From positions 2,161 to 66,160 of the forward strand of contig DIOL01000035.1 in assembly GCA_002423895.1 (NCBI GenBank): DNA of 64,000 nt, given 5' to 3'. The translations under genes were made by a program, and so were the position numbers. This DNA is from Bacteroidales bacterium UBA5515. GTDB taxonomy: Bacteria; Bacteroidota; Bacteroidia; Bacteroidales; P3. This document shows positions 1-64,000 of this stretch, piece after piece. How positions within the stretch are numbered: the first letter of the stretch is position 1; each line of letters begins with the position of its first letter. The notes below the pieces were generated by a model. That model searched no databases. It saw only the letters and a list, made by a program, of their open reading frames with translations, and had not been told where the DNA came from.

Positions 1-955
1 ATTTATTCAGTAATTCTCTTTGCTCTTGAACCTGTTTTAATTTATCAATATTATCACTGATAATTTTATCATGTTTTTCTTTTAGTTTTGCTTGTGTGTT
101 TTCTCCTCTATTTACTGTTGTTTTTTTAAGAATTCTAACCTCTACATTCTTTTTACTTCCCTGAGATTGTCTTTTTGCTTGTCTTTGAATTATCTCTCTG
201 GCTTTTTTCTGAGCTTCATTGACTTTCTTTTTCTCATAATTGATTTCATTTATAATAGCATTATCTTCTATCTCTTTTTGATTTTCATAGAAAGAGTAGT
301 TACCACCATAAAGATTGATGCCATTATGTGATATTTCATACATTGCTTCTAATTGGTTAAGCAGAGTTATATCATGACTTACTACAAGCATTGTAGCTTT
401 TGTTTGCTCGATATAATTATAAAGTAATTCTCTGCTTGATAAATCAAGATGATTGGTAGGTTCATCAAATAAAATAATTTTAGGATTAAAAATGTTTAGT
501 TTAGATAAATATACTTTGATTCTTTCTCCTCCGCTTAATTGACTGATTTCAGTGTTAAGATTTAAATATGATAACCCCCAGTAACTTAAAGCAATTTCAC
601 ATTTAGTTTCAATATCCCAATCGTCTTCAAGAATATCGAAATCTGTTTGAGATATACTCCCATTGGCAATTGCATTTAAAGCTACAATTTTTTTATCAAC
701 GCCAAGCATATTGGCAACATTTGAAAAATTGCTTTCAATCAGTTGTGGAATATAAACAGGTTTGGAGCCTAAATAAATATCTCCTGAAACAGGTTTCAAG
801 TAACCTGCAATTAGTTTTAATAATGTAGATTTTCCTCTTCCATTATTACCAACTAAGCCGCATTTAGAATTATTATTTATAGATAAACTTAAATGTTCAA
901 ATATATTTTTTTGATTTGGATAGTGATATGACAAATCACTTATAATTATACTCAT
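1..955 (-). CDS. ABC-F family ATPase, N-terminal part (3' end runs off the window)
   Basis: The minus-strand translation from the ATG at 955 reads MSIIISDLSYHYPNQ...GLVGNNGRGKSTLLKLIAG (Walker A). Further on come QLSGGE (ABC signature), ILFDEPTNHLD (Walker B) and a charged linker. The frame stays open to position 1. This ORF is not in the supplied track. Confidence 0.85.
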   Translation of the reverse strand, partial: MSIIISDLSYHYPNQKNIFEHLSLSINNNSKCGLVGNNGRGKSTLLKLIAGYLKPVSGDIYLGSKPVYIPQLIESNFSNVANMLGVDKKIVALNAIANGSISQTDFDILEDDWDIETKCEIALSYWGLSYLNLNTEISQLSGGERIKVYLSKLNIFNPKIILFDEPTNHLDLSSRELLYNYIEQTKATMLVVSHDITLLNQLEAMYEISHNGINLYGGNYSFYENQKEIEDNAIINEINYEKKKVNEAQKKAREIIQRQAKRQSQGSKKNVEVRILKKTTVNRGENTQAKLKEKHDKIISDNIDKLKQVQEQRELLNK

Positions 956-1159
956 AATAAATAATTAAATTTACCTCGAAAAGGTAAGGTTAAACCGAAT
1001 AAATTAAAACTTTTCTTGTGGAGTCGGTTTATTAAACCAACATTTAATTATTTTTCTTCATAAGAGTATTCTTTTTTATTTCTGCAAAGATATAAATATT
1101 TATTATAATGCCAAAAAAATAATTAGTTGAGCTTGAAAAACATATTTGCTAATAAATAT

Positions 1160-2326
1160 TTACTGAAATGAATATTCCTTATCATCCATCAATAATATTT
1201 TAAATTCATCTATTTCTTTTAGTTCGTCAAATGTCTTAATTTCTTTATTGGTTTCTCTCTTATCTGTAAATTCTGATTCAGAAAAGTAAACATTATTGAT
1301 ATTGAATAATCCCTTGTATTCATTTATTCCTTCTTCAACAATATATTCCTTTTTTATTTTTTCAAATCCTTCTTTTGGTATTATTTCCATTATACTTTTT
1401 TGAAATACATTATTTATAAGATATTTACCATTATATTTTGTATAGTTGTGTACTGAATAAACTTTATGAATTTTAGACTTATAATATAAGCCATTAAAGA
1501 ACTTTTCATTAGCATTCATGTCAATTATAACTTCTATTTTAGTAATTGTAAAATCATTACAATTAATAAAAAATTTAGTGATGCGAGGATTAACTCTAAC
1601 ATAAAAAGGAATAATAACCGGTTTATTATTTTTGTTATTCATAGTTATAATATAAGACGATTCATTATTGCTATCATATACAATATCCATACTATACTCA
1701 AAACTATTAAGGATTGATTTTAAATAATCCATTTGTGTTACAAAATCTATCTGTTTAATATTAAATTCTGATGCCCCACTATTGATAGTTTGCATATTGC
1801 TATACAAAGGTTTGATTTCAAGATTATGATCGTCATATCCTTTATGTTTATATATTCCTTTTAGATTGTTCATGAAGAAAACACTATCTTTATTTATCCC
1901 TATTTGATTATACGAAACATCTAAATAAATATTAGAAGTATAATAGTTATCATCTATTCTTTTTAAAGCTTCTTTAATAACGGCCTTTGCAGTCATTCCT
2001 GTTATTGTTACTTCTGAAAGAGTTCTTGCCTGAGGAGTTAATCTGATTATTTTGGTTTTTGAAAGTTCTTCAAAACTAAGTTTTTTAGATTTATATCCAA
2101 TACAACTAAAAACAAGATTATTATTAACTTTAATATTTGAAATAGAAAAGAAACCTCTGTCATCTGTAATTGTTCCAAGAGGTTTTCCTTCAACTCCAAT
2201 ATTTACAAAAGGGATAGATTCTTTTGTTTTTTCATCAATTACTTTTCCTTGAAAACTGTTTTTCTGTGAAAAAGATAGGATTGGAAAAAGCAACAATATA
2301 CTAACAATCAATAGTGAGTTTTTCAT
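1160..2326 (-). CDS. Secreted CarboxypepD_reg-like domain protein
   Basis: Signal peptide followed by FQGKVIDEKTKESIPFVNIGVEGKPLGTITDDRGFFSI, typical of the carboxypeptidase regulatory-like fold. Paralogous to 14107-15309. Confidence 0.7.
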   Translation of the reverse strand: MKNSLLIVSILLLFPILSFSQKNSFQGKVIDEKTKESIPFVNIGVEGKPLGTITDDRGFFSISNIKVNNNLVFSCIGYKSKKLSFEELSKTKIIRLTPQARTLSEVTITGMTAKAVIKEALKRIDDNYYTSNIYLDVSYNQIGINKDSVFFMNNLKGIYKHKGYDDHNLEIKPLYSNMQTINSGASEFNIKQIDFVTQMDYLKSILNSFEYSMDIVYDSNNESSYIITMNNKNNKPVIIPFYVRVNPRITKFFINCNDFTITKIEVIIDMNANEKFFNGLYYKSKIHKVYSVHNYTKYNGKYLINNVFQKSIMEIIPKEGFEKIKKEYIVEEGINEYKGLFNINNVYFSESEFTDKRETNKEIKTFDELKEIDEFKILLMDDKEYSFQ

Positions 2327-2448
2327 ATATTTATATCTAAAAATGGTAATGTAATATATTTATAACTTAAATACTAACTGCAAACTTACTTAGATATTTT
2401 AAAGATGCAAAATTATTTGGAATATATTTTTAAACCACTTCTCCCAAC

Positions 2449-2484
2449 AAAAAAAACTCCAAGAGATAAGGAGTTCTCTTGGAG
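2449..2484 (-). terminator. Rho-independent terminator of hydG
   Basis: 10-bp stem CTCCAAGAGA/TCTCTTGGAG with an 8-nt loop, followed on the minus strand by a T-run. Confidence 0.75.
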
Positions 2485-2547
2485 TTTAAATCAACTTTTA
2501 GGAGGAAAGTTAATTTTTTGAAGGTATATCGTTACAAATCTATTTCT

Positions 2548-3954
2548 TTAAAAATACAAGTCTCTTTGACCGTTGTGAATGTTTTGAAGATTTTCTTCAA
2601 TTTTCTTTTGAAGTTGTGGTTTTGGAACTTCATTCTTCATTTTTTCGATTAATGCCAATCCTTTTCTCTTGGTTTCTTCTGATGCGAAGTCTTCAAGATA
2701 TTCCTGGAAGGTAAACATAGCATTTGGCAAGCAGAATTCTTTTATCAAACCTGGTTTGGCTAAATCCATAAAGTCGTGTCCAACTCTACCTTTACGATAA
2801 CAACCTGTGCAGAATGAAGGAATATAACCAGCATCTGCCAATGAAGAAATTACTTCATCCAATGTTCTGTGGTCACCAGTTGAGAATTGAGTTCCAGTTC
2901 CTTCTTCATCATGTGCATAAGAGCCAGGATTGGTTTTAGAAGCAGCTGAAACTTGGCTGACTCCATATTTAATTAATTCATTTCTCATTTGGTCGTTTTC
3001 TCTTGTTGAAAGAATAATACCAGTGTAAGGAAGTGCGATACGAATAATGGCAACAAGCTTTTTGAAATCATCATCACTTACTGGTGAAGGAATGTTTTCG
3101 GCAGTAGGAGCTCCAACAGCTGGTTCCATTCTTGGAACAGAAACAGTGTGAGGTCCACATCCATAAGCTCTTTCAAGATGGTTGGCATGTTCAATCATTG
3201 CCAACACTTCAAATCTGTAATCTATCAATCCCAATAAAGCACCAATCCCAACATCATCAACACCGCCTTCCATTGCTCTATCCATAACAGTTAAACGATA
3301 AAGATAATCAGCCTTTGGTGTTCCTTTTGGATGGAATTGTTCATACATTACTTCATCGTAGGTTTCCTGGAAACAAACATAAGTACCAATCTTTTCAGCT
3401 TTAAGTCTTGCAAAGTCGTTAACTTCCATTGGAGCAAGTTCAACATTAATTCTTCTTACATAATCTTTTCCATCTCTTTCTCTAACTCCATAAGTTGTTC
3501 TAAGAGCTTCAATCATATAATCAGTACCATTATAATTGTTTTCTCCACAAATCAAAAGCACTCTTTTATGTCCTTGTTTCAATAGGGCAGAAGTTTCCTG
3601 TGCAATTTCATCCATTGTTAAAATCTTTCTCTTAATTTGATGATTATCTTTTCGGAAAGAACAATAGGTGCAATTGTTTACACATACATTTCCAGTATAT
3701 AAAGGAGCAAACAAAACTAATCGCTTGCCATAAATATCTTCTTTAATGATTTTAGCAGTTTCCATAATCTTATGGATTTGTGCTTTGTCTTCCACTCTAA
3801 GTAATGCTCCAACATCTCCCAATCCAATTCCTTTAAGTTTAAGGGCTTGGTTTAATATTTCATCAACTTGGCTATCTGTTGGTGCTTCTCCTTCAATTAT
3901 TGAATAAAGTTTATCTCTATCAATAAAGTTCTTGTGTCTTTCTGCTATATTCAT
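2548..3954 (-). CDS. hydG: [FeFe]-hydrogenase maturase HydG (radical SAM tyrosine lyase)
   Basis: CNNCTYCSF radical-SAM cluster motif, and a C-terminal CTGC-x22-C motif (CX2CX22C) that distinguishes HydG from ThiH. The 468-aa length fits. Confidence 0.9.
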   Translation of the reverse strand: MNIAERHKNFIDRDKLYSIIEGEAPTDSQVDEILNQALKLKGIGLGDVGALLRVEDKAQIHKIMETAKIIKEDIYGKRLVLFAPLYTGNVCVNNCTYCSFRKDNHQIKRKILTMDEIAQETSALLKQGHKRVLLICGENNYNGTDYMIEALRTTYGVRERDGKDYVRRINVELAPMEVNDFARLKAEKIGTYVCFQETYDEVMYEQFHPKGTPKADYLYRLTVMDRAMEGGVDDVGIGALLGLIDYRFEVLAMIEHANHLERAYGCGPHTVSVPRMEPAVGAPTAENIPSPVSDDDFKKLVAIIRIALPYTGIILSTRENDQMRNELIKYGVSQVSAASKTNPGSYAHDEEGTGTQFSTGDHRTLDEVISSLADAGYIPSFCTGCYRKGRVGHDFMDLAKPGLIKEFCLPNAMFTFQEYLEDFASEETKRKGLALIEKMKNEVPKPQLQKKIEENLQNIHNGQRDLYF

Positions 3955-3974
3955 ATCTTTGTTTATTAATTTTT

Positions 3975-4229
3975 TTATCTGTTATTTCCCTTAGCCAAAA
4001 TAGATTTCACTTCAACGTTTTCCAATCTACCCAACTTTCCTGTTAGAGCATTGATTTCGTTGCTTGTTGATTCAATAACTAAGGTGATTATGTGCAAACC
4101 TTTATCTAAAAGAGGTAAGCCCTGACGAGCCAAAATGGAATCAGAATACTCTGACAATAAACTATTGACAGTAGAAGCTACCGCTTTATCATAAATAACA
4201 ATTGAGATTGTTCCAATTCTCTTTTCCAT
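3975..4229 (-). CDS. TM1266-like putative iron-only hydrogenase system regulator (ACT-like)
   Basis: An 84-aa protein directly upstream of hydG. Size and sequence style (ISIVIYD...ARQGLPL...IITLVIE) match the small ACT-like proteins found with hydEFG. Confidence 0.65.
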   Translation of the reverse strand: MEKRIGTISIVIYDKAVASTVNSLLSEYSDSILARQGLPLLDKGLHIITLVIESTSNEINALTGKLGRLENVEVKSILAKGNNR

Positions 4230-4521
4230 TAGTCCTGCTTTTGGATTAGATTAATAAATATTTTTGTTTAATAGATTGATTTTACTCGCTTTGCGAAAGA
4301 GTTCCATAAATGAAAGTCTTATCACTCAGGTTTCAAATACGCTGCAAAGATACAAAAGATTTCTTTAATCAATTATTTTTAAGTAGAAAAATTGTTAAAA
4401 GCTTCATTAAACTCAATCTCTTGCTTATTTCTGATAAATAATAAAGACCTTTAACCAGAAAATCAAAGATTTAAACTAACGAAATGCCGTTTAGAAAAAT
4501 TTTTGCTTGATATAAAACTGA

Positions 4522-4631
4522 TATAATGCCATTAAATGATAAGTATAATGCCATTATACTTCCCATATAATGCCATTAAACCATCAATATAATGGCATTA
4601 TACCGAGAATATAATGGCATTATACTAAAAT
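4522..4631. repeat. Phased palindrome array A: 5 units of TATAATG(C/G)CATTA(TA), period exactly 22 bp
   Basis: Units start at 4522, 4544, 4566, 4588 and 4610. The first three carry a GCC centre and the last two GGC, i.e. the opposite orientation. A degenerate AAACTTCGTTT unit follows in phase at 4633. Confidence 0.9.
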
Positions 4632-4711
4632 TAAACTTCGTTTGATAAGATTTAGATAAGGATTTCTGACATGTATTCCTTATAAATCAGCTTTATAAAT
4701 TGAGGGAAATT

Positions 4712-5932
4712 CTATTTCTCCCTAATTCGAATAACATTAACAAGAGTATCTTTCTTTGTCAGGGTGATGCCATGAGAGGAGTAAAGCATGTTTTTCTTTT
4801 CTTCAAAGGTTTTTTGTTTGTAAAGACGGTTAAAATCTACCCAAACAATATTATTTGAAACTCCTTTTTGAGGTATTATTGTTGGAGTTTCTTCTCTTGA
4901 TGCTATTGTGCCTCTTGAAAGCTCACTACATAAAGCAAATACAGATGTTTTAAAAAGTGGATCTTTGCTTTCCCAATCCTCACCCTTATCAATTATCTTA
5001 TCCCAATCTTTTACATTAAGAACATAAACCTCACGTTTCTCTTTTATAGTATCAATCTTTAAGTCTGTATATTTACACAAATCGTCAATAACCGATTTAT
5101 AATCAATAAAACTATTTGTGTCTTTTTGTTTTACAAGCAAATCATAGTTTCTGAAACTTAAAATTTCATTTTGCTTAATCCAATATGTTTTAGTGTCATA
5201 AGCTCCAATTAGTCTTTCAGCAATAGAACCAAGTGTTGTGTTTTTAAAACTAATTGTTTCTCTTCCAAGTGTATTTGTTTTAACGGAATTATTGCCCCAT
5301 TCCATAGTTGTATTAGTAAAAGTGGCTTTATAAGTTTTTCCTTCAAAATTAATTGGTTTATCGGAATTAAAAAATAATCCCAGAGTAGCAATAGCAACAA
5401 AATTATTTAAAGCATGTGCAATTATGGAGGTGAGAAGATTAAATCTTAGTGTAAGATAGGAGCAAAACAAACCAATCCCAACATATTGAGGGAATGAGAG
5501 GAAGAAACTCATAGGTTGAAGGTTGCCATAATGCAAAGATGCAAAGGTTATTGAACTTAGAATAAGAAAAGAGTATAACCTGAGTTTGGGTTTGTCTTTC
5601 AGGAAAAAGATTATTAATAAGAATAGTACTGAGTATATAATTCCTCCATAAACATTGATTATTAAAACATATACAGTAGAAACTGCAAAACTAATCCAAA
5701 TCCATGCTTTTCTTTTACATGCCCATGAACGGAAAGCAATTTCTTCTGTAATTGGTGCAAAAATCACTGTAAGAAAGAGAACTAATCCCAGAGGTAAGTT
5801 GAAAAGGAACTTATAAATAGGATCATTAAATACATCTTGTTCTTTGTCAAAAAGTGTTCTAAGTAAAACTCCCAAAGCTATTAGGCAAAGAGATATGACC
5901 AATAAATAACGATAGTTTTTCTTTAAGTTCAT
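4712..5932 (-). CDS. CPBP (CAAX/Abi) family intramembrane protease fused to a roughly 210-aa soluble C-terminal domain
   Basis: Multi-TM N-terminal half with the EEIAFRSW and HALNNF motifs of the CPBP family. The C-terminal half is hydrophilic and I do not recognise it. Confidence 0.75.
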   Translation of the reverse strand: MNLKKNYRYLLVISLCLIALGVLLRTLFDKEQDVFNDPIYKFLFNLPLGLVLFLTVIFAPITEEIAFRSWACKRKAWIWISFAVSTVYVLIINVYGGIIYSVLFLLIIFFLKDKPKLRLYSFLILSSITFASLHYGNLQPMSFFLSFPQYVGIGLFCSYLTLRFNLLTSIIAHALNNFVAIATLGLFFNSDKPINFEGKTYKATFTNTTMEWGNNSVKTNTLGRETISFKNTTLGSIAERLIGAYDTKTYWIKQNEILSFRNYDLLVKQKDTNSFIDYKSVIDDLCKYTDLKIDTIKEKREVYVLNVKDWDKIIDKGEDWESKDPLFKTSVFALCSELSRGTIASREETPTIIPQKGVSNNIVWVDFNRLYKQKTFEEKKNMLYSSHGITLTKKDTLVNVIRIREK

Positions 5933-5962
5933 GGTTTTTATTGATTAATTATTATTTTCCAG

Positions 5963-5970
5963 CAAAGATA
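5963..5970 (-). promoter_or_regulatory. -7 box for the CPBP gene
   Basis: CAAAGATA on the plus strand, about 31 nt upstream of the start at 5932. Confidence 0.5.
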
Positions 5971-6032
5971 TATATTTTATTTTAAAAGAAGTATTTAATG
6001 ATAATTTTAAATCAAAAAACCATATAATGTTT

Positions 6033-6374
6033 CTAATTCTCTTTTTCTAAGTCTTTAAGTGCTTTCTTGTTTGATTTTCTTGATGTAAATACAAAGAAAA
6101 GGAATGTAAGAGGGAAGAATTTAATTGTATATGGAGTTCCCATTTCTTTTTCGTAATCAAAATAACCATAAATGCAGATTGAATAATAGATAACAATATA
6201 CGACAAAATAAATATAAGTAAAAACCTGCTTATCTTAATGTTTTGTTTAATGGCTTGAACTGGATTTTGTAGTTTTTTGTAATACTTATTGTAAGGGAAA
6301 TAGTAGATTACAAAATATAAAGCAAGTACAACTATGCTAATAATAATATCTACTAAGCTAAATTGAATATTCAT
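6033..6374 (-). CDS. Small integral membrane protein, unknown function
   Basis: The track ORF starts at a TTG (6407) that overlaps a -7 promoter box. The ATG at 6374 (MNIQFSL...) is the more likely start. Three predicted TM helices. Confidence 0.5.
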   Translation of the reverse strand: MNIQFSLVDIIISIVVLALYFVIYYFPYNKYYKKLQNPVQAIKQNIKISRFLLIFILSYIVIYYSICIYGYFDYEKEMGTPYTIKFFPLTFLFFVFTSRKSNKKALKDLEKEN

Positions 6375-6404
6375 ATCTTTTTTTGATTTATTAATATTTT
6401 CCAG

Positions 6405-6412
6405 CAAAGATA
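6405..6412 (-). promoter_or_regulatory. -7 box for the small membrane protein gene
   Basis: CAAAGATA on the plus strand, 31 nt upstream of the ATG at 6374. Confidence 0.5.
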
Positions 6413-6631
6413 TTGATTTTATTTTAGAAGGAGAGCTTAATGTTAGTTTTTAATGTGTAAACCAAAAATAGTATTAAACCCAAAGAGTGTAAATAGTATT
6501 TAGTATTAATTTCAATTCTGCAAACAATAATAAGGGATAAAAGAAAGGTAAAATCAAGTAAATAACTACAAAAACAAAATCTTAAACTAAATAAACAGGC
6601 TTTCAAACTAATTAAACTTCATTTCAATCTC

Positions 6632-6741
6632 AAAACAATGCCATTGTTTTGTCAAAACAACCGCATTGTTTTAGGCAAACAATGGCATTGTTTTAGTAAA
6701 ACAACCGCATTGTTTTGAGTAAACAATGGCATTGTTTTTAC
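6632..6741. repeat. Phased palindrome array B: 5 units of AAACAA(TGCC/CCGC/TGGC)ATTGTTTT, period exactly 22 bp with a 44-bp higher-order repeat
   Basis: Units start at 6632, 6654, 6676, 6698 and 6720. Segment 6654-6697 is nearly identical to 6698-6741. Confidence 0.9.
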
Positions 6742-6922
6742 ATCAAGTCCTTATAAAAATATTTTAATACTTGATTTAGTGAGATTAAAGTCTTGATAAA
6801 TCAGCTCTATTTCTTGTGTAATTTGATTGTTAAAAGATATATTTGAAAATAGGATAGGAGTTAAGAAATTTTTTCATAATATTGCATTCTATTTAATGGA
6901 AGTTATTTTCTTTAATTAAAGG

Positions 6923-7591
6923 ATGATGATGAAAAACAAAACTTTGATATTAATTTTGATTTGCTTTTTTGCTGTTAACACATTTGCTCAACAATGTGAT
7001 TCATGCAAAAGAGATTTTAAACTTCTATTAATAATAAAAGATAAATCAGAAATAAACTCAACCGATTTGGAAATGAGTTGGGGAATAACAAAGAACCTAT
7101 ATTATATTAAATATACAGATTATATAGATAGCGTTTCAAAAGGGACATCTTATGTTTCTCATAGCCTTACAAGAGTATTTTCAGATATATGTTTAATGGC
7201 TGATAGCATGTTAGGAGTTGATTATTATTTTAAATATTTAAGTTTAATAAATGGCTCTTCTGAAGAAGAACGTTCTTTCGCACTTGAAAGAATTTTTGTT
7301 AAATACCCTGTGATTGTTCTTAATAAAATAGGGGACAACAAAGAATGGCTTAATTATTTAACTTGGGGATTTATAAACAATAGATATTATGGAGCTGTAA
7401 ATCCATATGAAAAGGAAGATTATTCAGCAATGACTATTTATGAAGATTCTCAGAAACCTATCCTAAATAAAGAGAATTGCAGAAAAATATTCTTTGAAAC
7501 AAATCCAATCTTGAAGACAAAGTATAGTCAATATAGATATCAAATAGATTTTATAATAAATACTGCAATTGATAACTTAAAAGATAATTGA
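6923..7591 (+). CDS. Secreted hypothetical protein
   Basis: Signal peptide MMMKNKTLILILICFFAVNTFAQ. I recognise no domain. Confidence 0.55.
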   Translation: MMMKNKTLILILICFFAVNTFAQQCDSCKRDFKLLLIIKDKSEINSTDLEMSWGITKNLYYIKYTDYIDSVSKGTSYVSHSLTRVFSDICLMADSMLGVDYYFKYLSLINGSSEEERSFALERIFVKYPVIVLNKIGDNKEWLNYLTWGFINNRYYGAVNPYEKEDYSAMTIYEDSQKPILNKENCRKIFFETNPILKTKYSQYRYQIDFIINTAIDNLKDN

Positions 7592-7691
7592 GTAAGTAAA
7601 ATATAATAAAGCATTGTATTTTCATAATTGATTAACTTTGCTGAGTGTAATTATAAATAAGAGGATTAAGTGTTTTCTAAAAAATAATAAT

Positions 7692-8615
7692 ATGAAACGT
7701 GTATTTAAGATAATTGTTTTTTGTGCCTTTATAAGTTGTATAGGCTTTCAGTCATTTGCAATAAAACCTGATAGTGTTTATGTGATGCGTCCAGAGAATC
7801 TTGGTTTAATTTATAGAGATTTAAATGTAACAACTTCTGACGGATTGAAGATTAAAACATGGTTTTATCCTGCTCAACCTGCTCTTTCAGAAAAAGAAAT
7901 AAATGAAGCTTGGAATAATCCTGTCAAGAAACCTTATAAAACAATTGATAAAGAACCTCGCCCAACAATAATTATTGCTAATGGTGATGCAGGAAATATG
8001 TCTTACCAGCAAGTGCATTTTGCACTAAATTTTACTTCAAAAGGATATAATGTAGTAACTTTTGATTGGCGTGGTTTTGGAGAAAGCAGTGAGTGGGAGA
8101 TAAATAATGATTATTTAGTTTATTCGGAGTTCTTGCTTGATTATGATGCAGTAATAAAAGAAGTATTAAAACAAAATGAAGAGGTAGATACTAATAGAAT
8201 TGCTGTTTTTGGATGGTCAACAGGAGCATATCTTTCTATGGCAGCATCAAGTAAGTATGATAATATTAAAGCCTTTGTAGGTATTGGCTTAATTACTTCT
8301 TTTGATGATGTGCTTCCTCTTTTAAAACAATTACAAACCCATAAAGATCGTAATTTAATAGTCCCTGATAACTATCCTAAAGAATTATTGCCAGTAAACT
8401 TAGCACCAAACTATAACAAATCAACATTTCTAATAGTTGGAGAAAAAGATAATCGTACACCCGTTTGGATGAGCAAGAAAATATATTCATTACTACCTTC
8501 AAAGAAAGAGTTATGGATAGTTGAAGGAGCAGAGCATGGAGGGCAAAATGGTCCAATAAAAGATTTCAAACTTTTCGATGAAAGATTTATAGAGTTTTTG
8601 GATAAGAACTTGTAG
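7692..8615 (+). CDS. Secreted alpha/beta hydrolase
   Basis: GWSTGA nucleophile elbow (GxSxG), a late Asp, a His in EGAEHG, and a signal peptide from the ATG at 7692. The track start at 7638 is a TTG. Confidence 0.75.
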   Translation: MKRVFKIIVFCAFISCIGFQSFAIKPDSVYVMRPENLGLIYRDLNVTTSDGLKIKTWFYPAQPALSEKEINEAWNNPVKKPYKTIDKEPRPTIIIANGDAGNMSYQQVHFALNFTSKGYNVVTFDWRGFGESSEWEINNDYLVYSEFLLDYDAVIKEVLKQNEEVDTNRIAVFGWSTGAYLSMAASSKYDNIKAFVGIGLITSFDDVLPLLKQLQTHKDRNLIVPDNYPKELLPVNLAPNYNKSTFLIVGEKDNRTPVWMSKKIYSLLPSKKELWIVEGAEHGGQNGPIKDFKLFDERFIEFLDKNL

Positions 8616-8730
8616 AGATTAATAAAATTTGAGAAAGAAGTATTTATATAAAATAATTACATTTTCAGTTGAGAAATTGTGATAAATAGTAAATAAATAT
8701 AATTGAAGACTAATAAAATTACGATATAAT

Positions 8731-11649
8731 ATGGAAATTCCAAAATCACTTATTGAGAAAATGAATAAAAATCAACTTGTAATCTTTGCAGGTGCAGGAT
8801 TGTCAATGAATGCAGGTCTTCCAAGTTGGATTGATTTAATTAATGGCATACTCGATGATTTAGGAGATAAAGAACCTAAAAAAGATAAGTACAAGGACGC
8901 ATTAAAGGATGAAATAATGACTCCTTTAGAAGTACTCAATAAAATTGAAATTCACAAGGAATTTGTTATTGAAGCGATAGATAAAATAATTAGAGGCTTT
9001 GATGATGTTAAGCCAAGTCGATTATTTAATTATATAGGAGAAATTTCAACAAAGATAATCACTACAAATTATGATTATATTTTAGAGTCCATTTATAAAG
9101 ATTTTGAAAAAGTTGTATATAATAATTCATTTAAAGTTTCTAAACTATCAAACTATGAAAAATATATTTTTAAAATTCATGGAGATATTCAAGAACCAGA
9201 TAAATGTATATTATTCTCTTCTCAATATGAAGAATTATATATTAAAAATGAGCAATCATCAATTTTTGAATTAAAAAAAATAATATCAGATAAATCAATA
9301 CTTTTTCTTGGTTTTAGTCTAAATGACCCATACATCAATTTTGTTTTTGATTTTGTAACTAAAATTTATGGTGGTTTCACCCCTGAACATTTTATAATTA
9401 CTACTGAAAAAGAAAATAAATGGCCAAATAGAATTACTCCAATAAAAATCAATACTTACTCTGAAATAGAATCTTTTTTATCAGAATTATCTAAAGAGAA
9501 AAATAATCAAGAAAATAAAGAAGAAACATTAGTGGCAAAACTAAATGATAATCATCATCATAATAATATTATTGATTTGACTGAATCTCTTGAATATGAT
9601 TTGCCACCAAACAACAAGTTTTGGGTTGGAAGAAGAAAAGAAATAGAAAATATCTCTGTTGATATATTTAAAGTGATTTTTATTACAGGTATTGGAGGTC
9701 AAGGTAAATCAGCACTCGCAGCATATTATGTAAAGAATTGTTTTGATGCCAAACTGTTTGAATATGCTGATTGGAGGGATTTCAAAGAGGAAACAAATAG
9801 ATTTCAGACAAAACTAATTTCTATAATTAAAAGAATTTCTAATAATCAAGTTACAGCAAATCAATTAGAATGTGTAAGAAACAATGAATTAGTTGATTTG
9901 TTTTTTAAGTGTTTATCTGATAAAAAAATAATATTTGTTTTTGACAATATTGACAGTTATATAGATTTGGAAACTTTTACACCAAGTGGAGGAATGAAGT
10001 ATTTTTTTGAACAAGCATTAGAAATAAATCATAACTCTAAATTTATCTTTACATGTAGACCATTTATTCGAGAAGCTAGTTCAAACTTTTATCAACTTAC
10101 TCTTTCAGGTTTGTCAGAAAAAGAAACTGAAGAAATTTTTTCATTATACAATATAAATATCTGTAAAGAACAATTAAAAGAATTAAGCAAAAAAGCATAT
10201 ACACTCACAAAAGGACATCCTTTATGGTTAAATCTTATAGCAGCTCAAGCATTAAGAGGTTTTGAAACAGTGAACAAATTTATTCAAAGTATTGAAGATA
10301 AAACTGATTTCAATGAAGAAGGATTTTCTTCAATACTTTCGGAAAAAATTTTAAATGAAGTATGGTACTCTCTCAATAATAAGCAACAAACATTACTTAG
10401 GGGAATTGCAGAAACTGTAAAGCCAGAAACACTCTCTAATTTAAAGAAAATAATGGAATCTGAACTTAATGTTAATCAACTTGATAAAGCATTTAAAGTT
10501 TTGAAGAATTTGAACTTAATTGAACTAAAATCATCTGATATAAGTGAAGATCAAATTGAATTACATCCTCTAGTAAAAGAATTTATATCTTTGAAATTTC
10601 CAAAAACTGAAAGAGCAAAATTCATCACGTTACTAGTCCAATATTATGATAGGTTTATTTATATATTGAAACCGCAACTTAGTTCTAATATGAGTTTATC
10701 TGATTTTCAAAATTGGACATCCAAAATAGAATTACAGATAAACAAAGGGGATTTTAAATCTGCTTTAGTAGCTTTAGAAGAAGTATCAGCATCAATTATA
10801 TCAGCAGGATTTTCTGAAGAATATTTAAGGGTTTCAGAGAGATTATTTAATTCTGTTGATTGGAAATTAGCAATTGGTAATGAGTATCCATATTTTGAAA
10901 CTCAATTTGATACACTTACACAAGTTATGACACAATATGGTAATTTCAACGATTGTGAATTATTATTAGAAAAATATTCTAAATTAATTAATGGGAAAAG
11001 TTCAAAATACTTATCTTATTGCAGTGGAAAATGTTATTTATATTGGTATCAAGAAAAATTCAATGAGGCTATTGAAATTGGAGAGTATGGTCTTTTTTTG
11101 ATTAATAATTCAGGTATTTCTGATAATTATTCACTTAGACACAATTTAGCATTAGCAAGAAGGGACTCTAAAATAGATAAAAATATAAAAGAAGCATTAT
11201 TGTATTTTCTTAAAGGGGAAAATTTAGAAAATATAATTAATAATGTGAATGTAGATTTAGGAGGTCATTTCTATGGAAATATTGGTAAGTGTTTAGAACT
11301 TCTTAATGATAAAGTAAATGCATTGACTTGTTATTATATATCGTTTTCCATATTATGTAACGAAGATAATAATAATTCGAAGTTAAATTTAGGCTATGCT
11401 GCATCTTGGATTTATAGCATACTTAAGGATACGAAAAATAAATTAGATTCGCTATACTTTTTAAAACTGAGTATTAACATTTGGGAACATTCTTCACCTC
11501 CTAGAGCAGATAAAATGAAGAAAGAATGGAAAAATTTCATTATTGATAAACAGACAAAACAAGAAATTGAAAAGATTCCTGATTGGAAGATAGCTAATTA
11601 CTGTAAGGAAAAATCAAAAACTTATATTGGTAGTGGTTTTGTAAAATAA
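8731..11649 (+). CDS. SIR2-like effector fused to a STAND/NB-ARC NTPase and a helical-repeat (TPR-like) sensor; Avs-like antiphage candidate
   Basis: N-terminal SIR2_2-type motifs FAGAGLSMNAGLPSW, TTNYD, KIHGD and LGFSLND (aa 15-215). P-loop GIGGQGKS at aa 320-326 (nt 9688-9708) and Walker B IIFVFDNID around aa 400. The C-terminal 450 aa or so are helical-repeat-like. Confidence 0.85.
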   Translation: MEIPKSLIEKMNKNQLVIFAGAGLSMNAGLPSWIDLINGILDDLGDKEPKKDKYKDALKDEIMTPLEVLNKIEIHKEFVIEAIDKIIRGFDDVKPSRLFNYIGEISTKIITTNYDYILESIYKDFEKVVYNNSFKVSKLSNYEKYIFKIHGDIQEPDKCILFSSQYEELYIKNEQSSIFELKKIISDKSILFLGFSLNDPYINFVFDFVTKIYGGFTPEHFIITTEKENKWPNRITPIKINTYSEIESFLSELSKEKNNQENKEETLVAKLNDNHHHNNIIDLTESLEYDLPPNNKFWVGRRKEIENISVDIFKVIFITGIGGQGKSALAAYYVKNCFDAKLFEYADWRDFKEETNRFQTKLISIIKRISNNQVTANQLECVRNNELVDLFFKCLSDKKIIFVFDNIDSYIDLETFTPSGGMKYFFEQALEINHNSKFIFTCRPFIREASSNFYQLTLSGLSEKETEEIFSLYNINICKEQLKELSKKAYTLTKGHPLWLNLIAAQALRGFETVNKFIQSIEDKTDFNEEGFSSILSEKILNEVWYSLNNKQQTLLRGIAETVKPETLSNLKKIMESELNVNQLDKAFKVLKNLNLIELKSSDISEDQIELHPLVKEFISLKFPKTERAKFITLLVQYYDRFIYILKPQLSSNMSLSDFQNWTSKIELQINKGDFKSALVALEEVSASIISAGFSEEYLRVSERLFNSVDWKLAIGNEYPYFETQFDTLTQVMTQYGNFNDCELLLEKYSKLINGKSSKYLSYCSGKCYLYWYQEKFNEAIEIGEYGLFLINNSGISDNYSLRHNLALARRDSKIDKNIKEALLYFLKGENLENIINNVNVDLGGHFYGNIGKCLELLNDKVNALTCYYISFSILCNEDNNNSKLNLGYAASWIYSILKDTKNKLDSLYFLKLSINIWEHSSPPRADKMKKEWKNFIIDKQTKQEIEKIPDWKIANYCKEKSKTYIGSGFVK

Positions 11650-11713
11650 AGTATAGGTTAATTTCTAAAATAAAAGTTTATTTTGATTTTTGTGTTTTAC
11701 AAACAATAAAACT

Positions 11714-13825
11714 TTACGAAATCTGAGAGAAATCAATTTGGGGTTTGGTTCTTTGGAAGTATTCTTTTAGTTTTTGATTTTGTGGAGTAATAAGCATTGG
11801 GTCTTGTTGCGCTATTTCAATTGCTGTGTTTCTTGCAGCTTTTAAAATAGGCTCATCTTTAACAATATTAGCTATCTTTAAATCTAATAAACCACTTTGC
11901 TTTGTTCCAGCAATATCGCCTGGACCTCGAAGGCGAAGGTCAATTTCTGAAATTTCAAATCCATCATTTGTTTCAACCATTGCTCCAAGTCTTTCCTTTG
12001 CTTCGGAAGATAGTTTGTAGCTACTCATTAAAATGCAATAAGACTTTTCTGCTCCTCTACCAACTCTGCCACGCAATTGATGCAATTGAGAAAGTCCGAA
12101 GCGTTCTGCATTTTCAATTATCATTACAGAAGCATTGGGAACATCAACTCCAACTTCAATTACTGTTGTTGAAACCATAATATGAGTTATGCCTTTTTTA
12201 AATCTATCCATCTCATATTCCTTATCCTGAGCTTTCATTTTGCCATGAACAATGCTTATTTGAAATTCTGGTAATGGAAATTCTCTAACTATGCTTTCGT
12301 AGCCATCCATCAGATCTTTAAGATCTAATTTTTCGGACTCTTTGATTAATGGGTAAACAACATAAATTTGTCTTCCTGCTTCAATCTCTTTTCGCATAAA
12401 TGCAAAAATTCTAAGACGGTCTTTGTCGTAGAAATGAGCTGTTTGAACTGGCTTTCTTCCTGGAGGTAACTCATCAATCACTGAAACATCCAAGTCTCCA
12501 TACACTGTCATTGCAAGAGTTCGAGGAATAGGAGTAGCTGTCATTACCAAAATATGTGGAGCTGTATGATTTTTTGTCCACATCTTGGCTCTTTGTTCAA
12601 CTCCAAAACGATGTTGCTCATCAATAACACATAACCCTAAATTGGAAAACTTAACCTTGTCTTCAATTAAAGCATGTGTGCCAATAATTATATCAATTTT
12701 TCCTTCTTCCAATTCAGGGAGAATAACATTTCTTTCTTTTTGTGTTGTGCTTCCAGTTAAAAGAGCAACTTCAAGAGGCATATCTCCCAAAAATTTCTTT
12801 ATTGAAACATAATGCTGCTGAGCCAATATTTCGGTTGGTGCCATAATGGTTGCCTGAAAACCATTATCTATTGCAATTAGCATGCTTAAAAGAGCAACCA
12901 GTGTTTTTCCACTTCCTACATCTCCTTGCAAAAGGCGATTCATTTGATGTCCTGTTCTTAAATCATTGCGTATTTCCTTAATAACTCTTTTTTGAGCATT
13001 TGTTAATGGGAAAGGTAAATAGTTATTGAAGAAATCATTAAAAGCATTGCCAACCGTTGAAAAAACAAATCCTTGTGACTTTTCAACTCTATTGGTTTTG
13101 AGAAGTTGATGTTCAAGTTGCATAAAGAATAGCTCTTCAAATTTCAGTCTTGCTTTTGCTTTTGAAAGTAATTCAGTTGATGAAGGGAAGTGTATTTGAA
13201 TTAAAGCTTCTTCAAGTGAGATTAAATGATACTTATCAATAATATACTTTGGTAAACTTTCTGGGATATATCCTTTAACTTGTCCAATTAAAGTTCGCAT
13301 CAGGTTGGAAATAGCCTTAGAGTTTAAGAAGGCATTTTTCATTTTTTCGGAAGTATTGTAGAGAGGGGAGAACTTTTGAGTCAGGTTTTCTTGTGAGGCA
13401 AGGTATGTTTCCAACGGTTCAATGTCGGGGTGAGCAAAATTATAGTTTCCTTTAAAAAGTGAAGGCTTTCCGAAAATCACATATTCTTTTCCTTGCTTAA
13501 TGCTTTCTTTAATCCATTTTATTCCTTTAAAGAATACCAATTCAACCTTTCCAGTTTGGTCAGCAAAATTAATAGAAAGTCTTGCTTTTGCACCAATTCC
13601 AATAATTTCCATTCCAATGACTTTTCCTCTAATTTGAATGAAAACTTCTTCTGATTGAATATCCTTTATTTGAACAAAATTACTTTTATCAACATAGCGA
13701 TAAGGATAATAGGATATGAGGTCACGGTAAGTTGTTATGCCAAGTTCTTTGTTAAGAACTTTTGCTTTCTTCTCACCAACTCCTTTTAGAAATTCAATCT
13801 TAGTATCTAAGAGATTAACCTGCAT
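11714..13825 (-). CDS. recG: ATP-dependent DNA helicase RecG
   Basis: Wedge-domain N-terminus, GDVGSGKT, DEQHRFGV, QLRGRVGRG. Length 703 aa. Confidence 0.95.
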   Translation of the reverse strand: MQVNLLDTKIEFLKGVGEKKAKVLNKELGITTYRDLISYYPYRYVDKSNFVQIKDIQSEEVFIQIRGKVIGMEIIGIGAKARLSINFADQTGKVELVFFKGIKWIKESIKQGKEYVIFGKPSLFKGNYNFAHPDIEPLETYLASQENLTQKFSPLYNTSEKMKNAFLNSKAISNLMRTLIGQVKGYIPESLPKYIIDKYHLISLEEALIQIHFPSSTELLSKAKARLKFEELFFMQLEHQLLKTNRVEKSQGFVFSTVGNAFNDFFNNYLPFPLTNAQKRVIKEIRNDLRTGHQMNRLLQGDVGSGKTLVALLSMLIAIDNGFQATIMAPTEILAQQHYVSIKKFLGDMPLEVALLTGSTTQKERNVILPELEEGKIDIIIGTHALIEDKVKFSNLGLCVIDEQHRFGVEQRAKMWTKNHTAPHILVMTATPIPRTLAMTVYGDLDVSVIDELPPGRKPVQTAHFYDKDRLRIFAFMRKEIEAGRQIYVVYPLIKESEKLDLKDLMDGYESIVREFPLPEFQISIVHGKMKAQDKEYEMDRFKKGITHIMVSTTVIEVGVDVPNASVMIIENAERFGLSQLHQLRGRVGRGAEKSYCILMSSYKLSSEAKERLGAMVETNDGFEISEIDLRLRGPGDIAGTKQSGLLDLKIANIVKDEPILKAARNTAIEIAQQDPMLITPQNQKLKEYFQRTKPQIDFSQIS

Positions 13826-13842
13826 TTACATTTTATTTTCTG

Positions 13843-13850
13843 CAAAGATA
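13843..13850 (-). promoter_or_regulatory. -7 box for recG
   Basis: CAAAGATA on the plus strand, 18 nt upstream of the start. Confidence 0.45.
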
Positions 13851-14106
13851 ATGAATTTTACTTTACTTTTCACTTCGTGGCTCTCGACCTTCGGTCTTCG
13901 GGTGTCTTGATACAAAAGTAACAAAAAATCAAGACTGTTCACAAATAAACTAAAAATTGAAGCCTTGAACTAAAAATTTATAAACTCGCCTTTGGCTCAA
14001 ACATATAAACTTTCTTTACGTTCAAAACTTCAATTTTCTTTACGCATATTTGTAAAATGTCGGTTGGTTTGTATTTTGGAGTTTATTTGTTGGTTTATGA
14101 TTATGG

Positions 14107-15309
14107 CTATTCATAACTATTCTTAACATTATCTAAGAATAATGGAGAGAATAATTCTAATTTTCTCATTTCATTCAGAGGCATATAAACATCTTTTTCT
14201 AATTCTAATTGTAAATCATCTTGTTTGTAAGCTATATTCTTTACTCTGAAAATATAAACTTCTTCAATTGTATTAATTTTCAACTCCCCAGGTAATCTGG
14301 AATACTTTTTAAGCATAGAATATGGTTCATAATAATTTACTTTATATTTTACCTTTGATAGACGATTTGCTAATACATATATACTATCTTTTTTTTGATA
14401 ATTATAAATTTGATATAGCCCTAAGTAATTATATTTGACTCCTCTTTTTCCCATGTAATCCATAATTGTAGTATCCTGAAAAATTTCAACTTGTTTAATT
14501 GCAAAAGTTCTTGCATCAATATGATAATTACAAATTATAGGGAAATTGTCCTTTCTAAAACTTTTATTTGATAATTCATTTTTATTACTTCTTGTAGTTA
14601 TTATATAATCTTGTTCATCGCCTTTATCATCGTATATTGTTTGCATTTTTATATTCAGTCCATCAAATATAGACATGTCATTTTTTCCCAAATCTTTCTT
14701 ATTATTTTTATAATTACTTATAACAAAATCTGGGTCAATTTTGTTGTATTTAAATTTAATAGTAGAATCAGAATAATAAGCATGGCAATATTTAGGCTTC
14801 ATTACTGTATGTCTTGACAATGCTCCTCTACATAAGTATATCCCATCATTATAACTTAAAAAACTTAATGTATTAGTATCAATTTTCTTGTTAAGTATTT
14901 CTATTTCGGCGTAATATTTATCTTTAATGTAGTTATTAGGCACTGCTTTAAAAGCTTTAAAAAGTATTGTTTTAGGTGAAAACCCCTCAATTGTAACTTC
15001 TTTTAATTCTTTTATTTTAGGTGAAAGTTTTATAGTCTTATTCCTTATAATATTATCAATGCCAATTATTGCCTTATTATAAGAAGTATGACTAAACTCT
15101 AAAGTTTTATATTTTTCGGGAACATTTATACTAAAACATCCATTTTCATCCGCCATTGTTCCTGAACTTGAATTTTTAATATTAATTGATGCAAATGGAA
15201 TTGGTATATTATTTGTTTTGTCAACTATCTTTCCTTCAATTCTCACTGACTGAGCAAGACTGTTTATACACATTAATAGAAGGAAAATTAATATAATATT
15301 TTTCTTCAT
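14107..15309 (-). CDS. Secreted CarboxypepD_reg-like domain protein (paralog of 1160-2326)
   Basis: Signal peptide followed by VRIEGKIVDKTNNIPIPFASINIKNSSSGTMADENGCFSI. Same overall length and architecture as 1160-2326. Confidence 0.7.
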   Translation of the reverse strand: MKKNIILIFLLLMCINSLAQSVRIEGKIVDKTNNIPIPFASINIKNSSSGTMADENGCFSINVPEKYKTLEFSHTSYNKAIIGIDNIIRNKTIKLSPKIKELKEVTIEGFSPKTILFKAFKAVPNNYIKDKYYAEIEILNKKIDTNTLSFLSYNDGIYLCRGALSRHTVMKPKYCHAYYSDSTIKFKYNKIDPDFVISNYKNNKKDLGKNDMSIFDGLNIKMQTIYDDKGDEQDYIITTRSNKNELSNKSFRKDNFPIICNYHIDARTFAIKQVEIFQDTTIMDYMGKRGVKYNYLGLYQIYNYQKKDSIYVLANRLSKVKYKVNYYEPYSMLKKYSRLPGELKINTIEEVYIFRVKNIAYKQDDLQLELEKDVYMPLNEMRKLELFSPLFLDNVKNSYE

Positions 15310-15498
15310 GATTTTTATTTTTGTTAATTATAAAAAGTTTTATTGACAAAAGTACATGTTTTATTTTATATAATCATAGAAAAATACTTTAAAATTAGTA
15401 TTGATAATGAAAGAAGTTTTTCTTGATAAAAATAACGGTATAAAAAAAGCGAGGAGATTTCTCATCTACTCGCTCAATTATATTATTATGAAAAAATA

Positions 15499-16323
15499 TT
15501 ATAATGGTTTTAAACCTAATATTTCTCTTGCTTCTTTTGGATTAGCAATTTCTCTTCCTAACTCTTTAGCCATGCGAACAACTTTTGCAACAAGTTCTCC
15601 ATTGCTTTTTGCTAAAACTCCTTTTGATAGATAAACATTATCTTCAAATCCAACTCTAACATGTCCACCATCAATGATAGCTAAAGCTGCAAGAGGGAAT
15701 TCAAAACGACCTACTCCTGCAACAGTGTAAGTTGCATCAGCAGGAATTGAACCTCTAAGGAAAGTGAAATCTCTAATATCTCCACCAATACCACCATTTA
15801 CTCCCATAACAAAGTCAAAGTGCATAGGTTTTACAATATGACCTTTTTTATGAAGTCTTAAAGCCATTTCAATCATACTTTTATCAAATACTTCAAGTTC
15901 TGGCTTAATACCTCTTTCAATCATTCTGTCTCCAAAATATTTTATTGTGTTTTCAGTGTTAGTGAATACATCATCTCCACCAAAATTACAAGTACCACAA
16001 TCAAGTGTTGCCATTTCTGGGCATAGTTCAGTTGGTTGAAGACGTTCATCATCTGTCATTCCAACGGCTCCACCAGTTGAAGGTTGAATAATTACATCAG
16101 GACATTCTTTATGAATAGCATCCATAATTACCTTGAAACGATTCTTGTCTTGAGTTGGAGTTCCATCATCTTCTCTAACGTGAAGGTGAATTATTGAAGC
16201 TCCTGCATCATAAGCAGATTTTGCTTCTCTAACGCACTCTTCAACAGTGTAAGGAACAGCTGGATTGTGTTCCTTTAACACTTCAGCACCACAAATTGCT
16301 GCTGTTATAATTAACTTTTCCAT
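15499..16323 (-). CDS. kce: 3-keto-5-aminohexanoate cleavage enzyme (BKACE/DUF849 family)
   Basis: MEKLIITAAICGAEV...HLHVRE...GGHVRVGFEDN is typical of Kce/BKACE. Length 274 aa. Confidence 0.85.
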   Translation of the reverse strand: MEKLIITAAICGAEVLKEHNPAVPYTVEECVREAKSAYDAGASIIHLHVREDDGTPTQDKNRFKVIMDAIHKECPDVIIQPSTGGAVGMTDDERLQPTELCPEMATLDCGTCNFGGDDVFTNTENTIKYFGDRMIERGIKPELEVFDKSMIEMALRLHKKGHIVKPMHFDFVMGVNGGIGGDIRDFTFLRGSIPADATYTVAGVGRFEFPLAALAIIDGGHVRVGFEDNVYLSKGVLAKSNGELVAKVVRMAKELGREIANPKEAREILGLKPL

Positions 16324-16342
16324 AGTTTAATTTCTTGATTTA

Positions 16343-16735
16343 TTATTTGTTTTTTCTTTGACATTGTTTTGGTACAACGCAAGTTCCAGTTGCTCTACAA
16401 ACAACGATAGGTTCTTCCAAAACATCAGCAGCTGAAGCAGAAATATCTGTTCTTGGAACAATAACTTTTCTTGCTTCAAATTTCATTTTTCTTGATGAAT
16501 TTCCAACTGAAGTTATTTCTCCTTCTGCTTCAATGAAGTCTCCAGCATAAACAGGTGCTAAGAATTCAACATTATCGTAAGCACAAAATAGTCCTTCGTC
16601 TCCATCGTTTATTATTAATAGTTCTGTTGCAACATCTCCGAAAAGGTTTAACATCTTTGCTCCATCAACAAGATTTCCACCATAATGAGCGTCGTGCATG
16701 CTCATTCTAACTCTAATTATAGATTTTGTAGCCAT
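16343..16735 (-). CDS. kal: Hot-dog fold protein, probable 3-aminobutyryl-CoA ammonia-lyase
   Basis: A 130-aa protein with [20 protein letters not shown]...[23 protein letters not shown]. Its position next to kce is as in lysine-fermentation clusters. Confidence 0.65.
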
Positions 16736-16765
16736 AGTTTTTTATATTTTAAAATATTTGCTTTA

Positions 16766-17401
16766 TTATTTTACTAAGTAATCAATGAATAAATAAGGAG
16801 TATGAATTTCATGAGGTTCTAATTTTTCAACCTCTTCAGTAGCTTGCGCTATAACAACATCAGCAGCCATAGCAATTAATGGGTTGAAGTTTTTAGTAGT
16901 TCCTCTGAAAACCAAGTTACCATAAGAGTCAGCAATACTTGCTCCAACTAAAGCTATATCTGCTCTAAGTGGTTTTTCTAAAAGAAAATCTTTTCCATCA
17001 ATATTTATAATTTGTTTTCCTTTTTCCACCATTGTTCCTAATCCAGTTGGTGTCAAAACTCCACCTAATCCAGATCCACCACAACGAATTTGTTCAATAA
17101 GAGTTCCTTGAGGAACAAGTTCAATTTCCAATTCTCCACTTAACATCATATCTCCAGCAACTGGGTTTGTGCCAATATGTGAAGCAATAACTTTCTTTGC
17201 TAAACGATTTGCGACAAACAATCCGCTTCCACATTCAGGAAATGCAGTATCGTTGCAAATTATTGTAAGGTCTTTCTTCCCTGATTTTACAATGGCTTTA
17301 ATGATTTCATCAGGAGCACCAACTCCCAAAAAACCACCTACCATTATTGTCATTCCGTCCTTTATAAGGTCAACTGCTTGATTGATATCAATCCTTTTCA
17401 T
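16766..17401 (-). CDS. 3-oxoacid/acetoacetate CoA-transferase, subunit A
   Basis: DGMTIMVGGF, ASHIGTNP, ELVPQGTL, CGGSGLGG and NFNPLIAMAA match AtoD/ScoA-type alpha subunits. No beta subunit gene is adjacent. Confidence 0.85.
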   Translation of the reverse strand: MKRIDINQAVDLIKDGMTIMVGGFLGVGAPDEIIKAIVKSGKKDLTIICNDTAFPECGSGLFVANRLAKKVIASHIGTNPVAGDMMLSGELEIELVPQGTLIEQIRCGGSGLGGVLTPTGLGTMVEKGKQIINIDGKDFLLEKPLRADIALVGASIADSYGNLVFRGTTKNFNPLIAMAADVVIAQATEEVEKLEPHEIHTPYLFIDYLVK

Positions 17402-17522
17402 ATATCTGAGTTTAGGTATTTAATATGTTAAATTATGAATTGGCAAAGTTAAGTATTATTTTTAGAAGAGCCAAATTTTGCAATAATTGCTTGCTTAAGT
17501 TAGTTTATTCCCATTTATTTTA

Positions 17523-17530
17523 TACCTTTG
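17523..17530 (+). promoter_or_regulatory. -7 box TAccTTTG for the acyl-CoA synthetase operon
   Basis: TAnnTTTG consensus, 47 nt upstream of the ATG at 17577. Confidence 0.5.
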
Positions 17531-17576
17531 CAAGTTAAATCGATATATAATAATAAATTAAAAACGATATTAAGAT

Positions 17577-19643
17577 ATGAGTACAAAGGTTACTAAAGAA
17601 TTGGTTAATCCAAGAAGTATTGTGGTTGTTGGAGCATCAAATGACACAACAAAACCAGGTGGAGCTGTTTTGAGAAACATTATTGAAGGAGATTTTAAGG
17701 GTAGTTTATGTGTAGTAAATCCAAAAGAAGACGAAATTCAAGGAGTAAAATGTTATCATAAAATTAATGAAGTTCCTCAAGTGGATATGGCAGTAATTGC
17801 TATTGCAGCAAAATTTACTGAAGAAACAGTTAGAGTGTTGGCTCAAGAAAAAGGAACAAAAGCATTTGTTATTATTTCAGCAGGATTTGGTGAAGAAAGT
17901 CAAGAAGGAAAAGAACTTGAAAAAAGAATTGTAAAAATAATTGAAGATAATAATGGTTCTTTAATTGGACCTAACTGTACAGGTATTTTCACTCCTTATC
18001 ATCATGCAATTTTCTCTAAACCTTTTCCAAAATCTTCTTCAAAAGGAGTTGATTTTATAACTGGATCAGGAGCAACAGGATGTTTCATTATGGATATTGG
18101 AATGCAACAGGGATTACATTTTAATCATTGCTGGGGAGTTGGAAACTCTGCTCAATTGGGTATTGAAGATATTTTGGAATATCATGATGAGGTTTACAAC
18201 CCAGAAACTTCTTCAAAAGTTATTTTAATGTATGCTGAAAATATTAAAAACCCAGCAAAACTTCTTAAACATGCAACATCTCTATATAATAAAGGTTGTA
18301 GAATTGCAGCAATTAAATCAGGAGGTTCAGAAGCAGGTTCAAGAGCTGCTTCATCTCACACTGGAGCATTAGCTTCTCCAGATGTTGCAGTTGATGCTCT
18401 TTTCCGTAAGGCAGGAATTGTACGTTGCAATGGTAGAGAAGAATTAATTACTGTTGGAGCAATATTTACTTATCCTGAATTTAAAGGAAAGAATATAGCA
18501 ATTATAACTCACGCTGGAGGTCCAGCAGTTATGCTAACTGATGCTTTAAGTAGAGGAAAAATGGAAGTTCCACATATTGAAGGAGAAAAAGCAGATAAAC
18601 TTTTATCAGAACTTTTCGCTGGTTCATCTGTTGGAAATCCAATTGACTTCTTGGCAACTGGAACACCAGAACAATTAGGAAAGATTATTGATGCTTGCAA
18701 CAATGATTTTGATAATATTGATGCAATGTGCATAATCTTTGGAACTCCAGGTTTGGATAAAATCTTTGACGCTTACTCAGTAATTGATCAAAAGATGAAA
18801 ACATCAAAGAAACCTATATTCCCAATTATGCCTTCAACTCTTGTTGCAAAAGAAGAAGTTAATGATTTTGTTTCAAAAGGGAATAACTATTTCCCTGAAG
18901 AAACTGTTTTTGGAACAGCTTTAGCAAAAATCAAATCAACTCCAAAACCAAGTGTAGATGCAAAAGATATAATTGAGATAGATGTAAAGAAAATTAGAGA
19001 AGTTATTGATAGCGTAGAAGATGGTTATTTAGACACAAAACCAATGTATCAATTGCTTGATGCAGCAGGAATAAAACGTTCTCATGAAGTTTCATCACCT
19101 AATGTTGAAGATGCTATTGCTTTTGCAAGAGAATATGGATATCCTTTGGTAATGAAAGTTGTTGGACCTGTTCATAAGAGTGATGTTGGAGGTGTTGTTT
19201 TGAATGTTAAGGATGAAGAAACAATTAGAAAAGAATTTGACAGATTAATGAAAATTAAAGACACTTACGCAGTTCAAACTCTTGAAATGCTCTTTGGAAC
19301 AGAAGTTTACATTGGAGCAATGCGTACTGAACTTTTCGGACATCAAGTTCTTTGTGGAATTGGAGGAATATTTATTGAAGTATTGAAAGATGTTCAATCA
19401 AATCTTGCACCAATTGGAATAGGAGAAGCAAAACAAATGATTAAGAATTTGAGAAGCTATAAAATTATTCAAGGAGTTCGTGGACAAGAACCAGTTAATG
19501 AAGAATTATATGCTGATCAAATAGCAAGAGTAAGTGCTCTTGTTCAAGCTGCTCCTGAAATTGCAGAAATGGACTTAAATCCACTTTTAGGTTCTGCAAA
19601 TGCTGTTGTTGCTGTTGATGCTCGTATTAGAATTGAAAAATAA
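17577..19643 (+). CDS. ADP-forming acyl/acetyl-CoA synthetase (fused alpha-beta, CoA-binding plus ATP-grasp)
   Basis: N-terminal SIVVVGASNDTTKPGG CoA-binding fold, a phosphohistidine-loop region SSHTGALAS, and a C-terminal ATP-grasp domain. Length 688 aa. Confidence 0.85.
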   Translation: MSTKVTKELVNPRSIVVVGASNDTTKPGGAVLRNIIEGDFKGSLCVVNPKEDEIQGVKCYHKINEVPQVDMAVIAIAAKFTEETVRVLAQEKGTKAFVIISAGFGEESQEGKELEKRIVKIIEDNNGSLIGPNCTGIFTPYHHAIFSKPFPKSSSKGVDFITGSGATGCFIMDIGMQQGLHFNHCWGVGNSAQLGIEDILEYHDEVYNPETSSKVILMYAENIKNPAKLLKHATSLYNKGCRIAAIKSGGSEAGSRAASSHTGALASPDVAVDALFRKAGIVRCNGREELITVGAIFTYPEFKGKNIAIITHAGGPAVMLTDALSRGKMEVPHIEGEKADKLLSELFAGSSVGNPIDFLATGTPEQLGKIIDACNNDFDNIDAMCIIFGTPGLDKIFDAYSVIDQKMKTSKKPIFPIMPSTLVAKEEVNDFVSKGNNYFPEETVFGTALAKIKSTPKPSVDAKDIIEIDVKKIREVIDSVEDGYLDTKPMYQLLDAAGIKRSHEVSSPNVEDAIAFAREYGYPLVMKVVGPVHKSDVGGVVLNVKDEETIRKEFDRLMKIKDTYAVQTLEMLFGTEVYIGAMRTELFGHQVLCGIGGIFIEVLKDVQSNLAPIGIGEAKQMIKNLRSYKIIQGVRGQEPVNEELYADQIARVSALVQAAPEIAEMDLNPLLGSANAVVAVDARIRIEK

Positions 19644-19657
19644 AAAACAAAAATAAT

Positions 19658-19909
19658 ATGAATAAGAAAGTTCTTTGGAACATAGTTTCATCAGTATTGA
19701 TAATTGCAATGTTTCTTTTGCAATATTCTCCACAATTGGAAGAATTCAAATATTGGATTTGTTTTGCAATTGTTGTAGCATCTTGCGGAATGATAGTTTA
19801 TAACACTTTTGCAATATCTTATAAGTATTCACAAGCAAATAAGCAAATTGAACGTTCAAGCAAAAGAATTGCTGAATTGGAAGGTCAATTAACTAATAAA
19901 CAAGAATAA
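19658..19909 (+). CDS. Small membrane protein with a C-terminal coiled coil
   Basis: Two hydrophobic helices. Tightly packed after the acyl-CoA synthetase gene. Confidence 0.5.
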   Translation: MNKKVLWNIVSSVLIIAMFLLQYSPQLEEFKYWICFAIVVASCGMIVYNTFAISYKYSQANKQIERSSKRIAELEGQLTNKQE

Positions 19910-19924
19910 TACTATAAAAAAATA

Positions 19925-20623
19925 ATGAAATTAAAAGACATATTAATCACCCTGATAGTTATCGGGGTGATTGCTTTATTTATTACAATTGAGCCACTAA
20001 GAGATTGGTTTATGCAATGGAGTGGTGCTAAGGATTGGAGATATTTCCTTTTAGCTTTCTTTAAGTTTGCAATTTTGGCAACATTAGGAGAAAGTATTGG
20101 ATTGAGAATATCAAAAGGAGTTTATAATGAAAAAGGATTTGGACTTTTGCCAAGAGCTTTTGTTTGGGGAATATTAGGAGTTGTGATTACAATTGCTATG
20201 GGATTATTTGCAAGAGGAACCTTTGGACTATTTGATTATTTTGGATTAAATATCAATGGTGCAAATCTTTCAGAGCAAACCTTTGGAATGAGACTGCTTT
20301 ATGCTTTTTGTGTTTCATTGTTTATGAATACATTCTTTGCTCCTGTTTTTATGACAGTACACAAAGTTACAGATACCCATATTTTATCAAATAAAGGTTC
20401 GTTTAAAGGATTCTTTACTCCAATACCTTTTGGAAGAATTATTGAAAACCTTAACTGGAAAGTTCAATGGGGATTTGTATTTAAGAAAACTATTCCTTTT
20501 TTCTGGTATCCAGCACATACAATCACTTTTATGCTGCCAAAAGAATTCCAAGTATTATTTGCAGCCCTTTTAGGTGTGGCTCTTGGAGTAATACTTTCAA
20601 TTGCTAACCTTAAAAAGAAATAA
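19925..20623 (+). CDS. Integral membrane protein, unknown family
   Basis: About six hydrophobic segments. Appears translationally coupled within the operon. Confidence 0.6.
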   Translation: MKLKDILITLIVIGVIALFITIEPLRDWFMQWSGAKDWRYFLLAFFKFAILATLGESIGLRISKGVYNEKGFGLLPRAFVWGILGVVITIAMGLFARGTFGLFDYFGLNINGANLSEQTFGMRLLYAFCVSLFMNTFFAPVFMTVHKVTDTHILSNKGSFKGFFTPIPFGRIIENLNWKVQWGFVFKKTIPFFWYPAHTITFMLPKEFQVLFAALLGVALGVILSIANLKKK

Positions 20624-20630
20624 AATTTAA

Positions 20631-21851
20631 ATGATCAGAAATTATAGAATAATAATATTTTCACTTCTCACAATAATTACCTTTAGTTCTTTTGCACAAG
20701 AGAAATCAGGATTTTCCTATGATATCTATGGTTTTTTCAATGCGCAGTATTATTTCAACACTCGAAAGACATATTCATCTGTTGATGGATTGTATTCCTT
20801 ATATCCTTTAGCTCCAAATTATAATTCAAAAGGAGAGGACTTGAACGGAATAAATAACCATTATTTTACAGTATCAACAACTCGAATTGGAACAAAATTT
20901 AACTTTGGAGAAATTAATGGAACAAAATTTAGAGGACTTATTGAAGCTGACTTTACTGGACAGGCAGGTGGATTAGCTAATTATTTTAGATTTAGACATG
21001 CTTATTTGCAAATAAATTGGAAAAAATCTCAAATGATAATTGGGCAATATTGGAATCCAATGACTATTCATCAAGTATCTCCTTTTAACAAAGAAATACA
21101 TAATGGAGCTCCTTTTCGTCCATTTTCACGCATTTATCAAGTAAGATATGAATACAAACCATTTGGAAAGTTTAATATCCTTTCAGCATTATCTTTTCAA
21201 AGAGATAATGCAACAATTGGAGTTGATAAAATTAAGGATTACAACCAACAAGTAAGAACATTTATTCCAATAATGAACTTGCACTTTCAATATTCTTCAG
21301 ATAATTTGTTTGCTGGAATTGGAGGAGAGTTTAAGGCTATTCAACCAAGAGAAACTTATACAATAAATAATCAAACTTTGATTATGAATGAGAAAATGTA
21401 TAATTTTTCAACTTCAGTTTATTTTAAATACCTGACAAAGAAACATTCATTCAAGTCACAAGCAATTATTGGAGATAATTTAAATGATATGTCTATAATT
21501 GGAGGTTATTATGAAAGTGCATTTGATACTATAAATAATAAGTTTTCATATAATCCAACAACAACATTTTCTTCATGGTTAGACTACTCCTACGATATGG
21601 GCAATTTTAAACCAGCAGTTTTAATTGGTTATACAAAAGACTTGGATGTTAATACAAAAGGTTATCAAAATGCTTATGGATTAGGAATGGATATTGACAA
21701 TTACTTTAGAATATCACCAAGAATTGATTATGAACTAAAAAACAATTTTTTCCTTACTTTTTGCGTTGAATATCAAAATGTAAAATTTAAAGATATATCT
21801 AAAAGAGTTGAAGCCCTTAAGTTTTCTTTAAATTGTACCTATACTTTTTAA
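20631..21851 (+). CDS. Outer-membrane beta-barrel (porin-like) protein
   Basis: Signal peptide, alternating amphipathic beta pattern, aromatic C-terminal residue (..CTYTF). Confidence 0.6.
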   Translation: MIRNYRIIIFSLLTIITFSSFAQEKSGFSYDIYGFFNAQYYFNTRKTYSSVDGLYSLYPLAPNYNSKGEDLNGINNHYFTVSTTRIGTKFNFGEINGTKFRGLIEADFTGQAGGLANYFRFRHAYLQINWKKSQMIIGQYWNPMTIHQVSPFNKEIHNGAPFRPFSRIYQVRYEYKPFGKFNILSALSFQRDNATIGVDKIKDYNQQVRTFIPIMNLHFQYSSDNLFAGIGGEFKAIQPRETYTINNQTLIMNEKMYNFSTSVYFKYLTKKHSFKSQAIIGDNLNDMSIIGGYYESAFDTINNKFSYNPTTTFSSWLDYSYDMGNFKPAVLIGYTKDLDVNTKGYQNAYGLGMDIDNYFRISPRIDYELKNNFFLTFCVEYQNVKFKDISKRVEALKFSLNCTYTF

Positions 21852-21856
21852 CAAAA

Positions 21857-22657
21857 ATGGAAGCAATAAATTTTGTTAAGTATCAAGCCTCTGGAAACGA
21901 TTTCGTTTTAATTGACAATCGTTTCAAAGAATATTCTTTCACAGAAGAACAAATTCAAAAGATTTGTCATAGACATTTTGGAATTGGTTCAGATGGTTTA
22001 ATCCTATTGGAAAACTCCAAAGAAGCAGATTTTCTAATGAAATTCTTTAACCCTGATGGGTCATCCGATATGATGTGTGGAAATGGAGGGAGAAGCATTG
22101 TTGCTTTTGCCAAAAGTCTTTCAATTATTGATAAAGAAACAAGTTTTATTGCTCCCGATGGATTGCATACCGCTCAAATCATAAGCCAAGAGGAAAACCA
22201 TTCTTTGGTTAAATTGAGTTTAAGGGATGTAAGTGAGATTTCTTTGTTTGATGATGGTCAATATCTCAATACTGGTACTTCTCATTTTGTTAAAGAGGTT
22301 GATGATGTTTCTCAAATCAACATTAAGGAAGAAGGGAGTGCAATTCGTTATGATAAGCGTTTTGAGAAATTTAAAGGGACTAATGCCAATTTTATTCAAG
22401 TTGTGAATAATGGAGAGCTAAGAATAAGAACTTACGAAAGAGGAGTAGAGGACGAAACTCTTTCGTGTGGAACAGGAATAACAGCTTCTGCCATCGCCTA
22501 TGCAGAAAAATATAAACTAAATCAATCACCAATTACCATTCAATCAAAAGGAGGGGAGTTGAAAGTATTTTTTGAAAAAACAGCTCAAAATACCTATTCT
22601 AATATATTTCTTCAAGGCTCAGTTGGAAAAGTTTTTGACGGAGTAATAAATCTATAA
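21857..22657 (+). CDS. dapF: Diaminopimelate epimerase
   Basis: FVKYQASGNDFVLIDN, catalytic Cys motifs MCGNGGR and SCGTG. The ATG at 21857 is preferred over the overlapping TTG at 21833. Confidence 0.9.
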   Translation: MEAINFVKYQASGNDFVLIDNRFKEYSFTEEQIQKICHRHFGIGSDGLILLENSKEADFLMKFFNPDGSSDMMCGNGGRSIVAFAKSLSIIDKETSFIAPDGLHTAQIISQEENHSLVKLSLRDVSEISLFDDGQYLNTGTSHFVKEVDDVSQINIKEEGSAIRYDKRFEKFKGTNANFIQVVNNGELRIRTYERGVEDETLSCGTGITASAIAYAEKYKLNQSPITIQSKGGELKVFFEKTAQNTYSNIFLQGSVGKVFDGVINL

Positions 22658-22667
22658 AATTTTCTTT

Positions 22668-24926
22668 ATGAAAAAATATAAAGGGACTTTCTTTTATTTG
22701 ATAATAACAAGCCTGTTTACTGCTCTTATTTTCTATATAATTTATATAGGAAAAGACCTTGAAGTAGGGCGTGAAATTATTAGAAATTTTTCAAAGAATA
22801 CCCCTTTTCAAGATTTCTCTAATTTTATTTCTAACAATCTTAAACATTCTGTTGGTCTATTAATCTTACAAATTATAGCAATAATTATAGTTGCAAGAGG
22901 AATAGGCTTTTTCTTTAGAAAAATGGGACAGCCAGTTGTTATTGGTGAAATACTTGCAGGTATTATTCTTGGTCCTTCTCTTTTGGGAACTTATTTTCCT
23001 GAATTTTCCAATTTTCTTTTTGCAAAGGATTCTCTTGGAGGGCTTCAAATACTTAGTCAAGTTGGACTTGTTTTATTTATGTTTGTTATTGGAATGGAGC
23101 TTAATTTAAAGGTACTTAAAAATACAGCCTACGAAGCAACAGTTATAAGTCATGCAAGTATTATTATTCCTTTTGCTTTAGGAATTGGATTGGCCTATTA
23201 TCTTTATCCTTCTTTTGCTCCTGAAAATATTCCTTTCTCTTCTTTCAGCCTTTTTATTGGAATTTCAATGAGTATAACTGCTTTTCCTGTTTTGGCGAGA
23301 ATTGTTCAGGAAAAAGGACTTCACAAAACCAAGATTGGAGCTTTGTCCCTAATATGTGCCGCAATAAACGATATAACTGCTTGGTGTTTGCTGGCAGTGA
23401 TTATTGCTGTTGTTAAGGCTGGCTCTTTTGCAAGTTCAATTTACACTATAGTTTTTGCAATAGCCTATGTTTTCTTAATGATTTCTGTAGTGCGTCCTTT
23501 CTTAAAGAAAATTGTTAGCTCATCCAAATCCGATATTTCACTAAATAAAACCTTAGTGGTTATTGTCTTTTTGGTATTGCTAATATCTTCTTTTATAACA
23601 GAAACAATAGGAATTCATGCTCTCTTTGGAGCTTTTATGGCAGGAACCATTATGCCTGAGAATATCCGTTTTAGAAAACTCTTTATTGAAAAAATTGAAG
23701 ATGTTGCCTTAGTGCTTTTCTTACCTATTTTCTTTGTTATAAGTGGATTGAAAACAGAAATTGGATTAATTGATAATTCTAATTTGTGGGAGCTAACAGG
23801 AATTATAATTGCTGTTGCCATTGCAGGTAAATTTATAGGAAGTGCTGCAGCTGCAAAGTTCGTTGGACAAAGCTGGAAAGACAGTTTAACATTAGGAACA
23901 CTAATGAACACTCGAGGCTTAATGGAAATTGTAGTATTGAATATTGGTTACGATTTGGGAGTGTTGAATGCAGAGATATTTGTAATGCTAATTCTTATGG
24001 CACTAACAACAACCTTTATGACAGGACTTTCATTAAGTGGAATTGAAAAGATATTTAAAACAAACAAAATAGATATTAAAGATTTAGAGTCTTCAAAAGA
24101 TAAAATTCTCCTCTTTTTCCGAAATGCTCAAACCAGCACATCGTTAGTAAGAATAGCCAACTCATTAACTAAGAAAACCAATTCCCAATCACTAATCACA
24201 GCCATACATATTGCTCCTTCCAATGGACTCTCGCAAATGAATACAGAGCAAATTGAAAAGGAAAGCTTTAAGCCAATAGTTAGAGAAGCAAATAACTTGG
24301 ATAGAAAGTTAATATCATTCTTTAAGGTTTCAAACAACTTTCAAACTGAAGTGGTGGAGTTTGCCAATCAAGGCAATTTCGACTTTTTGTTGATGGATAG
24401 CGAAGAATCCATATTCTACGGAACACTCTTGGGAAGAGTTTTGGGCTTTACAACCAAAATCATCAATCCCGAAAAACTAATAAACACAGTAAGAGGAAGA
24501 GAACCACTATTGGAAACCTCAATAATTGACCTTAATACAAGAGCAATTGAGAAAAAGACAAAAATGCCCGTTGGAATATTATTAGACAAAGAAATAAAGA
24601 AATTTGATAATATTCTTTTTATATATTTTACCAAAGAAGATGTATACTTAAATAAGTATTCCAAGAAATTTATTGATAACGAATACTCATCAATAACAAT
24701 CTTAGACTATATACCTAACGATAAATCATCCATAAAACAAAGCCTAAGTACTTATGAAGAAAATTATTTGGATAGTATTAACATAATAACCTATAAAGAT
24801 ATAAGCGAAAACCTGATATCATCACAAGATTTAATAATAGTTAGCTTTAAGAATTTCAATAAACTATTCCAACTAAAGAAAGATTGGTTAAATAGCATCC
24901 CTTCAGTACTTATTATCTCAATTTAG
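22668..24926 (+). CDS. CPA2-family cation:proton antiporter with a large cytoplasmic C-terminal domain
   Basis: Na+/H+ exchanger-type membrane domain with about 12 TM segments (GEILAGIILGPS...), followed by a roughly 300-aa soluble tail. Confidence 0.85.
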   Translation: MKKYKGTFFYLIITSLFTALIFYIIYIGKDLEVGREIIRNFSKNTPFQDFSNFISNNLKHSVGLLILQIIAIIIVARGIGFFFRKMGQPVVIGEILAGIILGPSLLGTYFPEFSNFLFAKDSLGGLQILSQVGLVLFMFVIGMELNLKVLKNTAYEATVISHASIIIPFALGIGLAYYLYPSFAPENIPFSSFSLFIGISMSITAFPVLARIVQEKGLHKTKIGALSLICAAINDITAWCLLAVIIAVVKAGSFASSIYTIVFAIAYVFLMISVVRPFLKKIVSSSKSDISLNKTLVVIVFLVLLISSFITETIGIHALFGAFMAGTIMPENIRFRKLFIEKIEDVALVLFLPIFFVISGLKTEIGLIDNSNLWELTGIIIAVAIAGKFIGSAAAAKFVGQSWKDSLTLGTLMNTRGLMEIVVLNIGYDLGVLNAEIFVMLILMALTTTFMTGLSLSGIEKIFKTNKIDIKDLESSKDKILLFFRNAQTSTSLVRIANSLTKKTNSQSLITAIHIAPSNGLSQMNTEQIEKESFKPIVREANNLDRKLISFFKVSNNFQTEVVEFANQGNFDFLLMDSEESIFYGTLLGRVLGFTTKIINPEKLINTVRGREPLLETSIIDLNTRAIEKKTKMPVGILLDKEIKKFDNILFIYFTKEDVYLNKYSKKFIDNEYSSITILDYIPNDKSSIKQSLSTYEENYLDSINIITYKDISENLISSQDLIIVSFKNFNKLFQLKKDWLNSIPSVLIISI

Positions 24927-25034
24927 GAAAAGATAGAAAGTAAAAATATCAGCCATTCTTAACTTTCTCATTTGCTTTGCAAATTTGGGGAAATAATTAA
25001 TGGTAAATTCAACATTAAATTCAAAATAATTTTG

Positions 25035-25042
25035 TATATTTG
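25035..25042 (+). promoter_or_regulatory. Orphan Bacteroidota -7 box (TAtaTTTG) pointing into array C
   Basis: Matches TAnnTTTG. No ORF lies between it and the separate P1 promoter at 25413. Confidence 0.4.
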
Positions 25043-25137
25043 CAAATATAAACCATTCATTAGGTTTATTTAGGACTATTTATCCTAAAGTCAATTTCTG
25101 GAAAACAAACTCCAATCCCTAAAAATATATCAAAAAA

Positions 25138-25220
25138 AAGATGCACATCTTTTATAGTGAAAGATGTGCATCTTTTGGTATGAAAGATGTGCATCTTTGG
25201 GGTAAAAAGTCTTCGTTTAA
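25138..25220. repeat. Phased palindrome array C: 3 units of AAGATG(CA/TG)CATCTT, period 23 bp, plus a terminal AAGTCTTCGTTT unit
   Basis: Dyad centres lie at about 25144.5, 25167.5 and 25190.5. Unit 1 is inverted relative to units 2 and 3. Confidence 0.85.
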
Positions 25221-25387
25221 TAAGTTTTTTATAAGGAGTTTGTAGATTTATTCGCCGTTTACGCAGAATTATTCCCTATTTAATTTTAAATAATAAGGAT
25301 TATTTACCAAGAAAGTCTTTTTGATTCTCAAAAAAGACAACCATATTCCATTTAAGAAAAGAAATAAAAATAAATATAAGTTAAGAA

Positions 25388-25472
25388 TTAACACTATTTA
25401 AAAATATTTCCCTACCTTTGAACATTAATAATAAATATAAGTTATTAATGAATAAGTATAGAATTGAAAATC
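25388..25472 (+). repeat. Promoter/leader module P1 (direct repeat of P2)
   Basis: About 85 bp that aligns to 30060-30146. Shared sequence runs ACTATTT..AAAATATTT..CT..TTTGA...AATAATAAATATAAGTTATTAATGAATAAG..GATTG.AAATC. It includes a TAccTTTG -7 box at 25413-25420. Confidence 0.8.
25413..25420 (+). promoter_or_regulatory. -7 box TAccTTTG of the island cassette operon (inside P1)
   Basis: TAnnTTTG consensus, 138 nt upstream of the ATG at 25558. Confidence 0.5.
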
Positions 25473-25485
25473 TTAATAATAATAT

Positions 25486-25539
25486 AGTGCGTGATTACTT
25501 ATCGACTTTGTCGCTTTGCAAAGCAAAGAAATCCCAAAC
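25486..25539 (+). repeat. Inverted repeat R, left copy
   Basis: AGTGCGTGATTACTTATCGACTTTGTCGCTTTGCAAAGCAAAGAAATCCCAAAC matches the reverse complement of 29785-29840 at roughly 85 percent by eye. The core TTTGCAMAGCAAGAAATC also occurs at 26390-26407. Confidence 0.8.
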
Positions 25540-25557
25540 TAAGGAAAATTACCTATC

Positions 25558-26283
25558 ATGAGAAAATATTTAATTTTATTATTGTCATGCTTTTTAATTA
25601 CAGCATGCATTAAATCAAAAGTAGAATTAGAAGATTTAAATACTATTTGTTTTAAAATATCTGAAAGAGCATGTGATAATGCATATAGATATAAAAAATA
25701 TCAAGACAAAGAAGCTCTTGCATTATCTTTTAAACAATGTGATTCTATCATTTATGGCGGATGTGATGTTAATGCAATAGGATCAGCAATACATATAAAG
25801 TTTAATCTATATTTTTGGACTAAACAATACAAACAAGCATTAGATGAAATAGAAAAATTAAGGACCAGAGATGATATTTTTTGGGATGCTAATTTCCCCA
25901 GCTCAACTTATTATAAATTATTAATACAAACATTCTGGGCTAATGATAGAGGAGAAATAGAAGAACGCAACCATTATATAAAACAAAATATTGCTTTTAT
26001 GGATGCTTGCTTTAATGCTTATAATGAGGTTAAATACGCAGATATAAAAAAAAATCTAAAAGAAGTAGATTTAGCAGACGCAGAAATTCATCATGTTAAA
26101 AAAGACTATATGAGTTTAGTTACATATTATTCAATAAAATCATTGCTATATAAAAAAGAAGATCTTTTGGAAGAAATAAAAAATATAAAAGTAGAAAAAC
26201 CTTTAGAGGAATTTTATTCTCTTGAAGATTATATAAAGAAACTAGACACAAATTTGTATTGGAAAGAGGAAAATTTATTTTAA
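25558..26283 (+). CDS. Helical lipoprotein, unknown function (island cassette 1)
   Basis: Lipobox LITAC. The ORF is followed by the conserved inter-cassette repeat X. Confidence 0.6.
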   Translation: MRKYLILLLSCFLITACIKSKVELEDLNTICFKISERACDNAYRYKKYQDKEALALSFKQCDSIIYGGCDVNAIGSAIHIKFNLYFWTKQYKQALDEIEKLRTRDDIFWDANFPSSTYYKLLIQTFWANDRGEIEERNHYIKQNIAFMDACFNAYNEVKYADIKKNLKEVDLADAEIHHVKKDYMSLVTYYSIKSLLYKKEDLLEEIKNIKVEKPLEEFYSLEDYIKKLDTNLYWKEENLF

Positions 26284-26296
26284 GTAGGGTAGTTGG

Positions 26297-26380
26297 TAAT
26301 GTATCAGATTGGGAGCCTTATTTAGTGAAGAGTTAAAAACTAAAAGTTAAAAGTGATAGGAAAACAATGGATTACTAATC
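26297..26380 (+). repeat. Inter-cassette repeat X, copy 1
   Basis: TAATGTATCAGATTGGGAGCCTTATTTAGTGAAGAGTTAAAAACTAAAAGT...GGATTACTAATC, starting 14 nt after the stop of cassette 1. Confidence 0.8.
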
Positions 26381-26488
26381 GGTTTACCGTTTGCACAGCA
26401 AGAAATCATAATAATAAAGAAGTACTGGATTATAAATCGCGCACGACAAAAGTATCAACGTTTTTGCAACTGTCTTGAATAACAGCCT

Positions 26489-27016
26489 ATGAGAACAATA
26501 TTTTTTACATTATTAGTTTTAAGCTTAAATGTTTTCGGTCAATCTGATAAAAAAGATACATTAATAAATTATTGGTTACCTGATTTTGATACATATTCAT
26601 TTGATACCATTATAAATCAGACAAATTATCGAATGAAAACGTATTGTTTAAATGATAGTGCAGTTTATAATGAAACCTTTACTGTAGAGGGAAGTAAATA
26701 TAATAACCTAATTGAATATAGTGTAGCACATAATTTTGCGACTGATTTTACGATTAAAACAGCTAATAATGAGATTAAGTTACATTTAATAAAGGAAAAT
26801 TTTAAGGATAGCTTATCATCTGATTTCTTTAAGATTTGTCACATGTGGAAAAATGAGTTTTCACATGTAGAGAATGGACAGTTAATTTTTCGTGCAACAT
26901 TTGCGAAACCAGATACTGATTATCAATTTGCAATTTTATATTTAATAACAGACAAAGGTGATATTAGAATATTAAAAGTAGAAGATGAATCATTCTATGG
27001 ATTGGGAAATGAATAA
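26489..27016 (+). CDS. Secreted small protein, unknown function (island cassette 2)
   Basis: Signal peptide MRTIFFTLLVLSLNVFGQ. Flanked by Y-type repeats. Confidence 0.55.
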   Translation: MRTIFFTLLVLSLNVFGQSDKKDTLINYWLPDFDTYSFDTIINQTNYRMKTYCLNDSAVYNETFTVEGSKYNNLIEYSVAHNFATDFTIKTANNEIKLHLIKENFKDSLSSDFFKICHMWKNEFSHVENGQLIFRATFAKPDTDYQFAILYLITDKGDIRILKVEDESFYGLGNE

Positions 27017-27081
27017 ATTTCCCGCACTACAGAAGTACTGGATTCTAAATCCAGCACTACGGAACAATAAAATATAAGATT

Positions 27082-27627
27082 ATGAAAAAAATAGCAATAA
27101 TAATATTTTCAATCATTGGTATTTCAGGTTGTTATATGATTTACCCACTTGAGAACGAATCTCGAAATGTTTTTGATTTAGATGATTATACTGAGACAAA
27201 ATACGAAGTATCGTTGCAATTTGGTATAAATAGTTGGATGACTCCTGACGAGAATTATGGTAAATACTCTGATACACTAGATAGATTAAAATATATATTT
27301 AGTATACCTTGTCCAGAACTTCCTTTAGTAAAGCTAAATTCATTTACTTTTACAAGGCAAAAAGACAAGGATACAATCCCAACCATATTTTATGTATGGG
27401 GAGGAAAGGGGGAGACATTATTGATTGATAGCTTGCCTGTTAGTTTTGATAATAAAATAAAAGAAAAGATTCAATCTTTTTCAATTATTGCTGAGAGTAA
27501 TGCTCCATTTCGTGATATAGATAGTGTTTATATAAATTACAATATACAAGTAGGGAAGGATACAATTATAAAAAGTATTTTTTATAAACGAACTCTACGA
27601 AATGGATCAAAGTGGTTAATGTGGTAA
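27082..27627 (+). CDS. Lipoprotein, unknown function (island cassette 3)
   Basis: Lipobox GISGC. Followed by the second copy of repeat X. Confidence 0.55.
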   Translation: MKKIAIIIFSIIGISGCYMIYPLENESRNVFDLDDYTETKYEVSLQFGINSWMTPDENYGKYSDTLDRLKYIFSIPCPELPLVKLNSFTFTRQKDKDTIPTIFYVWGGKGETLLIDSLPVSFDNKIKEKIQSFSIIAESNAPFRDIDSVYINYNIQVGKDTIIKSIFYKRTLRNGSKWLMW

Positions 27628-27632
27628 TTGAT

Positions 27633-27717
27633 TAATGCATCAGAAAAGGAGCCTTATTTAGTGAAGAGTTAAAAACTAAAAGTGAAAAGTGATGGAAAAA
27701 CAACGGATTACAAATCC
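27633..27717 (+). repeat. Inter-cassette repeat X, copy 2
   Basis: TAATGCATCAGAAAAGGAGCCTTATTTAGTGAAGAGTTAAAAACTAAAAGT...GGATTACAAATCC, starting 6 nt after the stop of cassette 3. Confidence 0.8.
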
Positions 27718-27737
27718 TGCAGATGAAAATAGTACTG

Positions 27738-29225
27738 CTATAATAGTTTTTTAATCGCATTTATTGTTTCTATTGTTTTTAGTTTAAGTTCTGGATCTAC
27801 ATTAGCTTGTTCAATCATCATTAGACAACTATCAATCTTCTCTATTGTATCAGCATTTGATAATTTAATCTTCTCGAGTTCAGTACTATTAACAACACTA
27901 ATAGAATTAGTATTCAAATTAATCAACTCTGGAAGTATTTTTAACAATTTCATAGCTTTATTCATTTCAATCAAGGGATTAGTCTTAACTAAAGCATTGA
28001 ATAATGTGAGAGTATTATCTCTATCTTTAAACCTATAATGAACAGAACACTCTCTTAACTGCATATTGTTAATATCATCACTTACTGCTAATTCTTTTAA
28101 CTCTCTTTCAATTTTAACTAATAAATCTGTCAAGTTTTTATCAGTTGAAGATATTAAAATTGAATATATATTTTGTTTCCAGAATGATTTAGATTGTTCA
28201 ATATCTGTATATCCATAAATGTGTTTAAATCCCTCATACACTATGATATTAATACGCCTTAGATTTAATTGTTTTTCAAAGTAATACTCAGAACTTAAAT
28301 ATGCTCTTATTGCACTTGCTAAATCCAAATATATGAAATGGATATGAACACCTAAATAAATTGATTTAACAATAGTTTGAAGTCTTCCCTCAAAAGTTTC
28401 TCCTAACTTAAATTTATCTTGCACAATTTTAGTCTTTTTACAATTTGAGACAATGCTGTCTAAATTATTACTATATAAAGTTATTTGCGCACCAAGTTCA
28501 TTGAATAATTTATTGTTTCCATCAGGGAAATAATTAATCTTTTCCCTTACATCAATATTATAATTATCAGTTGAGTAAATAAGAGGTATTTGAAACTTTA
28601 AGATATACTTATGCAAGAAAGGCAATATGTCTTTTATTATCTTTAAAAAGGCATTTATTCTATTAGTTTCAGTATCTTCTCCTATTTGTATTAAAAAATC
28701 GTAAACTTTTTGAGGATATAAATCATAGTGAATGGAAAGATTTCGAGTATCTTTATCTGTTGATAGTGCATAACTATTCTCAAATTCTTTTGCTTGTTGT
28801 TCTATTTTATTAATATCCGTTAATAATTCTGAATCGTTTATTTCTTTAGCTAATATTTTAAATTTAGCCCATATTGCATTATCCTTATCTTTACCAAAAC
28901 CAAATAAATATTTATAGCCTTCTAACGTTATTACATTTATATATTTTAGATTAAAACGTTTTTCAGGAACTAACATTGTTCTAAAATTTGCCCTTAAAAA
29001 TGTACTTAAATCAAGATCCATAAGCAAAGAAAATACATAAAGTCTTATAAATATTTTCCACAATTTAAATTCTTTTATACATTTATACTCTTTTTCATCT
29101 ATATCTTCTAAGCTTTCTAATGAACTAACACAACTACACAATATAGGTACATATAATGAGAAGTTATTCCCCATATTTTCATATAATCTATGAATTGTTT
29201 CTTCGGATGCTGGTTTCTGTGTCAT
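27738..29225 (-). CDS. Internally duplicated protein with two Rx4H motifs (candidate double-HEPN RNase)
   Basis: Two homologous halves, aa 68-180 and aa 298-410. Each has NL+xINxIxxEGxK...W and ends in an Rx4H-Y motif: TRNLSIHY (R161-H166, nt 28728-28745) and LRECSVHY (R391-H396, nt 28038-28055). Confidence 0.55.
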   Translation of the reverse strand: MTQKPASEETIHRLYENMGNNFSLYVPILCSCVSSLESLEDIDEKEYKCIKEFKLWKIFIRLYVFSLLMDLDLSTFLRANFRTMLVPEKRFNLKYINVITLEGYKYLFGFGKDKDNAIWAKFKILAKEINDSELLTDINKIEQQAKEFENSYALSTDKDTRNLSIHYDLYPQKVYDFLIQIGEDTETNRINAFLKIIKDILPFLHKYILKFQIPLIYSTDNYNIDVREKINYFPDGNNKLFNELGAQITLYSNNLDSIVSNCKKTKIVQDKFKLGETFEGRLQTIVKSIYLGVHIHFIYLDLASAIRAYLSSEYYFEKQLNLRRINIIVYEGFKHIYGYTDIEQSKSFWKQNIYSILISSTDKNLTDLLVKIERELKELAVSDDINNMQLRECSVHYRFKDRDNTLTLFNALVKTNPLIEMNKAMKLLKILPELINLNTNSISVVNSTELEKIKLSNADTIEKIDSCLMMIEQANVDPELKLKTIETINAIKKLL

Positions 29226-29413
29226 TGTAATTATATTGCTTTAATAATTAATTCTATTGAGATAATATTCTATCCTATTTATTGTTTAACCTATTTTCTA
29301 TTCGGTTTTTTATAAGACTTTATAAGGGAGAAAATTGATATGCTTTTTCAATTTTATAGTAAGTGTGGTTTATAAAAGATAATATTAAATGAGAAAAATT
29401 AATTATCTTTTTG

Positions 29414-29421
29414 CAAAGATA
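29414..29421 (-). promoter_or_regulatory. -7 box (TATCTTTG on the minus strand) upstream of the double-Rx4H gene
   Basis: CAAAGATA on the plus strand. It implies a leader of about 180 nt. Confidence 0.4.
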
Positions 29422-29529
29422 AAAATAATAATGATATAATGATCACAAATCTAACATCGTATTCTGCCTCTTTCTATTTTTAACCATCTAAAACAAGCTT
29501 AAAATATGATACCTTATGATATTAAATTT

Positions 29530-29760
29530 AGACTTCTTGTTTTTGAAACGAGACTTCTTCTTTTTACTTTTAGACTTCTTGTTTGTAGTCAATAAGTCTG
29601 ACTTTTGTTATCAAAAAGTCTGACTTATTGGGTTGAAAAGTCTGACTTTTTATATTGAAAAGACTGACTTTTTAGGTAAGAAAGACTGACTTTTTGGGTA
29701 TAATAACTTCTTCTAAAAGTATAATAACTTCTTCTAAATGTAAAATTAGGAAGTTATTGT
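29530..29760. repeat. Phased array D: about 10 units in four sub-families, period 21-22 bp
   Basis: AGACTTCTTGTTT at 29530, 29551 and 29572. AAGTCTGACTT at 29594, 29616 and 29638. AAGACTGACTT at 29660 and 29682. ATAATAACTTCTTCTAAA at 29700 and 29721, with an inverted partner GGAAGTTATT at 29749. Confidence 0.85.
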
Positions 29761-29784
29761 TTGAAATAAACTAATCGTTTTTTT

Positions 29785-29840
29785 GTCGTGTGAGATTTCT
29801 TGCTGTGCAAAGCAATAAAGTCGATAATTAATCATGCACT
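29785..29840 (-). repeat. Inverted repeat R, right copy
   Basis: The reverse complement reads AGTGCATGATTAATTATCGACTTTATTGCTTTGCACAGCAAGAAATCTCACACGAC. Confidence 0.8.
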
Positions 29841-29858
29841 TCTTAATAAAAGCAATAA

Positions 29859-29952
29859 AAAGTTAACCAAGTTAATCAAGTTAATCAAAAATGAAAAGTA
29901 TTTCAGAATAGAAAATACAATACTTTTTAAAACAAGTTAACTTGGTTAACTT
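29859..29952. repeat. Nested palindrome between R(right) and P2
   Basis: Perfect 16-bp arms: AAGTTAACCAAGTTAA at 29860-29875 and TTAACTTGGTTAACTT at 29937-29952. They enclose a 9-bp inner inverted repeat, AAAAGTATT at 29894 and AATACTTTT at 29919. AAGTTAA is also repeated three times with a 9-bp period. Confidence 0.8.
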
Positions 29953-30059
29953 CATTAACTATTTTAAACAAGATTTAAAATGCAGTAATGTTTCAATCTA
30001 ATTTTCCCCCTGCAATTATCTTTTCTTCAATACCTATATAGCTAATATTTTATTGATTA

Positions 30060-30146
30060 ATTAATACTATTTTGAAAATATTTACTTATCTTTGACGAGC
30101 AATAATAAATATAAAGTTATTAATGAATAAGCATTGGATTGCAAAT
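30060..30146 (+). repeat. Promoter/leader module P2 (direct repeat of P1), upstream of the MFS-M20 operon
   Basis: See P1. The -7 box TAtcTTTG lies at 30086-30093. Confidence 0.8.
30086..30093 (+). promoter_or_regulatory. -7 box TAtcTTTG of the MFS-M20 operon (inside P2)
   Basis: TAnnTTTG consensus. Confidence 0.5.
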
Positions 30147-30251
30147 CACGTACAACGTAAAAGCAATGAAATTATTCACGACGTAAATCTAAATTTATTA
30201 AAATAACGATATAGAAAGATACAATAAATAAACAATTAAAAACTAATAATT

Positions 30252-31700
30252 ATGACAAACACAGTTCAGTACAAAGGGAATGACAAACTATTGTTTGGCA
30301 TTATTCTGGGAGTGTTAGCTTTTTGGCTATTTGCTCAAACCACATTAAATATCAATGTGGATATGGCGAAAGATTTAGGTATGGATACTTCGATGATGAA
30401 TATTGCCGTATCTATTACATCGCTGTTTTCTGGAATTTTTATTGTAGTATTTGGTGGGTTGGCTGATAAAATTGGTCGACTTAAAATGATTCGACTTGGT
30501 TTTTATTTCAGCATCATAGGTTCGCTATTGGTAGGGTTAACGCCTGTTGGTGGAGCATCAAGTCCAGTTTTGATTTTGGGAAGAATTTTTCAAGGACTTT
30601 CAGGTGCAGCCATTATGCCGTCAAGTTTAGCACTTGTTAAAGCATACTGGGAAGGAAAAGAACGCCAACGTGCCATTAGTCTTTGGTCAATGGGTTCATG
30701 GGGAGGTTCTGGTTTTGCAGCATTGTTTGGAGGTTTAATGGTTGGAATTGGTTGGAGATATATCTTTTTTACTGCAGTAATTATTTCAGTAATTGGACTA
30801 CTTTTGATTAAAGGGACACCTGAAAGTAAAGCAGAACCAACTGGAAATAAAAAAAGGGATTTTGCAGGTATTATTATTTTTATGTTAGCTATGATTGCAT
30901 TACAAGTTATAGTAACTAAAGGTTCTCAAATTGGATTCGCAAGTCCACTTGGTATTGTTCTAATTGCAGCAACAATTATTTTTGCATTTTTATTTTATAA
31001 AATTGAAAAAGGTAAAGACGGTGCATTTATCGACTTTAAACTGTTTAAAAATATGACTTTTACTGGTGCAACTATATCAAATTTTATGCTGAACGGAACT
31101 GCAGGAATATTGATTGTTTCGCTTGCTTTGTTGCAAATTGGTGGTAATCTTTCAGCACAAGAAGCAGGAATACTAACACTGGGCTATGCTATTTCAATTG
31201 TGGCATTTATTCGTGTAGGTGAAAAGCTGTTGCAACGTTTTGGTTCACGCAAACCAATGATTTGGGGCTCACTAATTGTCAGTGTGGCTATTATTCTGCT
31301 TATGTTCACCAATGTAATGACAGACACTTACAAAATTTTGGCTATGGTGGCTTATACGCTTTTTGGTATTGGCTTGGCTTTCTATGCCACTCCTTCTACT
31401 GATGCAGCACTTTCCAACTTGCCAGCATCACAAGCAGGTGCAGGTGCAGGTATTTATAAAATGGCTTCATCGCTTGGAGCAGCTTTTGGAGTAGCTATCC
31501 CTGCAGGTATATTTACTTCATTACGTGTTGGCGAACATATAACATGGCTTGAAGGTGTTATCACTTTTGTGGGAAGACAAGATAATCTGTCTGTACGTGA
31601 AGGAGCAACCATTGCTTTGGGTGTAAATCTGCTAATGGTTATATTTGCAATTATCATCATTATGATTACTATCCCAAAAACATCGGGAAAAGGTAAATAA
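30252..31700 (+). CDS. MFS transporter, 14-TMS DHA2 (EmrB/QacA-like) type
   Basis: About 14 hydrophobic segments and the GGLADKIGR motif between TM2 and TM3. Confidence 0.85.
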   Translation: MTNTVQYKGNDKLLFGIILGVLAFWLFAQTTLNINVDMAKDLGMDTSMMNIAVSITSLFSGIFIVVFGGLADKIGRLKMIRLGFYFSIIGSLLVGLTPVGGASSPVLILGRIFQGLSGAAIMPSSLALVKAYWEGKERQRAISLWSMGSWGGSGFAALFGGLMVGIGWRYIFFTAVIISVIGLLLIKGTPESKAEPTGNKKRDFAGIIIFMLAMIALQVIVTKGSQIGFASPLGIVLIAATIIFAFLFYKIEKGKDGAFIDFKLFKNMTFTGATISNFMLNGTAGILIVSLALLQIGGNLSAQEAGILTLGYAISIVAFIRVGEKLLQRFGSRKPMIWGSLIVSVAIILLMFTNVMTDTYKILAMVAYTLFGIGLAFYATPSTDAALSNLPASQAGAGAGIYKMASSLGAAFGVAIPAGIFTSLRVGEHITWLEGVITFVGRQDNLSVREGATIALGVNLLMVIFAIIIIMITIPKTSGKGK

Positions 31701-31736
31701 TAAATCACAATTCATTAATTAAAAAGTCGAGAAATT

Positions 31737-32900
31737 ATGAACGATAAATTATTATCAGAAGTTTCTAAACTTCAACCAGAGATGAAAGAATGGATGGATT
31801 TTATGCACCAAAATCCAGAGTTGAATATGGATACCCAAAATACAGCCAAATTTATTGCCGAAAAACTTAAATTGTGGGGTTATGATGTTGTTGAAGGTGT
31901 AGGAGGATCTGGAATTGTGGCATCATTAACCGTTGGGAAAGGAACAAAATCCATAGGACTACGAGCAGACTTTGATGCTTTGCCTATATTTGAAGACAAT
32001 GATTTACCTTATAAGAGCAAGGTAGAAGGTTGGTCGCATCTTTGCGGCCATGATGCACACGCAACAATGCTACTTGGCGCAGCTAAATACATGGCAGATA
32101 ACAAAAACTTTGATGGAACTATACGTTTAATTTTCCAACCAGGAGAAGAAACAATGGAAGGAGCTCCTGCAATGGTTAAAGATGGTCTTTTTGAACGTTT
32201 CCCAATGGATGCAGTTTATGGAATGCATAATATGCCAGGACTGCCTTTAGGGAAATTCTTTTTCCGAGAAGGAGAAACAATGGCGGCAGTTGATAACTGG
32301 GAGATAGAACTCACAGGAAAAGGCAGCCACGGTTCTATGCCTGAATTAAGTATAGACCCTCTGGTTTGTGGAGCGTCGTTGGTAATGGCACTTCAAACTA
32401 TTGTGAGTAGAAATGTATCACCATGGAAAAACTCAGTGGTAAACGTTGGCGCATTCCAATCTGGAATTGCAGGAAACGCTGTACCACAAAAGGCAATATT
32501 AGGATTAAGTATAAGAAATATGGAACCAGAGCTTCGCATAATGGTACTTGATAAAATCCGCATAATAACAAAAGCACAAGCCGAAGCTTTTAATTGTGGT
32601 TATGAAATTCGAGAAGGAGTTGCAGGTGCTGTATTGGTAAATACACCTGAAAACACTCAATGGGCATACAAAGTAGCACAAGATACCTTTGGCGAAGATA
32701 ATGCTGAGTACGGCATGCATCCATATATGGGCAGCGAAGATTTTGCTTTTATGCTTCAAAAGAAAGCAGGAACCTACTGCATGATTGGCAACGGTGATAC
32801 TTTTATGGTACACCATCCAAAATATGTTTTCAATCAAGATTTGCTGAGCCGTGGAGCAACCTATTGGGTAGCCCTTATAGAAAACTACTTAAAAAATTAA
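31737..32900 (+). CDS. M20D-family amidohydrolase (N-acyl-amino-acid / hippurate hydrolase-like)
   Basis: RADFDALP, HLCGHDAH, FQPGEE and SEDFAF motifs. Confidence 0.85.
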   Translation: MNDKLLSEVSKLQPEMKEWMDFMHQNPELNMDTQNTAKFIAEKLKLWGYDVVEGVGGSGIVASLTVGKGTKSIGLRADFDALPIFEDNDLPYKSKVEGWSHLCGHDAHATMLLGAAKYMADNKNFDGTIRLIFQPGEETMEGAPAMVKDGLFERFPMDAVYGMHNMPGLPLGKFFFREGETMAAVDNWEIELTGKGSHGSMPELSIDPLVCGASLVMALQTIVSRNVSPWKNSVVNVGAFQSGIAGNAVPQKAILGLSIRNMEPELRIMVLDKIRIITKAQAEAFNCGYEIREGVAGAVLVNTPENTQWAYKVAQDTFGEDNAEYGMHPYMGSEDFAFMLQKKAGTYCMIGNGDTFMVHHPKYVFNQDLLSRGATYWVALIENYLKN

Positions 32901-32952
32901 ATTAATATTGAATAGGTGTTGGATTATTTATCCTAATTATAGAAACATACTA

Positions 32953-33384
32953 ATGAAATATTTATATGTAATAATATTCTTTTTCCCATTTTTATGCAAC
33001 GCGCAAGATAAAGATTCAGTTACTCTAATTTTAAAGAACAATCAAAAAATAGATTATATACTTAATCCCTTTGTAAATACAATAGGATATGATAATGCTA
33101 AAACTACAATAAATGGAGATACGCTGATATTCAAAACATCATTCTTACTTGACGATACTATACTTTTTGATAATGGAACATTGGGATATAATTTTAGAAA
33201 AAATGTTCAGCCTAAAGAACGTGTGGGAAAAACTATATATATAAATCCATTACCATTTATTAGTAAAATTATTAAAGTTGAAATTAGGGATAATGATAAG
33301 GAGTATATTTACTATTTTAGGCATAAGAGAAAAAAAGTGTACACTTTCTATAAATTAGAAATAAGTAATAGTATTTCAGAATAG
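32953..33384 (+). CDS. Small secreted hypothetical protein
   Basis: The signal peptide MKYLYVIIFFFPFLCNAQ starts at the ATG at 32953. The track start is a TTG at 32908. Confidence 0.5.
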   Translation: MKYLYVIIFFFPFLCNAQDKDSVTLILKNNQKIDYILNPFVNTIGYDNAKTTINGDTLIFKTSFLLDDTILFDNGTLGYNFRKNVQPKERVGKTIYINPLPFISKIIKVEIRDNDKEYIYYFRHKRKKVYTFYKLEISNSISE

Positions 33385-33445
33385 ATTTTCGTTGTGTGGG
33401 ATTATGTATTTCAATATGAGATAAGAAAATGATAAAATATTTCTT

Positions 33446-34912
33446 TTAATCTTTAGTCCAAATTGATTTGGAGAACATTGCCAAGAATGAAAAAATTTCT
33501 AATCGTCCTATAATCATTAAAATCATTAATGTTATTTTAGAGCCATCGTTAAGAGTGTCGTAGGTTGTTTCTGGAGATATATAACCAACAACTGGTCCAA
33601 CATTACTTAAGTTTGAAACCGATAGGGCAATGGAAGGAAGGAAATCATTGCCTAAAAGGGTTAGGGTAAATGCTCCAAGAATAAAAATCATTAGATAAAG
33701 GAAAAAGAATCCGAAAACAAGTCCTGTTGCTTCTTCAACCAAGGCAACTTTATTATATCTTATTGGTAAAACTGCTCTTGGGTGAAACATTTGCTTGAAA
33801 GATTGTTGCAAATATTTGTAAAGTATGATTACTCTGATTATTTTTAATCCTGTGCATGATGAGCTGCTTGAACCTCCAATAAACATTAATATTATTATAA
33901 ACACAACTGCAAATAGTCCGAAGTCTTCTGCTTCTGGCATATAGTAACCTGTGGTTGATACAACTGAAACAATATGAAAAAGTGATGATTTTAAACTGAT
34001 AACAAAGTTATGATCGTGGAAAAAGAATAATGAAATGAAAAGAATTATTGTTCCAAAAAGAATTATTAGTGTGTAAATCTTTGTTTGCTCATCTTTAAAT
34101 AGTTTCTCTGCTTTGCCTTTAAATAGCCAATAAACTAAAACATAACTAATACCAGAAAGAAACATTAATCCCATTATCACATATTGAGTATAGGAAGAGA
34201 ATTGTCCAATATTGCCATTAACAGTTGTAAATCCTCCTGTTGAAATGGTTGAAAGGCTATGGCAAATAGCTGTAAAGGTATCCATATCTCCAAAAAAGAG
34301 CAGGATAAAAGCTAAAATGGTATAGCTGAAATAAATTAAAAAAATTCGAGATACTGTTTGTTTTATATGTGGATGAATTTTCTCTTTATCAATGGAAGTA
34401 AATTCAGCATTAAAAAGATAGTTTGAGCCGTTACGGAAGTTTTTCATAAACATTATAATAAATAATGTTATACCCAAACCTCCAATCCATTGTGTTAAAG
34501 CTCTCCATATTAAAACGCTCTTTGGTACGCTTTCTATATTATTGAGTATGGAAGAGCCAGTTGTTGTGAAACCAGAAAATGATTCAAATAATGCGTTAAT
34601 TGGACTTGTAAAGTATTGAGGAAGCAGTAAAAAAGGAACAGAAGCAGTTATTGGAGCGATACTCCATATTAATCCTACAACAGCTCGACCTTCTTTTTTA
34701 GTTAGACTTTGAGGATATTTTCTGTTTGCATACATTATTGAACCACCAATTACTAATGCAAAGATTAATGAAAAAGTAAAAACAATAAGAGTTGGTTCTT
34801 GAAAGATATAGGCAGTTACTATTGAGGGAATAAAACAAAAGCCAATAAAGCTTATTGTTAATCCCAAAATATAAAATAGAATTTTTGTGTTAAAACTTTT
34901 GGCAATTATCAT
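33446..34912 (-). CDS. trkH: Potassium uptake protein TrkH
   Basis: Multi-TM protein with repeated M1-P-M2 selectivity-like motifs (TTTGSS, STGGFT, STTGY). Abuts trkA. Confidence 0.85.
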   Translation of the reverse strand: MIIAKSFNTKILFYILGLTISFIGFCFIPSIVTAYIFQEPTLIVFTFSLIFALVIGGSIMYANRKYPQSLTKKEGRAVVGLIWSIAPITASVPFLLLPQYFTSPINALFESFSGFTTTGSSILNNIESVPKSVLIWRALTQWIGGLGITLFIIMFMKNFRNGSNYLFNAEFTSIDKEKIHPHIKQTVSRIFLIYFSYTILAFILLFFGDMDTFTAICHSLSTISTGGFTTVNGNIGQFSSYTQYVIMGLMFLSGISYVLVYWLFKGKAEKLFKDEQTKIYTLIILFGTIILFISLFFFHDHNFVISLKSSLFHIVSVVSTTGYYMPEAEDFGLFAVVFIIILMFIGGSSSSSCTGLKIIRVIILYKYLQQSFKQMFHPRAVLPIRYNKVALVEEATGLVFGFFFLYLMIFILGAFTLTLLGNDFLPSIALSVSNLSNVGPVVGYISPETTYDTLNDGSKITLMILMIIGRLEIFSFLAMFSKSIWTKD

Positions 34913-36253
34913 TTAACTAAATAAATTTATCAGTTTTTGAGCTGATTCTGGAATTGTGAAAGCAACAACATTATCATTAGCCATTATTTGAGTATCTCCA
35001 TTAGCAATTATTGCTTTCCCTTCTCTAATTATTCCTCCAATATTAACTCCATTTGGAAAACGAATATCTTTTAATTGTTTCTTTGTGATTGAAGAGTTCT
35101 TCTGTGCAATTATTTCAATTAAATCAGCATCAATTCCTGAAAGCCATTTTGAAGAAGTAATTTCTCCTCCTAATGTGAAACGAGTAATGTAGCTGGCAGT
35201 AATAAGTTTTTTATTGATTATTGTGTCAATACCTATATCTTGCGAAACATCAATATAGTTTACATTTTCAACCAAAGCAACTGTTTTCTTTACGCCTTGT
35301 CTATGTGCATAAATGCAAGCCATGATATTTGTTTCGGTAGAGTTTGTTAGTGAAATGAAAGCATCTGTTTCATTAATGCCTTCTTCTTGAAGCATGTTTA
35401 TATCACTTCCATTTCCATTAATAATCATTACATCATCAAACTCATTTGCCAAGCGATTGCAACGTTCAATGTCTTGGTCAATTATTTTTAGGTTTATCTT
35501 ATCGTGAAGGTTTATTGCAGCTCTTCTTCCAATTCTTCCTCCTCCAACAATCATAGCGTTTTTGATTGTGAAATCTTTCTTTCCACTTATTTCCTTTATC
35601 TTCTCTACCTTATCTACAGTTGTTATTAGATAAACTAAGTCATTAATAATATACTTTTCATCTCCGTTAGGGATGATTGTTGTCCCTCTACGAATAATAC
35701 AAACTGTTCTAATTCCCAAATTAGGGTATTCTTTTGCAACTTCAATAAGACTTTTGTTGATAAAAAGTGATTTATTGTCAATTCTTATCATATAAATTCT
35801 TAGAAGTCCATTTGCAAAATCAAATAGTTCTGTTGAAATATTTCGAGTAAGAAGATTTGATATTTCTTTTGCAGCAATCTTTTCAGGACAAACAAGTTCA
35901 TCAACCCCCATGCCTTTAAACATTCCTTTGTTTATGTCATTCAAATACTCTTGAGTATTTACTCTGGCAATTGTTCTTTTTGCTCCCAAACGCTTACCAA
36001 GCATACAAGTAATGATATTTATGCTTTCCTCATGCAAAACGGCAATTAATAAGTCGGCTTTTTCAACTCCAGCTTGTCGCAATGTTTCCAAAGAGGTTGA
36101 ATTTCCAGCAATGGTTAAAAGATCCGATTCTGCTTCAAGCATTTTCAACAGTTCAGAATTAGGGTCCACAACAGTAATATCATGTCTGCTCTTTGAAAGA
36201 GAACGTGCTAAGTGAAACCCTACTTCACCATCACCTGCAATAACTATATTCAT
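34913..36253 (-). CDS. trkA: Potassium uptake protein TrkA (tandem RCK/NAD-binding)
   Basis: MNIVIAGDGEVG and a second MIVGGGRIG Rossmann motif. The ATG is at 36253; the track start at 36259 is a TTG. Confidence 0.9.
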   Translation of the reverse strand: MNIVIAGDGEVGFHLARSLSKSRHDITVVDPNSELLKMLEAESDLLTIAGNSTSLETLRQAGVEKADLLIAVLHEESINIITCMLGKRLGAKRTIARVNTQEYLNDINKGMFKGMGVDELVCPEKIAAKEISNLLTRNISTELFDFANGLLRIYMIRIDNKSLFINKSLIEVAKEYPNLGIRTVCIIRRGTTIIPNGDEKYIINDLVYLITTVDKVEKIKEISGKKDFTIKNAMIVGGGRIGRRAAINLHDKINLKIIDQDIERCNRLANEFDDVMIINGNGSDINMLQEEGINETDAFISLTNSTETNIMACIYAHRQGVKKTVALVENVNYIDVSQDIGIDTIINKKLITASYITRFTLGGEITSSKWLSGIDADLIEIIAQKNSSITKKQLKDIRFPNGVNIGGIIREGKAIIANGDTQIMANDNVVAFTIPESAQKLINLFS

Positions 36254-36293
36254 AAACAAAATTACTTATTAATAAAATACCATTTTTTCACGG

Positions 36294-36320
36294 CAAAGTT
36301 AATATTTTTTTCTAAATTTG
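36294..36320. promoter_or_regulatory. Divergent -7 boxes for trkA (minus strand, 36294-36301) and kbl (plus strand, 36313-36320)
   Basis: CAAAGTTA (reverse complement TAACTTTG) and TAaaTTTG. Confidence 0.45.
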
Positions 36321-36395
36321 CAGCTTATTATATAACTAATATCTATTAGTTTTATGATAATACAAAAACAGTAATAACATTAAAAATATAGACTT

Positions 36396-37586
36396 ATGTA
36401 CGAAAAGTTTCAAAATTTCCTACAAACAGAAATAGCAGGGATTAAAGACGCTGGTCTTTACAAAAATGAAAGAGTTATTATTACTCCTCAATCAGCTGCA
36501 ATTAAAACTGCAGAAGCTGGCAATGTATTAAATTTCTGTGCTAACAATTATTTAGGATTAGCAGATAGTAAAGTATTAATTGAAGCAGCAAAGAAAGCAT
36601 TGGACGAAAGAGGTTATGGTATGAGTTCTGTTCGTTTTATTTGTGGAACACAAGACTTGCACAAAGAATTAGAAAAGAAAATATCTGATTTCTTTGGAAC
36701 AGAAGATACTATTCTTTATGCTGCATGTTTTGATGCTAATGGTGGAGTTTTTGAACCTTTATTAAATGAAGAAGATGCAATTATATCAGATTCATTAAAC
36801 CATGCTTCAATTATTGATGGTGTTCGTTTATGTAAAGCTCAACGTTTCCGTTATGCTAATGCAGATATGGCAGACCTTGAAAAACAACTTCAAGATGCTC
36901 AAAAATGTCGTTTCAGATTAGTTGTAACTGATGGTGTGTTCTCAATGGACGGTAATGTTGCACCTTTAGATAAGATTTATGCTCTTGCTCAAAAATATGA
37001 TGCAATGATAATGGTTGATGAATCACATTCAGCAGGTGTTTGTGGTCATACAGGAAGAGGAACTACTGAACAATATAATTTAAGAGGTAAAGTAGAAATA
37101 TTAACAGGAACACTAGGAAAAGCATTTGGTGGTGCAGTTGGTGGATTTACTACAGGTAAGAGAGAAATAATAGAAATGTTACGTCAACGTTCTCGTCCAT
37201 ATTTATTCTCAAACTCAATTCCTCCAATGATTGCAGCAGCAGGTATTGCTATGTTTGATCTTATTGACAAAACTAATACTCTTCAAGATAAACTACATTC
37301 AAATACATCTTATTTTGTAGAAAAGATGAAAGCAGCTGGATTTGATATTAAACCAACTCAATCTGCTATTTGTGCAGTTATGCTTTATGATGCAAAACTT
37401 TCACAAGACTTTGCTGCAGAACTACAAAAAGAAGGAATATTTGTAACAGGATTCTATTATCCAGTTGTTCCAAAAGGACAAGCAAGAATTCGTGTACAAG
37501 TTTCTGCTGCTCACGAAATAGAACATTTAGATAAATGTATAGCAGCATTCACGAAAATTGGAAAGAAATTAGGTATATTGAAATAA
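36396..37586 (+). CDS. kbl: 2-amino-3-ketobutyrate CoA ligase (glycine C-acetyltransferase)
   Basis: Fold-type I PLP enzyme with FCANNYLGL, DESHSAG and TLGKA (PLP lysine). Followed by tdh. Confidence 0.9.
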   Translation: MYEKFQNFLQTEIAGIKDAGLYKNERVIITPQSAAIKTAEAGNVLNFCANNYLGLADSKVLIEAAKKALDERGYGMSSVRFICGTQDLHKELEKKISDFFGTEDTILYAACFDANGGVFEPLLNEEDAIISDSLNHASIIDGVRLCKAQRFRYANADMADLEKQLQDAQKCRFRLVVTDGVFSMDGNVAPLDKIYALAQKYDAMIMVDESHSAGVCGHTGRGTTEQYNLRGKVEILTGTLGKAFGGAVGGFTTGKREIIEMLRQRSRPYLFSNSIPPMIAAAGIAMFDLIDKTNTLQDKLHSNTSYFVEKMKAAGFDIKPTQSAICAVMLYDAKLSQDFAAELQKEGIFVTGFYYPVVPKGQARIRVQVSAAHEIEHLDKCIAAFTKIGKKLGILK

Positions 37587-37605
37587 TCAATAGAAAAGTT
37601 TTTAG

Positions 37606-38559
37606 ATGAAAAAAATATTAGTATTAGGCTCAGGTGGACAAATAGGTTCAGAGCTTACGATGCGTTTAAGAAGCGTTTATGGTGGAGCAAATGTTGTTGC
37701 AGCAGATATTAAATTACCATTGATTGATGATATTATGCAATCAGGTCCAGTTGAACAATGTGATGCAACAAATGCAGCTCAAATAGCAGAAATAGTAAAG
37801 AAACATAATATAGATGCAATATATAACCTTGTAGCTATTTTGTCAGCAACAGCAGAAAAGAATCCAATGTTAGGCTGGAATATTGGTATGGGAGCTTTAT
37901 TAAACTGTTTGGAAGTTGCAAGAGAAAATAACTGTGCAATATTTACACCAAGTTCAATTGGAGCTTTTGGAGCATCCACACCACTTGACGGAACTCCACA
38001 AGATACAATTCAAAGACCAAACACAATTTATGGAGTAACAAAGGTTGCAGGTGAATTATTAGGAGATTATTATTTTACCCGTTTTGGAGTTGATGCACGT
38101 TCAGTACGTTTCCCAGGACTTATCTCAAATGTAACCCTTCCTGGCGGAGGAACAACAGACTATGCAGTTGAAATATACTATGCAGCAGTTAAAGGAGAAA
38201 AGTTCTCTTGTCCACTAAAGAAAGGTACATTATTAGATATGATGTATATGCCAGATGCACTTGATGCAGCCATAAATATTATGGAAGCAGACCCATCAAA
38301 ACTAATACATAGAAACTCTTTCAATGTAACAGCAATGCACTTTGACCCAGAAGAAATCTATGCTGAAATAAAAAAGCATAAACCTGATTTTGTTATGGAA
38401 TATCAATTAGATGACATGCGTCAAAAGATAGCTGATTCATGGCCAAATTGGATGGATGACTCATGTGCAAGAGAAGAATGGGGTTTCAAACCTAAATTCA
38501 ATCTTCAAAACATGACAGTAGATATGTTAGATATCTTAAGCAAGAAATTTGGAAAATAA
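37606..38559 (+). CDS. tdh: L-threonine 3-dehydrogenase, short-chain (NAD-dependent epimerase-like) type
   Basis: GSGGQIGSEL Rossmann motif, YGVTK catalytic motif, and operon pairing with kbl. Confidence 0.8.
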   Translation: MKKILVLGSGGQIGSELTMRLRSVYGGANVVAADIKLPLIDDIMQSGPVEQCDATNAAQIAEIVKKHNIDAIYNLVAILSATAEKNPMLGWNIGMGALLNCLEVARENNCAIFTPSSIGAFGASTPLDGTPQDTIQRPNTIYGVTKVAGELLGDYYFTRFGVDARSVRFPGLISNVTLPGGGTTDYAVEIYYAAVKGEKFSCPLKKGTLLDMMYMPDALDAAINIMEADPSKLIHRNSFNVTAMHFDPEEIYAEIKKHKPDFVMEYQLDDMRQKIADSWPNWMDDSCAREEWGFKPKFNLQNMTVDMLDILSKKFGK

Positions 38560-38607
38560 TATTTCTTTTGTGTAATAAATCCTACACATTAAGGATTTAT
38601 AGTTAAA

Positions 38608-38648
38608 GAGTCTGATATTAAATTTCTAATATCAGACTCTTTTTTATT
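38608..38648 (+). terminator. Rho-independent terminator of kbl-tdh
   Basis: 14-bp stem AGAGTCTGATATTA/TAATATCAGACTCT followed by TTTTTTATT. Confidence 0.8.
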
Positions 38649-38689
38649 GTAGAAATTGTATATTATATGCTATATGGCTATTGAGAATA

Positions 38690-39559
38690 TTAGTTTTTAA
38701 TTATTTTCTTTGTGGTTACATGCATATCATTATTGTAAAAACTAAAGAAATATATTCCCGATTTATCTGTAGACATATCAATTGTGTTATAGCCCTTTTT
38801 GATTAATTCCAAACGTAGTTCTTGCCCTAAATTATTATATATTTTAACGAAATAATCATCATTAGACTCAATTATTAGCTTGTCTTTAACAGGATTTGGA
38901 GATATTTTTATATTATTGTCTTGACTAATATTATCTAAGCCTATCTTTACGTTTGAGACATTAATATGATAATTTATCTCAACACCATCTTGTTGAATTT
39001 TAAATCCAATATTTTGAATATTTGGACAATAACTTTCTCCAAATATTGTGTCAATAAGAAATGCATCATGTACAGAGGTGTCAATTGTATCAGTTTCAAA
39101 TAGTATTTTTGTTTCAATATCAGATATTCGCAGTAAAGAAAGTTTATTATTATCATATGAACCTCTTAACAATGCATATCCAGTATTTTGATTAATCATA
39201 TTTATTTCTTCAATTTCATAATAGCCCAAATGACAAAAAGGAGCCCAAGAATTTCCAGCATCTAAAGTTATATTAGAAAATAAAAACCCAGCCCCATTTA
39301 CAACTATAAGAACAATGGAGTCAGTAAAAACTTCCATTTTATCTATATTACAACAGCCCATCATCCCAGATTCTGATCTAATGAGTGTGCTATTGCGAAA
39401 TACATCATACCTATTTCCATGTGCTTCAATTTGAGTATTTGTATATGTATAAGTAAATGTAACAGGAGGGTCACAAATATCATTTATCTTGCCTACATAA
39501 CTCCATTGAGCAAAAATTTGCAAAGGCATCAAAGCCAAAAGAAATAATAATTTTTTCAT
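38690..39559 (-). CDS. Secreted protein with a T9SS C-terminal sorting domain
   Basis: Signal peptide, and a C-terminal ISPNPVKDKLIIES...GIYFFSF Por_Secre_tail-like domain. Confidence 0.7.
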   Translation of the reverse strand: MKKLLFLLALMPLQIFAQWSYVGKINDICDPPVTFTYTYTNTQIEAHGNRYDVFRNSTLIRSESGMMGCCNIDKMEVFTDSIVLIVVNGAGFLFSNITLDAGNSWAPFCHLGYYEIEEINMINQNTGYALLRGSYDNNKLSLLRISDIETKILFETDTIDTSVHDAFLIDTIFGESYCPNIQNIGFKIQQDGVEINYHINVSNVKIGLDNISQDNNIKISPNPVKDKLIIESNDDYFVKIYNNLGQELRLELIKKGYNTIDMSTDKSGIYFFSFYNNDMHVTTKKIIKN

Positions 39560-39661
39560 AATATAATACTTTTTATCATTCTAATTTAATGAGCAAATAT
39601 ACAACAAAATAAAAATAGAGTAAATAAAATATATTTTTTTTTAGAATAGAAAAAATATTTT

Positions 39662-40408
39662 CTAATGTGTATGTGCAGGAAGAAGAAGTACTATTGCAAA
39701 TGCTAATATTACAATCAAGAAACGTGTTAGATTATACTTATGACTTTCTTCAGAATCGAATAGGGTAGTTATTGAAACATGCAATAAAATACCAACAACA
39801 ATACCAAGTATAATATTTTGATATGGATGAAGAATTTCAAGGTTTTGATTTAACAAAGAACCAATTATTGCCATCACTGCAAAAACACTTAAGAGTAATA
39901 AAGACTTAACTTTAGTTAATCCACTTTGCATAAATGCACCCACTAAAATTATACTTAAAGGTATATTATGTATTATTATTCCTGTTATCATTGAAACATT
40001 TGGCTCACCATTATTAACAATTGGGAAACCTTCCAAAAAGGCATGAATGCTTACTCCAACAAGGAGCATAATTGAAGAAACTAAGCTTTTCTTTTCATTA
40101 TTATTATGAATATGACCATGTTCAGCTCCATGAGAGAGTTGTTCTAAAAGAAGTTGAATAAGGAATCCTACAAGAATAAAAGCTCCAGCAGGTATTATTG
40201 AATGTTCAGAATGCTCACAACCAGAATGTGAATGAGATTCAAACATAGATGGTATTAAGTCAACAAAACACACAGCAAAAAGAAAGGCTCCACCAAATAC
40301 AGTAATGAGTTTAAGAGTCTTTTTGCTGCTTTTGTTAAACGTAAAAACACTAATACCACTAACTAATGAGCCAAAGAAAAGAGCCAGATATGCAATTATT
40401 GCTTCCAT
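39662..40408 (-). CDS. ZIP-family metal (zinc) transporter
   Basis: Eight TM segments, a His-rich loop (HSHSGCEHSEH; GAEHGHIH), and a HNIP motif. Confidence 0.8.
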   Translation of the reverse strand: MEAIIAYLALFFGSLVSGISVFTFNKSSKKTLKLITVFGGAFLFAVCFVDLIPSMFESHSHSGCEHSEHSIIPAGAFILVGFLIQLLLEQLSHGAEHGHIHNNNEKKSLVSSIMLLVGVSIHAFLEGFPIVNNGEPNVSMITGIIIHNIPLSIILVGAFMQSGLTKVKSLLLLSVFAVMAIIGSLLNQNLEILHPYQNIILGIVVGILLHVSITTLFDSEESHKYNLTRFLIVILAFAIVLLLPAHTH

Positions 40409-40508
40409 ATTTTTAAATATTTTTATGGTACAAAATTAATATTATAATTGATAATAATCAAAGTAAATAGTAGAAAATAACTATCTTTGCATACTTAAAA
40501 ATAAGAAA

Positions 40509-41225
40509 ATGGGAGTAATAAAATGGATAACAGGTCTCTTGGGATTTCTTTTTGGAGGGGGATTCATAGGAGGTTTTATTGGCTATGCTGCAGGAAGCCT
40601 TTTAGAAGGACTTGTTAAAAAGGAATATAAGTCTGGTACTACAAGGCAGGGAGATTTCTCAATTAGCCTTCTTATATTGGCTGCTCAGGTAATGAAAACT
40701 GACGGAAAAGTAATGCGAAGTGAGTTGGATTTTGTTAAAGACTTTTTTGTTAGGAACTTTGGAATAGAACATACTAATAATCGTTTAGCAATACTTAAGG
40801 AACTTTTAGATAAGGATATTGACATCCAAGAAGCATGTAACCAAATCAGAACAAATCTAAACTACTCCAATAGATTACAACTTCTACATTATTTATTTGG
40901 ACTTGCCAACTCCGATAAAGCTTGTTCTCAAAAGGAAAGAGATATGATTTACTATATCTCACAACTGCTTTGGCTTAATGAAGCAGACTTCAAAACCATT
41001 GAAGCAATGTATTTCAAGACAGCCGATTCAGCTTATACAATTCTTCAAGTTGGAAGAGATGCAAGCGATGAAGAAATTAAAAGCTCTTATAGAAAATTAG
41101 CAAAGAAATATCATCCAGATAAACTTTCTTCATTGGGAGAAGACGCACAAAAGGCAGCAAAAGAAAAGTTTCAGGAGATTAATAACGCTTACGAAACAAT
41201 TAAAAAGGAAAGAAATATAAACTAA
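40509..41225 (+). CDS. DjlA-like co-chaperone (TerB-like domain plus C-terminal J domain)
   Basis: N-terminal Gly-rich TM segment, TerB-like middle region, and a C-terminal [13 protein letters not shown]-domain. Confidence 0.75.
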
Positions 41226-41238
41226 TTCCAAGATATAG

Positions 41239-43335
41239 ATGATTCTAACTCACAATTCCTTCTGGTATTTAATTCCAATTCTGCTAATCTCTTTTGCAGT
41301 ATCATCTCTCTTGTATCACTATTCAAAAGGAGCAAAAACTTATACTAAAAAACAAAGAATCCTTCTTTTCTCACTTCGATTTCTTGCTTTTTTCCTTGCA
41401 TTATCTCTTTTTTTAATGCCTTCAATCAAGATAAAAGACAAAGAAATTCAAAAACCAATCATACTTATTGCGCAAGATAATTCTTCTTCAATTTTAATGT
41501 GTAAGGATTCCACATTTTATAAAACCAAGTTCTTAAATGAAATAGAAGAGATTTTCAAAGATCTTAAGTCAGATTATGAAATTAAGTTTTTTAGATTTGG
41601 AAATCAAGCAAAAGAGATAAGTAATATAAAAGAAATTAACTACAAAGATAACACGACAGATATGTCGGAACTTTTGCAAATGGTTAATGATAACTACTCC
41701 AATCTCAATCTTTCTACTTTGATAATATGTTCTGATGGAATAATCAATAAAGGCATAAGTCCTTTAAACCAAATTAAAGATTTCTCTTATCCCATCTTTA
41801 CTGTAGCAATGGGCGATACTACAATTAAAAAAGATATTTCCATAACTGAAATTAGATATAATAGAATTGCTTATCTAAACAATAAGTTTCCTTTAGAAAT
41901 TGTGGTCTTAGCTCAAAAGGCAAAGGGCTCAAACTCTGTTTTGAGAGTTATGAAAGAAGGAAAAACATTGTTTGAAGAGAAGTTTTCTATAGACAATGAA
42001 ACCTATTCAAAGCAATTCAATACAATACTTAATGCCGATAAAGTAGGAATTCAGCGTTACACTATCTCTGTTCAACCTGTCGATAATGAACAAACCACAA
42101 CAAATAACACAAGAGATATTTTTGTTGAAGTATTAGATGGAAGACAGAAAGTATTACTTTTGGCTAATTCTCCTTCTCCAGATATTGCAGCAATAAAACA
42201 AGCAATAGAGAATAATGAAAACTATGAAGTAGAATCGTTTCTGTTTAATAAATTTGACAAGAAAAATTCTTTAAAAGAATATAATATTGCAATACTTCAT
42301 CAAATTCCATCTTCCAATCCAGAGCATAGAAAACTAATAGAAAACCTGACAAAAGAAAATATCCCAATACTATATATAATAGGGCAGCAAACCGATATGC
42401 CTTATTTTAATAAAGTACAAAAAGGTTTACAGATAACACAAACTAAATCAACACTCAATCAAGTTACTCCAATCTTAAATTCTAATTTTACACTTTTCTC
42501 AATTTCTACTCAAACACAAGATATAATAAATCAATTTCCACCTTTGCAATCACCTTTTGGAAAGTATAACTTATCTGCAAATCTTCAAAGCCTAATGTTT
42601 CAAAAAGCTGGAACAATAAGTACAGATTATCCTTTAATATGTTTTTCTAATTCTAATTTAGAAAGAACAGGAATTATAGTAGGAGAGGGCTTTTGGCGTT
42701 GGAGAATGCAAAACTATTTAATAAATCAAACTCATTCAGAGGCTGACGAAATAATAAATAAAAGCATTCAATATCTTGCTTCAAGAGTTAATAAAAGCCG
42801 TTTTAGAGTAATATGTAATAATGTTTTTGCTGAGAATGAACCAATCCTTATGGATGCTGAACTCTATAATGAAAGTTATGAATTAGTAAATACTCCAGAA
42901 GTAAAGCTTACCATTACTGACAGCAAAGGCACAAAGTACCCATTCATATTCTCAAAAACAATTAATTCTTATCACCTGAATGCAGGAGTTTTCCCTTCTG
43001 GAAAATATACCTATAACGCTTCCACTCAATTTGGAGGAAGTACTTTTACTGCAAGTGGAGTCTTCTATGTTTCAACTCAAAATCTTGAAGCAATTAATTT
43101 TGTTGCTGATCATAACCTGCTTTATAATATTTCTAATCAATCGGATGCAAAGATGATTTATCCAAATCAAATTAAACAATTAAAGGACTTAATTAAAGAA
43201 AGAAAAGATATTAAACCATTAATAACTCAAACAATAACAAATAAAAACCTTATTGACCAGTGGTGGTATTTGGCACTTATAGTTTTATTATTTGCTGCTG
43301 AATGGTTTTTGAGGAAGTATTGGGGAAGTATATAA
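41239..43335 (+). CDS. Large membrane-anchored conserved protein of uncertain function
   Basis: N- and C-terminal TM helices and a GEGFWRWRMQNY motif. I could not assign a family with confidence. Confidence 0.55.
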   Translation: MILTHNSFWYLIPILLISFAVSSLLYHYSKGAKTYTKKQRILLFSLRFLAFFLALSLFLMPSIKIKDKEIQKPIILIAQDNSSSILMCKDSTFYKTKFLNEIEEIFKDLKSDYEIKFFRFGNQAKEISNIKEINYKDNTTDMSELLQMVNDNYSNLNLSTLIICSDGIINKGISPLNQIKDFSYPIFTVAMGDTTIKKDISITEIRYNRIAYLNNKFPLEIVVLAQKAKGSNSVLRVMKEGKTLFEEKFSIDNETYSKQFNTILNADKVGIQRYTISVQPVDNEQTTTNNTRDIFVEVLDGRQKVLLLANSPSPDIAAIKQAIENNENYEVESFLFNKFDKKNSLKEYNIAILHQIPSSNPEHRKLIENLTKENIPILYIIGQQTDMPYFNKVQKGLQITQTKSTLNQVTPILNSNFTLFSISTQTQDIINQFPPLQSPFGKYNLSANLQSLMFQKAGTISTDYPLICFSNSNLERTGIIVGEGFWRWRMQNYLINQTHSEADEIINKSIQYLASRVNKSRFRVICNNVFAENEPILMDAELYNESYELVNTPEVKLTITDSKGTKYPFIFSKTINSYHLNAGVFPSGKYTYNASTQFGGSTFTASGVFYVSTQNLEAINFVADHNLLYNISNQSDAKMIYPNQIKQLKDLIKERKDIKPLITQTITNKNLIDQWWYLALIVLLFAAEWFLRKYWGSI

Positions 43336-43349
43336 TATAATACATTATT

Positions 43350-44135
43350 ATGGATATAAAAGAATTGAACGTAAAGACTAAGAATAACAAAAAACTCAAT
43401 CATCCTTGGGAAATGGCAAGGATAGAGGTTGTTTTAGATATATTGAAGCCATTATTAAAGGATAAAACTACTGAGAAAAATGTTTTGGATATTGGTTGTG
43501 GTGATGTTTTCTTTATCAGTGAGTTCTATAAAAGATATCCAAACTTTAAACCTTCGGCTGTAGATATTGCTTTTACAGATGAGATTATTAATAATTTGAA
43601 ACAAGAATACTCTTCTTTCCCAATAGATTACTATAAGGATGTTAAAGATGTTAATTTAACTTGTGGAAATGCTGATTTAATTTTCTTTTTAGATGTAATT
43701 GAGCATATAGAAAACGATATTGACTTCCTAAAAGGCATAAAAGAACTTCCTTATGTTGATAATGATAGCTTATTTGTTATAACTGTTCCTGCTTTTCAAG
43801 GATTGTTTTGCAATCATGACAAATGGCTTGGACATTATAGAAGATATTCCAATAAAATGTTAAGAGAACATATCTCAAAGGCTGGTCTAACAGAAGTTAA
43901 GAGTGGATATTTTTTCTTCTCACTTTTGATTCCTCGTATTATTCAACAGCTTATTGAAAAACCTTCCAATGAAGATAAGGTTGAAGGAATAGGAAACTGG
44001 AATAAAGGAAAGGCTGTAACTAATATTTATAAGTCAATTCTTACTTTTGATTACTATTTCACAAAGGTATTATCAAAAATTGGAATCCGCCTTCCTGGAC
44101 TTTCTACTTATATTATTTGTAAAAAAGCATTATAA
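43350..44135 (+). CDS. Class I SAM-dependent methyltransferase
   Basis: VLDIGCGDV motif I, and the FFLDVIEHI motif typical of the Methyltransf_11/23 families. Confidence 0.75.
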   Translation: MDIKELNVKTKNNKKLNHPWEMARIEVVLDILKPLLKDKTTEKNVLDIGCGDVFFISEFYKRYPNFKPSAVDIAFTDEIINNLKQEYSSFPIDYYKDVKDVNLTCGNADLIFFLDVIEHIENDIDFLKGIKELPYVDNDSLFVITVPAFQGLFCNHDKWLGHYRRYSNKMLREHISKAGLTEVKSGYFFFSLLIPRIIQQLIEKPSNEDKVEGIGNWNKGKAVTNIYKSILTFDYYFTKVLSKIGIRLPGLSTYIICKKAL

Positions 44136-45347
44136 AAGCATAGTCTTGGCTCTCTTTAAGCCTTCAATAAATATATCTATATCTTCTTTTGAGGTGTAAA
44201 CGCCAAAGGAAACTCTTGCTGTACCAACAATATTATAATGTTTCATCACTGTTTGTGCACAATGGTGTCCTGTTCTTATGGCAATTCCCATTTGGTCTAA
44301 AAGTGTTCCTACATCAAAAGGATGAACATCTTTTAAATTAAAAGAAATTGCTCCTGCTTTATGTGGAGTTGTGCCATATATCTTGATATCATCCAAAGAT
44401 AGAAGTTTTTCTGAGGTGTATTGCATTAGAAATTCTTCATGCTTTTCTATAAAATCAAATCCTATCTCATTAATATACTCTATTGCTGCATTAAATCCTA
44501 AAACATCTGCAACAGAAGGAGTACCTGCTTCAAATTTAAAAGGCAATTCGTTGAAAGTTGTTCCCTCAAAAGAAACTTCCTTTATCATTTCTCCACCTCC
44601 ATGATAGGGTGGCATGGCTTCAAGATATTTCTTCTTACCATAAAGAACTCCAATTCCCATTGGTCCATAAAGTTTATGGGCTGAAAAAGCATAAAAATCA
44701 CAATCCAACTCCTCAACGTTTATCTTAAAATGAGGAACTCCCTGTGCTCCATCAATAAGTACAGGAATATCTTTCTTGTGAGCAAGTTCAATAACTTCTT
44801 TAATTGGATTAACAACTCCCAAAGCATTGGAAACATGAGTTAGTGCAACTAATTTAGTCTTTGAATTTAAAAGAGATTTGAATGTTTCCATATCCAATTC
44901 TCCTCTATCCTTAAATGGAAGTACTCTGATTTCGAATTTATATTTGTTTTGAGCCAATTGCCATGGAACAATATTGGAGTGATGTTCCATTTCCGAAACA
45001 ATAATTTCATCTCCTTCCTTAACAAATTCCTGACAGAAAGTTGAGGCAACAAGATTAATGCTTTCAGTTGTTCCTCTTGTAAAGATAATTTCCTGAGAAT
45101 GTTTTGCCCCAATAAAGTTTTGAACATTTTTTCTTGTTTTCTCAAACTCATCGGTTGCTTTCTGGCTAAGCAAATGAACTCCTCTATGAACATTTGCATT
45201 AAGATGAAGATAATAATTGCTCATTGCATCAATCACCTTAAGAGGTTTTTGAGAAGTTGCAGCGTTATCCAAATAAACAAGAGGCTTATTGTAAATCTTT
45301 TCTTCAAGTATTGGAAAATCCTTGCGAATATCGTTTATTGTTTTCAT
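44130..45347 (-). CDS. sufS: Cysteine desulfurase, SufS subfamily
   Basis: YLDNAATSQKP, the SAHKLYGP PLP lysine, and the RTGHHCAQ active-site Cys loop. Confidence 0.9.
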   Translation of the reverse strand: MKTINDIRKDFPILEEKIYNKPLVYLDNAATSQKPLKVIDAMSNYYLHLNANVHRGVHLLSQKATDEFEKTRKNVQNFIGAKHSQEIIFTRGTTESINLVASTFCQEFVKEGDEIIVSEMEHHSNIVPWQLAQNKYKFEIRVLPFKDRGELDMETFKSLLNSKTKLVALTHVSNALGVVNPIKEVIELAHKKDIPVLIDGAQGVPHFKINVEELDCDFYAFSAHKLYGPMGIGVLYGKKKYLEAMPPYHGGGEMIKEVSFEGTTFNELPFKFEAGTPSVADVLGFNAAIEYINEIGFDFIEKHEEFLMQYTSEKLLSLDDIKIYGTTPHKAGAISFNLKDVHPFDVGTLLDQMGIAIRTGHHCAQTVMKHYNIVGTARVSFGVYTSKEDIDIFIEGLKRAKTMLL

Positions 45348-45427
45348 TTCAGGTAAATCATTTATGGTTAATTCTTTTCTTAATCCCTTTATTTATTTGG
45401 AATAATACCTAATCTTTTTCAAATTAG

Positions 45428-45648
45428 ATCAAGATATTTCGTCCTGCAACTTGATTATTTTGTCGTCAGACTTGATTATTTTGTCCTCAGAAGGCTTCCT
45501 TATGCTCTATAAAGCCGCTTTTTAACCAGAAAAAGTGGCTTTTTTGGGTGAAAAAAGCGGCTTTGGAGACCTCCAACTCTTGATTAAAATCCTAAAAGAT
45601 CAAGTCTAAATTCTAAATAATCAAGTTCCAGAACAAAATATCTTGATA
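45428..45648. repeat. Phased array E: about 220-bp imperfect palindrome built from about 10 units of 21-22 bp (MITE-like)
   Basis: The left arm ATCAAGATATTTCGTCC plus 2x CTTGATTATTTTGTC is mirrored on the right by AAATAATCAAG and GAACAAAATATCTTGAT. The centre holds three AAAGC(C/G)GCTTT / AAAAGTGGCTTTT dyads at 45516, 45537 and 45559. The symmetry axis lies at about 45537. Confidence 0.85.
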
Positions 45649-45676
45649 AAAAGTATGTTTGTGTTGTTGTCTCTTT

Positions 45677-48088
45677 TTAATCTACCAAAACAATGCTTGG
45701 AATATCAATCATATTTTCAACATAATGGAATGTCAGTCCTTCCAAATAGTCTTTGGTGATGTCCTCAATGTCTCTTCGGTTTTCTTCTGAAAGAATTATA
45801 TCAGTTATCTTTGAACGTTTGGCTGCAAGTATTTTTTCCTTAATGCCACCAACAGCAGTAACCTTACCTCTAAGAGTTATTTCTCCTGTCATTGCAAAAT
45901 TTGAATTGACTTTACGGTTTGTGAATATGCTAACCATTGCAGTAAACATTGTAACTCCTGCAGATGGACCATCTTTTGGCGTTGCTCCTTCGGGAACATG
46001 AATATGCAGGTTTGTTTCTTCAAATCGTGCAGGGTCAATTCCTAATAAATTAGCATGAGCCTTTAAATATTCGTATGCCAAAGTGGCAGATTCTTTCATC
46101 ACATCACCCAAGTTTCCAGTCAAGGTTAGAGTTCCTTTGCCTTTGCTTGTGCTTGCTTCAATGAAAAGTATTTCACCTCCAACCTGAGTCCAGGCTAATC
46201 CAGTAACAACTCCAACAGTATCTTTTTCCAAATGCATATTGTGATCAGCAATTGGAAGTCCCAAGATTTTTTGAAGGCTTTCAACTTTGATAGTCTTTGA
46301 ATATTTTTCTTCTTTTGCCAATTCCACAGCTCTGGAACGAACTAATTTGGCAATCATTTTCTCCAATTGTCTTACGCCAGACTCACGAGTATATTCATTA
46401 ATCACTTTTGAAAGAACTTCATCGGAGATTGTTATTTGAGATTTCTTAAGTCCATGTTCTTTTATCTGTTTTGGGATAAGATGTCTTTTTGCAATTTCCA
46501 TCTTTTCCTCAAAAATATATCCAGAGATGTTAATTACTTCCATTCTGTCAATAAGTGCAGGCTGAACAGTGTTTAATGTGTTGGCAGTTGCCAGGAACAT
46601 AACCCTTGAAAGGTCGTATTCAACATCAAGATAGTTATCGTGGAAAGCAGTGTTTTGTTCTGGGTCCAAAACTTCAAGCATTGCAGAAGAAGGGTCGCCA
46701 TTAACGGTCATTCCAGCAACCTTATCAATCTCATCCAAAACAAAAACAGGATTAGAAGATTTAGCTTTGTTTATAGACTTAAGAATTCTTCCTGGCATTG
46801 CACCAATATAAGTTTTCCTGTGTCCTCTAATTTCGCTTTCGTCATTCAAACCTCCAAGAGCCATTCTTATATAATTTCTACCAATAGCTTTGGCAATAGA
46901 CTTTCCAAGAGAAGTTTTTCCAACTCCAGGAGGGCCAACCAGGCAAAGGATAGGGGATTTCATATCTCCCTTAAGCTTAAGTACGGCAAGATATTCAATA
47001 ATTCTTTCCTTAACTTTCTCTAAACCATAATGGTCAGCATCCAAAATTTCTTTGGCTTTGTGTAAGTCGAAATTATCTTTTGTATACTGGTTCCATGGTA
47101 GTTCAATCATGAAGTTCAAATAGTTCAATTGAACAGAATAATCAGGAGAACTGCTATGCATTCTTTCTAACTTAACAAGTTCCTTGTTGAACACTTCTTC
47201 AATTTCCTTGCTCCAATGTTTTGTTCTTGCTTTATCTCTTAACTCCAAAACAGCTTGTTCAGTTGGATTACCACCAAGTTCTTCTTGAATGGTTTTAAGT
47301 TGTTGAGTTAAGAAATAATCTCTTTGCTGTTTGTCCAAATCCGTAGATACTTTCTTTTGAATTTGCATCTTTACTTCCTGCATTTGAACTTCTTTAGAAA
47401 GGATAGCCAAAACTTTAGTTGCTCTTTTGGTGAAATCATTCACTTCCAAAAGTTTTTGTTTTTCAGCTAAAGGAATTTCCAAATGGGCAGAAATATAGTT
47501 TAAAAGAAAATATGGATTGTTTATATTTTGAACAGCAAAAGAAACATCTGTTGGCATATTAGGAGTAAGCTTAATTAGCTTTAAATAAACGTCCTTCATT
47601 GCTGCAACAAGTGCATTTGCATTCTTAGGAATATTCTTAGCCAGGTCATTATTCAAGCTAACATTTCCCATTAAGAAAGGTTCACTTTGAGTTAAGCTAT
47701 TAAGATTAAAAATATCCAAACCTTGAATAATTACCATGGTAGTTCCATCTGGCATATTCAGAGTTCTAACAACTCTTGCAAGAGTTCCTGTTTTATATAA
47801 ATCATCAAAATCGGGGTCGTCAACATCATTTTTTTGTGCAACAACACCAATTATCAGTTTTTTCTTATATGCTTCTTTTATTAAGTTGATTGATTTCTCT
47901 CTTCCTGCAGTAATTGGCATAACAACACTCGGAAAGAAAACATTACCTCTTAAAGGTAGTATAGGCAGTTCAGAAGGTAAATCCTTAATTCCAAAATCTA
48001 ATGTGTCATCTTCGTTCAATAAAGGAATGAATTCAGGCTCCCCTGCAAACAACTTTGAGAATTCAATCATTTTTTCGTCATAATTCAT
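45677..48088 (-). CDS. lon: ATP-dependent Lon protease
   Basis: LON N-domain, GPPGVGKTS, and a protease domain with PKDGPSAG. Length 803 aa. Confidence 0.95.
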   Translation of the reverse strand: MNYDEKMIEFSKLFAGEPEFIPLLNEDDTLDFGIKDLPSELPILPLRGNVFFPSVVMPITAGREKSINLIKEAYKKKLIIGVVAQKNDVDDPDFDDLYKTGTLARVVRTLNMPDGTTMVIIQGLDIFNLNSLTQSEPFLMGNVSLNNDLAKNIPKNANALVAAMKDVYLKLIKLTPNMPTDVSFAVQNINNPYFLLNYISAHLEIPLAEKQKLLEVNDFTKRATKVLAILSKEVQMQEVKMQIQKKVSTDLDKQQRDYFLTQQLKTIQEELGGNPTEQAVLELRDKARTKHWSKEIEEVFNKELVKLERMHSSSPDYSVQLNYLNFMIELPWNQYTKDNFDLHKAKEILDADHYGLEKVKERIIEYLAVLKLKGDMKSPILCLVGPPGVGKTSLGKSIAKAIGRNYIRMALGGLNDESEIRGHRKTYIGAMPGRILKSINKAKSSNPVFVLDEIDKVAGMTVNGDPSSAMLEVLDPEQNTAFHDNYLDVEYDLSRVMFLATANTLNTVQPALIDRMEVINISGYIFEEKMEIAKRHLIPKQIKEHGLKKSQITISDEVLSKVINEYTRESGVRQLEKMIAKLVRSRAVELAKEEKYSKTIKVESLQKILGLPIADHNMHLEKDTVGVVTGLAWTQVGGEILFIEASTSKGKGTLTLTGNLGDVMKESATLAYEYLKAHANLLGIDPARFEETNLHIHVPEGATPKDGPSAGVTMFTAMVSIFTNRKVNSNFAMTGEITLRGKVTAVGGIKEKILAAKRSKITDIILSEENRRDIEDITKDYLEGLTFHYVENMIDIPSIVLVD

Positions 48089-49270
48089 CTATCGTAGCTT
48101 CTTGTTTTTTAAAGTTTGATTAAATATGTGTTGGAGAATTTTCTTATCTTCATCACTCATTACCAAACCTCTTCTTTGCATCATTCTTTCGTTCACTTCA
48201 ATTGCCTTTTCTAATTCGTAAAGTTTGAGACCAGTATTGGTGCCTCCCCAAGCAAATGAAGGAATGAAATTTCTTTGGTAACCAGCTCCGTAGATGTTAG
48301 AACTTATTCCAACAACTGTCCCTGTGTTAAACATTACATTTATTCCACACTTGGAATGGTCTCCAAAAATCGTACCACAAAAAACTTGACCGGTAGGAAC
48401 AAAGGTATTTTTCTCAATATCAAATAGTCTTACTTCATCGTAAGTATTCTTAAGATTAGATGCATTTGTGTCAGCTCCAAGATTACACCATTCTCCTATG
48501 ACAGAATGTCCTATAAAACCATCATGAGCTTTGTTGGAATATCCAAAAATGACAACACTATCAAGTTCTCCACCAACTTTGGCATAAGGTCCTATTGTTG
48601 TTCCTCCATAAATCTTAGCATTTAGTTTTAAAACAGCATGTTCTCCCATTGCAAAAGGTCCTCTGACAACAGCACCTTCCATAATTTCGGCATTCTTACC
48701 AATATATATAGGGCCATTCTTAGCATTTAAGCTAGCATATTCAATACTTGCACCTTCTTCAACAAAAATATTTTCAGGATTTATAAGGTTATTGGTTGAA
48801 CTTATGGTTTGAGATTTTCTACCCTTTGTTATTAATTCAAAATCTTCTCTAATAGCTCTATCATTATAAACATAAATATCCCATACATTGTTTAATTTAA
48901 TAAAGTCTTCTTCAATTTCAATTTTTTCAATATCATCTCCTTCAGAAATAAAATCTTCTCTGGTTTTACTCATTGCAATAATATTATCATTGCAAACCAA
49001 AACTTGATTTACTGAAAGGTTTTTAATTGCTTGAACTAATTTAGGAGTAGGGCATACTGAACCATTAATTAGTGTCATTGAGTCAGCAAATATGATTGGA
49101 AATTTATTTGAAAGATATTCTTCTGTCAATGTTGATGTTGTTTCGCCCAAGTATTTTTCCCATTTTTCTCTAATTGTAAGAATTCCAATTCTTATATCAC
49201 AAACAGGTCTTATATAAGTAAATGGTTTCAATGATTTTCTTGCAACATCGTCAAAAAGTATGTAACTCAT
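48089..49270 (-). CDS. GlmU-like sugar-phosphate nucleotidyltransferase-like protein with a left-handed beta-helix
   Basis: The C-terminal half carries hexapeptide repeats (IGKNAEI, IGPYAKVGG, IGEWCNLGA). Its stop abuts the lon start codon. Confidence 0.6.
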   Translation of the reverse strand: MSYILFDDVARKSLKPFTYIRPVCDIRIGILTIREKWEKYLGETTSTLTEEYLSNKFPIIFADSMTLINGSVCPTPKLVQAIKNLSVNQVLVCNDNIIAMSKTREDFISEGDDIEKIEIEEDFIKLNNVWDIYVYNDRAIREDFELITKGRKSQTISSTNNLINPENIFVEEGASIEYASLNAKNGPIYIGKNAEIMEGAVVRGPFAMGEHAVLKLNAKIYGGTTIGPYAKVGGELDSVVIFGYSNKAHDGFIGHSVIGEWCNLGADTNASNLKNTYDEVRLFDIEKNTFVPTGQVFCGTIFGDHSKCGINVMFNTGTVVGISSNIYGAGYQRNFIPSFAWGGTNTGLKLYELEKAIEVNERMMQRRGLVMSDEDKKILQHIFNQTLKNKKLR

Positions 49271-49373
49271 AAAAATAGTGTTTAAATTAATTTAATGATA
49301 TAACTAATAATACAACGCAAATATACTTATAATATTTCAAAGAAAAGCTTCTGAGTAGAAATATTTTTAAATA

Positions 49374-49413
49374 ATAAAAAAAGTCTCATCAAATACTTGA
49401 TGAGACTTTTTGT
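49374..49413 (-). terminator. Bidirectional hairpin terminator downstream of rpmE
   Basis: AAGTCTCATCAA/TTGATGAGACTT stem flanked by an A-run and a T-run. Confidence 0.7.
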
Positions 49414-49435
49414 TAAACATATAGTATGTATATAA

Positions 49436-49693
49436 TTACTTAGATGTTTTACGGTTTTTGTACTTGTTCATAAACTTATCAACTCTACCAGCTGTATCCA
49501 CAAGTTTAACCTTACCTGTAAAGAATGGGTGAGATGTGTTTGAGATTTCCATCTTAATTAATGGATAAGTTACTCCATCAATTTCAATTTCATCTTTTGT
49601 ATTTGTACAAGATTTTGTAATAAAAACCTCTTCATTTGACATGTCTTTGAATGCACAAAGACGATAATTTGTTGGGTGAATGTCTTTTTTCAT
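49436..49693 (-). CDS. rpmE: 50S ribosomal protein L31, type B
   Basis: [10 protein letters not shown]... with no CxxC zinc motif, and HPFFTGK. Length 85 aa. Confidence 0.9.
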
Positions 49694-49830
49694 ATTCTTT
49701 ATTTTTGCCGTTTATCCATTTATATAAACGGATTGTGTTAATGTATTTCTGTAAAATAACAAATTTTCAGCTTGCAAAGATATAAATAATAATTTATATT
49801 GCAATAGCGTTGATGCAAATTTTATTATTT

Positions 49831-51810
49831 TTAATTTGCTTTATCAGACGCTTCGTCTATCATTTTTAGTTTAGCTTCTTCAAGAGCAATTTCTTTTCTT
49901 GCATTTTCCATCTTCTTCTCAAACTCTGCTTTTAAAATATCAGCTTGTTTTGAATTTGCCAAAAATCCAAGATTGTTCTCCCAAAGTTTTATTTCTTCTT
50001 TTAGTTTTTGAATCTTATCCAACAAGAATCTCTTTTCTTTAGAAACAGATTTATGATCATCGGAATGAGATAATCTTTCTTTAAAAGAATTAAGTTTGAA
50101 CTCTTGAGCATCAATTTGAAGTTTTTCAAAATGAGAATTAATTGCTGCACGAAATTCTTTTTGTAAACGTTCTTTTTCATTTGAAGGAACATATCCAATT
50201 TCTGACCATTGACGTTGGAAATCTTTAATTGCATTAAGATTTTCTTCTTTGTTTTGACCAAATTGAAATTCTTTAACAGCTTTAATCAATGCTTCCTTCT
50301 TTGCAAGGTTTTCTACTTCACTTTCACGATTAGATTGGAAGAATGTAGATTTTCTTTCAAAGAACTTATCACAAGCAGCACGGAAACGAGTCCAAAGCTT
50401 GTCAGCAAGTTTCTTTTGAACATATCCAATATCTTTCCAGTCTTTTTGTAATTGTAAAAGTTCTTGTGTGGCATTTCTCCAATCGTTTCTTTCACTAATT
50501 GCTTCTGCCTTAACACATATTTCAACTTTCTTATTGTAATTTACATCTTGGTCTTCTTTCATTTTTTCGAAAACTACCTTTTTTGCTTCAAAGAAAGTAT
50601 CCAATGAAGATTTAAATCTATTCCAAATAGATTCGTTTTCCTTTTGAGGAACAGCTCCAATAGTTTTCCATAGCTTAAGCATTTCATTCAAATCATTGGA
50701 AGAAGTATTCCATTGAGAAATTGATGTGTGTTCACCTTTAACAATAGCTTCTGCTTTTTCGCAAAGAGCTTGTTTTGCTAAAAGATTATTTTCAAGTTCT
50801 GCTTTTAATGTTTCGTAATATTCTTGACGACGTTTGTTGATTTGATCAGATGCATTCTTAAATCTTTCCCAAATTTCTTCGTTTTTGTCCATTGGAACAC
50901 TTCCAATTTCCTTCCATTGTTGGTGAATTTCTTGCAAAGCTTTAAAAGCAACATTCAATGATGGTTCAATCATTAAACCTTCTGCCTTTTCGCAAAGTTC
51001 AATCTTAGCATCCAAATTACGTTTTAAATCTAAATCTCTAAGTTCACGATTGATTTTAACTTTATCATAGAACTTTTCAATTAAGAAATGGTAGTTTTGC
51101 CATAGTCCATTAACTTCTGAACGGGGAACCTGACCTATTGACTTCCATTTTTCTTGAATAAGGTTGAATTTATCGTAGATTTCTTTTAAACTTTCTTCAG
51201 AATCTAAAAGTAAACGTAATTCTTCTAAAGTTTCATTCTTTTTTGCAACATTATCTTGTTTGATTCTTTCTTGTTCATCAATATAATGTTGTCTTTTTTC
51301 TCTATATAATGAGTAATATTTATTGAACTCAATATCAAGATTATCATCTTCAAATTTGAAGTCTTCTTCAAGTCCACCTTCTTTAAGGAAATTTTCCTTA
51401 GCCTTGTTTCTCAATTCATCAGTAAGGGCTCTAAAAGCATTGCGTACTATATTTGAACGCATCTTCATCTGCTCTATGTTTTGAGAGTTTGCTAATGAGT
51501 TAATTTCTCCCACTAATTCCTCTCTATTCATTTTAGAATAATGAGCAGTTAGCTCTTCAAGAGTTTCTGTTTCTTGATTTTCCAATTCTTCATCATGCTC
51601 TGCAGAAAGTATTTCAGCAGAATAGTCGTTTTGAGCATTGGTTTGATTGTTTTGAGGTTTTGTTTCTTCCTCAGTAGCTGCCTTTGGAGTTTCTTCAGCC
51701 TTAGTTTCTTCAATTTTTTCTTCAACTACATCATTAATTATTTCTTGAGTAGTTTCTTCTGATTGATGTTCCATTTCTGGTAATTCAACATCTTGATTTT
51801 GGTTGTCCAT
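49831..51810 (-). CDS. DUF349 repeat protein
   Basis: Repeated W(K/Q)xIGxVPxxxxExLWxRF helical modules. The ATG at 51810 is preferred over the TTG at 51840. Confidence 0.8.
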   Translation of the reverse strand: MDNQNQDVELPEMEHQSEETTQEIINDVVEEKIEETKAEETPKAATEEETKPQNNQTNAQNDYSAEILSAEHDEELENQETETLEELTAHYSKMNREELVGEINSLANSQNIEQMKMRSNIVRNAFRALTDELRNKAKENFLKEGGLEEDFKFEDDNLDIEFNKYYSLYREKRQHYIDEQERIKQDNVAKKNETLEELRLLLDSEESLKEIYDKFNLIQEKWKSIGQVPRSEVNGLWQNYHFLIEKFYDKVKINRELRDLDLKRNLDAKIELCEKAEGLMIEPSLNVAFKALQEIHQQWKEIGSVPMDKNEEIWERFKNASDQINKRRQEYYETLKAELENNLLAKQALCEKAEAIVKGEHTSISQWNTSSNDLNEMLKLWKTIGAVPQKENESIWNRFKSSLDTFFEAKKVVFEKMKEDQDVNYNKKVEICVKAEAISERNDWRNATQELLQLQKDWKDIGYVQKKLADKLWTRFRAACDKFFERKSTFFQSNRESEVENLAKKEALIKAVKEFQFGQNKEENLNAIKDFQRQWSEIGYVPSNEKERLQKEFRAAINSHFEKLQIDAQEFKLNSFKERLSHSDDHKSVSKEKRFLLDKIQKLKEEIKLWENNLGFLANSKQADILKAEFEKKMENARKEIALEEAKLKMIDEASDKAN

Positions 51811-52000
51811 ATTAATTTGTGTTAGAATGAGTTTTGCCAAAACATAACCTGAGGCAAACTCTTAAATTGGTTAAATCTACATTTATTATAAATTAGTGTT
51901 ATAAAAATATAAGGATGCAAAAATAGTAAAATTTTCTTTTAAACAAATTATTTATAGTATATTTGCAACCACAACTAAAATATAATTTGATAAACATACT

Positions 52001-52795
52001 ATGAAAAAAGCCTTATCAATAATAATTGTAGCATTAATTTGTTTTACACCATCATTTCTATTTTCTCAAAAGAAAGGATTGAAAGTTGAAATAGAAAACA
52101 TTAGCCTTAGAGCTCCAGAACACTATTTAGTTAACAGGACACAAAAGAAGATGTATGGCTTTACTGTTAAACTTTACAATGAAACAAATAATAATCAAGT
52201 TGTAGTTAGTTGCATTAAGAAAGCAATGAACCAAGAGGCAGCAATAATGGAGGCTTCATCCGAAAGAAGTCTTAAGCCAGGATATGAATATATGATTATT
52301 GAAAAAGTTAAATCAAAACCACTTGGAAAATATAATGCCAAATTTGTAGAATACACCAATAGCCCACTTCGAGACTATTTTAGAGGAGGATATTATGGAA
52401 TTATTGATAATGGATATACCTATGTTGTGGAATACTACTCAGTCGACACACCAGAAGACAGGCAAGAGGTAGAGAAAATTCTTTCTTCTCTTAATATACT
52501 TAAACCAGAATCACGTCCTAATTTCTTTGAAGTAGAAAAGGAATACTTAGTTGAGGATGTATCAGTAAAGAAGCCTGAAGAAAATGCTGACGACAGCAAA
52601 ATGGAAGAAGAAGATTCAGCCAAAGAACCAAAGATAGAAAAAAGCAAAAAAGAATCTAAAACCCAAGTTCAAGAGATAACTCATGAAATTCCAGAAGTAG
52701 CTCCAATAGCTGAAATAAAAGATGAACCAACACAAGAAAAGAAATCTTTTTGGACAAAGATAACTTCAATCTTTAAAAAGAAAGATAAGAAATAG
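52001..52795 (+). CDS. Secreted protein with a Glu/Lys-rich tail
   Basis: Signal peptide and a low-complexity acidic/basic C-terminus. Confidence 0.55.
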   Translation: MKKALSIIIVALICFTPSFLFSQKKGLKVEIENISLRAPEHYLVNRTQKKMYGFTVKLYNETNNNQVVVSCIKKAMNQEAAIMEASSERSLKPGYEYMIIEKVKSKPLGKYNAKFVEYTNSPLRDYFRGGYYGIIDNGYTYVVEYYSVDTPEDRQEVEKILSSLNILKPESRPNFFEVEKEYLVEDVSVKKPEENADDSKMEEEDSAKEPKIEKSKKESKTQVQEITHEIPEVAPIAEIKDEPTQEKKSFWTKITSIFKKKDKK

Positions 52796-52927
52796 ACTTG
52801 ATTTGTCTTTCTTTATAGTCATAATTCGATTATTCTTCAAATTATAAGTCCCCCTAAATCTTGCAAGCTGATAATAATTATCAAATAAGCATGCAAAATT
52901 TCTCAAAAAAGCTTATTTCATAAATAA

Positions 52928-53071
52928 AAAGATAGGCTTATAGCATCAAAAAGATAAGATCTTTTGACAAAATAACGGCGTCTTTGACTATTAAAGATCT
53001 CGTTATTTGATTAAAAGATGTCGTTATTTATCCTCAAGATGTTTTTATTTGTGGTAAAGATATAGTAATTT
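52928..53071. repeat. Phased array F: about 7 units related to AAAGATNNCGTTATTT, period 21-22 bp
   Basis: Units start at 52928, 52950, 52970 (inverted: AAATAACGGCGTCTTT), 52993, 53014, 53035 and 53056. Confidence 0.75.
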
Positions 53072-53735
53072 GCACAAATAGAATTGAAATTAACTCCATT
53101 TCTAAAAAAGATTTATTATTAATATTTAATTTCTAAAATCAATAAAGAAGAACAATCTGCTTTTTCTTAAAAAATCTTATTTTAATACTATTTGTGATTG
53201 AAAAGATTCACAAAATGGAAAATTAATTTAATATATTATTAGAGGTAAAAAAACAAGAATATTTCCAATTAAAATTTAAAAATATTTCCAAAAAATTTGT
53301 TTTATAAAAATAAAGATATACATTTGCAACTTGAACTTGAATTTTAATAATAATGATAAGATTATCTAATGTATTATTTTTTAACCCAGCTTATAATAAA
53401 AGATTATTAGCTGTATATTCAAGTTTAATTATTTTAATTTTGACATATCCTATTGTTAATAAATACCTTTATATTAAAATTAATTTCTATTTAAGTATGT
53501 ATGGTATTTTCTATTTGGGGAAGAACAACTTCGTAAAATAAGGAACTTTGGTTGCTTAACTACTCCCAATCTCTTGCCAAAGTTCCATAAATAATAAGCC
53601 CAAGAAGCAAAAGAGAAGCTCAATTTATAATACAGAAATAAAGATATTCACTTTCTACAATTAACTTAACCTTTTCAAAGAATATCTTTAGTTATAAATC
53701 CCCTAAGAGTATTTATTAATTAAAAATTTATAGAG

Positions 53736-54851
53736 ATGAAAAACATCAAAAAAATAATATTCATAGCTTTATTAGCTATATTTGCAGTAGCATGTACAAA
53801 TGAAGAAGATTTTACATCTAATTCTTCAGATACAACATTCAATAAAAAGACTATAATTCAAGGAGAAAGTAATCCTTATGCGTATTTTGAAGATAAAACA
53901 TTTACTGATGTGCAACTTGAAGATATGCTTGGAGTGTTTAATAATGCAGTAAATAATAATAATGTTACAATGCCAGATTATGATATTCCTACTGCATTGG
54001 CAAATATGGAGTTTCATTTTAATTATGGTGTAGTTGTAAAATTACCATATAACAAAGATGCTACTCATTACGATAAGTTAACATTTACCTTTAGTGTGCC
54101 AATTGTAAATAATATTATCAATGGAACTGTACTAAAAAATGCTTATATTAATTTTGTTAATAGTATTATTACACAAATGGCAGGTAAGAATTTAGAATTA
54201 TCCGATATTTATGTGAAAGATTATTCTTCAACGTTAGTCACCTTTGGTTTAGATATGGAACCAATACTTGTGCCTGAAGGAGCCGATGATGCTTATATTC
54301 CAGCCTTTATAAAAGTTAAAGATCTTAATTCAATAACCATACCAGCTGAAGTAACTTCTAGATGGGATAACCTTCCTTCATGGAGTTTAATTCTTCCTCC
54401 TGGTTATCCAAGTGATCCATACTATGAAAGAGCTGCATTTGAATCAGTTGTTAATTATTATTCTTTCGAAAGAATACCGATCAATTATAATGTAGTAGGG
54501 AAAGAACTTATATATGGACATTTTAGAGAAAACTATGATAAAGCAAATGTTAAAGATATGTATGTTTATAATACAGGAAGTACTGTGATTTGGAATAGTC
54601 AATCAATCAATGATTTTGTTAGAGAATCAATAATTCAGGCAAATGTTCTTAATCAATATGCTTCAGATGGTTTTGTTGTTTATAGTTTTGTGCCTGCTGT
54701 ACATTTTACTAAAAATTATGTGACTCCTGAAGGTCTTAAAGATAAGTACCAACTAAGAGTTCAGGATGTTAGATCTGCCAAACTTAGCTATTTAGATATT
54801 AATTCTTTGTTTATGGCCAATGTTACTTCTCCAATGATTGAGATTAATTAA
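53736..54851 (+). CDS. Lipoprotein, unknown function
   Basis: Lipobox FAVAC. A hairpin follows at 54858-54884. Confidence 0.6.
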   Translation: MKNIKKIIFIALLAIFAVACTNEEDFTSNSSDTTFNKKTIIQGESNPYAYFEDKTFTDVQLEDMLGVFNNAVNNNNVTMPDYDIPTALANMEFHFNYGVVVKLPYNKDATHYDKLTFTFSVPIVNNIINGTVLKNAYINFVNSIITQMAGKNLELSDIYVKDYSSTLVTFGLDMEPILVPEGADDAYIPAFIKVKDLNSITIPAEVTSRWDNLPSWSLILPPGYPSDPYYERAAFESVVNYYSFERIPINYNVVGKELIYGHFRENYDKANVKDMYVYNTGSTVIWNSQSINDFVRESIIQANVLNQYASDGFVVYSFVPAVHFTKNYVTPEGLKDKYQLRVQDVRSAKLSYLDINSLFMANVTSPMIEIN

Positions 54852-54857
54852 TTATTA

Positions 54858-54884
54858 GGGGCTAATATTTATTATATTAGCCCC
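54858..54884 (+). terminator. Hairpin after the 53736-54851 lipoprotein gene
   Basis: GGGGCTAATA/TATTAGCCCC stem. The downstream T-run is weak. Confidence 0.5.
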
Positions 54885-54906
54885 TTGTCAATATATAATA
54901 TTTACT

Positions 54907-56394
54907 ATGAAAAATAATATTATTTTGATCCAATTATTATTGATAATAAGTATAGGATTACAAGCACAAACTTTTACAGAAATTTATAGAGGAGATTATT
55001 ACAAGATAAAAGGTATTACAAATGAAGGAAATAATACATTAAATGTTTTTAATAACTTTGATGAAGAAGAACTATTTATTTCTTCTTATGGATATCCTTC
55101 AGATACAATGTTGTATTTTTTAATTAATGATAATTTAGATGTTGTAAAAAGATATGAGTTTAATAGAAATTTCATCTTTCCTTATTTATGTGTTCTGAAT
55201 AATAAAATTTATGGATTGAGAGGAGATTATGTGTGGACTAATTATTACTATATAGAAAATCTATGGCTTTTAATGTATGATAGTGTTGAAAATGTATTGC
55301 ATAAAGATACAATAATGAAATATAATGATGATACATTAAAATGGACAGAGCTCAAACAATGGGTACTTAAAGATAGAAATATAATGTTGTCATTGGAGAG
55401 TTATCCAAAAACGGCAGCAGATCCACTGGAAGGAGGCTCAATAGCAACAAAACTAATAAAGATAGATACATTGGGCAATGTTTTAAAAACAAAGATATTC
55501 TACCATAAATGCTTGACTGTTGATTTTGGAGAAATGCCAAACCATTACATGTATGCCATTAATGGCTCAAATTGGGGTTTGGATTCTATGCAGAAGCAAT
55601 GTGCAGTTTATTATCTCAACAAGGAAACTTTAGAAATAGAAGATAGTATTAAAGGTTATGATGTCCAGCAACTAACACCAATAAATGATTCAATTTTTGC
55701 CTTTACTTATTTTGGAGGCTCAGGTTTTTCAATAAATGATACAATATCTGTTTATAATCTAATGAATATAAATACTAAGAAAGTTACACCAGTAAAAACA
55801 CGTAACTTAAGTTCTTCAGGAAGTAATATGTTTTTTTCAACATATTCTGATTATGAATTGATTGATTTTAAAAGAACAGACTCTATTTATGCAGCCTATA
55901 TTGTAAGATATAGCGGATTAGATTTTAATAATTCAAATATAGAGTTTACAAATTTTAATATAAATGGAGATACAAATTTTACTTTTAAGATAAACTATGA
56001 TAATGGAAAGTTTAAACAGATACAAGGAGTTAAGGCAACAAAAGATGGAGGAGTAATTATTGCCGCATTATCAGATGAAGATGATGCTTGGCTAATAAAA
56101 TTCAAACCAACTGGCTTAATTAATCTAACTAATATTGAAACAGGGGAGAAGGAATCAATAAAAGTTTATCCTAATCCTGCTAAGGATTTTGTTTATGTTG
56201 ATATAGAAGCAACTAATTTTGAAAAGGGAGAAATAGAGTTATATGATATGCAAGGAAAGTTAGTTAAGAAAGCTAAGTTAAGTGCTAAGCTTGGAAATAG
56301 GGTTGATGTTTCTAAGCTTAATGCAGGAGCTTATACTTATAATGTTTCTCTTAATGGAAAAACTATTAGTGGAAAATTTATTGTTGGGAAGTAA
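54907..56394 (+). CDS. Secreted protein with a T9SS C-terminal sorting domain
   Basis: Signal peptide and a C-terminal VYPNPAKDFVYV...GAYTYNV...GKFIV domain. Confidence 0.7.
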   Translation: MKNNIILIQLLLIISIGLQAQTFTEIYRGDYYKIKGITNEGNNTLNVFNNFDEEELFISSYGYPSDTMLYFLINDNLDVVKRYEFNRNFIFPYLCVLNNKIYGLRGDYVWTNYYYIENLWLLMYDSVENVLHKDTIMKYNDDTLKWTELKQWVLKDRNIMLSLESYPKTAADPLEGGSIATKLIKIDTLGNVLKTKIFYHKCLTVDFGEMPNHYMYAINGSNWGLDSMQKQCAVYYLNKETLEIEDSIKGYDVQQLTPINDSIFAFTYFGGSGFSINDTISVYNLMNINTKKVTPVKTRNLSSSGSNMFFSTYSDYELIDFKRTDSIYAAYIVRYSGLDFNNSNIEFTNFNINGDTNFTFKINYDNGKFKQIQGVKATKDGGVIIAALSDEDDAWLIKFKPTGLINLTNIETGEKESIKVYPNPAKDFVYVDIEATNFEKGEIELYDMQGKLVKKAKLSAKLGNRVDVSKLNAGAYTYNVSLNGKTISGKFIVGK

Positions 56395-56432
56395 GTAATC
56401 CAAATTTGTTTTTTCTTTAATTATCTATACTT

Positions 56433-56520
56433 AAATCCAAATTACGCAGTAGAAATTTTCATTAGGCTATGGGATTATCCTATTGTTCTATCTGTAAAAT
56501 TTACTGCATAATTTGGATTT
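56433..56520. repeat. Long inverted repeat (about 26-bp arms, about 36-nt loop) downstream of the T9SS gene and left of array G
   Basis: AAATCCAAATTACGCAGTAGAAATTTT at 56433-56459 pairs with AAAATTTACTGCATAATTTGGATTT at 56496-56520. Confidence 0.8.
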
Positions 56521-56580
56521 TATTTGATATAAGTGTACCAAATCCTTATTACAGTTTAAAAATATAAGATATAAATTTCG

Positions 56581-56683
56581 TATGGTACGACCATAATGCA
56601 ATTATGGTCGTACCATAACTTAGTTATCATGCCACCATAAACTCATTATGGTACGACCATAACTAAATTATCATGACACCATA
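56581..56683. repeat. Phased palindrome array G: 5 units of TATGGTACGACCATA / TATCATGCCACCATA, period exactly 22 bp with a 44-bp higher-order repeat
   Basis: Dyad centres lie at 56588, 56610, 56632, 56654 and 56676. The ACG/CGT centre flips between units. Confidence 0.9.
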
Positions 56684-56872
56684 CAGAATTTATTCCTTGT
56701 TTAAATAAATTTTTACTTGATTTCAGTAAATTTATTCATGATATAAATAAATTCTTATCTAAGATAAATTTACTTTTTATTGGATTTAAATAGGCGTAAT
56801 TAGTCTCTCAAATGCTTATTAAAGCAAATGTTTTTTATTTCTATAAGTAGAAGGAGAAATAGGGGGATATTA

Positions 56873-58180
56873 TTAGAATGATTCTCCGTCTTTATTCTCT
56901 ATTTCCATTATTTCTGATGATGATGCTTCATTTAAGGAAGCATTTGTTTTGGTTTTTCTTTTGGGATGAAAGAAAAAACGCATAAAAATATTGGCTTTTG
57001 GGTAGCGTTCAATGATGAAAATAAGAATTGAACAAAGAAGAATGGAAAATAAAACTGTTGCATAAACAACATTCTTTATCATATCTCCTTGAGCAAGCCC
57101 CATTTGTTCGGGAATTGAAGCCAAAACTGCTGCTGCAAGTCCTTTGGGTATCATTAATGATATTATGCTTTTGTCAAAACCATTAGATTGCTTTGGAGAA
57201 AAGAATTTGGCTATGAAAATTCTCATAATTAGAAGCACAACAGTAAAACTTAAGCCAGCAAATAGTGCAATTGTGTTATCAAAAGGAATGGAAATGCCTA
57301 TGTAAACGAAAAAGAAGGTCTTTAGAACGAAAACTAACTCGCCTAAAAAGTCTTTTTCGCCATCTGTAAGTTTTAATTCTCTATTTTTTTGGTAGCGTTC
57401 TAAAAATTTAAAGTGGAAATACTCCATGTTGGATATTGTTATTCCTACAGCCAATGCAGCAATTGCCCCACTAAAACCAAGTGTCTCGGCTATTCCATAA
57501 ACAATAAAAAGATAAGCAGGAGTTAGAAACATTGAGTTTTTAAATGTTCTGATTTTCTGCAAAAGGCTTGACCAAACAATTCCACTTGCAAATCCTATAA
57601 TTGTTGCCATAACGAAAGAAGAAAAAACTCCTCCAGCAACAGAACCAAAATTAACTCCATTTCCTTCTTTTGATGCTTCCATAAAGGCTAATGCCAAAAC
57701 AAAACAAATAATATCTGTGATTGCACTTTCCAATACTAAGGCAGTTTTTGTGCTTTTGCCAAGTTTTAGGTGTTGAGTTAAAGGAATTACCACTGCAGAT
57801 GATGTTCCTGAAAGAATTACTCCAACAATTAAACTATTGATGAAAGTTAGACCAATAAGCATGCAAATGGATGTAACCAAAATAATTGAGCCTATAACTG
57901 AAGATATAGTTAGTGTAATGGTAGGTTTCCATGATAGTTTAAGGTCGTGAATACTAATATCCAGTCCTCCATCAAAAAGAATTACAATAAGGACAATGGA
58001 TGTGAAGATGGTGCCAGCTTTTCCTAAGAAATCGGGATAAACAAGTCCTAAAACTGGTCCAATAATAATACCAATCAAAAGCAAGAGAAGAACATCGGGT
58101 ATTTTCTTTTTTGAAAAAATCATAGCAAAAAGATGTGCTGCAAAAATCAATAGGCCTATAAAAATTATTGCTTCTCCCAT
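56873..58180 (-). CDS. Cation:proton (Na+/H+) antiporter
   Basis: About 11-12 TM segments, Na_H_Exchanger-like sequence, short polar tail. Confidence 0.8.
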   Translation of the reverse strand: MGEAIIFIGLLIFAAHLFAMIFSKKKIPDVLLLLLIGIIIGPVLGLVYPDFLGKAGTIFTSIVLIVILFDGGLDISIHDLKLSWKPTITLTISSVIGSIILVTSICMLIGLTFINSLIVGVILSGTSSAVVIPLTQHLKLGKSTKTALVLESAITDIICFVLALAFMEASKEGNGVNFGSVAGGVFSSFVMATIIGFASGIVWSSLLQKIRTFKNSMFLTPAYLFIVYGIAETLGFSGAIAALAVGITISNMEYFHFKFLERYQKNRELKLTDGEKDFLGELVFVLKTFFFVYIGISIPFDNTIALFAGLSFTVVLLIMRIFIAKFFSPKQSNGFDKSIISLMIPKGLAAAVLASIPEQMGLAQGDMIKNVVYATVLFSILLCSILIFIIERYPKANIFMRFFFHPKRKTKTNASLNEASSSEIMEIENKDGESF

Positions 58181-58198
58181 TTCCTTAAGTTTTTATTA

Positions 58199-59923
58199 TT
58201 AATAGTCTAAATCTACATCAAAGTCGGCTCTTAATTTCAATAAAGCAGGTTGTTTTTTAGCAAGAAAATTAAATTTATCAACTGGACGATAAAGTTTTTC
58301 CTTAACCTCATCTTGAACTATTTTTATTTTAAAACGAAAACTTGAACAATTGGTCGTTTTCCTGATTATTCTGACAATTTCATGTCTTCCTGCTTCAAAT
58401 TCTTTTTCCTGCATAGAGTTAAGAAAGGTTATTGTTGTAGAGTTATCATTATTGTTTTCTATTTCACAATTGGTAAGAATAAAGTATAAATTAGGCTTAG
58501 AGTCTTTAATTGCATCGGCATATTCGTTAAGTTTCTCCATAAACAAATTCCAATCCAAAGCAATTGAGGCAGGATTAAGTTTTGCCTTTTCCTCATCATC
58601 AGCCTTTATAGTGTTTTCAATATTTGCATTTATAGAAAAAGAACTTGTTTTAGGAAGATTAATCTTAATGGCAGGCGAGCTTTTCTTTTCTTTTTCTACG
58701 GGTTGCTCTTTAGGAGTTTCTTCTAACTTTGGAGTTTGGGGTTGCTGGACTCCAACTTCTTTATCCTCGTTGTTGCTTTGTTTGGTTTCATCTAAGCTTT
58801 GCCTGGGAAGCGATGCTTTAGGTTTCAACTTATTCATTATGTTGGCCATCTTCAAAAGAGCCAACTCAACGCAAAGACGTCTGTTTGAAGCATTGCGATA
58901 TTCAATTGCACAAGTGTTTGCAAAGTCTAATGCTCGAAGAATAAAGGTTACTGGACACTCTGCAGCTTGAGAAATGTATTTTTGTTGAACGCTATTGCTT
59001 GTTTGCATTAAAACAATTGTTGAAGGATCCTTACTGACTAATAAATTTCTTAAGTGAGAAGAAAGTCCATTGATGAAATGAGAGCCTTCAAATCCTTTTT
59101 CCAAAACTTCATTGAATAACAATAGAGTATTTTGTAAATCTGTCTTTAAAAGATTATCAACAAAACGGAAATAATAGTCATAATCCAAAATATTTAAGTT
59201 CTCAATAATATTGGAATAGGTAAGATTTCCATTTGTGAAAGAAACCAACTGGTCAAACATAGAAAGTGCATCACGTAAACCACCATCAGATTTTTCAGCA
59301 ATAATATGTAAAGCTTCAATATCTGCTTTAACGTTTTCTTTCTTTGCAATATATTCTAAATGTTGAACAATGTCTTTGTTTTCAATTCTATGAAAGTCGA
59401 AAATTTGACAACGGGAAAGAATTGTAGGAATAATCTTATGCTTTTCTGTTGTAGCAAGTATAAACTTTGCATAAGCAGGTGGTTCTTCCAGTGTTTTCAA
59501 GAATGCATTGAAAGCTGCAAGTGAAAGCATATGAACCTCATCAATTATATATACCTTGTATTTTCCTCCTTGTGGTGGAATGCGAACCTGTTCAACCAAA
59601 GCACGAATATCTTCAACAGAATTATTTGAAGCAGCATCAAGCTCAACTATATTAAATGCAGAATTTTCATTAAAAGACAGACAGTTTTCACACTCATTAC
59701 ATGCCTCCATCTCATCTGTTCTGTTTGTGCAGTTGATGGTTTTAGCCAAAATTCTTGCACAAGTTGTTTTACCAACTCCTCTTGGACCACAAAATAAAAA
59801 GGCTTGGGCAAGTTGGTTTGTGTTAATTGCATTTTGAAGTGTTGTTGTAATGTGTGATTGCCCTACAACACTTTTAAAATTGGCAGGACGATACTTACGA
59901 GCTGAAACTATATAATTTTCCAT
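58199..59923 (-). CDS. dnaX: DNA polymerase III subunit gamma/tau
   Basis: ARKYRP, GPRGVGKTT, DEVHML and the zinc module CNECENC. The ATG at 59923 is preferred over the TTG at 59938. Confidence 0.9.
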   Translation of the reverse strand: MENYIVSARKYRPANFKSVVGQSHITTTLQNAINTNQLAQAFLFCGPRGVGKTTCARILAKTINCTNRTDEMEACNECENCLSFNENSAFNIVELDAASNNSVEDIRALVEQVRIPPQGGKYKVYIIDEVHMLSLAAFNAFLKTLEEPPAYAKFILATTEKHKIIPTILSRCQIFDFHRIENKDIVQHLEYIAKKENVKADIEALHIIAEKSDGGLRDALSMFDQLVSFTNGNLTYSNIIENLNILDYDYYFRFVDNLLKTDLQNTLLLFNEVLEKGFEGSHFINGLSSHLRNLLVSKDPSTIVLMQTSNSVQQKYISQAAECPVTFILRALDFANTCAIEYRNASNRRLCVELALLKMANIMNKLKPKASLPRQSLDETKQSNNEDKEVGVQQPQTPKLEETPKEQPVEKEKKSSPAIKINLPKTSSFSINANIENTIKADDEEKAKLNPASIALDWNLFMEKLNEYADAIKDSKPNLYFILTNCEIENNNDNSTTITFLNSMQEKEFEAGRHEIVRIIRKTTNCSSFRFKIKIVQDEVKEKLYRPVDKFNFLAKKQPALLKLRADFDVDLDY

Positions 59924-59988
59924 ATAAAATATTATCAATAATCTTTGTCAAAAATACGAAAACCCTTTTAAAGAATAAAAATATTAGA

Positions 59989-60267
59989 CTATTTTTCTAT
60001 TATTGCATTGTTTTCTATTCCGTTATTTTTAATGCATGCTTCCTGACATTCACCACATCCAACGCAACGATTTGTTCTTATTCTTGCAACATAAAAAGTG
60101 TCTGGTCCATCAATATAATTAATTTCTCTAACTATCATATTATTTGGACATTCTTTATAACACTTTCCACAATCATTACACTTGTTTTTATTTACTATAT
60201 ATTCATTTGTCAGTTCACAACTACAAAACAAAATAATTATGGAAAAAAGAAATGCTATTTTCTTCAT
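59989..60267 (-). CDS. Small 2x[4Fe-4S] ferredoxin-domain protein with a lipoprotein-type signal peptide
   Basis: MKKIAFLFSIIILFCSC lipobox, followed by the CNDCGKCYKEC and CVGCGECQEAC cluster motifs. Confidence 0.65.
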   Translation of the reverse strand: MKKIAFLFSIIILFCSCELTNEYIVNKNKCNDCGKCYKECPNNMIVREINYIDGPDTFYVARIRTNRCVGCGECQEACIKNNGIENNAIIEK

Positions 60268-60385
60268 ACTGTTTTTAAATTTAGGGCAAAAATACATTTT
60301 TTTATTAATATCATCGGTACAGACAATTATAATTATTTCTATATTTGCGCCTTCATAATGTAAATAATTAATAATAATATTTAAA

Positions 60386-61174
60386 ATGAATTTATTTAGA
60401 CACGCTTTGCTATCTCTATTTTGTATAGCTTTTGTATTACCGTCCTTAGCTCAAACTACAGGAACTTTATCAATTTCTGTAACTACAGTTACTCATAATG
60501 GACAATATAGACCAAAACATATTTTAGCAATTTGGATTGAAGATGCTTCAACAAATGCTTTTGTGAAAACTCGTCTTTTACGTTCTCAAAATACTTCATA
60601 TAGAAAGTATTTGACCAAGTTTAAAACTGCAACTGGCAGTTCTTATAATGTTGTTGATGCTCAAACAGGAGCAACTTATTCTTCGCATAGCACAAGAACA
60701 GCTACTTGGGATGGAAAAGATATTAATGGTAATATTGTACCTGATGGTAATTATAAAGTATGTATTGAATTTACTGAAAGTAATGGTACAGGTCCTTATG
60801 TATTTTACACCTTTAATAAATCAAATCAAGCTGTTACTTTAACTCCTGATAATACTGCAAATTTTCAAGATATAAATATTACTTGGACTCCGTCAACGGC
60901 TTCCATAAATAATATTTCAAATGGGAAAGAAAGTTTTAGTGTATATCCAAATCCTGTGAAAAAATCAGCTCTTATAAATCTTCTTCCTGATTCAAGGAAT
61001 ATTTATGTGGTTGATGTTAATGGAAAGATTGTTGATAGAATAAATAAACCTAACAGTTTATTGAAAAATCAAGTGTTTTGGACTCCAAAAACGGATTTGA
61101 AGAATGGCGTTTATTTTATTGTGGTAGAAAATGATTTTATCAAACAGACAAAGAAAATAGTTTTACAAAGATAA
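60386..61174 (+). CDS. Secreted DUF2271-like protein with a T9SS C-terminal sorting domain
   Basis: Signal peptide, RPKHILAIWIED (DUF2271-like, from memory only), and a C-terminal FSVYPNPVKK...GVYFIVV sorting domain. Confidence 0.55.
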   Translation: MNLFRHALLSLFCIAFVLPSLAQTTGTLSISVTTVTHNGQYRPKHILAIWIEDASTNAFVKTRLLRSQNTSYRKYLTKFKTATGSSYNVVDAQTGATYSSHSTRTATWDGKDINGNIVPDGNYKVCIEFTESNGTGPYVFYTFNKSNQAVTLTPDNTANFQDINITWTPSTASINNISNGKESFSVYPNPVKKSALINLLPDSRNIYVVDVNGKIVDRINKPNSLLKNQVFWTPKTDLKNGVYFIVVENDFIKQTKKIVLQR

Positions 61175-61184
61175 TTTATCAGAT

Positions 61185-61568
61185 ATGAAAAAAGGAATTT
61201 TATCATTAGCATTAATGATGCTAATTGCTTTTGCAGGTTTTTCCTGCAATGTTAAGTTTTTGGTTAATGGTCAAGAAAATATTGACAAAAATGCAATTTA
61301 TAAAGTTGGAGAAGAAATTAAGATAACCATTTTAGTTGATTTTATACATCAACCATGTCAAATAGCAATGGATGAAACTAAATTAAAACTTGATGGTTTG
61401 GAAATTGTAAAAAAAGGAGAGTGGATAAAGAGTGAAGGAACTAATGGTTACTATTTAGAAATGGTTGTGAAAATAAAACCAGACTATCCTAAAGAAGGAA
61501 AACTAACTTTAACAAGAACTTGTACAAATGAAGGTGGTTTTGGTATGTTAAAGTTTAAACATAACTAA
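61185..61568 (+). CDS. Small lipoprotein, unknown function
   Basis: Lipobox FAGFSC. Tightly packed between 60386-61174 and 61575-62810. Confidence 0.5.
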   Translation: MKKGILSLALMMLIAFAGFSCNVKFLVNGQENIDKNAIYKVGEEIKITILVDFIHQPCQIAMDETKLKLDGLEIVKKGEWIKSEGTNGYYLEMVVKIKPDYPKEGKLTLTRTCTNEGGFGMLKFKHN

Positions 61569-61574
61569 TCTTAT

Positions 61575-62810
61575 ATGAGAAAAACACTTTTAGGATTTCT
61601 ATTATTATTTATTCCTTTCTTTTCTAATGCACAATGGAACTGCCCAAGCAAGTTAGGCAGTTTTACAAGACCTATTCCTTTTACTCCAATAAAAGGAGGA
61701 ATTGAGCTAACGGGTTCTGGAGGAATTATTGACGATAACTATTTTGGTTTCTTTGCTGGATATGCTGCATTAGAATATACAAAAAATCAACATACTTTTT
61801 ATGCTGAAGGAGGAATTAAAGCATGGGCAAGATATGATGATGGCTTAAACCAAACTTATGATAATACCTATGGAGGATTTCGTGAAGCCTACTATCAGTT
61901 TCTTAATAAGAAAACAAGTTTGCGTTTAGGTATTCAAACAATTAGATTAGACGATCATTATTTGGTTAATGATAGAGCTGCTGGAGTTAATTTTGGCTTT
62001 GATTATAAGAAACTTTCTTTTCAATTTGCTGGAGGTTCTGTAATGAAACATTTCTCAAGAAATGGTTTGTTTTGTAATGTGGGATATGTTTATGATATTC
62101 TTCATCGTGATAGAGGTTTAATGGGAAATAGATTATTAGAAACAAATTTTGGAGCCTTAACTCTTTCTTATAATAACAAAGGGATTGAAAGAGGACTTAA
62201 TAAAGTTGGATTAGCTATTTATGATGAATTCGGTACAAGGATAGATACTAATGTGTTTATGACAGGGCTGTATGCAACTTTAACTCTACCTTTTGATATA
62301 GAATTAACTCCTGAAGTCTTATATCAAAATTCTCTTTCTAATGATGCGATTTTATATTCATTAGGACTTAGAAAGATGTTTGTTTTGGAAAATTCTCAGC
62401 GTTTTGAGCTTCAAGCAAGAGCTTTGGAAAGTACTCAATTGGACAAAGGAGCAATGATTAAGAACTCTTTCAGTAATCTTTTTCTTGGAGATGTGATACG
62501 CCTTGAAGCAAAAGACTTACCTCTTTATCAAGCATCTTTAAGATATAGTATTCCAAAACATAGTCTTCATTTTAAGATACAATATACTTCTGAGTTTGAC
62601 TCAAATGGATTGTCAGAAATTGATCTTTCAATAGGGAAGAGAATTCTTAAGCAAGTTCAATTATCTGCAATTGGAGGATATATTAAAAGTCCAACATTGG
62701 AACATAAAGATGCATTTTTAGCAAGAATTGAAGCAAGAGTTTATCTGTTTTCTCCACAAATAAAGGATAAAAATGAATTAATTAATAAAATAAAAGCCTT
62801 TCATTTTTAA
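61575..62810 (+). CDS. Outer-membrane beta-barrel protein
   Basis: Signal peptide, beta-strand periodicity, C-terminal Phe. Confidence 0.55.
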   Translation: MRKTLLGFLLLFIPFFSNAQWNCPSKLGSFTRPIPFTPIKGGIELTGSGGIIDDNYFGFFAGYAALEYTKNQHTFYAEGGIKAWARYDDGLNQTYDNTYGGFREAYYQFLNKKTSLRLGIQTIRLDDHYLVNDRAAGVNFGFDYKKLSFQFAGGSVMKHFSRNGLFCNVGYVYDILHRDRGLMGNRLLETNFGALTLSYNNKGIERGLNKVGLAIYDEFGTRIDTNVFMTGLYATLTLPFDIELTPEVLYQNSLSNDAILYSLGLRKMFVLENSQRFELQARALESTQLDKGAMIKNSFSNLFLGDVIRLEAKDLPLYQASLRYSIPKHSLHFKIQYTSEFDSNGLSEIDLSIGKRILKQVQLSAIGGYIKSPTLEHKDAFLARIEARVYLFSPQIKDKNELINKIKAFHF

Positions 62811-62854
62811 GAGAAAGGCTTTTACTAATTTATTAATTTAAAAATAATAATCTT

Positions 62855-63715
62855 CTATAGATAAGATTGAAGTTGTTCGGTTTTGGCTGTTTGTTTTAGT
62901 CTTTTAAGTGCTTTGTCTCTAATTTGACGAACTCTTTCACGAGTAATGTTTATATGGTTTGCAATTTCGTCTAATGTATATCCATGAGTTTGTCCAATTC
63001 CATAGAATAGAGTTATTATATCTCTTTCTCTTTTGTTAAGAACAGATAAAGTACGTTGGATTTCTGTTGAAAGACTTTCCTGCATAACTGTTCCATCAGT
63101 TCCTTTTGCATTATCATCAACATAAACATCAATCAAACTTACATCTTCATCTCCAACCAATGGAGCATCCATTGAAACTGCTCTCATTGAAATTGAAAGA
63201 ACATCATTAAGCTTATCTCTTGAAGTGTCTAATATTTCAGATAGTTCTTCAATTGTTGGATTCCTTTCCAAATATTGTTCTAAACGAGATGATTCTTTTT
63301 TAATCTTGCCTAATGCTCCAACTTGATTCAGAGGCAAACGAACAATTCTGCTTTGTTCTGCAAGAGCTTGAAGAATTGCTTGTCGAATCCACCAAACAGC
63401 ATAAGAAATAAATTTAAAACCTCTTGTTTCATCAAAACGTTTTGCTGCTTTAATTAAACCAAGATTCCCTTCATTAATTAAATCGGGTAAACTTAATCCT
63501 TGATTTTGGTATTGTTTTGCAACAGAGATAACAAAACGAAGATTGGCTTTAACAAGTTTGTCAAGAGCTTCCTGATCTCCATTTCTAATTCTTTGAGCCA
63601 ATAAAACTTCTTCTTCGGCAGAAACCATTTCTTCTCTACCAACATCTTGAAGAAATTTATCCAATGACCCAATTTCTCTATTTGTAATCGATTTAGCAAT
63701 TTTTAATTGTCTCAT
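62855..63715 (-). CDS. rpoD: Primary RNA polymerase sigma factor (sigma-A, Bacteroidota type)
   Basis: Regions 1.2 to 4.2 are present (NLRFVISVAKQY, YAVWWIRQAI, TLDEIANHINITRERVRQI). Length 286 aa. Confidence 0.95.
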   Translation of the reverse strand: MRQLKIAKSITNREIGSLDKFLQDVGREEMVSAEEEVLLAQRIRNGDQEALDKLVKANLRFVISVAKQYQNQGLSLPDLINEGNLGLIKAAKRFDETRGFKFISYAVWWIRQAILQALAEQSRIVRLPLNQVGALGKIKKESSRLEQYLERNPTIEELSEILDTSRDKLNDVLSISMRAVSMDAPLVGDEDVSLIDVYVDDNAKGTDGTVMQESLSTEIQRTLSVLNKRERDIITLFYGIGQTHGYTLDEIANHINITRERVRQIRDKALKRLKQTAKTEQLQSYL

Positions 63716-63771
63716 AAATCCGATATTTAAAACAGTATCTTTCTGTTAAAAAGACACTTTTATGTACCTTG

Positions 63772-63779
63772 CAAAGGTA
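63772..63779 (-). promoter_or_regulatory. -7 box for rpoD
   Basis: CAAAGGTA on the plus strand (reverse complement TACCTTTG). Confidence 0.45.
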
Positions 63780-63846
63780 AATCGTAAATACTCAAAATTT
63801 AAGCTACTATTAAAAAAGTTATTAACGAGTTTTCAACAATATGAGA

Positions 63847-64000
63847 TTAAAGGACTAACATAAAATAGTAAGTTCTAAAATCATTTGGATAGAACCCTTC
63901 AATGATTACTTTTCCTTTCCTTGAATTTAGTGCTTTAATATCATCCTTTGTTATATTTGGATTTCTGTCAAGGCTTGTGATAACAAAACCTTTTTTTATT
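63847..64000 (-). CDS. C-terminal fragment of an unidentified protein (5' end outside the window)
   Basis: Open minus-strand frame ...KKGFVITSLDRNPNITKDDIKALNSRKGKVIIEGFYPNDFRTYYFMLVL with a TAA stop at 63847-63849. Not in the supplied track. Confidence 0.35.
   Translation of the reverse strand, partial: IKKGFVITSLDRNPNITKDDIKALNSRKGKVIIEGFYPNDFRTYYFMLVL

Follow-up and report, generated by a model that had tools for sequence, protein, structure and literature searches.

The window, by which we mean the whole 64-kb stretch of DNA analyzed here, contains seven intergenic arrays of short tandem units, A to G, all of them present where the preliminary description of this DNA had placed them and all detected by TRF, together with several smaller arrays (Table 1). 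The seven longest intergenic regions of the window, the only ones above 300 bp, each hold one of these arrays, and coding DNA is free of arrays. Several sub-arrays share one spacer in D, E, and G, as well as in the relatives L012 and L043. Array size ranges from 2 to 11 units, with the period fixed at 21 to 23 bp, which corresponds to two turns of B-DNA. The 22-bp spacing of core starts reported earlier is exact in A (4522/4544/4566/4588/4610), B (6633...6721), D1 (29594...29682), and G (56581...56669), whereas cores follow one another every 23 bp in C and every 21 bp in D0, D2, E, and F.

Table 1. Arrays and associated units in the 64-kb window
Feature	Position	Strand	Units and period	Sequence features
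Array A	4522..4624	.	5 units, 22 bp	Core TATAATG-C/G-CATTAWA (7-bp arms, 1-nt center); variable spacer of 7-9 bp after each core
Terminal unit after A	4633..4643	+		AAACTTCGTTT, in phase
Terminal unit before B	6614..6624	+		AAACTTCATTT, in phase
Array B	6633..6737	.	5 units, 22 bp; 44-bp super-period	AAACAATG-S-CATTGTTT alternating with AAACAACCGCATTGTTT; spacers 3-4 bp
Minor array	13997..14044	.	2 units of 24 bp	Found by TRF
Array C	25138..25218	.	3 units, 23 bp	AAGATG-CA/TG-CATCTT
Terminal unit of C	25208			AGTCTTCGTTT
Minor array, D intergenic region	29228..29267	.	~2 units of 21 bp	Found by TRF
Sub-array D0	29530..29584	+	3 direct units, 21 bp	AGACTTCTTGTTT
Sub-array D1	29594..29692	.	5 units, 22 bp	AAGTC-T-GACTT between A and T runs
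Sub-array D2	29700..29758	+	2 direct units, 21 bp	ATAATAACTTCTTCT
Closing inverted copy of D2	29748			AGGAAGTTATT
Array E	45428..45648	.		Imperfect inverted repeat of 220 bp
E, left arm			2 units, 21 bp apart	ATCAAGAT... followed by 2x CTTGATTATTTTGTC
E, center			3 dyads	AAAGCCGCTTT / AAAGTGGCTTT / AAAGCGGCTTT
E, right arm				Inverted ...ATCAAG units
Array F	52949..53071	.		AAAAGATAAGATCTTTT at 52949; inverted unit AAATAACGGCGTCTTT at 52970
F, direct units	52993, 53014, 53035, 53056		4 units, 21 bp	AAAGATSTCGTTATTT, decaying distally
Minor array, F intergenic region	53248..53291	.	~2 units of 23 bp	Found by TRF
Array G	56581..56683	.	5 units, 22 bp	3x TATGGT-ACG/CGT-ACCATA
G, interleaved units				TATCATGCCACCATA and TATCATGACACCATA
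AT-rich array adjoining G	56687..56753	.	~3 units, 21-bp period	Found by TRF; conserved in relatives

Identical 8-mers recurred in the window 35, 68, 50, and 29 times at lags of 21, 22, 44, and 66, respectively, compared to about 4 expected per lag from Markov-1 shuffles. The resulting peaks at 21-23, 42-44, and 63-66 were matched in ~170 kb of sequence from the MAGs of seven related Bacteroidales, and the 21-23 bp peak was missing from 170 kb of other Bacteroidota taken as the outgroup. Array frequency is about one per 6 to 9 kb, and the arrays fall into divergent (3 arrays; 0.66 per kb), tandem (9; 0.67 per kb), and convergent (5; 1.3 per kb) spacers at similar density. Presence in every intergenic class would also be expected of tolerated junk DNA.

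Each unit consists of a locus-specific core of 11 to 19 bp and a free spacer of 3 to 8 bp, the two lengths trading off so that their sum is always 21 to 23 bp, with a mode of 21 bp (2 x 10.5). Within arrays, cores are near-identical and spacers are about half diverged. The core is typically a near-perfect dyad between an A-run and a T-run, and in 11 of 26 unit types the dyad is perfect over arms of 7 bp or more, versus 2% by chance. D0, the G arrays of L014 to L016, and several other arrays of relatives have no dyad and are made of direct repeats only, thus indicating that symmetry is frequent but not obligatory. In both F and D2, direct units follow one another in a run that an inverted unit closes, and unit 1 of array C is the reverse complement of units 2 and 3. 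The orientation flips previously described within loci are true inversions of the center for CAC/GTG and ACG/CGT, whereas the supposed GCC/GGC flip turned out to be the single base at the center of TATAATG-C/G-CATTATA, a palindrome whose arms are 7 bp long. As had been proposed, cores are locus specific, each being found nowhere else in the window. Certain modules are common to several loci, namely, AATGSCATT in the cores of A, B, and a third array (L012, 210-288), AAAC...GTTT arms in B, L043, L012, and the terminal unit, and GAAACGCYGTTTC at two L043 loci 6.9 kb apart.

No described repeat class matched the arrays among those tested or found, as the preliminary description had anticipated; the comparison extended to Rfam, to collections of plasmids and phages, to the criteria that define REP/BIME, MITE, and CRISPR, and to the literature. 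REP/BIME, MITE, CRISPR, and plasmid iterons were rejected as the identity of the arrays. Structurally, the likening to iteron and operator arrays is apt. BrickBuilt, a 23-nt minisatellite MITE of Porphyromonas gingivalis, another member of the Bacteroidales (PMC4596501), offers a closely related precedent for the view that the arrays make up a single mobile family dispersed over the genome (MITE, REP/BIME, or BrickBuilt-like), its constant scaffold and hypervariable core being those proposed in the preliminary description. We consider this view very improbable, although the shared core modules and part of the flanking sequence speak for it. Array flanks are richer in a TCCTTATAAA-like motif than other intergenic DNA, TTATAAA occurs there 17 times versus 4.65 expected (12 loci), and an in-phase AAACTTCGTTT unit adjoins A, B, and C as well as an unrelated array in L012; the terminal unit preceding B is AAACTTCGTTT in L001, L039, and L042 and AAACTTCATTT in the window. 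Of the other flank motifs, TTTAACCAGAAAA is at chance level, and ACTTGAT and ATAAGGA, 6- to 10-fold enriched in the window, are only 2- to 3-fold enriched in independent loci (n = 3 each). Moreover, local alignment of the ±130-bp flanks gave no score above shuffle expectation in 168 comparisons, the arrays lack terminal inverted repeats, target duplications, and a shared leader or tail, each core is restricted to its locus, and the window harbors no transposase or RAYT gene. With flank alignments at chance and orthologous arrays changing in place, a constant scaffold was not borne out. What remains of the proposal is weaker, namely, that a few short motifs are found again beside non-orthologous arrays and that some cores have modules in common.

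Orthologous loci differ within the arrays themselves. Array B has five units in the window, four in L042, with the same alternation, and one in L001 and L039, between conserved flanks, and the length difference between the window and L001 is exactly 88 bp (4 x 22). This polymorphism involves whole units inside conserved unique flanks and not insertion of an element, again arguing against a mobile family. Orthologues of A in L001 and L039 have other center bases and another spacer order; the center bases read CCGGG, GGGGG, and GCGGC, with unchanged arms, in three strains that are at least 92% identical. Only strains with this level of identity carry A, which is absent from L042, L043, and L045. 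The three central dyads of E become four or one in orthologues, and in L012 both arms of E have changed in concert at at least five positions. In F, distal units vary in number and sequence among relatives, L015 having more, and proximal units are more conserved than their surroundings. A further change concerns G, whose site in L014 to L016 carries four to five units, CCTGCCACCTTACA, that are not palindromic and run in the opposite orientation: flanks and the 22/44-bp period are kept across relatives, while the core has been replaced and inverted within ~6% genome divergence, the palindromic units being palindromized copies of the old right half.

Orthologous arrays are thus built, collapsed, and rewritten between unique conserved flanks and do not resemble inserted elements. 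Whole-unit copy change, palindromization, center inversion, and concerted change of arms are known signatures that point to slippage or unequal exchange combined with template switching, which homogenizes inverted-repeat arms and inverts their spacers (PMC8604942, PMC8794818, PMC7202029). Slippage or unequal exchange would change copy number by whole units, and intrastrand template switching at quasi-palindromes would invert centers, palindromize units, and co-alter inverted arms. We conclude that the arrays probably form a lineage-specific class of intergenic minisatellites that originates and evolves by remodeling in place and not by transposition.

Such arrays might have no function and result from a mutational bias peculiar to the lineage, with slippage and hairpin-templated switching (perhaps reflecting an altered replication or repair enzyme) continually creating and homogenizing duplications of ~21-22 bp in tolerant noncoding DNA. 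Center inversion and palindromization, as template-switch signatures (PMC8604942), are in line with this, as are the similar density in all intergenic classes, the absence from coding DNA, the fact that the longest intergenic regions owe their length to arrays, the fast turnover of A, B, and G, and the clustering of sub-arrays in one spacer as from a local mutational hot spot. However, cores are far better conserved than spacers: between the window and L042, B cores are identical at 72/75 positions, spacers at 3/11, and flanks at ~83%, while neutral concerted evolution would not be expected to make cores change more slowly than flanks. Together with the conservation of proximal F above its surroundings, this makes a purely neutral origin unlikely in our view, and we know of no enzymatic basis for a purely mutational 21-23 bp ruler.

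The same B cores, conserved in sequence over ~17% flank divergence with their non-palindromic variant included, would suit homotypic operator clusters, each core family being bound by its own sequence-specific regulator (a dimer or oligomer), in which tandem duplication multiplies the sites and two-turn spacing leads to cooperative binding on one face. ArgR boxes, TetR operators, pho boxes, LytTR/AraC direct repeats, and plasmid iterons are the models for this explanation. The units, dyads of operator size, look like classical operators, and the G center TGGTACGACCA resembles FadR/GntR-type boxes. Some cores (AATGSCATT and GAAACGCYGTTTC) recur at a second locus, the operon behind the L012 210-288 array contains a TetR-family gene, and about 100 regulators with few arrays each would leave mostly unique cores in 64 kb. 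We nevertheless judge operator clusters rather improbable. At the observed frequency, and with all cores different, there would be hundreds of arrays, and hundreds of multisite operators are, to our knowledge, far above the number in any known bacterium. None of the seven window arrays is flanked by a regulator gene, arrays also lie between convergent genes, where no promoter exists to regulate, and the genes next to B are unchanged in L001 and L039 despite the collapse to one unit. Conserved regulon sites would likewise not be expected to show the rewriting of the G core or the replacement of E arm units in L012.

Arrays A, C, E, and F lie 29 to 210 nt 3' of a stop codon, and the intervening DNA contains no convincing terminator; these four may thus well be transcribed. 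As the preliminary description had suggested as alternatives, the arrays could act as RNA, or as transient single-stranded DNA, in the form of a long nested hairpin of 21- to 22-nt modules, in 3' untranslated regions as terminators, REP-like 3'-end stabilizers, or RNase III substrates. Each array does fold into a single extended nested hairpin, far better than shuffles do (z-scores from -5.7 to -10), spacers as loops and cores as stems would explain the conservation contrast, the E arms covary between species, the units resemble truncated terminators of this genome (A-run, stem, T-run), and Rfam returned only weak matches, to miRNA-precursor-like hairpins. Such a role is doubtful, however, since B and D sit between divergent Bacteroidetes-type -7 boxes and divergent spacers are not depleted of arrays, stems are not followed by a U-tract, and neither the fixed sum of core and spacer nor the arrays of direct repeats only are explained by hairpin function. 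In addition, strand differences in folding energy equal those of shuffles, indicating a composition effect and giving no evidence for a transcribed strand, and RNAalifold found no compensatory pairs, the L012 alignment being poor.

Curvature was predicted with parameters validated on the A4T4 versus T4A4 contrast only; on this basis, the Bolshoy-Trifonov model places B, C, D1, the E center, and F in the top 0.5% of the window, and the De Santis model does so for the E center, D1, and F, with C at 0.54% and B at 2.4%. F is the most curved 88-bp segment in the Trifonov model, followed by E, and D1 ranks in the top 0.3%. No curvature is predicted for A and G, and some arrays lack dyads, observations that speak against an architectural role of the double-stranded DNA.

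The conservation of B cores relative to spacers and flanks, and the contrast between cores and spacers within arrays, suggest constraint on the cores. We therefore tentatively propose, as a possibility still short of probable, that these minisatellites are kept as architectural or protein-binding elements of double-stranded DNA. In favor of action at the level of double-stranded DNA are the trade-off between core and spacer lengths, the similar array density in divergent, tandem, and convergent spacers, the position of B and D between divergent -7 boxes, the predicted curvature of B, C, D1, the E center, and F, and the excess of perfect dyads. That the non-palindromic B variant (AAACAACCGC...) is conserved in sequence from one species to another favors a sequence-specific reader over a reader of shape. 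Constraint would act on core identity and period and not on any particular sequence. Like dyads in a row on one helical face may form a bent, cruciform-prone platform, and this platform would act in the spacers between transcription units, where an architectural or nucleoid protein, or else dimeric binders, would recognize its symmetry, shape, and repetition.

The preliminary description had placed seven arrays of short, phased units in the intergenic DNA of the window. All seven, A to G, were found at these places, and TRF recovered each of them, along with four minor arrays of like period, at 21-24 and 42-44 bp. The phasing of about 22 bp ascribed to them was confirmed by the exact coordinates of the cores, i.e., the repeated and often palindromic parts of the units (see the table), and by a periodicity scan, in which identical 8-mers gave counts of 35, 68, 50, and 29 at lags of 21, 22, 44, and 66, respectively, compared to about 4 per lag in Markov-1 shuffles. 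The seven arrays fill the seven largest intergenic regions of the window. In 11 of the 26 unit types collected from the window and its relatives, the inverted arms matched perfectly over 7 bp or more, the chance rate being 2%, and about 40% of these types consisted of direct repeats only.

Coordinates of the arrays and of other features mentioned in the text (window coordinates unless a related locus is named)
Feature	Position	Period (bp)	Setting
Array A	4522-4624	22	170-280 bp upstream of predicted promoter
Array B	6633-6737	22	between predicted divergent promoters (Bacteroidetes -7 box TAnnTTTG)
Array C	25138-25218	23	170-280 bp upstream of predicted promoter
Array D (D0/D1/D2)	29530-29758	21 (D0, D2), 22 (D1)	between predicted divergent promoters (TAnnTTTG)
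Array E	45428-45648	21	3' ends
Array F	52949-53071	21	170-280 bp upstream of predicted promoter
Array G	56581-56683	22	3' ends
Minor array	13997-14044	24	within 166-bp repeat
Minor array	29228-29267		
Minor array	53248-53291		
Minor array	56687-56753		
L011 array	L011 21712-21774	23	
L043 arrays	L043 1163-1224, 8022-8083		
(CATA)10 microsatellite	L016 4612-4651		F intergenic region
Leader, minus strand	4230-4350		TM1266-like/hydG operon
Extra genes	L001 8901-9539, L039 3141-4474		between Rce1-like gene and array A
85-bp repeat	5928-6012, 6370-6454		between A and B
SIR2-like/STAND gene, plus strand	8731-11649		
166-bp repeat	13903-14068, L002 16187-16350		
89-bp segment	25386-25472, 30059-30147		C and D intergenic regions
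54-bp inverted segment	25486-25539, 29840-29788		C and D intergenic regions
94-bp repeat	26288-26380, 27623-27716		
9-bp units, tandem/inverted	29860-29888/29936-29960		D intergenic region
88-nt hairpin	56433-56520		convergent spacer beside G

The arrays are characteristic of the lineage. In eight related loci, about 170 kb in all (seven of them recovered through Lon, with Lon protein identities of 83 to 99%), there were lag peaks at 21 (139), 22 (137), 23 (64), and 44 (106), the modal period of 21 bp corresponding to two turns of B-DNA, and 170 kb from other Bacteroidota obtained with the same probe showed no lag peak at 21-23 or 44. The phased arrays are real, statistically strong, and lineage-wide.

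The window has a G+C content of about 30% and a high coding density, and Pfam identified ordinary chromosomal genes in it, namely, recG, lon, dnaX, rpmE, a sigma-70 gene, trkAH, hydG with a TM1266-like gene, and several genes for cargo proteins of type IX secretion (T9SS). Over the 14.2 kb compared, the window was 100% identical to a contig of 203 kb in a metagenome of an anaerobic fermentation; its relatives are MAGs of uncultured Bacteroidales and include a complete 2.69-Mb chromosome (OY782678.1). One gene encodes a 972-aa protein that has a SIR2-like domain and an NB-ARC/STAND NTPase domain and matches, with its N terminus, the anti-phage defense models ThsA, LmuA, and Dsr1; since it is present in the source strain and absent from the ~92%-identical relative L001, it is a strain-variable defense gene. 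L001 and L039 harbor one or two additional uncharacterized genes next to array A, which nevertheless keeps to the side of the hydG operon. The 85-bp repeat (81% identity) spans the starts of both consecutive minus-strand genes between A and B, coding for an Rce1-like protein and a 124-aa membrane protein. The leader running from a predicted promoter (-7 box ending at 4352) to the hydG operon is conserved, as ...TTTGTATCTTTGCA..GTATTTGAAACCTGAG...AAGCGAGTAAAATCAATC..., down to relatives at only 82% protein identity (L042, L043, and L045); it had no match in Rfam and is a candidate cis-regulatory leader. The 94-bp dispersed repeat (87% identity) directly follows two small uncharacterized genes (25558-26283 and 27082-27627), and the second copy of the 166-bp repeat (91% identity) is found elsewhere on the same contig.

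The copy number of units was compared across orthologous intergenic regions, as the preliminary description had proposed, and it varied at B, at the center of E, and at F. B has five units in the window and four in L042, where the same two types alternate within flanks about 83% identical, and exactly one unit in L001 and L039, within conserved flanks and with 88 bp (4 x 22) less than in the window. Between the window and L042, 72 of 75 positions were identical in the B cores and 3 of 11 in the spacers, the variable stretches between cores. Array A was confined to strains with an identity of 92% or more and was not found in L042, L043, or L045; among three strains, its center bases read CCGGG, GGGGG, and GCGGC between unchanged arms, and two spacers had exchanged positions. 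The window and L014 to L016 agree at G in their flanks and in the 22/44-bp period; L014 to L016 harbor 4 or 5 non-palindromic units (CCTGCCACCTTACA), and the window displays the opposite orientation, with three units palindromized to TATGGTACGACCATA and two old-type units in between. Array E is a 220-bp inverted repeat, each arm of which is itself made of 21-bp direct repeats; L012 has a different unit in both arms, their pairing still being nearly perfect, and across orthologs there are 3, 4, or 1 dyads at the center. RNAalifold found no compensatory pairs among five E orthologs because the right arm of L012 was misaligned, the concerted change of the arms being evident solely by eye and in single-sequence folds. 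At F, distal units were gained or lost and the proximal ones, including an inverted one, were conserved; in L016, a perfect (CATA)10 microsatellite stands in place of part of this intergenic region. A search of metagenomes for loci related to C/D returned only one, which was distant and lacked the arrays, so that there were no informative orthologs for C and D.

These changes match what slippage or unequal exchange plus template switching at quasi-palindromes would produce. Template switching is known to homogenize the arms of inverted repeats and to invert spacers, and mutagenesis of this kind accounts for homogenized arms, inverted centers, and the turning of imperfect into perfect hairpins, all three of which are present between strains here (PMC8604942, PMC8794818, PMC7202029). 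In-place slippage and template switching are thus the probable origin of the arrays and of their dynamics. Template-switch mutagenesis is, however, a mutational process rather than an element class, and alone it leaves unexplained the two-turn tandem phasing and the restriction to one lineage. That the arrays are a neutral by-product is a reading that we regard as unlikely.

The arrays had also been viewed as one diverged element family with a constant scaffold. This view was not supported, since the flanks aligned at chance level and the arrays change in place: blastn-short among the seven intergenic regions returned only chance-level 11- to 15-mers, and 168 Smith-Waterman comparisons of the ±130-bp flanks equaled the shuffle expectation. 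The flank motifs reported as shared fared unequally. TTTAACCAGAAAA stayed at chance level, and ACTTGAT and ATAAGGA, about 10-fold enriched in the window, showed no clear replication in independent loci outside it. A TCCTTATAAA-like motif, on the other hand, was enriched in the ±80-bp flanks compared to other intergenic DNA, TTATAAA occurred 17 times in such flanks (4.65 expected) at 12 loci, and an in-phase AAACTTCGTTT unit adjoins A, B, and C and flanks an unrelated L012 array on either side, a neighboring L012 array being itself made of this unit. These recurring motifs are short, only 7 to 11 nt. The flank motifs ATCAAG...TTA were also read as IHF-like (WATCAANNNNTTR), but by eye only 2 of about 7 sites fitted, and this reading was dropped. 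Cores were common to A, B, and L012 and to two L043 loci. The two L043 arrays, 6.9 kb apart, have the core GAAACGCYGTTTC and part of the spacer in common (62 nt at 71% identity) and bracket a segment from recG to a Na+/H+ antiporter gene; A and B likewise bracket a two-gene operon, and AATGSCATT is common to both. All-against-all BLAST of the window proteins revealed no family tied to the arrays. Overall, the sequence comparisons do not support a mobile-family interpretation.

The arrays had not been recognized as a described repeat class, and in the comparisons they failed to match REP/BIME, MITE, CRISPR, Rep-linked iteron, and ToxI-like elements; literature searches likewise turned up no account of arrays of locus-specific dyads with a phasing of 21-22 bp. 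As head-to-tail tandem units within the range of about 10 to 100 bp and with strain-variable copy number, they do fall under the definition of minisatellites (VNTRs). The nearest described element is BrickBuilt, a 23-nt minisatellite MITE of Porphyromonas gingivalis, also of the order Bacteroidales, which is strictly intergenic and consists of tandem units with conserved and variable positions in 1 to about 23 copies, varying between strains; 22- and 41-nt tandem repeats occur in the same species (PMC4596501). BrickBuilt has one unit sequence at 19 loci, a conserved leader and tail, IS5-like terminal inverted repeats, and no spacer (PMC4596501), whereas the arrays of the window have their own core at each locus, unique flanks, and mostly dyad units, and evolve in place. 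No terminal inverted repeats, target-site duplication, or common leader and tail of a MITE were found, the flanks being at chance, and instead of a filled and an empty site, B differed between the window and L001 by four units, with one unit left.

REP/BIME elements are hairpin-forming palindromes of extragenic DNA that often occur in clusters, where their orientation alternates and the linkers vary, and for which roles in supercoiling, termination, and mRNA stability have been proposed; a REP family has one palindrome at tens to thousands of loci, a GTAG/CGTC tag, and usually a RAYT transposase (PMC3733652). In contrast, the arrays of the window are locus-specific, untagged, and of a strict 21-23 bp period. 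Each core was restricted to a single locus within the 64-kb window and, in about 190 kb of related sequence, to orthologous loci; neither GTAG nor CGTC was present in cores A to G, and no RAYT (TnpA-REP) gene was found by Pfam among the window ORFs. The tag occurred only in the L011 array of 23-bp units, the core of which (CTACGGTGTACACCGTAG) has the ends CTAC...GTAG, as REP elements associated with RAYTs typically do. CRISPR loci have a leader, cas genes, and repeats of about 23-48 bp that alternate with unique spacers about as long or longer; here, cores were 11-19 bp, spacers were 3-8 bp, the repeat differed per locus, and Pfam detected no cas genes in the window. ToxI-like repeats of about 36 nt directly upstream of a toxin endoribonuclease did not correspond either, the period being 21-23 bp and no ToxN-like gene adjoining any array (Pfam).

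Iterons (R6K, pPS10, RK2, lambda ori) and type Ib/II partition centromeres have 14- to 19-bp cores with short variable spacers, arranged as 3 to 10 units about 22 bp center to center on one helical face, in arrays that may combine direct with inverted units, and they adjoin the cognate rep or par gene on the replicon. Their phasing, repeats of about 17-22 bp at about 22 bp, is also that of the arrays. However, at least seven arrays with different cores occur here within 64 kb of ordinary chromosome, surrounded by housekeeping genes; Pfam revealed no Rep or Par domains in the window, and plasmid and phage similarity searches gave no match. Tandem operator boxes, such as the ARG boxes of ArgR (18 bp plus 3 bp), pho boxes (22 bp), and the direct repeats of LytTR and AraC regulators (21 bp), are likewise dyads or direct repeats spaced at 21-22 bp for cooperative binding on one face. 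Known operator tandems consist of two to four boxes that follow a genome-wide consensus and are served by a known regulator, while this lineage has 3 to 11 boxes, with a consensus that changes per locus, also where there is no promoter. Moreover, no regulator gene was adjacent to the arrays in the window, and Pfam detected no DNA-binding proteins adjoining them. We consider it rather improbable that the arrays are locus-specific operator clusters.

Each array folds into one long nested hairpin, with z-scores of -5.7 to -10, and the units resemble shortened versions of the genuine terminators of this genome, which consist of an A-run, a 10- to 15-bp stem, and a T-run. Since no convincing terminator was found between the upstream stop codon and A, C, E, or F, transcription of these four is plausible. 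As a sign of strand-specific RNA selection, the asymmetry of folding energy was uninformative, being equaled by that of shuffles, so that no transcribed strand was revealed. Membership in a known RNA family was rejected with Rfam 15, which gave no match at gathering score over the whole window; sub-threshold matches were weak, miRNA-precursor-like, and limited to A and B. Taken together, the folding is compatible with arrays acting as RNA hairpins, a function that we hold to be doubtful.

Within arrays, cores are near-identical and spacers about half diverged, and between species the B cores evolved more slowly than the flanks. Core length and spacer length compensate each other, thereby keeping the period at 21-23 bp, which fits a constraint on the double helix, i.e., same-face binding or coherent bending, and fits hairpin loops less well. 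Curvature was predicted by two wedge models, for which the contrast between A4T4 and T4A4 served as validation. According to Bolshoy-Trifonov, B, C, D1, the E center, and F were within the top 0.5% of the window, F ranking first and E second; according to De Santis, the E center, D1, and F were in the top 0.5%, followed by C (0.54%) and B (2.4%). A and G were ordinary in both models, and with five of seven arrays extreme, intrinsic curvature was rejected as a universal explanation. A, B, C, D, and F lie 100 to 560 bp upstream of TAnnTTTG boxes, and 5 of the 17 arrays examined lie in convergent spacers. Across these 17 arrays, the density per kb was similar in the three kinds of spacer, 0.66 in divergent, 0.67 in tandem, and 1.3 in convergent ones, indicating that arrays are tied neither to promoters nor to terminators. 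We tentatively propose, as a possible function, a double-stranded-DNA architectural or binding platform that would be read by symmetry, phase, and repetition.

Other structures accompany some arrays. The long imperfect hairpin beside G, 39 nt past the stop codon of a T9SS-cargo gene and conserved in L014 to L016, is probably a bidirectional terminator. Upstream of the MFS transporter gene near D, three tandem 9-bp AAGTTAAYC units face three inverted copies (GTTAACTTS) across about 47 bp, a separate, symmetric structure whose period differs from that of the arrays. The intergenic regions of C and D have in common the 54-bp inverted segment and the 89-bp segment (83% identity). The 89-bp segment precedes genes 25558 and 30252 and holds a promoter of the Bacteroidetes type (TTTG ... 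TAyCTTTG) together with the first part of a leader.

A more far-reaching reading, which we consider very unlikely, is that a dedicated lineage factor, either a protein or a ribonucleoprotein, recognizes two-turn-phased dyad repeats regardless of their sequence, the arrays forming a genome-wide architectural "satellite." Lying between transcription units, such a satellite would provide insulators, supercoil buffers, or nucleoid anchors, and the factor or a partner enzyme may drive the concerted homogenization of arrays. A more radical variant would have phased small RNAs of about 22 nt cut from the long modular hairpins.

The contigs of L012 and L006 end inside arrays, which are likely a source of assembly breaks; in practice, the arrays could serve as hypervariable markers for strain tracking in metagenomes. 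With close strains showing slippage and template switching in progress, they would offer a natural system for the birth of dyad sites and hairpins. They would also represent bacterial repeats with conserved period and symmetry and free sequence, a logic that, to our knowledge, is known in eukaryotic satellites and not in bacterial intergenic DNA. If a reader protein exists, it would constitute a new nucleoid or regulatory layer in abundant uncultured Bacteroidales of anaerobic digesters.

Follow-up and report, generated by a model that had tools for sequence, protein, structure and literature searches.

A probable recombination hot spot of cassettes headed by RAYT-derived REP units, with candidate portable promoters, in a Bacteroidales genome

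Within the 64 kb of Bacteroidales DNA analysed here (the window), the region from ~25.0 to 33.4 kb is probably a mosaic recombination hot spot composed of cassettes headed by repeat units, in which a repeat named P would act as a portable platform supplying a promoter and a start codon. The features of the region are listed in Table 1. Relatives were compared as metagenome contigs, whose loci are labelled L0xx, so that some of their structures may be chimeric. The window's own arrangement recurs on at least nine independently assembled contigs from eight samples.

Table 1. Features of the variable region, in window coordinates.
Feature	Position	Strand	Evidence and details
Left part of dispersed composite module	25019-25305	+	Alignment, TRF
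P1, promoter part	25383-25438	+	Candidate -7 box TACCTTTG; sequence and alignment
P1, REP unit	25439-25545	+	AAGTTATTAATGAATAAG, degenerate hairpin 1 GAATTGAAAATC at 25461-25472; nhmmer E = 4.5e-12
37-codon uORF MNKYRIENLNNN..., start inside P1 unit	25448-25561	+	Stop overlaps g1 start codon (ATGA)
g1, 241-aa predicted lipoprotein, no known domain	25558-26283	+	ORF and domain scan
84-nt repeat, copy 1	26297-26380	+	Starts with cassette 3' motif TAATGTATCAGATTGGGAG
REP unit before g2	26366-26450	+	nhmmer match 26403-26450, E = 1.4e-7
g2, 175-aa exported protein, weak DUF4738 match	26489-27016	+	ORF and domain scan
REP hairpin-2 unit before g3	27026-27065	+	CTGGATTCTAAATCCAG; nhmmer E = 0.003
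g3, 181-aa predicted lipoprotein	27082-27627	+	ORF and homology
84-nt repeat, copy 2 (27633-27716), then hairpin 1 GGATTACAAATCC (27705-27717)	27633-27720	+	Repeat alignment
495-aa all-helical protein, orphan family	27738-29225	-	Two conserved Rx4H motifs, R161/H166 and R391/H396
Array D, tandem repeats of period 21-22 nt, upstream of 495-aa gene	29522-29746	.	Repeat search, TRF
Inverted REP unit 5' of 495-aa gene, in that gene's orientation	29786-29850	-	Repeat alignment and sequence
P2, promoter part	30060-30110	+	Candidate -7 box TATCTTTG at 30087-30094; sequence and alignment
P2, REP unit	30111-30184	+	nhmmer E = 4.7e-8
27-codon uORF in P2 unit	30123-30206	+	ORF reading
MFS (DHA2-type) and M20 amidohydrolase operon	30252-32900	+	GC 35.8%; variable cargo
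Decayed half REP unit TTGGATTATTTATCCTAATTATAG before 143-aa gene	32901-32943	+	Weak nhmmer match, E = 1; sequence
143-aa exported-protein gene	32953-33384	+	Sequence
Half inverted REP CGTTGTGTGGGATT, right edge of variable region	33390-33403	-	Sequence reading only

A preliminary description of this DNA had named P1 (25388-25472) and P2 (30060-30146) as direct repeats at the ends of a 4.7-kb island. The two align over ~85 nt with 82-88% identity, in two ungapped blocks (25397-25440 with 30071-30114, 82%; 25439-25472 with 30114-30147, 88%) separated by a 1-nt indel. Because of this indel a scan with the 30-mer leader of P1 missed P2, and at three or fewer mismatches it matched only itself in the 64 kb (0 expected by chance). 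P1 and P2 are the only full copies within the window. Both contain the predicted -7 box, of the form TAnnTTTG (TACCTTTG at 25413-25420 and TATCTTTG in P2), and neither satisfies the strict -33/-7 promoter pattern. The dyad ascribed to both is intact in P2 save for its last base (GGATTGCAAATCa) and is degenerate in P1 (GAATTGAAAATCt). The promoter segment of P1 is conserved upstream of unrelated, non-homologous genes in L053-L059, L063, L066 and L068, as expected of a mobile promoter. On sequence grounds, each P combines a candidate Bacteroidetes -7 promoter with a REP unit. A promoter and leader role is plausible for each, and we infer the promoter activity by which, as had been suggested, P1 would drive three small exported-protein genes (g1-g3) and P2 the MFS-M20 pair.

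Over its 3' two-thirds, P consists of the REP unit found at the end of a RAYT element. This unit, ~70-100 nt long, comprises, in order, TAATGAATAAG, hairpin GGATTGAAAATCC, TAATAATAAAGA, hairpin GTGCGGGA-N7-TCCCGCAC and GACGG. Across the two hairpins 91% of cells are paired, and GACGG (CGTC on the other strand) is conserved; the hairpins are maintained mostly through sequence identity, with compensatory changes in 2 pairs only and a weak shuffle control. A profile of the unit gave four significant nhmmer matches in the 64 kb. They all fall within this region and on the + strand, and every one stands just ahead of a gene (g1, g2, g3 and MFS). Weaker remnants found with the profile are likewise confined to this region of the window, the dyad motif clusters with them, and all unit copies in the window lie within 8 kb. 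Individual copies vary: hairpin 2 of the P1 unit has an expanded loop (stems 25487-25494 and 25532-25539), a loop-insertion variant also seen in L063 and L064; the unit before g2 has an expanded loop in hairpin 1 (GGATT...AAATC), then TAATAATAAAG and a decayed hairpin 2; and pair counts show that the palindrome before g3 is maintained through changes on both sides. The repeats are not confined to the two ends of the 4.7-kb segment, but belong to a larger family with further copies inside and beyond it.

The inverted repeats R that had been described were recovered as 41-nt arms (25486-25526 and 29800-29840) that are 88% complementary. The left arm is the P1 REP unit and the right arm is the inverted unit 5' of the 495-aa gene, which has a long-loop hairpin 2 followed by a CACGAC tag. 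Because such arms bracket oppositely oriented genes just 3' of a fixed promoter, the 4.3 kb between them might be an invertible, phase-variable segment that switches P1 between g1-g3 and the 495-aa gene. We regard this as extremely improbable. All 18 loci retrieved from contigs that encode exactly the same MFS or 495-aa protein show a gene order collinear with that of the window; the arms are two variants of the REP unit; an invertase is absent; and after inversion ~570 nt of repeat array would lie between P1 and the 495-aa gene.

Linkage of the unit to RAYT genes was found in relatives. In L060, L061, L064 and L065 a unit lies directly 3' of the stop codon of a decayed ORF whose homologs carry PF01797 and are named RayT by JGI. 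In three of these relics (L061, L064 and L065) an inverted unit also lies on the opposite side of the ORF. An intact, more distant RAYT in L069 has, on its 3' side, the same two-hairpin layout with stems that are changed yet complementary. The layout typical of REP/RAYT systems, with a Y1 (HUH) transposase gene between inverted repeat copies, was seen in the relatives only. The hot spot contains RAYT fragments in L044, L047 and L053, and no intact RAYT was seen in the window or at any orthologous locus. Precomputed Pfam marks for the called genes, Pfam scans of the remaining ORFs of at least 110 aa and a tblastn search with RAYT revealed no integrase, transposase, RAYT or recombinase encoded in the 64 kb, in agreement with the preliminary description; nor did the Pfam scans of the window place a recombinase gene in or adjoining the island. 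Copies of the unit occur at four or more loci in one metagenome assembly. Copy number per genome is modest, unlike that of classical REPs.

The putative hot spot has a conserved gene for a cation/H+ antiporter on one side and trkH on the other. Among strains with 97-98% identity in this antiporter, the cargo behind it varies: DUF4352 with IS1595; DUF1016 with Imm8 and an MFS pseudogene (L044); or czcD with fur. In L057, where the antiporter flank has 89-93% nucleotide identity, MFS-M20 is absent and the place of the cargo is taken by genes for a porin-like protein and a LuxR-type response regulator; the variable region therefore runs from ~25.3 to ~33.4 kb, with homology to L057 restored from 33439 onwards. 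From strain to strain, the breakpoints coincide with unit edges. Homology between the window and L044 resumes exactly at 30114. In L044 only the unit half precedes MFS, behind different cassettes. A block shared by L044 and L063 (97.4% identical) extends from the start of one unit (14191) as far as hairpin 1 of the following one (15575), and module copies at unrelated loci diverge directly 3' of ...CGCACGACGG. As no cassette was caught in two clearly independent arrays, it is the mosaicism alone that points to cassette mobility. Many Bacteroidota retain the MFS-M20 gene pair, whose nearest species-level homologs, in Dysgonomonadaceae (80-86%), lack any P.

The preliminary description had taken P1 and P2 as attL and attR of a single 4.7-kb element, inserted site-specifically into the MFS leader by a tyrosine or serine recombinase acting in trans. 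Direct repeats do stand at both ends of inserted, foreign DNA of low GC (25.9% for 25000-30250 versus 30.2%), as in an integrated island, and the absence of a local recombinase would fit action in trans. This model is nevertheless very unlikely. An exact-pattern scan for other P-like modules placed these on 16 metagenome contigs and at several unrelated loci, where they stand by themselves or ahead of unrelated genes, an outcome that the preliminary description had itself named as counting against integration; four of these contigs come from one assembly and have similar coverage but represent different loci (near rpoC/glnN, near trmD and after a transporter gene). The island itself contains additional copies of the unit, and the two copies of an 85-bp target duplicated in a recent integration would not normally differ by 12-18%. 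MFS-M20 is itself variable, and in L044 the unit half alone stands before MFS. An empty site, with a single P directly before MFS, was sought and was found in none of the relatives, each of which has different cargo between antiporter and trkH. What stands of the original proposal is that strain-specific, low-GC DNA has been inserted, that a promoter and leader role is plausible for each P and that a recombinase is absent nearby; a single element entering the leader and duplicating its target does not. The attL/attR island was rejected on the scattered family of P, and presence or absence of the island as one unit was rejected on the different mosaic in every relative and a variable region that runs past P2. 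P1 and P2, the two unit copies in the region to which a Bacteroidetes-type candidate promoter is attached, are independent members of a scattered module of promoter plus REP unit, not halves of a duplicated target. That P2 is a segmental duplication of P1 in this strain, and nothing wider, agrees with the two full copies in the window but is scarcely credible, because other strains and other loci have this module too, and a P-type unit already precedes MFS in L044 with a different upstream history.

P1 lies in a ~0.5-kb composite module that recurs at unrelated loci, either by itself or ahead of other genes for small exported proteins. Its left part contains a candidate -7 box (TATATTTG, 25035-25042), a highly conserved hairpin-rich segment of ~100 nt and three 23-nt palindromic repeats (AAAGATGTGCATCTTT, 25137-25209, by TRF); its consensus fold shows no compensatory changes and it has no match in Rfam. 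Homology to the non-orthologous loci L054, L066 and L068 begins exactly at ATTCAAAATAATTT. The module has precise ends, with neither terminal inverted repeats nor target duplication at three unrelated sites, and all units lie on the same strand as their cargo. Together with the RAYT fragments in the hot spot, these properties would suit transposition of the cassettes by RAYT, in which segments between same-strand REP hairpins are excised and pasted single-stranded by the Y1 transposase, as in IS200/IS605, and the array grows beside the unit. We consider this unlikely. Alignment of the unrelated loci revealed no conserved target sequence in the left flank, the RAYT copies near arrays are all fragments, and no cassette was seen in two independent contexts. 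Furthermore, we know of no demonstration that RAYT mobilises passenger genes.

The cargo was examined for resemblance to known arrays. The genes g1-g3 are co-directional, short and low in GC, rAID-1 arrays having at least two such genes, and the run ends at the second copy of the 84-nt repeat. A partial copy of g3 (77% identical) adjoins IS1595 in L042, and a cassette 3' motif, TAATGTATCAGATTTGGAG, is common to the window, L044, L060, L063 and L066. The 495-aa protein has no match in Pfam, NCBIfam, PADLOC, PDB or BFVD. Upstream of its gene the previously reported 22-nt array is present at 29582-29746, and array D holds three copies of AGACTTCTT, five of AAGTCTGACTTTT and two of GTATAATAACTTCTTCTAAA. 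Among ~12 independent units with a co-directional downstream gene, the uORF is linked to that gene by two independent ATGA overlaps and three in-frame fusions, one of which joins a GPx-like ORF. An integron-like or rAID-like array might be envisaged from these observations, with the dyads (9-7-9 palindromes, e.g. CGTGCGGGA-N7-TCCCGCACG) as XerD-like core sites, P1 as Pc plus attI, and the recombinase elsewhere. Conserved intergenic motifs accompany the co-directional exported-protein genes, the sister array in L044 contains a gene of the Imm8 immunity family, rAID is defined by such arrays plus a recombinase (10.1101/471110; PMC12247911), and the uORF coupling resembles that of ORF-11 of attI1 (PMC8876359). 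Even so, this reading is distinctly improbable: no tyrosine recombinase adjoins any array seen, the repeats are demonstrably ends of a RAYT element, the units stand 5' of genes, unlike 3' attC sites, the GTTRRRY core is absent, and no window cassette matches an immunity family.

Under the favoured explanation, a hot spot of unit-headed cassettes, each cassette would be headed 5' by an intact or decayed terminal REP unit of a lineage-specific RAYT (IS200-like Y1 transposase) element. P would be a portable expression platform of -7 promoter, structured leader and AUG, from which a short ORF would either end on the start codon of the next gene (ATGA) or fuse with it in frame. The transcript from P1 would cover g1-g2-g3 and have REP hairpins between its cistrons; that from P2 would cover MFS-M20. 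RAYT acting in trans would have seeded the units, and cassettes would then have been gained, lost and swapped by recombination within or at units. The simplest route would be homology-driven exchange with DNA of related strains.

A bolder possibility, which we also consider doubtful, is that cassettes are captured by a system in which RAYT (HUH/Y1), acting in trans, takes the place of an integrase and the REP unit serves as recombination site. P, as an analogue of Pc/attI/ORF-11, may then combine a promoter, an insertion site beside hairpins and a coupling uORF, and unit-headed cassettes, inserted as single strands, would extend arrays of small genes for exported or immunity-like proteins. If true, Bacteroidales would possess a second 'integron' with a distinct mechanism, which could be relevant to the construction of recombinase-associated immunity arrays (rAID).

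Parallels exist in other bacteria. In Neisseria, dRS3/NIME arrays are CGTC-type repeats clustered near surface-protein genes, and minimal mobile elements are cassettes that vary by strain at a fixed site between conserved genes, their exchange being thought to occur by homologous recombination. dRS3 is CGTC-1 (PMC3733652). By analogy, the hot spot would share with these CGTC-type repeats and strain-variable cassettes at a fixed site; phylum and sequence are unrelated, and the Neisseria arrays are not known to involve a promoter/uORF module. Another parallel is offered by the REP/RAYT systems (REPtrons; CGTC-tagged REPs, Di Nocera et al. 2013, PMC3733652), in which an IS200-like Y1 transposase gene (PF01797) lies between short imperfect palindromes of inverted orientation and further non-autonomous copies are scattered in intergenic DNA. 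The hairpin described here likewise has a CGTC tag on the complementary strand (CCGTCGTGCGGGA...). Our unit differs in being composite (two hairpins and a linker, ~70 nt) and able to carry loop insertions. Its copies are few and clustered, lie ahead of genes, on their coding strand, instead of behind them, and are in many cases fused to a promoter and start codon. CGTC repeats were reported without a dedicated transposase (PMC3733652), whereas here they flank RAYT.

rAID-1 (Ross et al. 2019, 10.1101/471110; PMC12247911) is similar in its Bacteroidales host, its co-directional short low-GC genes with conserved intergenic repeats and, through Imm8 in L044, a polymorphic-toxin immunity family. 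In contrast, every array seen here lacks the XerD-like recombinase, none being encoded in the window or at the loci of relatives, and an antiporter gene stands upstream of the window's array; the repeats are RAYT-derived, the window cassettes match no immunity family, and a transporter operon and the gene of a 495-aa cytoplasmic protein are among the cargo. The integron (Pc, attI with ORF-11, attC; PMC8876359) offers a further analogy, in that a fixed promoter would head mostly promoterless cassettes with imperfect palindromes between them and a short ORF of the platform is, here presumptively, translationally coupled to the first cassette. It differs in that IntI and the GTTRRRY core are absent here, the repeats are 5' rather than 3' of the cassettes, and site-specific excision of cassettes would be hypothetical. 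Finally, mobile promoters (PMC3575422) are likewise near-identical promoter-leader segments placed before non-homologous genes, within and between genomes. Unlike in those cases the vehicle is identifiable here, namely the right end of a RAYT element, and it supplies a start codon and a uORF as well.

P1 (25388-25472) and P2 (30060-30146), which a preliminary description took for the attL/attR-like ends of a 4.7-kb island, are genuine direct repeats consisting of two ungapped blocks (82% and 88% identity) with a 1-nt indel between them. In the 64 kb searched, the 30-mer leader of P1 has no match other than itself (0 matches expected by chance), with P2 escaping the search owing to the indel. 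Both copies contain a TAnnTTTG box of the Bacteroidetes type, TACCTTTG at 25413-25420 in P1 and TATCTTTG at 30087-30094 in P2. Neither box lies in a complete -33/-7 pattern. The 84-nt repeat, 41-nt inverted repeat and 22-nt tandem array described earlier are also present. GC content is 30.2% for the whole window, 25.9% for 25000-30250 and 35.8% for the MFS-M20 stretch that follows P2.

A scan of public metagenomes for the core of P (TAATGAATAANNATNGRATTGNAAATC) yielded 16 contigs. Their consensus has a promoter part (...AATATTTCCCTACCTTTGAAC...AAATAAAAAGTTAG) and a unit part (TAATGAATAAGTATCGGATTGAAAATCC-TAATAATAAAGA-CGTGCGGGAGTACAAATCCCGCACGACGG), the latter being a REP unit of two hairpins, a linker and GACGG. 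In four comparison loci (L060, L061, L064 and L065) the unit begins immediately where a decayed ORF ends in its stop codon, and in L061, L064 and L065 an inverted unit copy lies on the far side of that ORF. Pfam did not recognize the RAYT fragments directly and they were identified by homolog search instead. Homologs of the decayed ORF belong to PF01797 (Y1_Tnp) and bear the JGI name 'REP element-mobilizing transposase RayT'; a 161-aa RayT copy possesses HUH (NHLHAIV) and YIHNN motifs. An intact, more distant RAYT in L069 has the same layout 3' of the gene, with stems that are altered yet complementary (GGATTGAAAATCC ... GTTGGGATTACAAATCCCAAC-GACGG). Across 16 copies, pairing is kept at 91% of the positions of both hairpins, with compensatory changes at two pairs only, and the complementary strand of the hairpin carries a CGTC tag. 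The adjacency of ORF and unit, the inverted copies and the shared layout identify the right two-thirds of P as the terminal REP unit of a RAYT element. Rfam returned nothing for the leader or module at gathering thresholds (whole window) or at E <= 5 (24900-30300).

A profile of the unit hit the 64-kb window significantly at four places, all of them + strand positions in this region that lie just 5' of a gene (Table). The dyad motif is restricted to the same region of the window. The inverted repeat R of the preliminary description consists of hairpin 2 carrying a palindromic insertion of ~38 nt in its loop, a variant also found in L064 and L063. Its right copy is an inverted unit 5' of the minus-strand gene for a 495-aa protein, so this gene also obeys the rule that a unit lies upstream of cargo. 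Cassette genes in the window (motif at 26297 and 27633), L044, L060, L063 and L066 have a further conserved piece, the 3' motif TAATGTATCAGATTTGGAG, after their stop codons. Scans of viral contigs for the unit and the 3' motif found nothing but one chance in-gene match (L070).

The attL/attR reading fails because P-like modules constitute a promoter unit repeated 5' of unrelated genes, which the preliminary description had itself named as evidence against it, and because no empty site (a single P directly 5' of MFS) was seen in relatives. Where no recombinase lies close by, direct repeats on either side of foreign DNA can belong to a scattered repeat family rather than being att sites.

The ATG of the unit, in an A-rich context, opens a short ORF (MNKYRIENPNNK(D/E)VREYKSRTTE...). 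Its stop codon overlaps the start codon (ATGA) of g1, the first of three small genes after P1, and of a 235-aa gene in L044/L063. The short ORF is fused in frame with the downstream protein in L053, L055 (a GPx-like ORF) and L056, and ends 26-60 nt 5' of a gene in ~7 other independent cases. The downstream genes seen mostly encode signal-peptide, lipoprotein or membrane proteins. Bacteroidales do not use Shine-Dalgarno-based initiation. We propose that P may be a portable module of promoter, leader and start codon derived from the end of a RAYT element. If so, a domesticated-transposase repeat became a portable expression unit that marks every cassette boundary of a strain-variable locus, and Bacteroidales would have a concrete route for switching on horizontally acquired genes. 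In L055 (369-940) the unit start codon and the first ~23 codons run in frame into an ORF that has a glutathione-peroxidase-like motif (...YRGKVILIVNTASKCG), with the unit taking the place of the native N-terminus.

Features of the variable locus and of its comparison loci
Feature	Locus	Position	Strand	Remarks
Unit 5' of g1	window	25439-25503	+	profile
Unit 5' of g2	window	26403-26450	+	profile
Unit 5' of g3	window	27026-27065	+	profile
Unit 5' of MFS	window	30111-30184	+	profile
Weaker unit remnant	window	27704-27720		
Weaker unit remnant	window	32901-32943		5' of 143-aa exported-protein gene
Right copy of R	window	29786-29850		inverted unit
495-aa protein gene	window	27738-29225	-	
Array D	window	29522-29746		upstream of 495-aa gene; iteron-like, three repeat types, 21-22 nt period
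Nested palindrome	window	29860-29960		built from 9-nt AAGTTAATC repeats
Flanking genes	window			dapF, 752-aa cation/H+ antiporter, trkH/trkA
RAYT gene or relic flanked by CGTC-tagged hairpins	L061	6040-6320		
RAYT gene or relic flanked by CGTC-tagged hairpins	L064	4170-4436		
RAYT gene or relic flanked by CGTC-tagged hairpins	L065	1283-1560		
RAYT gene or relic flanked by CGTC-tagged hairpins	L069	10-566		
Module copy	L054			after 618-aa transporter gene
Module copy	L066			beside rpoC/DUF3467; then two small lipoprotein-like genes, RAYT-less unit doublet, glnN
Module copy	L068			between trmD and TPR gene
Cargo	L042			DUF4352 gene, IS1595 transposase, truncated g3 homolog
Cargo	L044/L045			RAYT fragment, DUF1016/YhcG nuclease, 235-aa exported protein, Imm8 protein; then fragmented MFS, M20, trkH
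Cargo	L047			czcD and fur (opposite strand), REP doublets, RAYT fragment
Cargo	L057			antiporter-P, then 3.7 kb of other genes straight into trkH; MFS-M20 absent

The flanking genes place the locus in a Bacteroidales lineage that is uncultured; among named antiporters the closest come from MAGs, and Dysgonomonas reaches only ~61%. The best MFS homologs in a scan of GTDB representatives are from Dysgonomonadaceae (80-86% identity) and have unrelated upstream DNA without P; the other homologs in that scan likewise lack P. About half of the Bacteroidota loci retrieved have MFS next to M20, and an antiporter or trkH match occurs in none of them. Contigs with a 97-98% identical antiporter have the left flank in common with the window up to ~25288-25305 and diverge completely beyond. 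The DNA between P1 and P2, which looked inserted in the preliminary description, is foreign. The divergent relatives, including L057, indicate that the variable region extends over ~25.3-33.4 kb and that MFS-M20 is itself cargo. All retrieved contigs with the exact MFS, 495-aa or g2 protein of the window are collinear with it, and an invertible segment was rejected on the basis of those with the exact MFS or 495-aa protein. Structural variation at 27654, where Logan contigs break, was rejected as a 36-nt exact repeat accounts for the breaks.

Several other features of these loci were observed. Between the common left flank and the DUF4352 gene of L042, 12840-13000 is GC-richer, apparently structured and non-coding, and might be a leader RNA. 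The MFS gene of L044/L045 (15670-17070) is a pseudogene split into three ORFs (131, 216 and 127 aa), and M20 is intact. At 8731-11649 (+) in the window, between a hydrolase gene and recG, lies a gene for a 972-aa protein that has SIR2_2 and NB-ARC domains and is similar to STAND/Avs-type defence proteins. It looks like a second strain-specific insertion because in L042/L043 just ~60 nt separate recG from the hydrolase gene.

The products of g1-g3 have no convincing family match, g2 weakly matching DUF4738. A tblastn search with g1-g3 against all retrieved loci found only the g3 fragment in L042, and an exact look-up of g2 returned only the arrangement of the window. The 495-aa protein is a member of an orphan ~500-aa family that has 211 cluster representatives at E <= 1e-3. 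It has two Rx4H motifs; R161-x4-H166 and H396 are invariant in the family and R391 is ~90% conserved. AlphaFold predicts an all-helical structure for it with high confidence (pLDDT 92.5). No significant match was found in PDB/BFVD structures, Pfam, NCBIfam, PADLOC or PDB sequences. Judged solely from the two conserved Rx4H motifs, a two-HEPN RNase would be a reasonable guess. Short relatives (~200-290 aa) match the protein twice, suggesting an internal duplication. The interval from the 495-aa gene to P2 contains array D and, separately, a nested palindrome.

P1 belongs to a larger module, whose ends were defined by alignment of seven loci. The DNA between 25019 (ATTCAAAATAATTT...) and the point where the P1 unit ends (~25545) behaves as one discrete module with precise ends that recurs at non-orthologous sites. 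The copies in L054 and L068 are solo, with no co-directional gene 3'. L053, L054, L066 and L068 come from a single assembly at ~10-12x coverage, so one population has at least four loci. The non-orthologous sites show no evident terminal inverted repeats, no duplicated target and no conservation of the flank. Within the module, 3' of a TATATTTG box, a ~100-nt segment (25050-25210, +) is 90% or more conserved and has three predicted hairpins; three 23-nt palindromic repeats resembling terminators come after it. The segment also occurs in L054, L066, L068, L047 and L059. Covariation and an Rfam match were both absent, though the segment folds well, and it could be a multi-copy small RNA.

The breakpoints between relatives fall at unit edges. 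Homology between the window and L044 restarts at 30114, the exact unit start (AAGTTAnTAATGAATAAG). L044 and L063 have in common a block of 1386 nt (97.4% identity). One end of this block is a unit start (14191) and the other is hairpin 1 of the following unit (15575), and the neighbouring DNA differs on each side. At unrelated loci, similarity between copies is lost within a few bases past ...CGCACGACGG. These junctions are compatible both with recombination inside units and with separate insertions of a discrete element, and do not distinguish between the two. The best-supported description of the locus is a mosaic hot spot of cassettes, each headed by a REP unit. Homologous exchange between units is favoured as the simplest means by which cassettes would move. 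RAYT acting in trans is another candidate, as is an unseen tyrosine recombinase, by analogy with rAID systems. As first described, the window encodes no recombinase or transposase, and it has no RAYT gene either. A portable unit of RAYT origin at the cassette boundaries would connect REP/RAYT biology with gene-cassette arrays.

According to Di Nocera et al., the class of CGTC-tagged REPs lacks a dedicated transposase (PMC3733652). In contrast, the RAYT gene and relics found here are flanked by CGTC-tagged hairpins and so provide a counter-example. The short-ORF arrangement of the unit resembles the coupling of ORF-11 at integron attI1 (PMC8876359), and the arrangement of P resembles known promoter reuse (PMC3575422).

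Follow-up and report, generated by a model that had tools for sequence, protein, structure and literature searches.

The window, a 64-kb stretch of DNA from an uncultured Bacteroidota bacterium, contains a low-GC hotspot in which three small genes (c1, c2 and c3) and a set of hairpin repeats lie between genes for a Na+/H+ exchanger and an MFS transporter (Table 1). GC content is 23-30% across this island (24-30% over 25000-27999), compared with 26-43%, mostly 28-36%, in the flanks. The initial annotation had noted that no recombinase is adjacent; a family search of the window's ORFs of at least 100 aa extends this to the entire 64 kb, with no match to Phage_integrase or any other recombinase family, and the window contains neither a gene for a REP-associated tyrosine transposase (RAYT) nor an Rhs gene. 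No tRNA genes were found in the window, and Rfam searches of the window at gathering scores and of eight related loci at E <= 1 returned nothing relevant. A sigma-70 promoter and terminator scan was uninformative, as the host group is Bacteroidota. The island also holds a convergent gene for a 495-aa protein with 211 representative relatives, in which R161, H166 and H396 are invariant; its structural model (pLDDT 93) had no match in PDB or BFVD (viral), and the protein had no Pfam, NCBIfam or PADLOC match. A tandem-repeat tract lies farther downstream, and similar layouts occur behind cassettes in the related contigs L101, L222 and L094.

Table 1. Features of the island, in window coordinates, with matches to the repeat model R1.
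Feature	Position	Strand	Description	R1 match
P1 pre-REP leader	25397..25459	+	Paralogue of 30071-30134; holds TACCTTTG 25413-25420 and ATGAATAAGTAT 25448-25459	
REP doublet 1	25460..25557	+	Degenerate hairpin 1 AGAATTGAAAATCT 25460-25473; spacer TAATAATAATATA 25474-25486; hairpin 2 with left arm GTGCGTGATT 25487-25496, 33-nt expanded loop 25497-25529 and decayed right arm AATCCCAAAC 25530-25539; 3' end TAAGG + AAAATTACCTATC, up to c1 start codon	25455-25527, E = 1.7e-3
c1	25558..26283	+	241 aa, lipoprotein-like; orphan homologue of Rhs-toxin immunity protein	
X1 body	26296..26368	+	Post-gene box GTAATGTATCAGATTGGGAG 26296-26315, then AT-rich conserved stretch	
REP doublet 2 (X1 end + Y1)	26369..26452	+	Expanded hairpin 1 GGATT...AATC 26369-26407; spacer ATAATAATAAAGAA 26408-26421; hairpin 2 GTACTGGATTATAAATCGCGCAC 26422-26444, tag GACAAAAG	26395-26450, E = 6.4e-4
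c2	26489..27016	+	175 aa, exported, DUF4738 family	
c2-c3 junction	27004..27065	+	Hairpin GGGAAAT-GAATAA-ATTTCCC 27004-27023, overlaps c2 stop; GCACTACAGAA 27024-27034; hairpin 2 (Y2) GTACTGGATTCTAAATCCAGCAC 27035-27057, tag TACGG	26999-27063, 36.8 bits, E = 6.4e-7 (top in window)
c3	27082..27627	+	181 aa, lipoprotein-like ORFan	
X2 body + end	27632..27735	+	Body 27632-27704; hairpin 1 GGATTACAAATCC 27705-27717; decayed spacer + hairpin 2 start 27718-27735	27699-27741, E = 0.019
495-aa gene	27738..29225	-	Convergent; in island, not a cassette; all-alpha, two conserved R-x4-H motifs	
Tandem repeats	29490..29740	+	AAAACAAGCTTAAAAT, then repeats ~22 nt apart (AAGTCTGACTTTT x5 and others)	
Inverted REP hairpin 2	29785..29839	-	Reads GTGCATGATT, 33 nt, AATCTCACAC-GAC; expanded loop; directed at 495-aa gene	
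P2	30071..30157	+	Upstream of MFS transporter gene; leader paralogue + fused single hairpin TGGATTGCAAATC-ACGTAC-AACG	30108-30159, E = 0.053

Two 84-nt copies of a repeat, X (26297-26380 and 27633-27716), are 89% identical and follow the stop codons of c1 and c3 at 13 and 5 nt, as close as had been described. Their 36-nt exact core occurs at just these two places in the window, and none of 100 shuffles produced any such match. The X body opens with a post-gene box, GTAGTGTATCAGATTTGGAG, which in related contigs stands 0-29 nt past the stop codons of at least eight mutually unrelated small genes. When X1 was compared with the post-gene flanks of L156, L222 and L101, only 0-1 of 500 shuffles scored as high, but likeness to the post-gene family past the first ~20 nt is marginal: against a whole-length profile of the element X1 reached E = 0.038 and X2 went undetected. 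The canonical element ends in a stem and T-run terminator in related contigs, and, at a consensus energy of -0.08 kcal/mol, no RNA structure is conserved in it. The exact 21-mer of X had no match in GTDB representative genomes, JGI metagenomes or IMG/VR, and the X variant of this locus recurs in a single related contig, L086, whose copy is 98.5% identical to X2. In all copies similarity is lost exactly after GGATTACnAATC.

Four identities for X were tried and rejected. Folding of whole X gave z = +0.5 and +0.9, which does not support a structured RNA; attC-like pairings of its start with its end differ between the copies and are not significant; alignments to RAYT 3' ends score no better than shuffles; and reading frames, by inspection, differ between the copies.

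The second motif that had been placed ahead of c2 and c3, Y (the 21-mer AGAAGTACTGGATTNTAAATC), indeed occurs there and nowhere else in the window, at 26418 and 27031 (0.02 copies expected), and has no match in IMG/VR. The GGATT-N3-AATC dyad, GGATTNNNAATC, would be expected 1.09 times in the window but matches at eight places, and the island accounts for six (26369, 26427, 27040/27041, 27705/27706 and 30136). Related dyads had been reported at the ends of X and in both P leaders; this holds for the X ends and P2, whereas the P1 dyad is a degenerate copy, GAATTGAAAATC. The dyad that terminates X1 is the expanded-loop hairpin 1 of doublet 2, and since it extends past 26380 into the first Y copy, X1 and Y1 join without a break in a single intergenic unit. 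The hairpin in the second copy, Y2, is real, but in place of the 8-bp stem and 7-nt loop first described it is GTACTGGATT-CTA-AATCCAGCAC, whose 3-nt loop sits on a stem of 10 bp that includes a single A.C mismatch (-10.1 kcal/mol, z = -2.4). The GCACTAC heptamers said to flank it are present at 27024-27030 and 27053-27059, the second being the right arm of the hairpin plus its tag. The P1 and P2 leaders are related to each other (alignment score 83; shuffles 32.6 +/- 5.2), and a leader nearly identical to P1 precedes a REP doublet in L123. Both contain TAnnTTTG-like boxes, and the one in P1, TACCTTTG, matches the Bacteroidota -7 promoter consensus, TAnnTTTG, making it a putative promoter by sequence.

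Y, the P leaders and the X ends are copies of a two-hairpin unit composed of GGATTnnnAATCC, an AT-rich spacer, GTGCnnGATTnnnAATCnnGCAC and a GACG tag. A model of this unit, R1, which was built purely from foreign metagenome contigs and without window sequence, finds its best five distinct places in the 64 kb at Y2, Y1, P1, the X2 end and P2; these account for the six best matches, all within 25455-30159, because Y2 scores on both strands. The next match, at 38948-39013, has E = 0.08, and there is no convincing R1 copy in the other ~59 kb of the window. R1 also had no match in the alternative islands L006 and L007 or in integron-like contigs. All window copies are intergenic. Decay or a hybrid make-up marks several of their hairpins, and the array may therefore be a relic. 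The tags read GACAA, TACGG, TAAGG or AACG, compared with GACG(G) in canonical copies elsewhere, where hairpin 2 spans 23 nt. The fused hairpin of P2 is what a deletion joining a doublet's two GGATTnnnAATC cores would leave, and the inverted hairpin near the 495-aa gene belongs to an inverted repeat, I1 (41 nt at 88%), with an 18-nt exact match to 26390-26407. Individual segments also recur in foreign contigs: the expanded loop of doublet 1 matches L156 and L222, and its final 13 nt, AAAATTACCTATC, are those of the toxin-immunity junction of L101; the spacer of doublet 2 is identical to that in L146 and L157; and the homology of the c2-c3 junction with L086 ends at about 27034.

The same family is widespread in metagenomes, where the pattern GTGCNNGATTNNNAATCNNGCAC, chosen after examples had been seen, occurs at at least 120 loci on more than 100 contigs. 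Among the matches listed, both NN positions are complementary in 72 of 133 deduplicated sites (8.3 expected, p = 2e-50), and at least 12 stem variants are represented. About 30 composite doublets have a common spacer and a GACG tag, and stem column 39/53 of the doublet has one G-U besides four types of Watson-Crick pair (GC 10, AU 3, CG 2, UA 2, UG 1). This covariation implies that the hairpin folds. RAYT 3' fragments adjoin doublets in eight loci, and in L180 a full-length RAYT (NCBIfam REP_Tyr_transpos, NF047646; 97 bits, cutoff 80) is flanked by seven hairpins; the RAYT fragments that adjoin cassettes are all truncated. Elsewhere, an Rhs gene is truncated at tandem partial REP arms (L199) and the flanks of L103 and L105 diverge into REP. 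As the hairpin family that separates the variable genes of the island accompanies a REP-type transposase in these loci, the island, with its three exported-protein genes, looks like a gene-cassette array without integron machinery.

Classical REPs (repetitive extragenic palindromes), which together with RAYT transposases are called REPtrons, are dispersed through the genome in high copy number and have so far been regarded as selfish or structural. The hairpins described here resemble them in being short palindromes outside genes, each with an end tag that stays unpaired (CGTC is GACG on the other strand), in forming doublets and clusters, in having stems that covary between lineages and, in related loci but not in the window, in flanking a RAYT gene (L180). 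They differ in that a conserved AT-rich spacer links a hairpin of 10-bp stem and 3-nt loop to another short dyad, and the window copies are confined to one island, where they bracket variable small genes that carry a separate 3' box; dispersal around the chromosome was seen neither within the 64 kb nor in the same-species locus L006. A literature search for the 13-mer dyads found no paper. A super-family of CGTC-tagged REPs has been reported, in Bacteroidetes too (Di Nocera et al. 2013, PMC3733652). That survey identified no transposase dedicated to CGTC REPs (PMC3733652), whereas here RAYT remnants adjoin GACG-tagged units.

The initial annotation had suggested that the cassettes are immunity genes and had proposed a search for cognate toxins. 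For c1 this proved fruitful. Its homologues fall into only two clusters (89% and 82% identity) and sit directly downstream of Rhs C-terminal toxin genes, 11 nt behind them or overlapping, and the toxin gene next to a c1 homologue encodes Rhs_assc_core (67 bits, cutoff 32.5); this position makes c1, as judged from sequence, an orphan immunity homologue of Rhs ancestry. The Rhs-CT/immunity pairs of these homologues also have the downstream post-gene box in common with c1. No Rhs core or toxin C-terminal fragment lies upstream of c1 itself (a tblastn search of the window with the Rhs protein of L101 gave a best E of 0.58), and Pfam, NCBIfam and PADLOC returned nothing for either c1 or c3. A toxin-less immunity gene within an array recalls the orphan toxin-immunity modules of rhs and cdi loci (Poole et al. 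2011, PMC3150448; Koskiniemi et al. 2014, PMC3967940), but here just 13 nt of the junction survive in place of an upstream Rhs core or C-terminal remnant, and modules are separated by REP doublets, not rhs core repeats. Neither c2 nor c3 has a direct link to a toxin, and both may be immunity proteins. The predicted structure of c2 (pLDDT 85), which has 51 homologues, matches the DUF4738 protein 4id2 (E = 1.7e-6) and is weakly similar to the PliI lysozyme inhibitor. c3 is the sole member of its cluster among 5.8 billion proteins; an interrupted copy, 77% identical, lies beside an IS1595 transposase in the same-species MAG L006.

Gene content between the repeats varies, as the cassette organisation first proposed would have it. 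In L086 a c2 homologue stands directly behind the leader, c1 is missing, and a different 252-aa gene comes next, followed by the X copy; X is found, then, behind c1, c3 and this gene, all unrelated to one another. A same-species MAG, with a flanking gene 98% identical, carries different genes at this position. Both observations also bear on whether X and Y are mere leftovers of a local duplication or of a decayed coding sequence, with no role of their own. The window has just two copies of X, and decay has affected some of the hairpins, as might be expected of leftovers, but X has no conserved reading frame, is unlike a RAYT 3' fragment and recurs behind unrelated genes, and the hairpin family is present in over 100 contigs; L086 and the metagenome contigs largely refute this reading, which we consider highly improbable.

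When the locus is compared with L086, the c1-X1 insertion or deletion has its ends at AATC in two copies of hairpin 2. In the few pairwise comparisons available, similarity breakpoints cluster at GGATT-N3-AATC cores; as AATC lies in invariant bases, their exact placement is impossible. A RAYT (HUH/Y1) encoded elsewhere in the genome could move or capture cassettes as single-stranded DNA, using the tagged hairpins and the post-gene box as ends; this would amount to a REP-based counterpart of an integron. This possibility, which we rate as distinctly unlikely, draws on the ties of the hairpin family to RAYT genes and remnants, on the folding implied by stem covariation, on the unrelated genes set tightly, by start and stop codons, between the same two kinds of flank, and on the c1-X1 segment having both its limits at one and the same position of hairpin 2, in two copies. 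Against it, the window has no RAYT, cassettes adjoin truncated fragments only, and no circular or empty-site junction was seen; moreover, REPs are not known as gene carriers. The E. coli RAYT is reported to cleave and rejoin single-stranded REP DNA in vitro and to cut at the tag (summarised in PMC3733652); this activity fits the idea, but the breakpoints inferred here lie at the loop-arm boundary rather than at the tag. It would be a long shot that a RAYT runs a full cassette system here, in which small immunity-type genes are captured, excised and re-inserted at REP hairpins with no tyrosine-recombinase integrase.

Integrons and related arrays offer another comparison. Integron attC sites are 57-141 nt long with R'' RYYYAAC and R' GTTRRRY boxes, each cassette begins with a sequence complementary to R'' in its own attC, and a CALIN is a cluster of attC sites without an integrase. 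The island shares with integrons and CALINs a series of co-oriented, promoterless, unrelated ORFs between structured repeats. The resemblance to attC that had been proposed does not extend to the repeats themselves: they lack the R''/R' core and the 57-141-nt architecture, their hairpins span 13-23 nt, cassette starts are not complementary to their own 3' sites, and no IntI is present. The accompanying remark that the repeats do not match the attC R-box consensus was correct, by inspection of three intergenic regions. By contrast, attC features are present in four of six L095 cassettes and at the c2 homologues of L088, L094 and L095. Recombinase-associated acquired interbacterial defence arrays of Bacteroidales (rAID-1) have a XerD-like recombinase gene at the 5' end of co-oriented, low-GC genes of 100-300 codons (Ross et al. 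2019, bioRxiv 10.1101/471110; PMC12247911). The likeness to them that had been suggested is sound for gene size (241, 175 and 181 codons, on the plus strand), co-orientation, low GC and the presence of conserved intergenic motifs, the last at the level of motif presence, and it includes orphan immunity content (c1) and strain variability. The island differs in having three genes only, no XerD-like recombinase at its 5' end or anywhere in the 64 kb, and an immunity link to an Rhs toxin rather than to a characterised T6SS effector. A tyrosine recombinase encoded elsewhere could in principle act on a double-stranded core site formed by the GGATT-N3-AATCC dyad and its GTGC/GCAC arms (8-bp arms around a 7-bp TTnnnAA overlap); the gene features shared with rAID-1, the true integron-style sites flanking c2 homologues and hybrid sites such as Y1, which resemble recombination products, are consistent with this. 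Nevertheless, the integron-type core and start-complementarity rule fail here, no recombinase is in the window, and the hairpins elsewhere flank a RAYT gene, not an integrase. The arms also covary, which favours a folded hairpin over a conserved protein-binding half-site. We regard an integron- or rAID-like array as improbable.

The repeats could also be expression signals that travel with the genes and have no role in mobility, the array having arisen by ordinary illegitimate or homologous recombination. Each gene would then bring along a hairpin-bearing leader on its 5' side and an untranslated tail on its 3' side, the tail ending in a terminator in related contigs. Doublets are co-oriented with small ORFs 8-180 nt downstream (12 of 29 doublets have such an ORF within 200 nt, as do 9 of 13 in the AT-rich subfamily), TAnnTTTG-like boxes occur in P1 and P2, a stem and T-run terminator closes the canonical post-gene element, and Y2 (z = -2.4) is a stable hairpin, as is the 3' hairpin of L086 (z = -3.25). 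However, the post-gene element lacks a conserved RNA structure, X is not structured, no Rfam family matches, and the RAYT flanking and the Rhs truncation by the same hairpins are DNA-level events; the break in similarity exactly at the dyads is also left unexplained. We therefore think it unlikely, if worth some weight, that expression accounts for the repeats.

On balance, we lean towards a small array that varies between strains and whose exported-protein genes were acquired independently, with at least one orphan immunity gene among them and with portable REP-doublet and post-gene flanks. The 5' flank of each cassette would be a REP-type hairpin doublet with its leader (P and Y), and the 3' flank the post-gene box and tail (the X body), running into the next doublet. 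Cassettes would most likely be gained, lost and reshuffled at these repeated flanks by recombination or slipped-strand events between copies, and the repeats may themselves drive the exchange. Transcription of the array probably begins in the P1 leader, a candidate promoter, in which case the hairpins would lie between the genes in the transcript.

Orphan immunity arrays shape survival in contact-dependent bacterial warfare, and how rAID arrays arise is an area of active research (PMC12247911). This locus and its relatives present unrelated small genes between the same two non-coding flanks, one of which is tied to RAYT genes, and the RAYT remnants beside GACG/CGTC-tagged palindromes are an association that the 2013 survey of tagged REPs missed. 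Even on a conservative reading, the R1 model and the 20-nt post-gene box provide handles for finding such arrays in low-GC Bacteroidota metagenomes. If the flanks drive exchange, this would add to REP/RAYT elements a function in cargo handling that, to our knowledge, has not been described so far. Should the RAYT-run cassette reading prove true, Bacteroidota would possess an integron-like collector of anti-toxin genes, and CGTC REPs would gain their missing dedicated enzyme.

An island of ~4.8 kb, set between the genes for a Na+/H+ exchanger and an MFS transporter, holds the three small exported-protein genes c1, c2 and c3 (241, 175 and 181 aa, all co-oriented), a convergent gene for a 495-aa protein and 1 kb of non-coding sequence. 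The island has a GC content of 23-30%, against 26-43% (mostly 28-36%) in its flanks, and the remainder of the window is ordinary chromosome encoding RecG, Lon, DnaX, RpoD and type IX secretion cargo. The initial annotation had seen no adjacent recombinase, and we found neither recombinase nor transposase anywhere in the 64-kb window. The source organism belongs to the Bacteroidota and is uncultured. In a soil MAG of the same species (L006; exchanger protein 98% identical), co-linearity with the window holds up to ~25290, beyond which come a DUF4352 gene, two small reverse-strand ORFs, an IS1595 transposase and an interrupted c3 homologue; a more distant MAG (exchanger 81% identical) carries a 2854-aa gene at the island position. 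This difference in content marks the site next to the exchanger gene as a strain-variable hotspot. Just downstream of the exchanger gene, the palindrome AAAGATGYRCATCTTT occurs three times at ~22-nt spacing; it is kept in L006 and thus lies outside the variable island. In L006, ~250 nt of non-coding DNA with long complementary segments, which could be a structured RNA, separates a TAnnTTTG-like box from the DUF4352 gene.

Positions of the features discussed, with matches to covariance model R1 (E-values rough)
Feature	Sequence	Positions (strand)	R1 match
SIR2_2/STAND gene	window	8731-11649 (+)	
Palindromes	window	25137-25198	
Island	window	roughly 25290-30070	
c1-c3	window	25558-27627 (+)	
P1, leader before c1	window		E = 1.7e-3
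X1, after c1	window	26297-26380	
Expanded-loop element	window	26369-26407	
Y1, before c2	window	26418	E = 6e-4
Y2, before c3	window	27031	36.8 bits, E = 6e-7; opposite strand, E = 0.013
X2, after c3	window	27633-27716	X2 end, E = 0.019
495-aa gene	window	27738-29225 (-)	
Lead-in and tandem repeats	window	29490-29740	
Inverted expanded-loop copy	window	29785-29839	
P2, leader before MFS gene	window		E = 0.053
Lead-in and tandem repeats	L101	2800-3100	
Lead-in and tandem repeats	L222	1100-1400	
Lead-in and tandem repeats	L094	2300-2379	
Non-coding stretch	L006	12790-13040	
RAYT 3' fragment	L156	8467-8589	
RAYT 3' fragments	L222	8-127, 231-347	
Truncated Rhs frame	L199	2992-3230	
Rhs-encoding ends	L101	1-205, 3149-3586	
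Integron-rule array	L095	1-4204	

The repeats of the island lie where the initial annotation had placed them, and the counts of X, Y and the dyads against shuffles or expectation are not those of chance. The two 84-nt X copies are 89% identical, and their 36-nt exact core is confined to them in the window, with no match in shuffles. The Y 21-mer has only its two positions in the window, and GGATT-N3-AATC occurs eight times against 1.09 expected, six of them within the island. Y2 folds into a hairpin (z = -2.4) whose 10-bp stem holds one mismatch and whose loop is 3 nt long; whole X gave no significant structure in the folding test, nor did X yield a conserved RNA fold. Short Logan contigs with c2 and c3 have both ends inside X copies, as is expected of assemblers at repeats. 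Similarity among X copies stops exactly after GGATTACnAATC, and only one other contig has the exact window variant of X.

To follow the hairpins beyond the window we used the pattern GTGCnnGATT-NNN-AATCnnGCAC, derived from hairpins of the window and related loci L086 and L105 and chosen after these examples had been seen. A metagenome scan returned at least 120 loci, though many matches in high-GC contigs may be other hairpin families. Among the matches listed there are at least a dozen stem variants, and both free positions are complementary in 72 of 133 deduplicated sites versus 8.3 expected (p = 2e-50), an excess which means that selection acts on the hairpin to fold. A composite unit, present in at least ~30 copies, runs from ...ATGAATAAGTATC through hairpin 1 (GGATTACAAATCC), a spacer (TAATAATAATATA) and hairpin 2 (GTGCGGGATTGCAAATCCCGCAC) to GACGG, the last four parts forming a doublet. 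Directly before it, in at least eight loci, stands a ~40-codon fragment, NYI(N/H)NNPVKEEFVYLPEEYKYSS...GGKGILEVEVIK, ending in a stop codon. Its full-length relative in L180, with seven hairpins around the gene, scores 97 bits (cutoff 80) with the NCBIfam model "REP-associated tyrosine transposase" (RAYT) and also matches Pfam Y1_Tnp. The same RAYT 3' fragment adjoins doublets of repetitive extragenic palindromes (REPs) in L156, L222, L192, L151, L137, L112 and L201, as if a deleted REPtron had turned into a small repeat in its own right. Within the fragment's codons GTA TAT TTG CCA lies TATATTTG, a fit to the Bacteroidota -7 box; its alignment to the P1 and P2 TAnnTTTG boxes is weak (as high in 11-27 of 1000 shuffles). 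A CGTC-tagged REP super-family has been reported in Bacteroidetes, with no dedicated transposase found (Di Nocera et al., PMC3733652); since the GACG tag is CGTC on the opposite strand, our hairpins stand beside it.

Covariance model R1, built from 21 composite units with none from the window, was run on the whole window with filters off. Its top six window matches all fall in the island, at five distinct places. R1 also detects the L086 doublets (75 bits) and has no matches on alternative islands and integron-like contigs. An expanded-loop variant, GGATT(~30 nt)AATCC, occurs in L156 and L222 and accounts for the 33-nt P1 "leader loop" and for two further window elements, one inverted. With these, the P, Y and X ends of the initial annotation resolve into REP-doublet parts: the P leaders are a pre-REP leader plus doublet, Y the spacer plus hairpin 2, and the X ends hairpin 1, X1 and Y1 together making one complete intergenic unit. 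P2 is a single fused hairpin, exactly the form expected had a doublet lost the stretch between its two GGATTnnnAATC cores by deletion.

X starts with GTAATGTATCAGATTGGGAG, and the consensus GTAGTGTATCAGATTTGGAG is found 0-29 nt past the stop codon in genes unrelated to one another (143, 144, 164, 203, 224 and 252 aa, besides the c1 family), on the same doublet-bearing contigs that were retrieved by the hairpin pattern alone. Elsewhere this post-gene element has an AT-rich tail ending in a stem and T-run terminator; in the window a doublet occupies the terminator's place. X1 resembles the post-gene flanks of related contigs significantly (0-1 of 500 shuffles as high), mainly in its first 20 nt, and a whole-length profile found X1 marginally (E = 0.038) and missed X2. 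A kinship of X with the RAYT fragment was rejected, the two not being similar when aligned against shuffles.

Only two homologous clusters were found for c1 (89% and 82% identity), both 11 nt after, or overlapping, genes for proteins ending in an Rhs core (...NNPVMLIDPDGKDW...) and a ~210-aa C-terminal domain; the Rhs_assc_core model scores 67 bits on the toxin-gene product versus a cutoff of 32.5. An Rhs C-terminal toxin gene followed by an immunity gene is the standard toxin-immunity arrangement, and its presence in the homologues identifies c1 as an orphan homologue of an immunity gene. The window's match to this junction is limited to 13 nt before the c1 start codon (AAAATTACCTATC), with no Rhs remnant. 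c2 is a DUF4738 protein whose predicted model (pLDDT 85) matches 4id2; a second, weak match, to the lysozyme inhibitor PliI, is only a lead. c3 is an ORFan. The family of the 495-aa protein comprises ~211 representatives of ~500 aa and is without matches in Pfam, PADLOC or PDB. AlphaFold gives the 495-aa protein a confident all-alpha model (pLDDT 93), and two invariant or nearly invariant R-x4-H motifs, RNLSIH (161-166) and RECSVH (391-396), suggest a double HEPN-like RNase, a defence protein or toxin. Beyond this gene, AAAACAAGCTTAAAAT (shared with L101) leads into tandem repeats at ~22-nt spacing (AAGTCTGACTTTT five times, GACTTCTT three times, and others). The layout, with a similar A-rich lead-in and a locus-specific unit, recurs downstream of cassettes elsewhere and looks iteron- or operator-like. 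Outside the island, the N-terminal SIR2_2 domain and the NB-ARC/STAND NTPase of a 972-aa protein make up a typical anti-phage (Avs-like) architecture.

There are 51 c2 homologues. Of the contigs with them, L086 is the closest (95% nucleotide identity across c2); it begins inside the leader hairpin and goes directly into its c2 homologue without c1. Next come a different 252-aa gene and a copy of X (98.5% identity to X2), then, beyond decayed hairpins, a gene of 246 aa and a perfect doublet; X thus follows three unrelated genes. Downstream of c2, similarity to the window stops at ~27034, the start of the Y2 hairpin. Unrelated small genes lie between the same two flank types, the flanks are points where similarity of related sequences ends, and the hairpin family folds and is linked to RAYT genes elsewhere. 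The repeated flanks are probably the substrates for cassette gain, loss and shuffling; less likely alternatives are that RAYT-mediated single-strand transfer, or a tyrosine recombinase working site-specifically in trans, moves the cassettes. The few mapped breakpoints fall at GGATT-N3-AATC cores (X ends, the c1-X1 insertion or deletion versus L086, the P2 fusion, the flank switch of L103/L105, and an L199 Rhs gene truncated at tandem partial arms). They are at least as compatible with short-homology or slipped-strand events joining repeat copies as with an enzyme. For the E. coli RAYT, cutting is reported at the tag and not the loop (PMC3733652). The L199 frame (...FYYHSDHLGS...) ends abruptly at three tandem partial left arms of hairpin 2 (TTGTCGTGCGGGATT), followed by a complete doublet, which suggests REP-associated truncation of a toxin gene. 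Both ends of contig L101 (3.6 kb) code for one and the same Rhs repeat sequence, reflecting either tandem rhs genes or assembly wrapping around a repeat.

A co-oriented small ORF lies within 200 nt of the doublet in 12 of 29 cases overall and 9 of 13 in the AT-rich subfamily, and P1 and P2 have boxes like TAnnTTTG, the Bacteroidota -7 promoter consensus; together these make a role in expression likely too.

In the way it works the locus resembles AID/rAID orphan-immunity arrays as well as the orphan modules found in rhs loci, but it lacks the recombinase and attC architecture that define rAID and integrons, and the toxin fragments of rhs modules. The attC-like resemblance raised initially fails here: window junctions do not follow the integron rule, whereas those of L088, L094 and L095 do. 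In these three, a c2 homologue sits in arrays of small co-oriented genes whose cassette starts are complementary to their own 3' sites (TTGTGTGGC, directly after a G, with GCCACACAAC for c2; GTTAGCCACC/GGTGGCTAAC and TTAGCACTT/AAGTGCTAAC for neighbours); these arrays are probably of integron or rAID type and come from other Bacteroidota-like organisms. The window repeats share most features of REPs except genome-wide dispersal, as judged within 64 kb. A full-text literature search with the two 13-mer dyads returned no paper, nor did searches of the REP/RAYT and toxin-immunity literature turn up a description of immunity-type cassettes set between REP doublets and a common 3' box.
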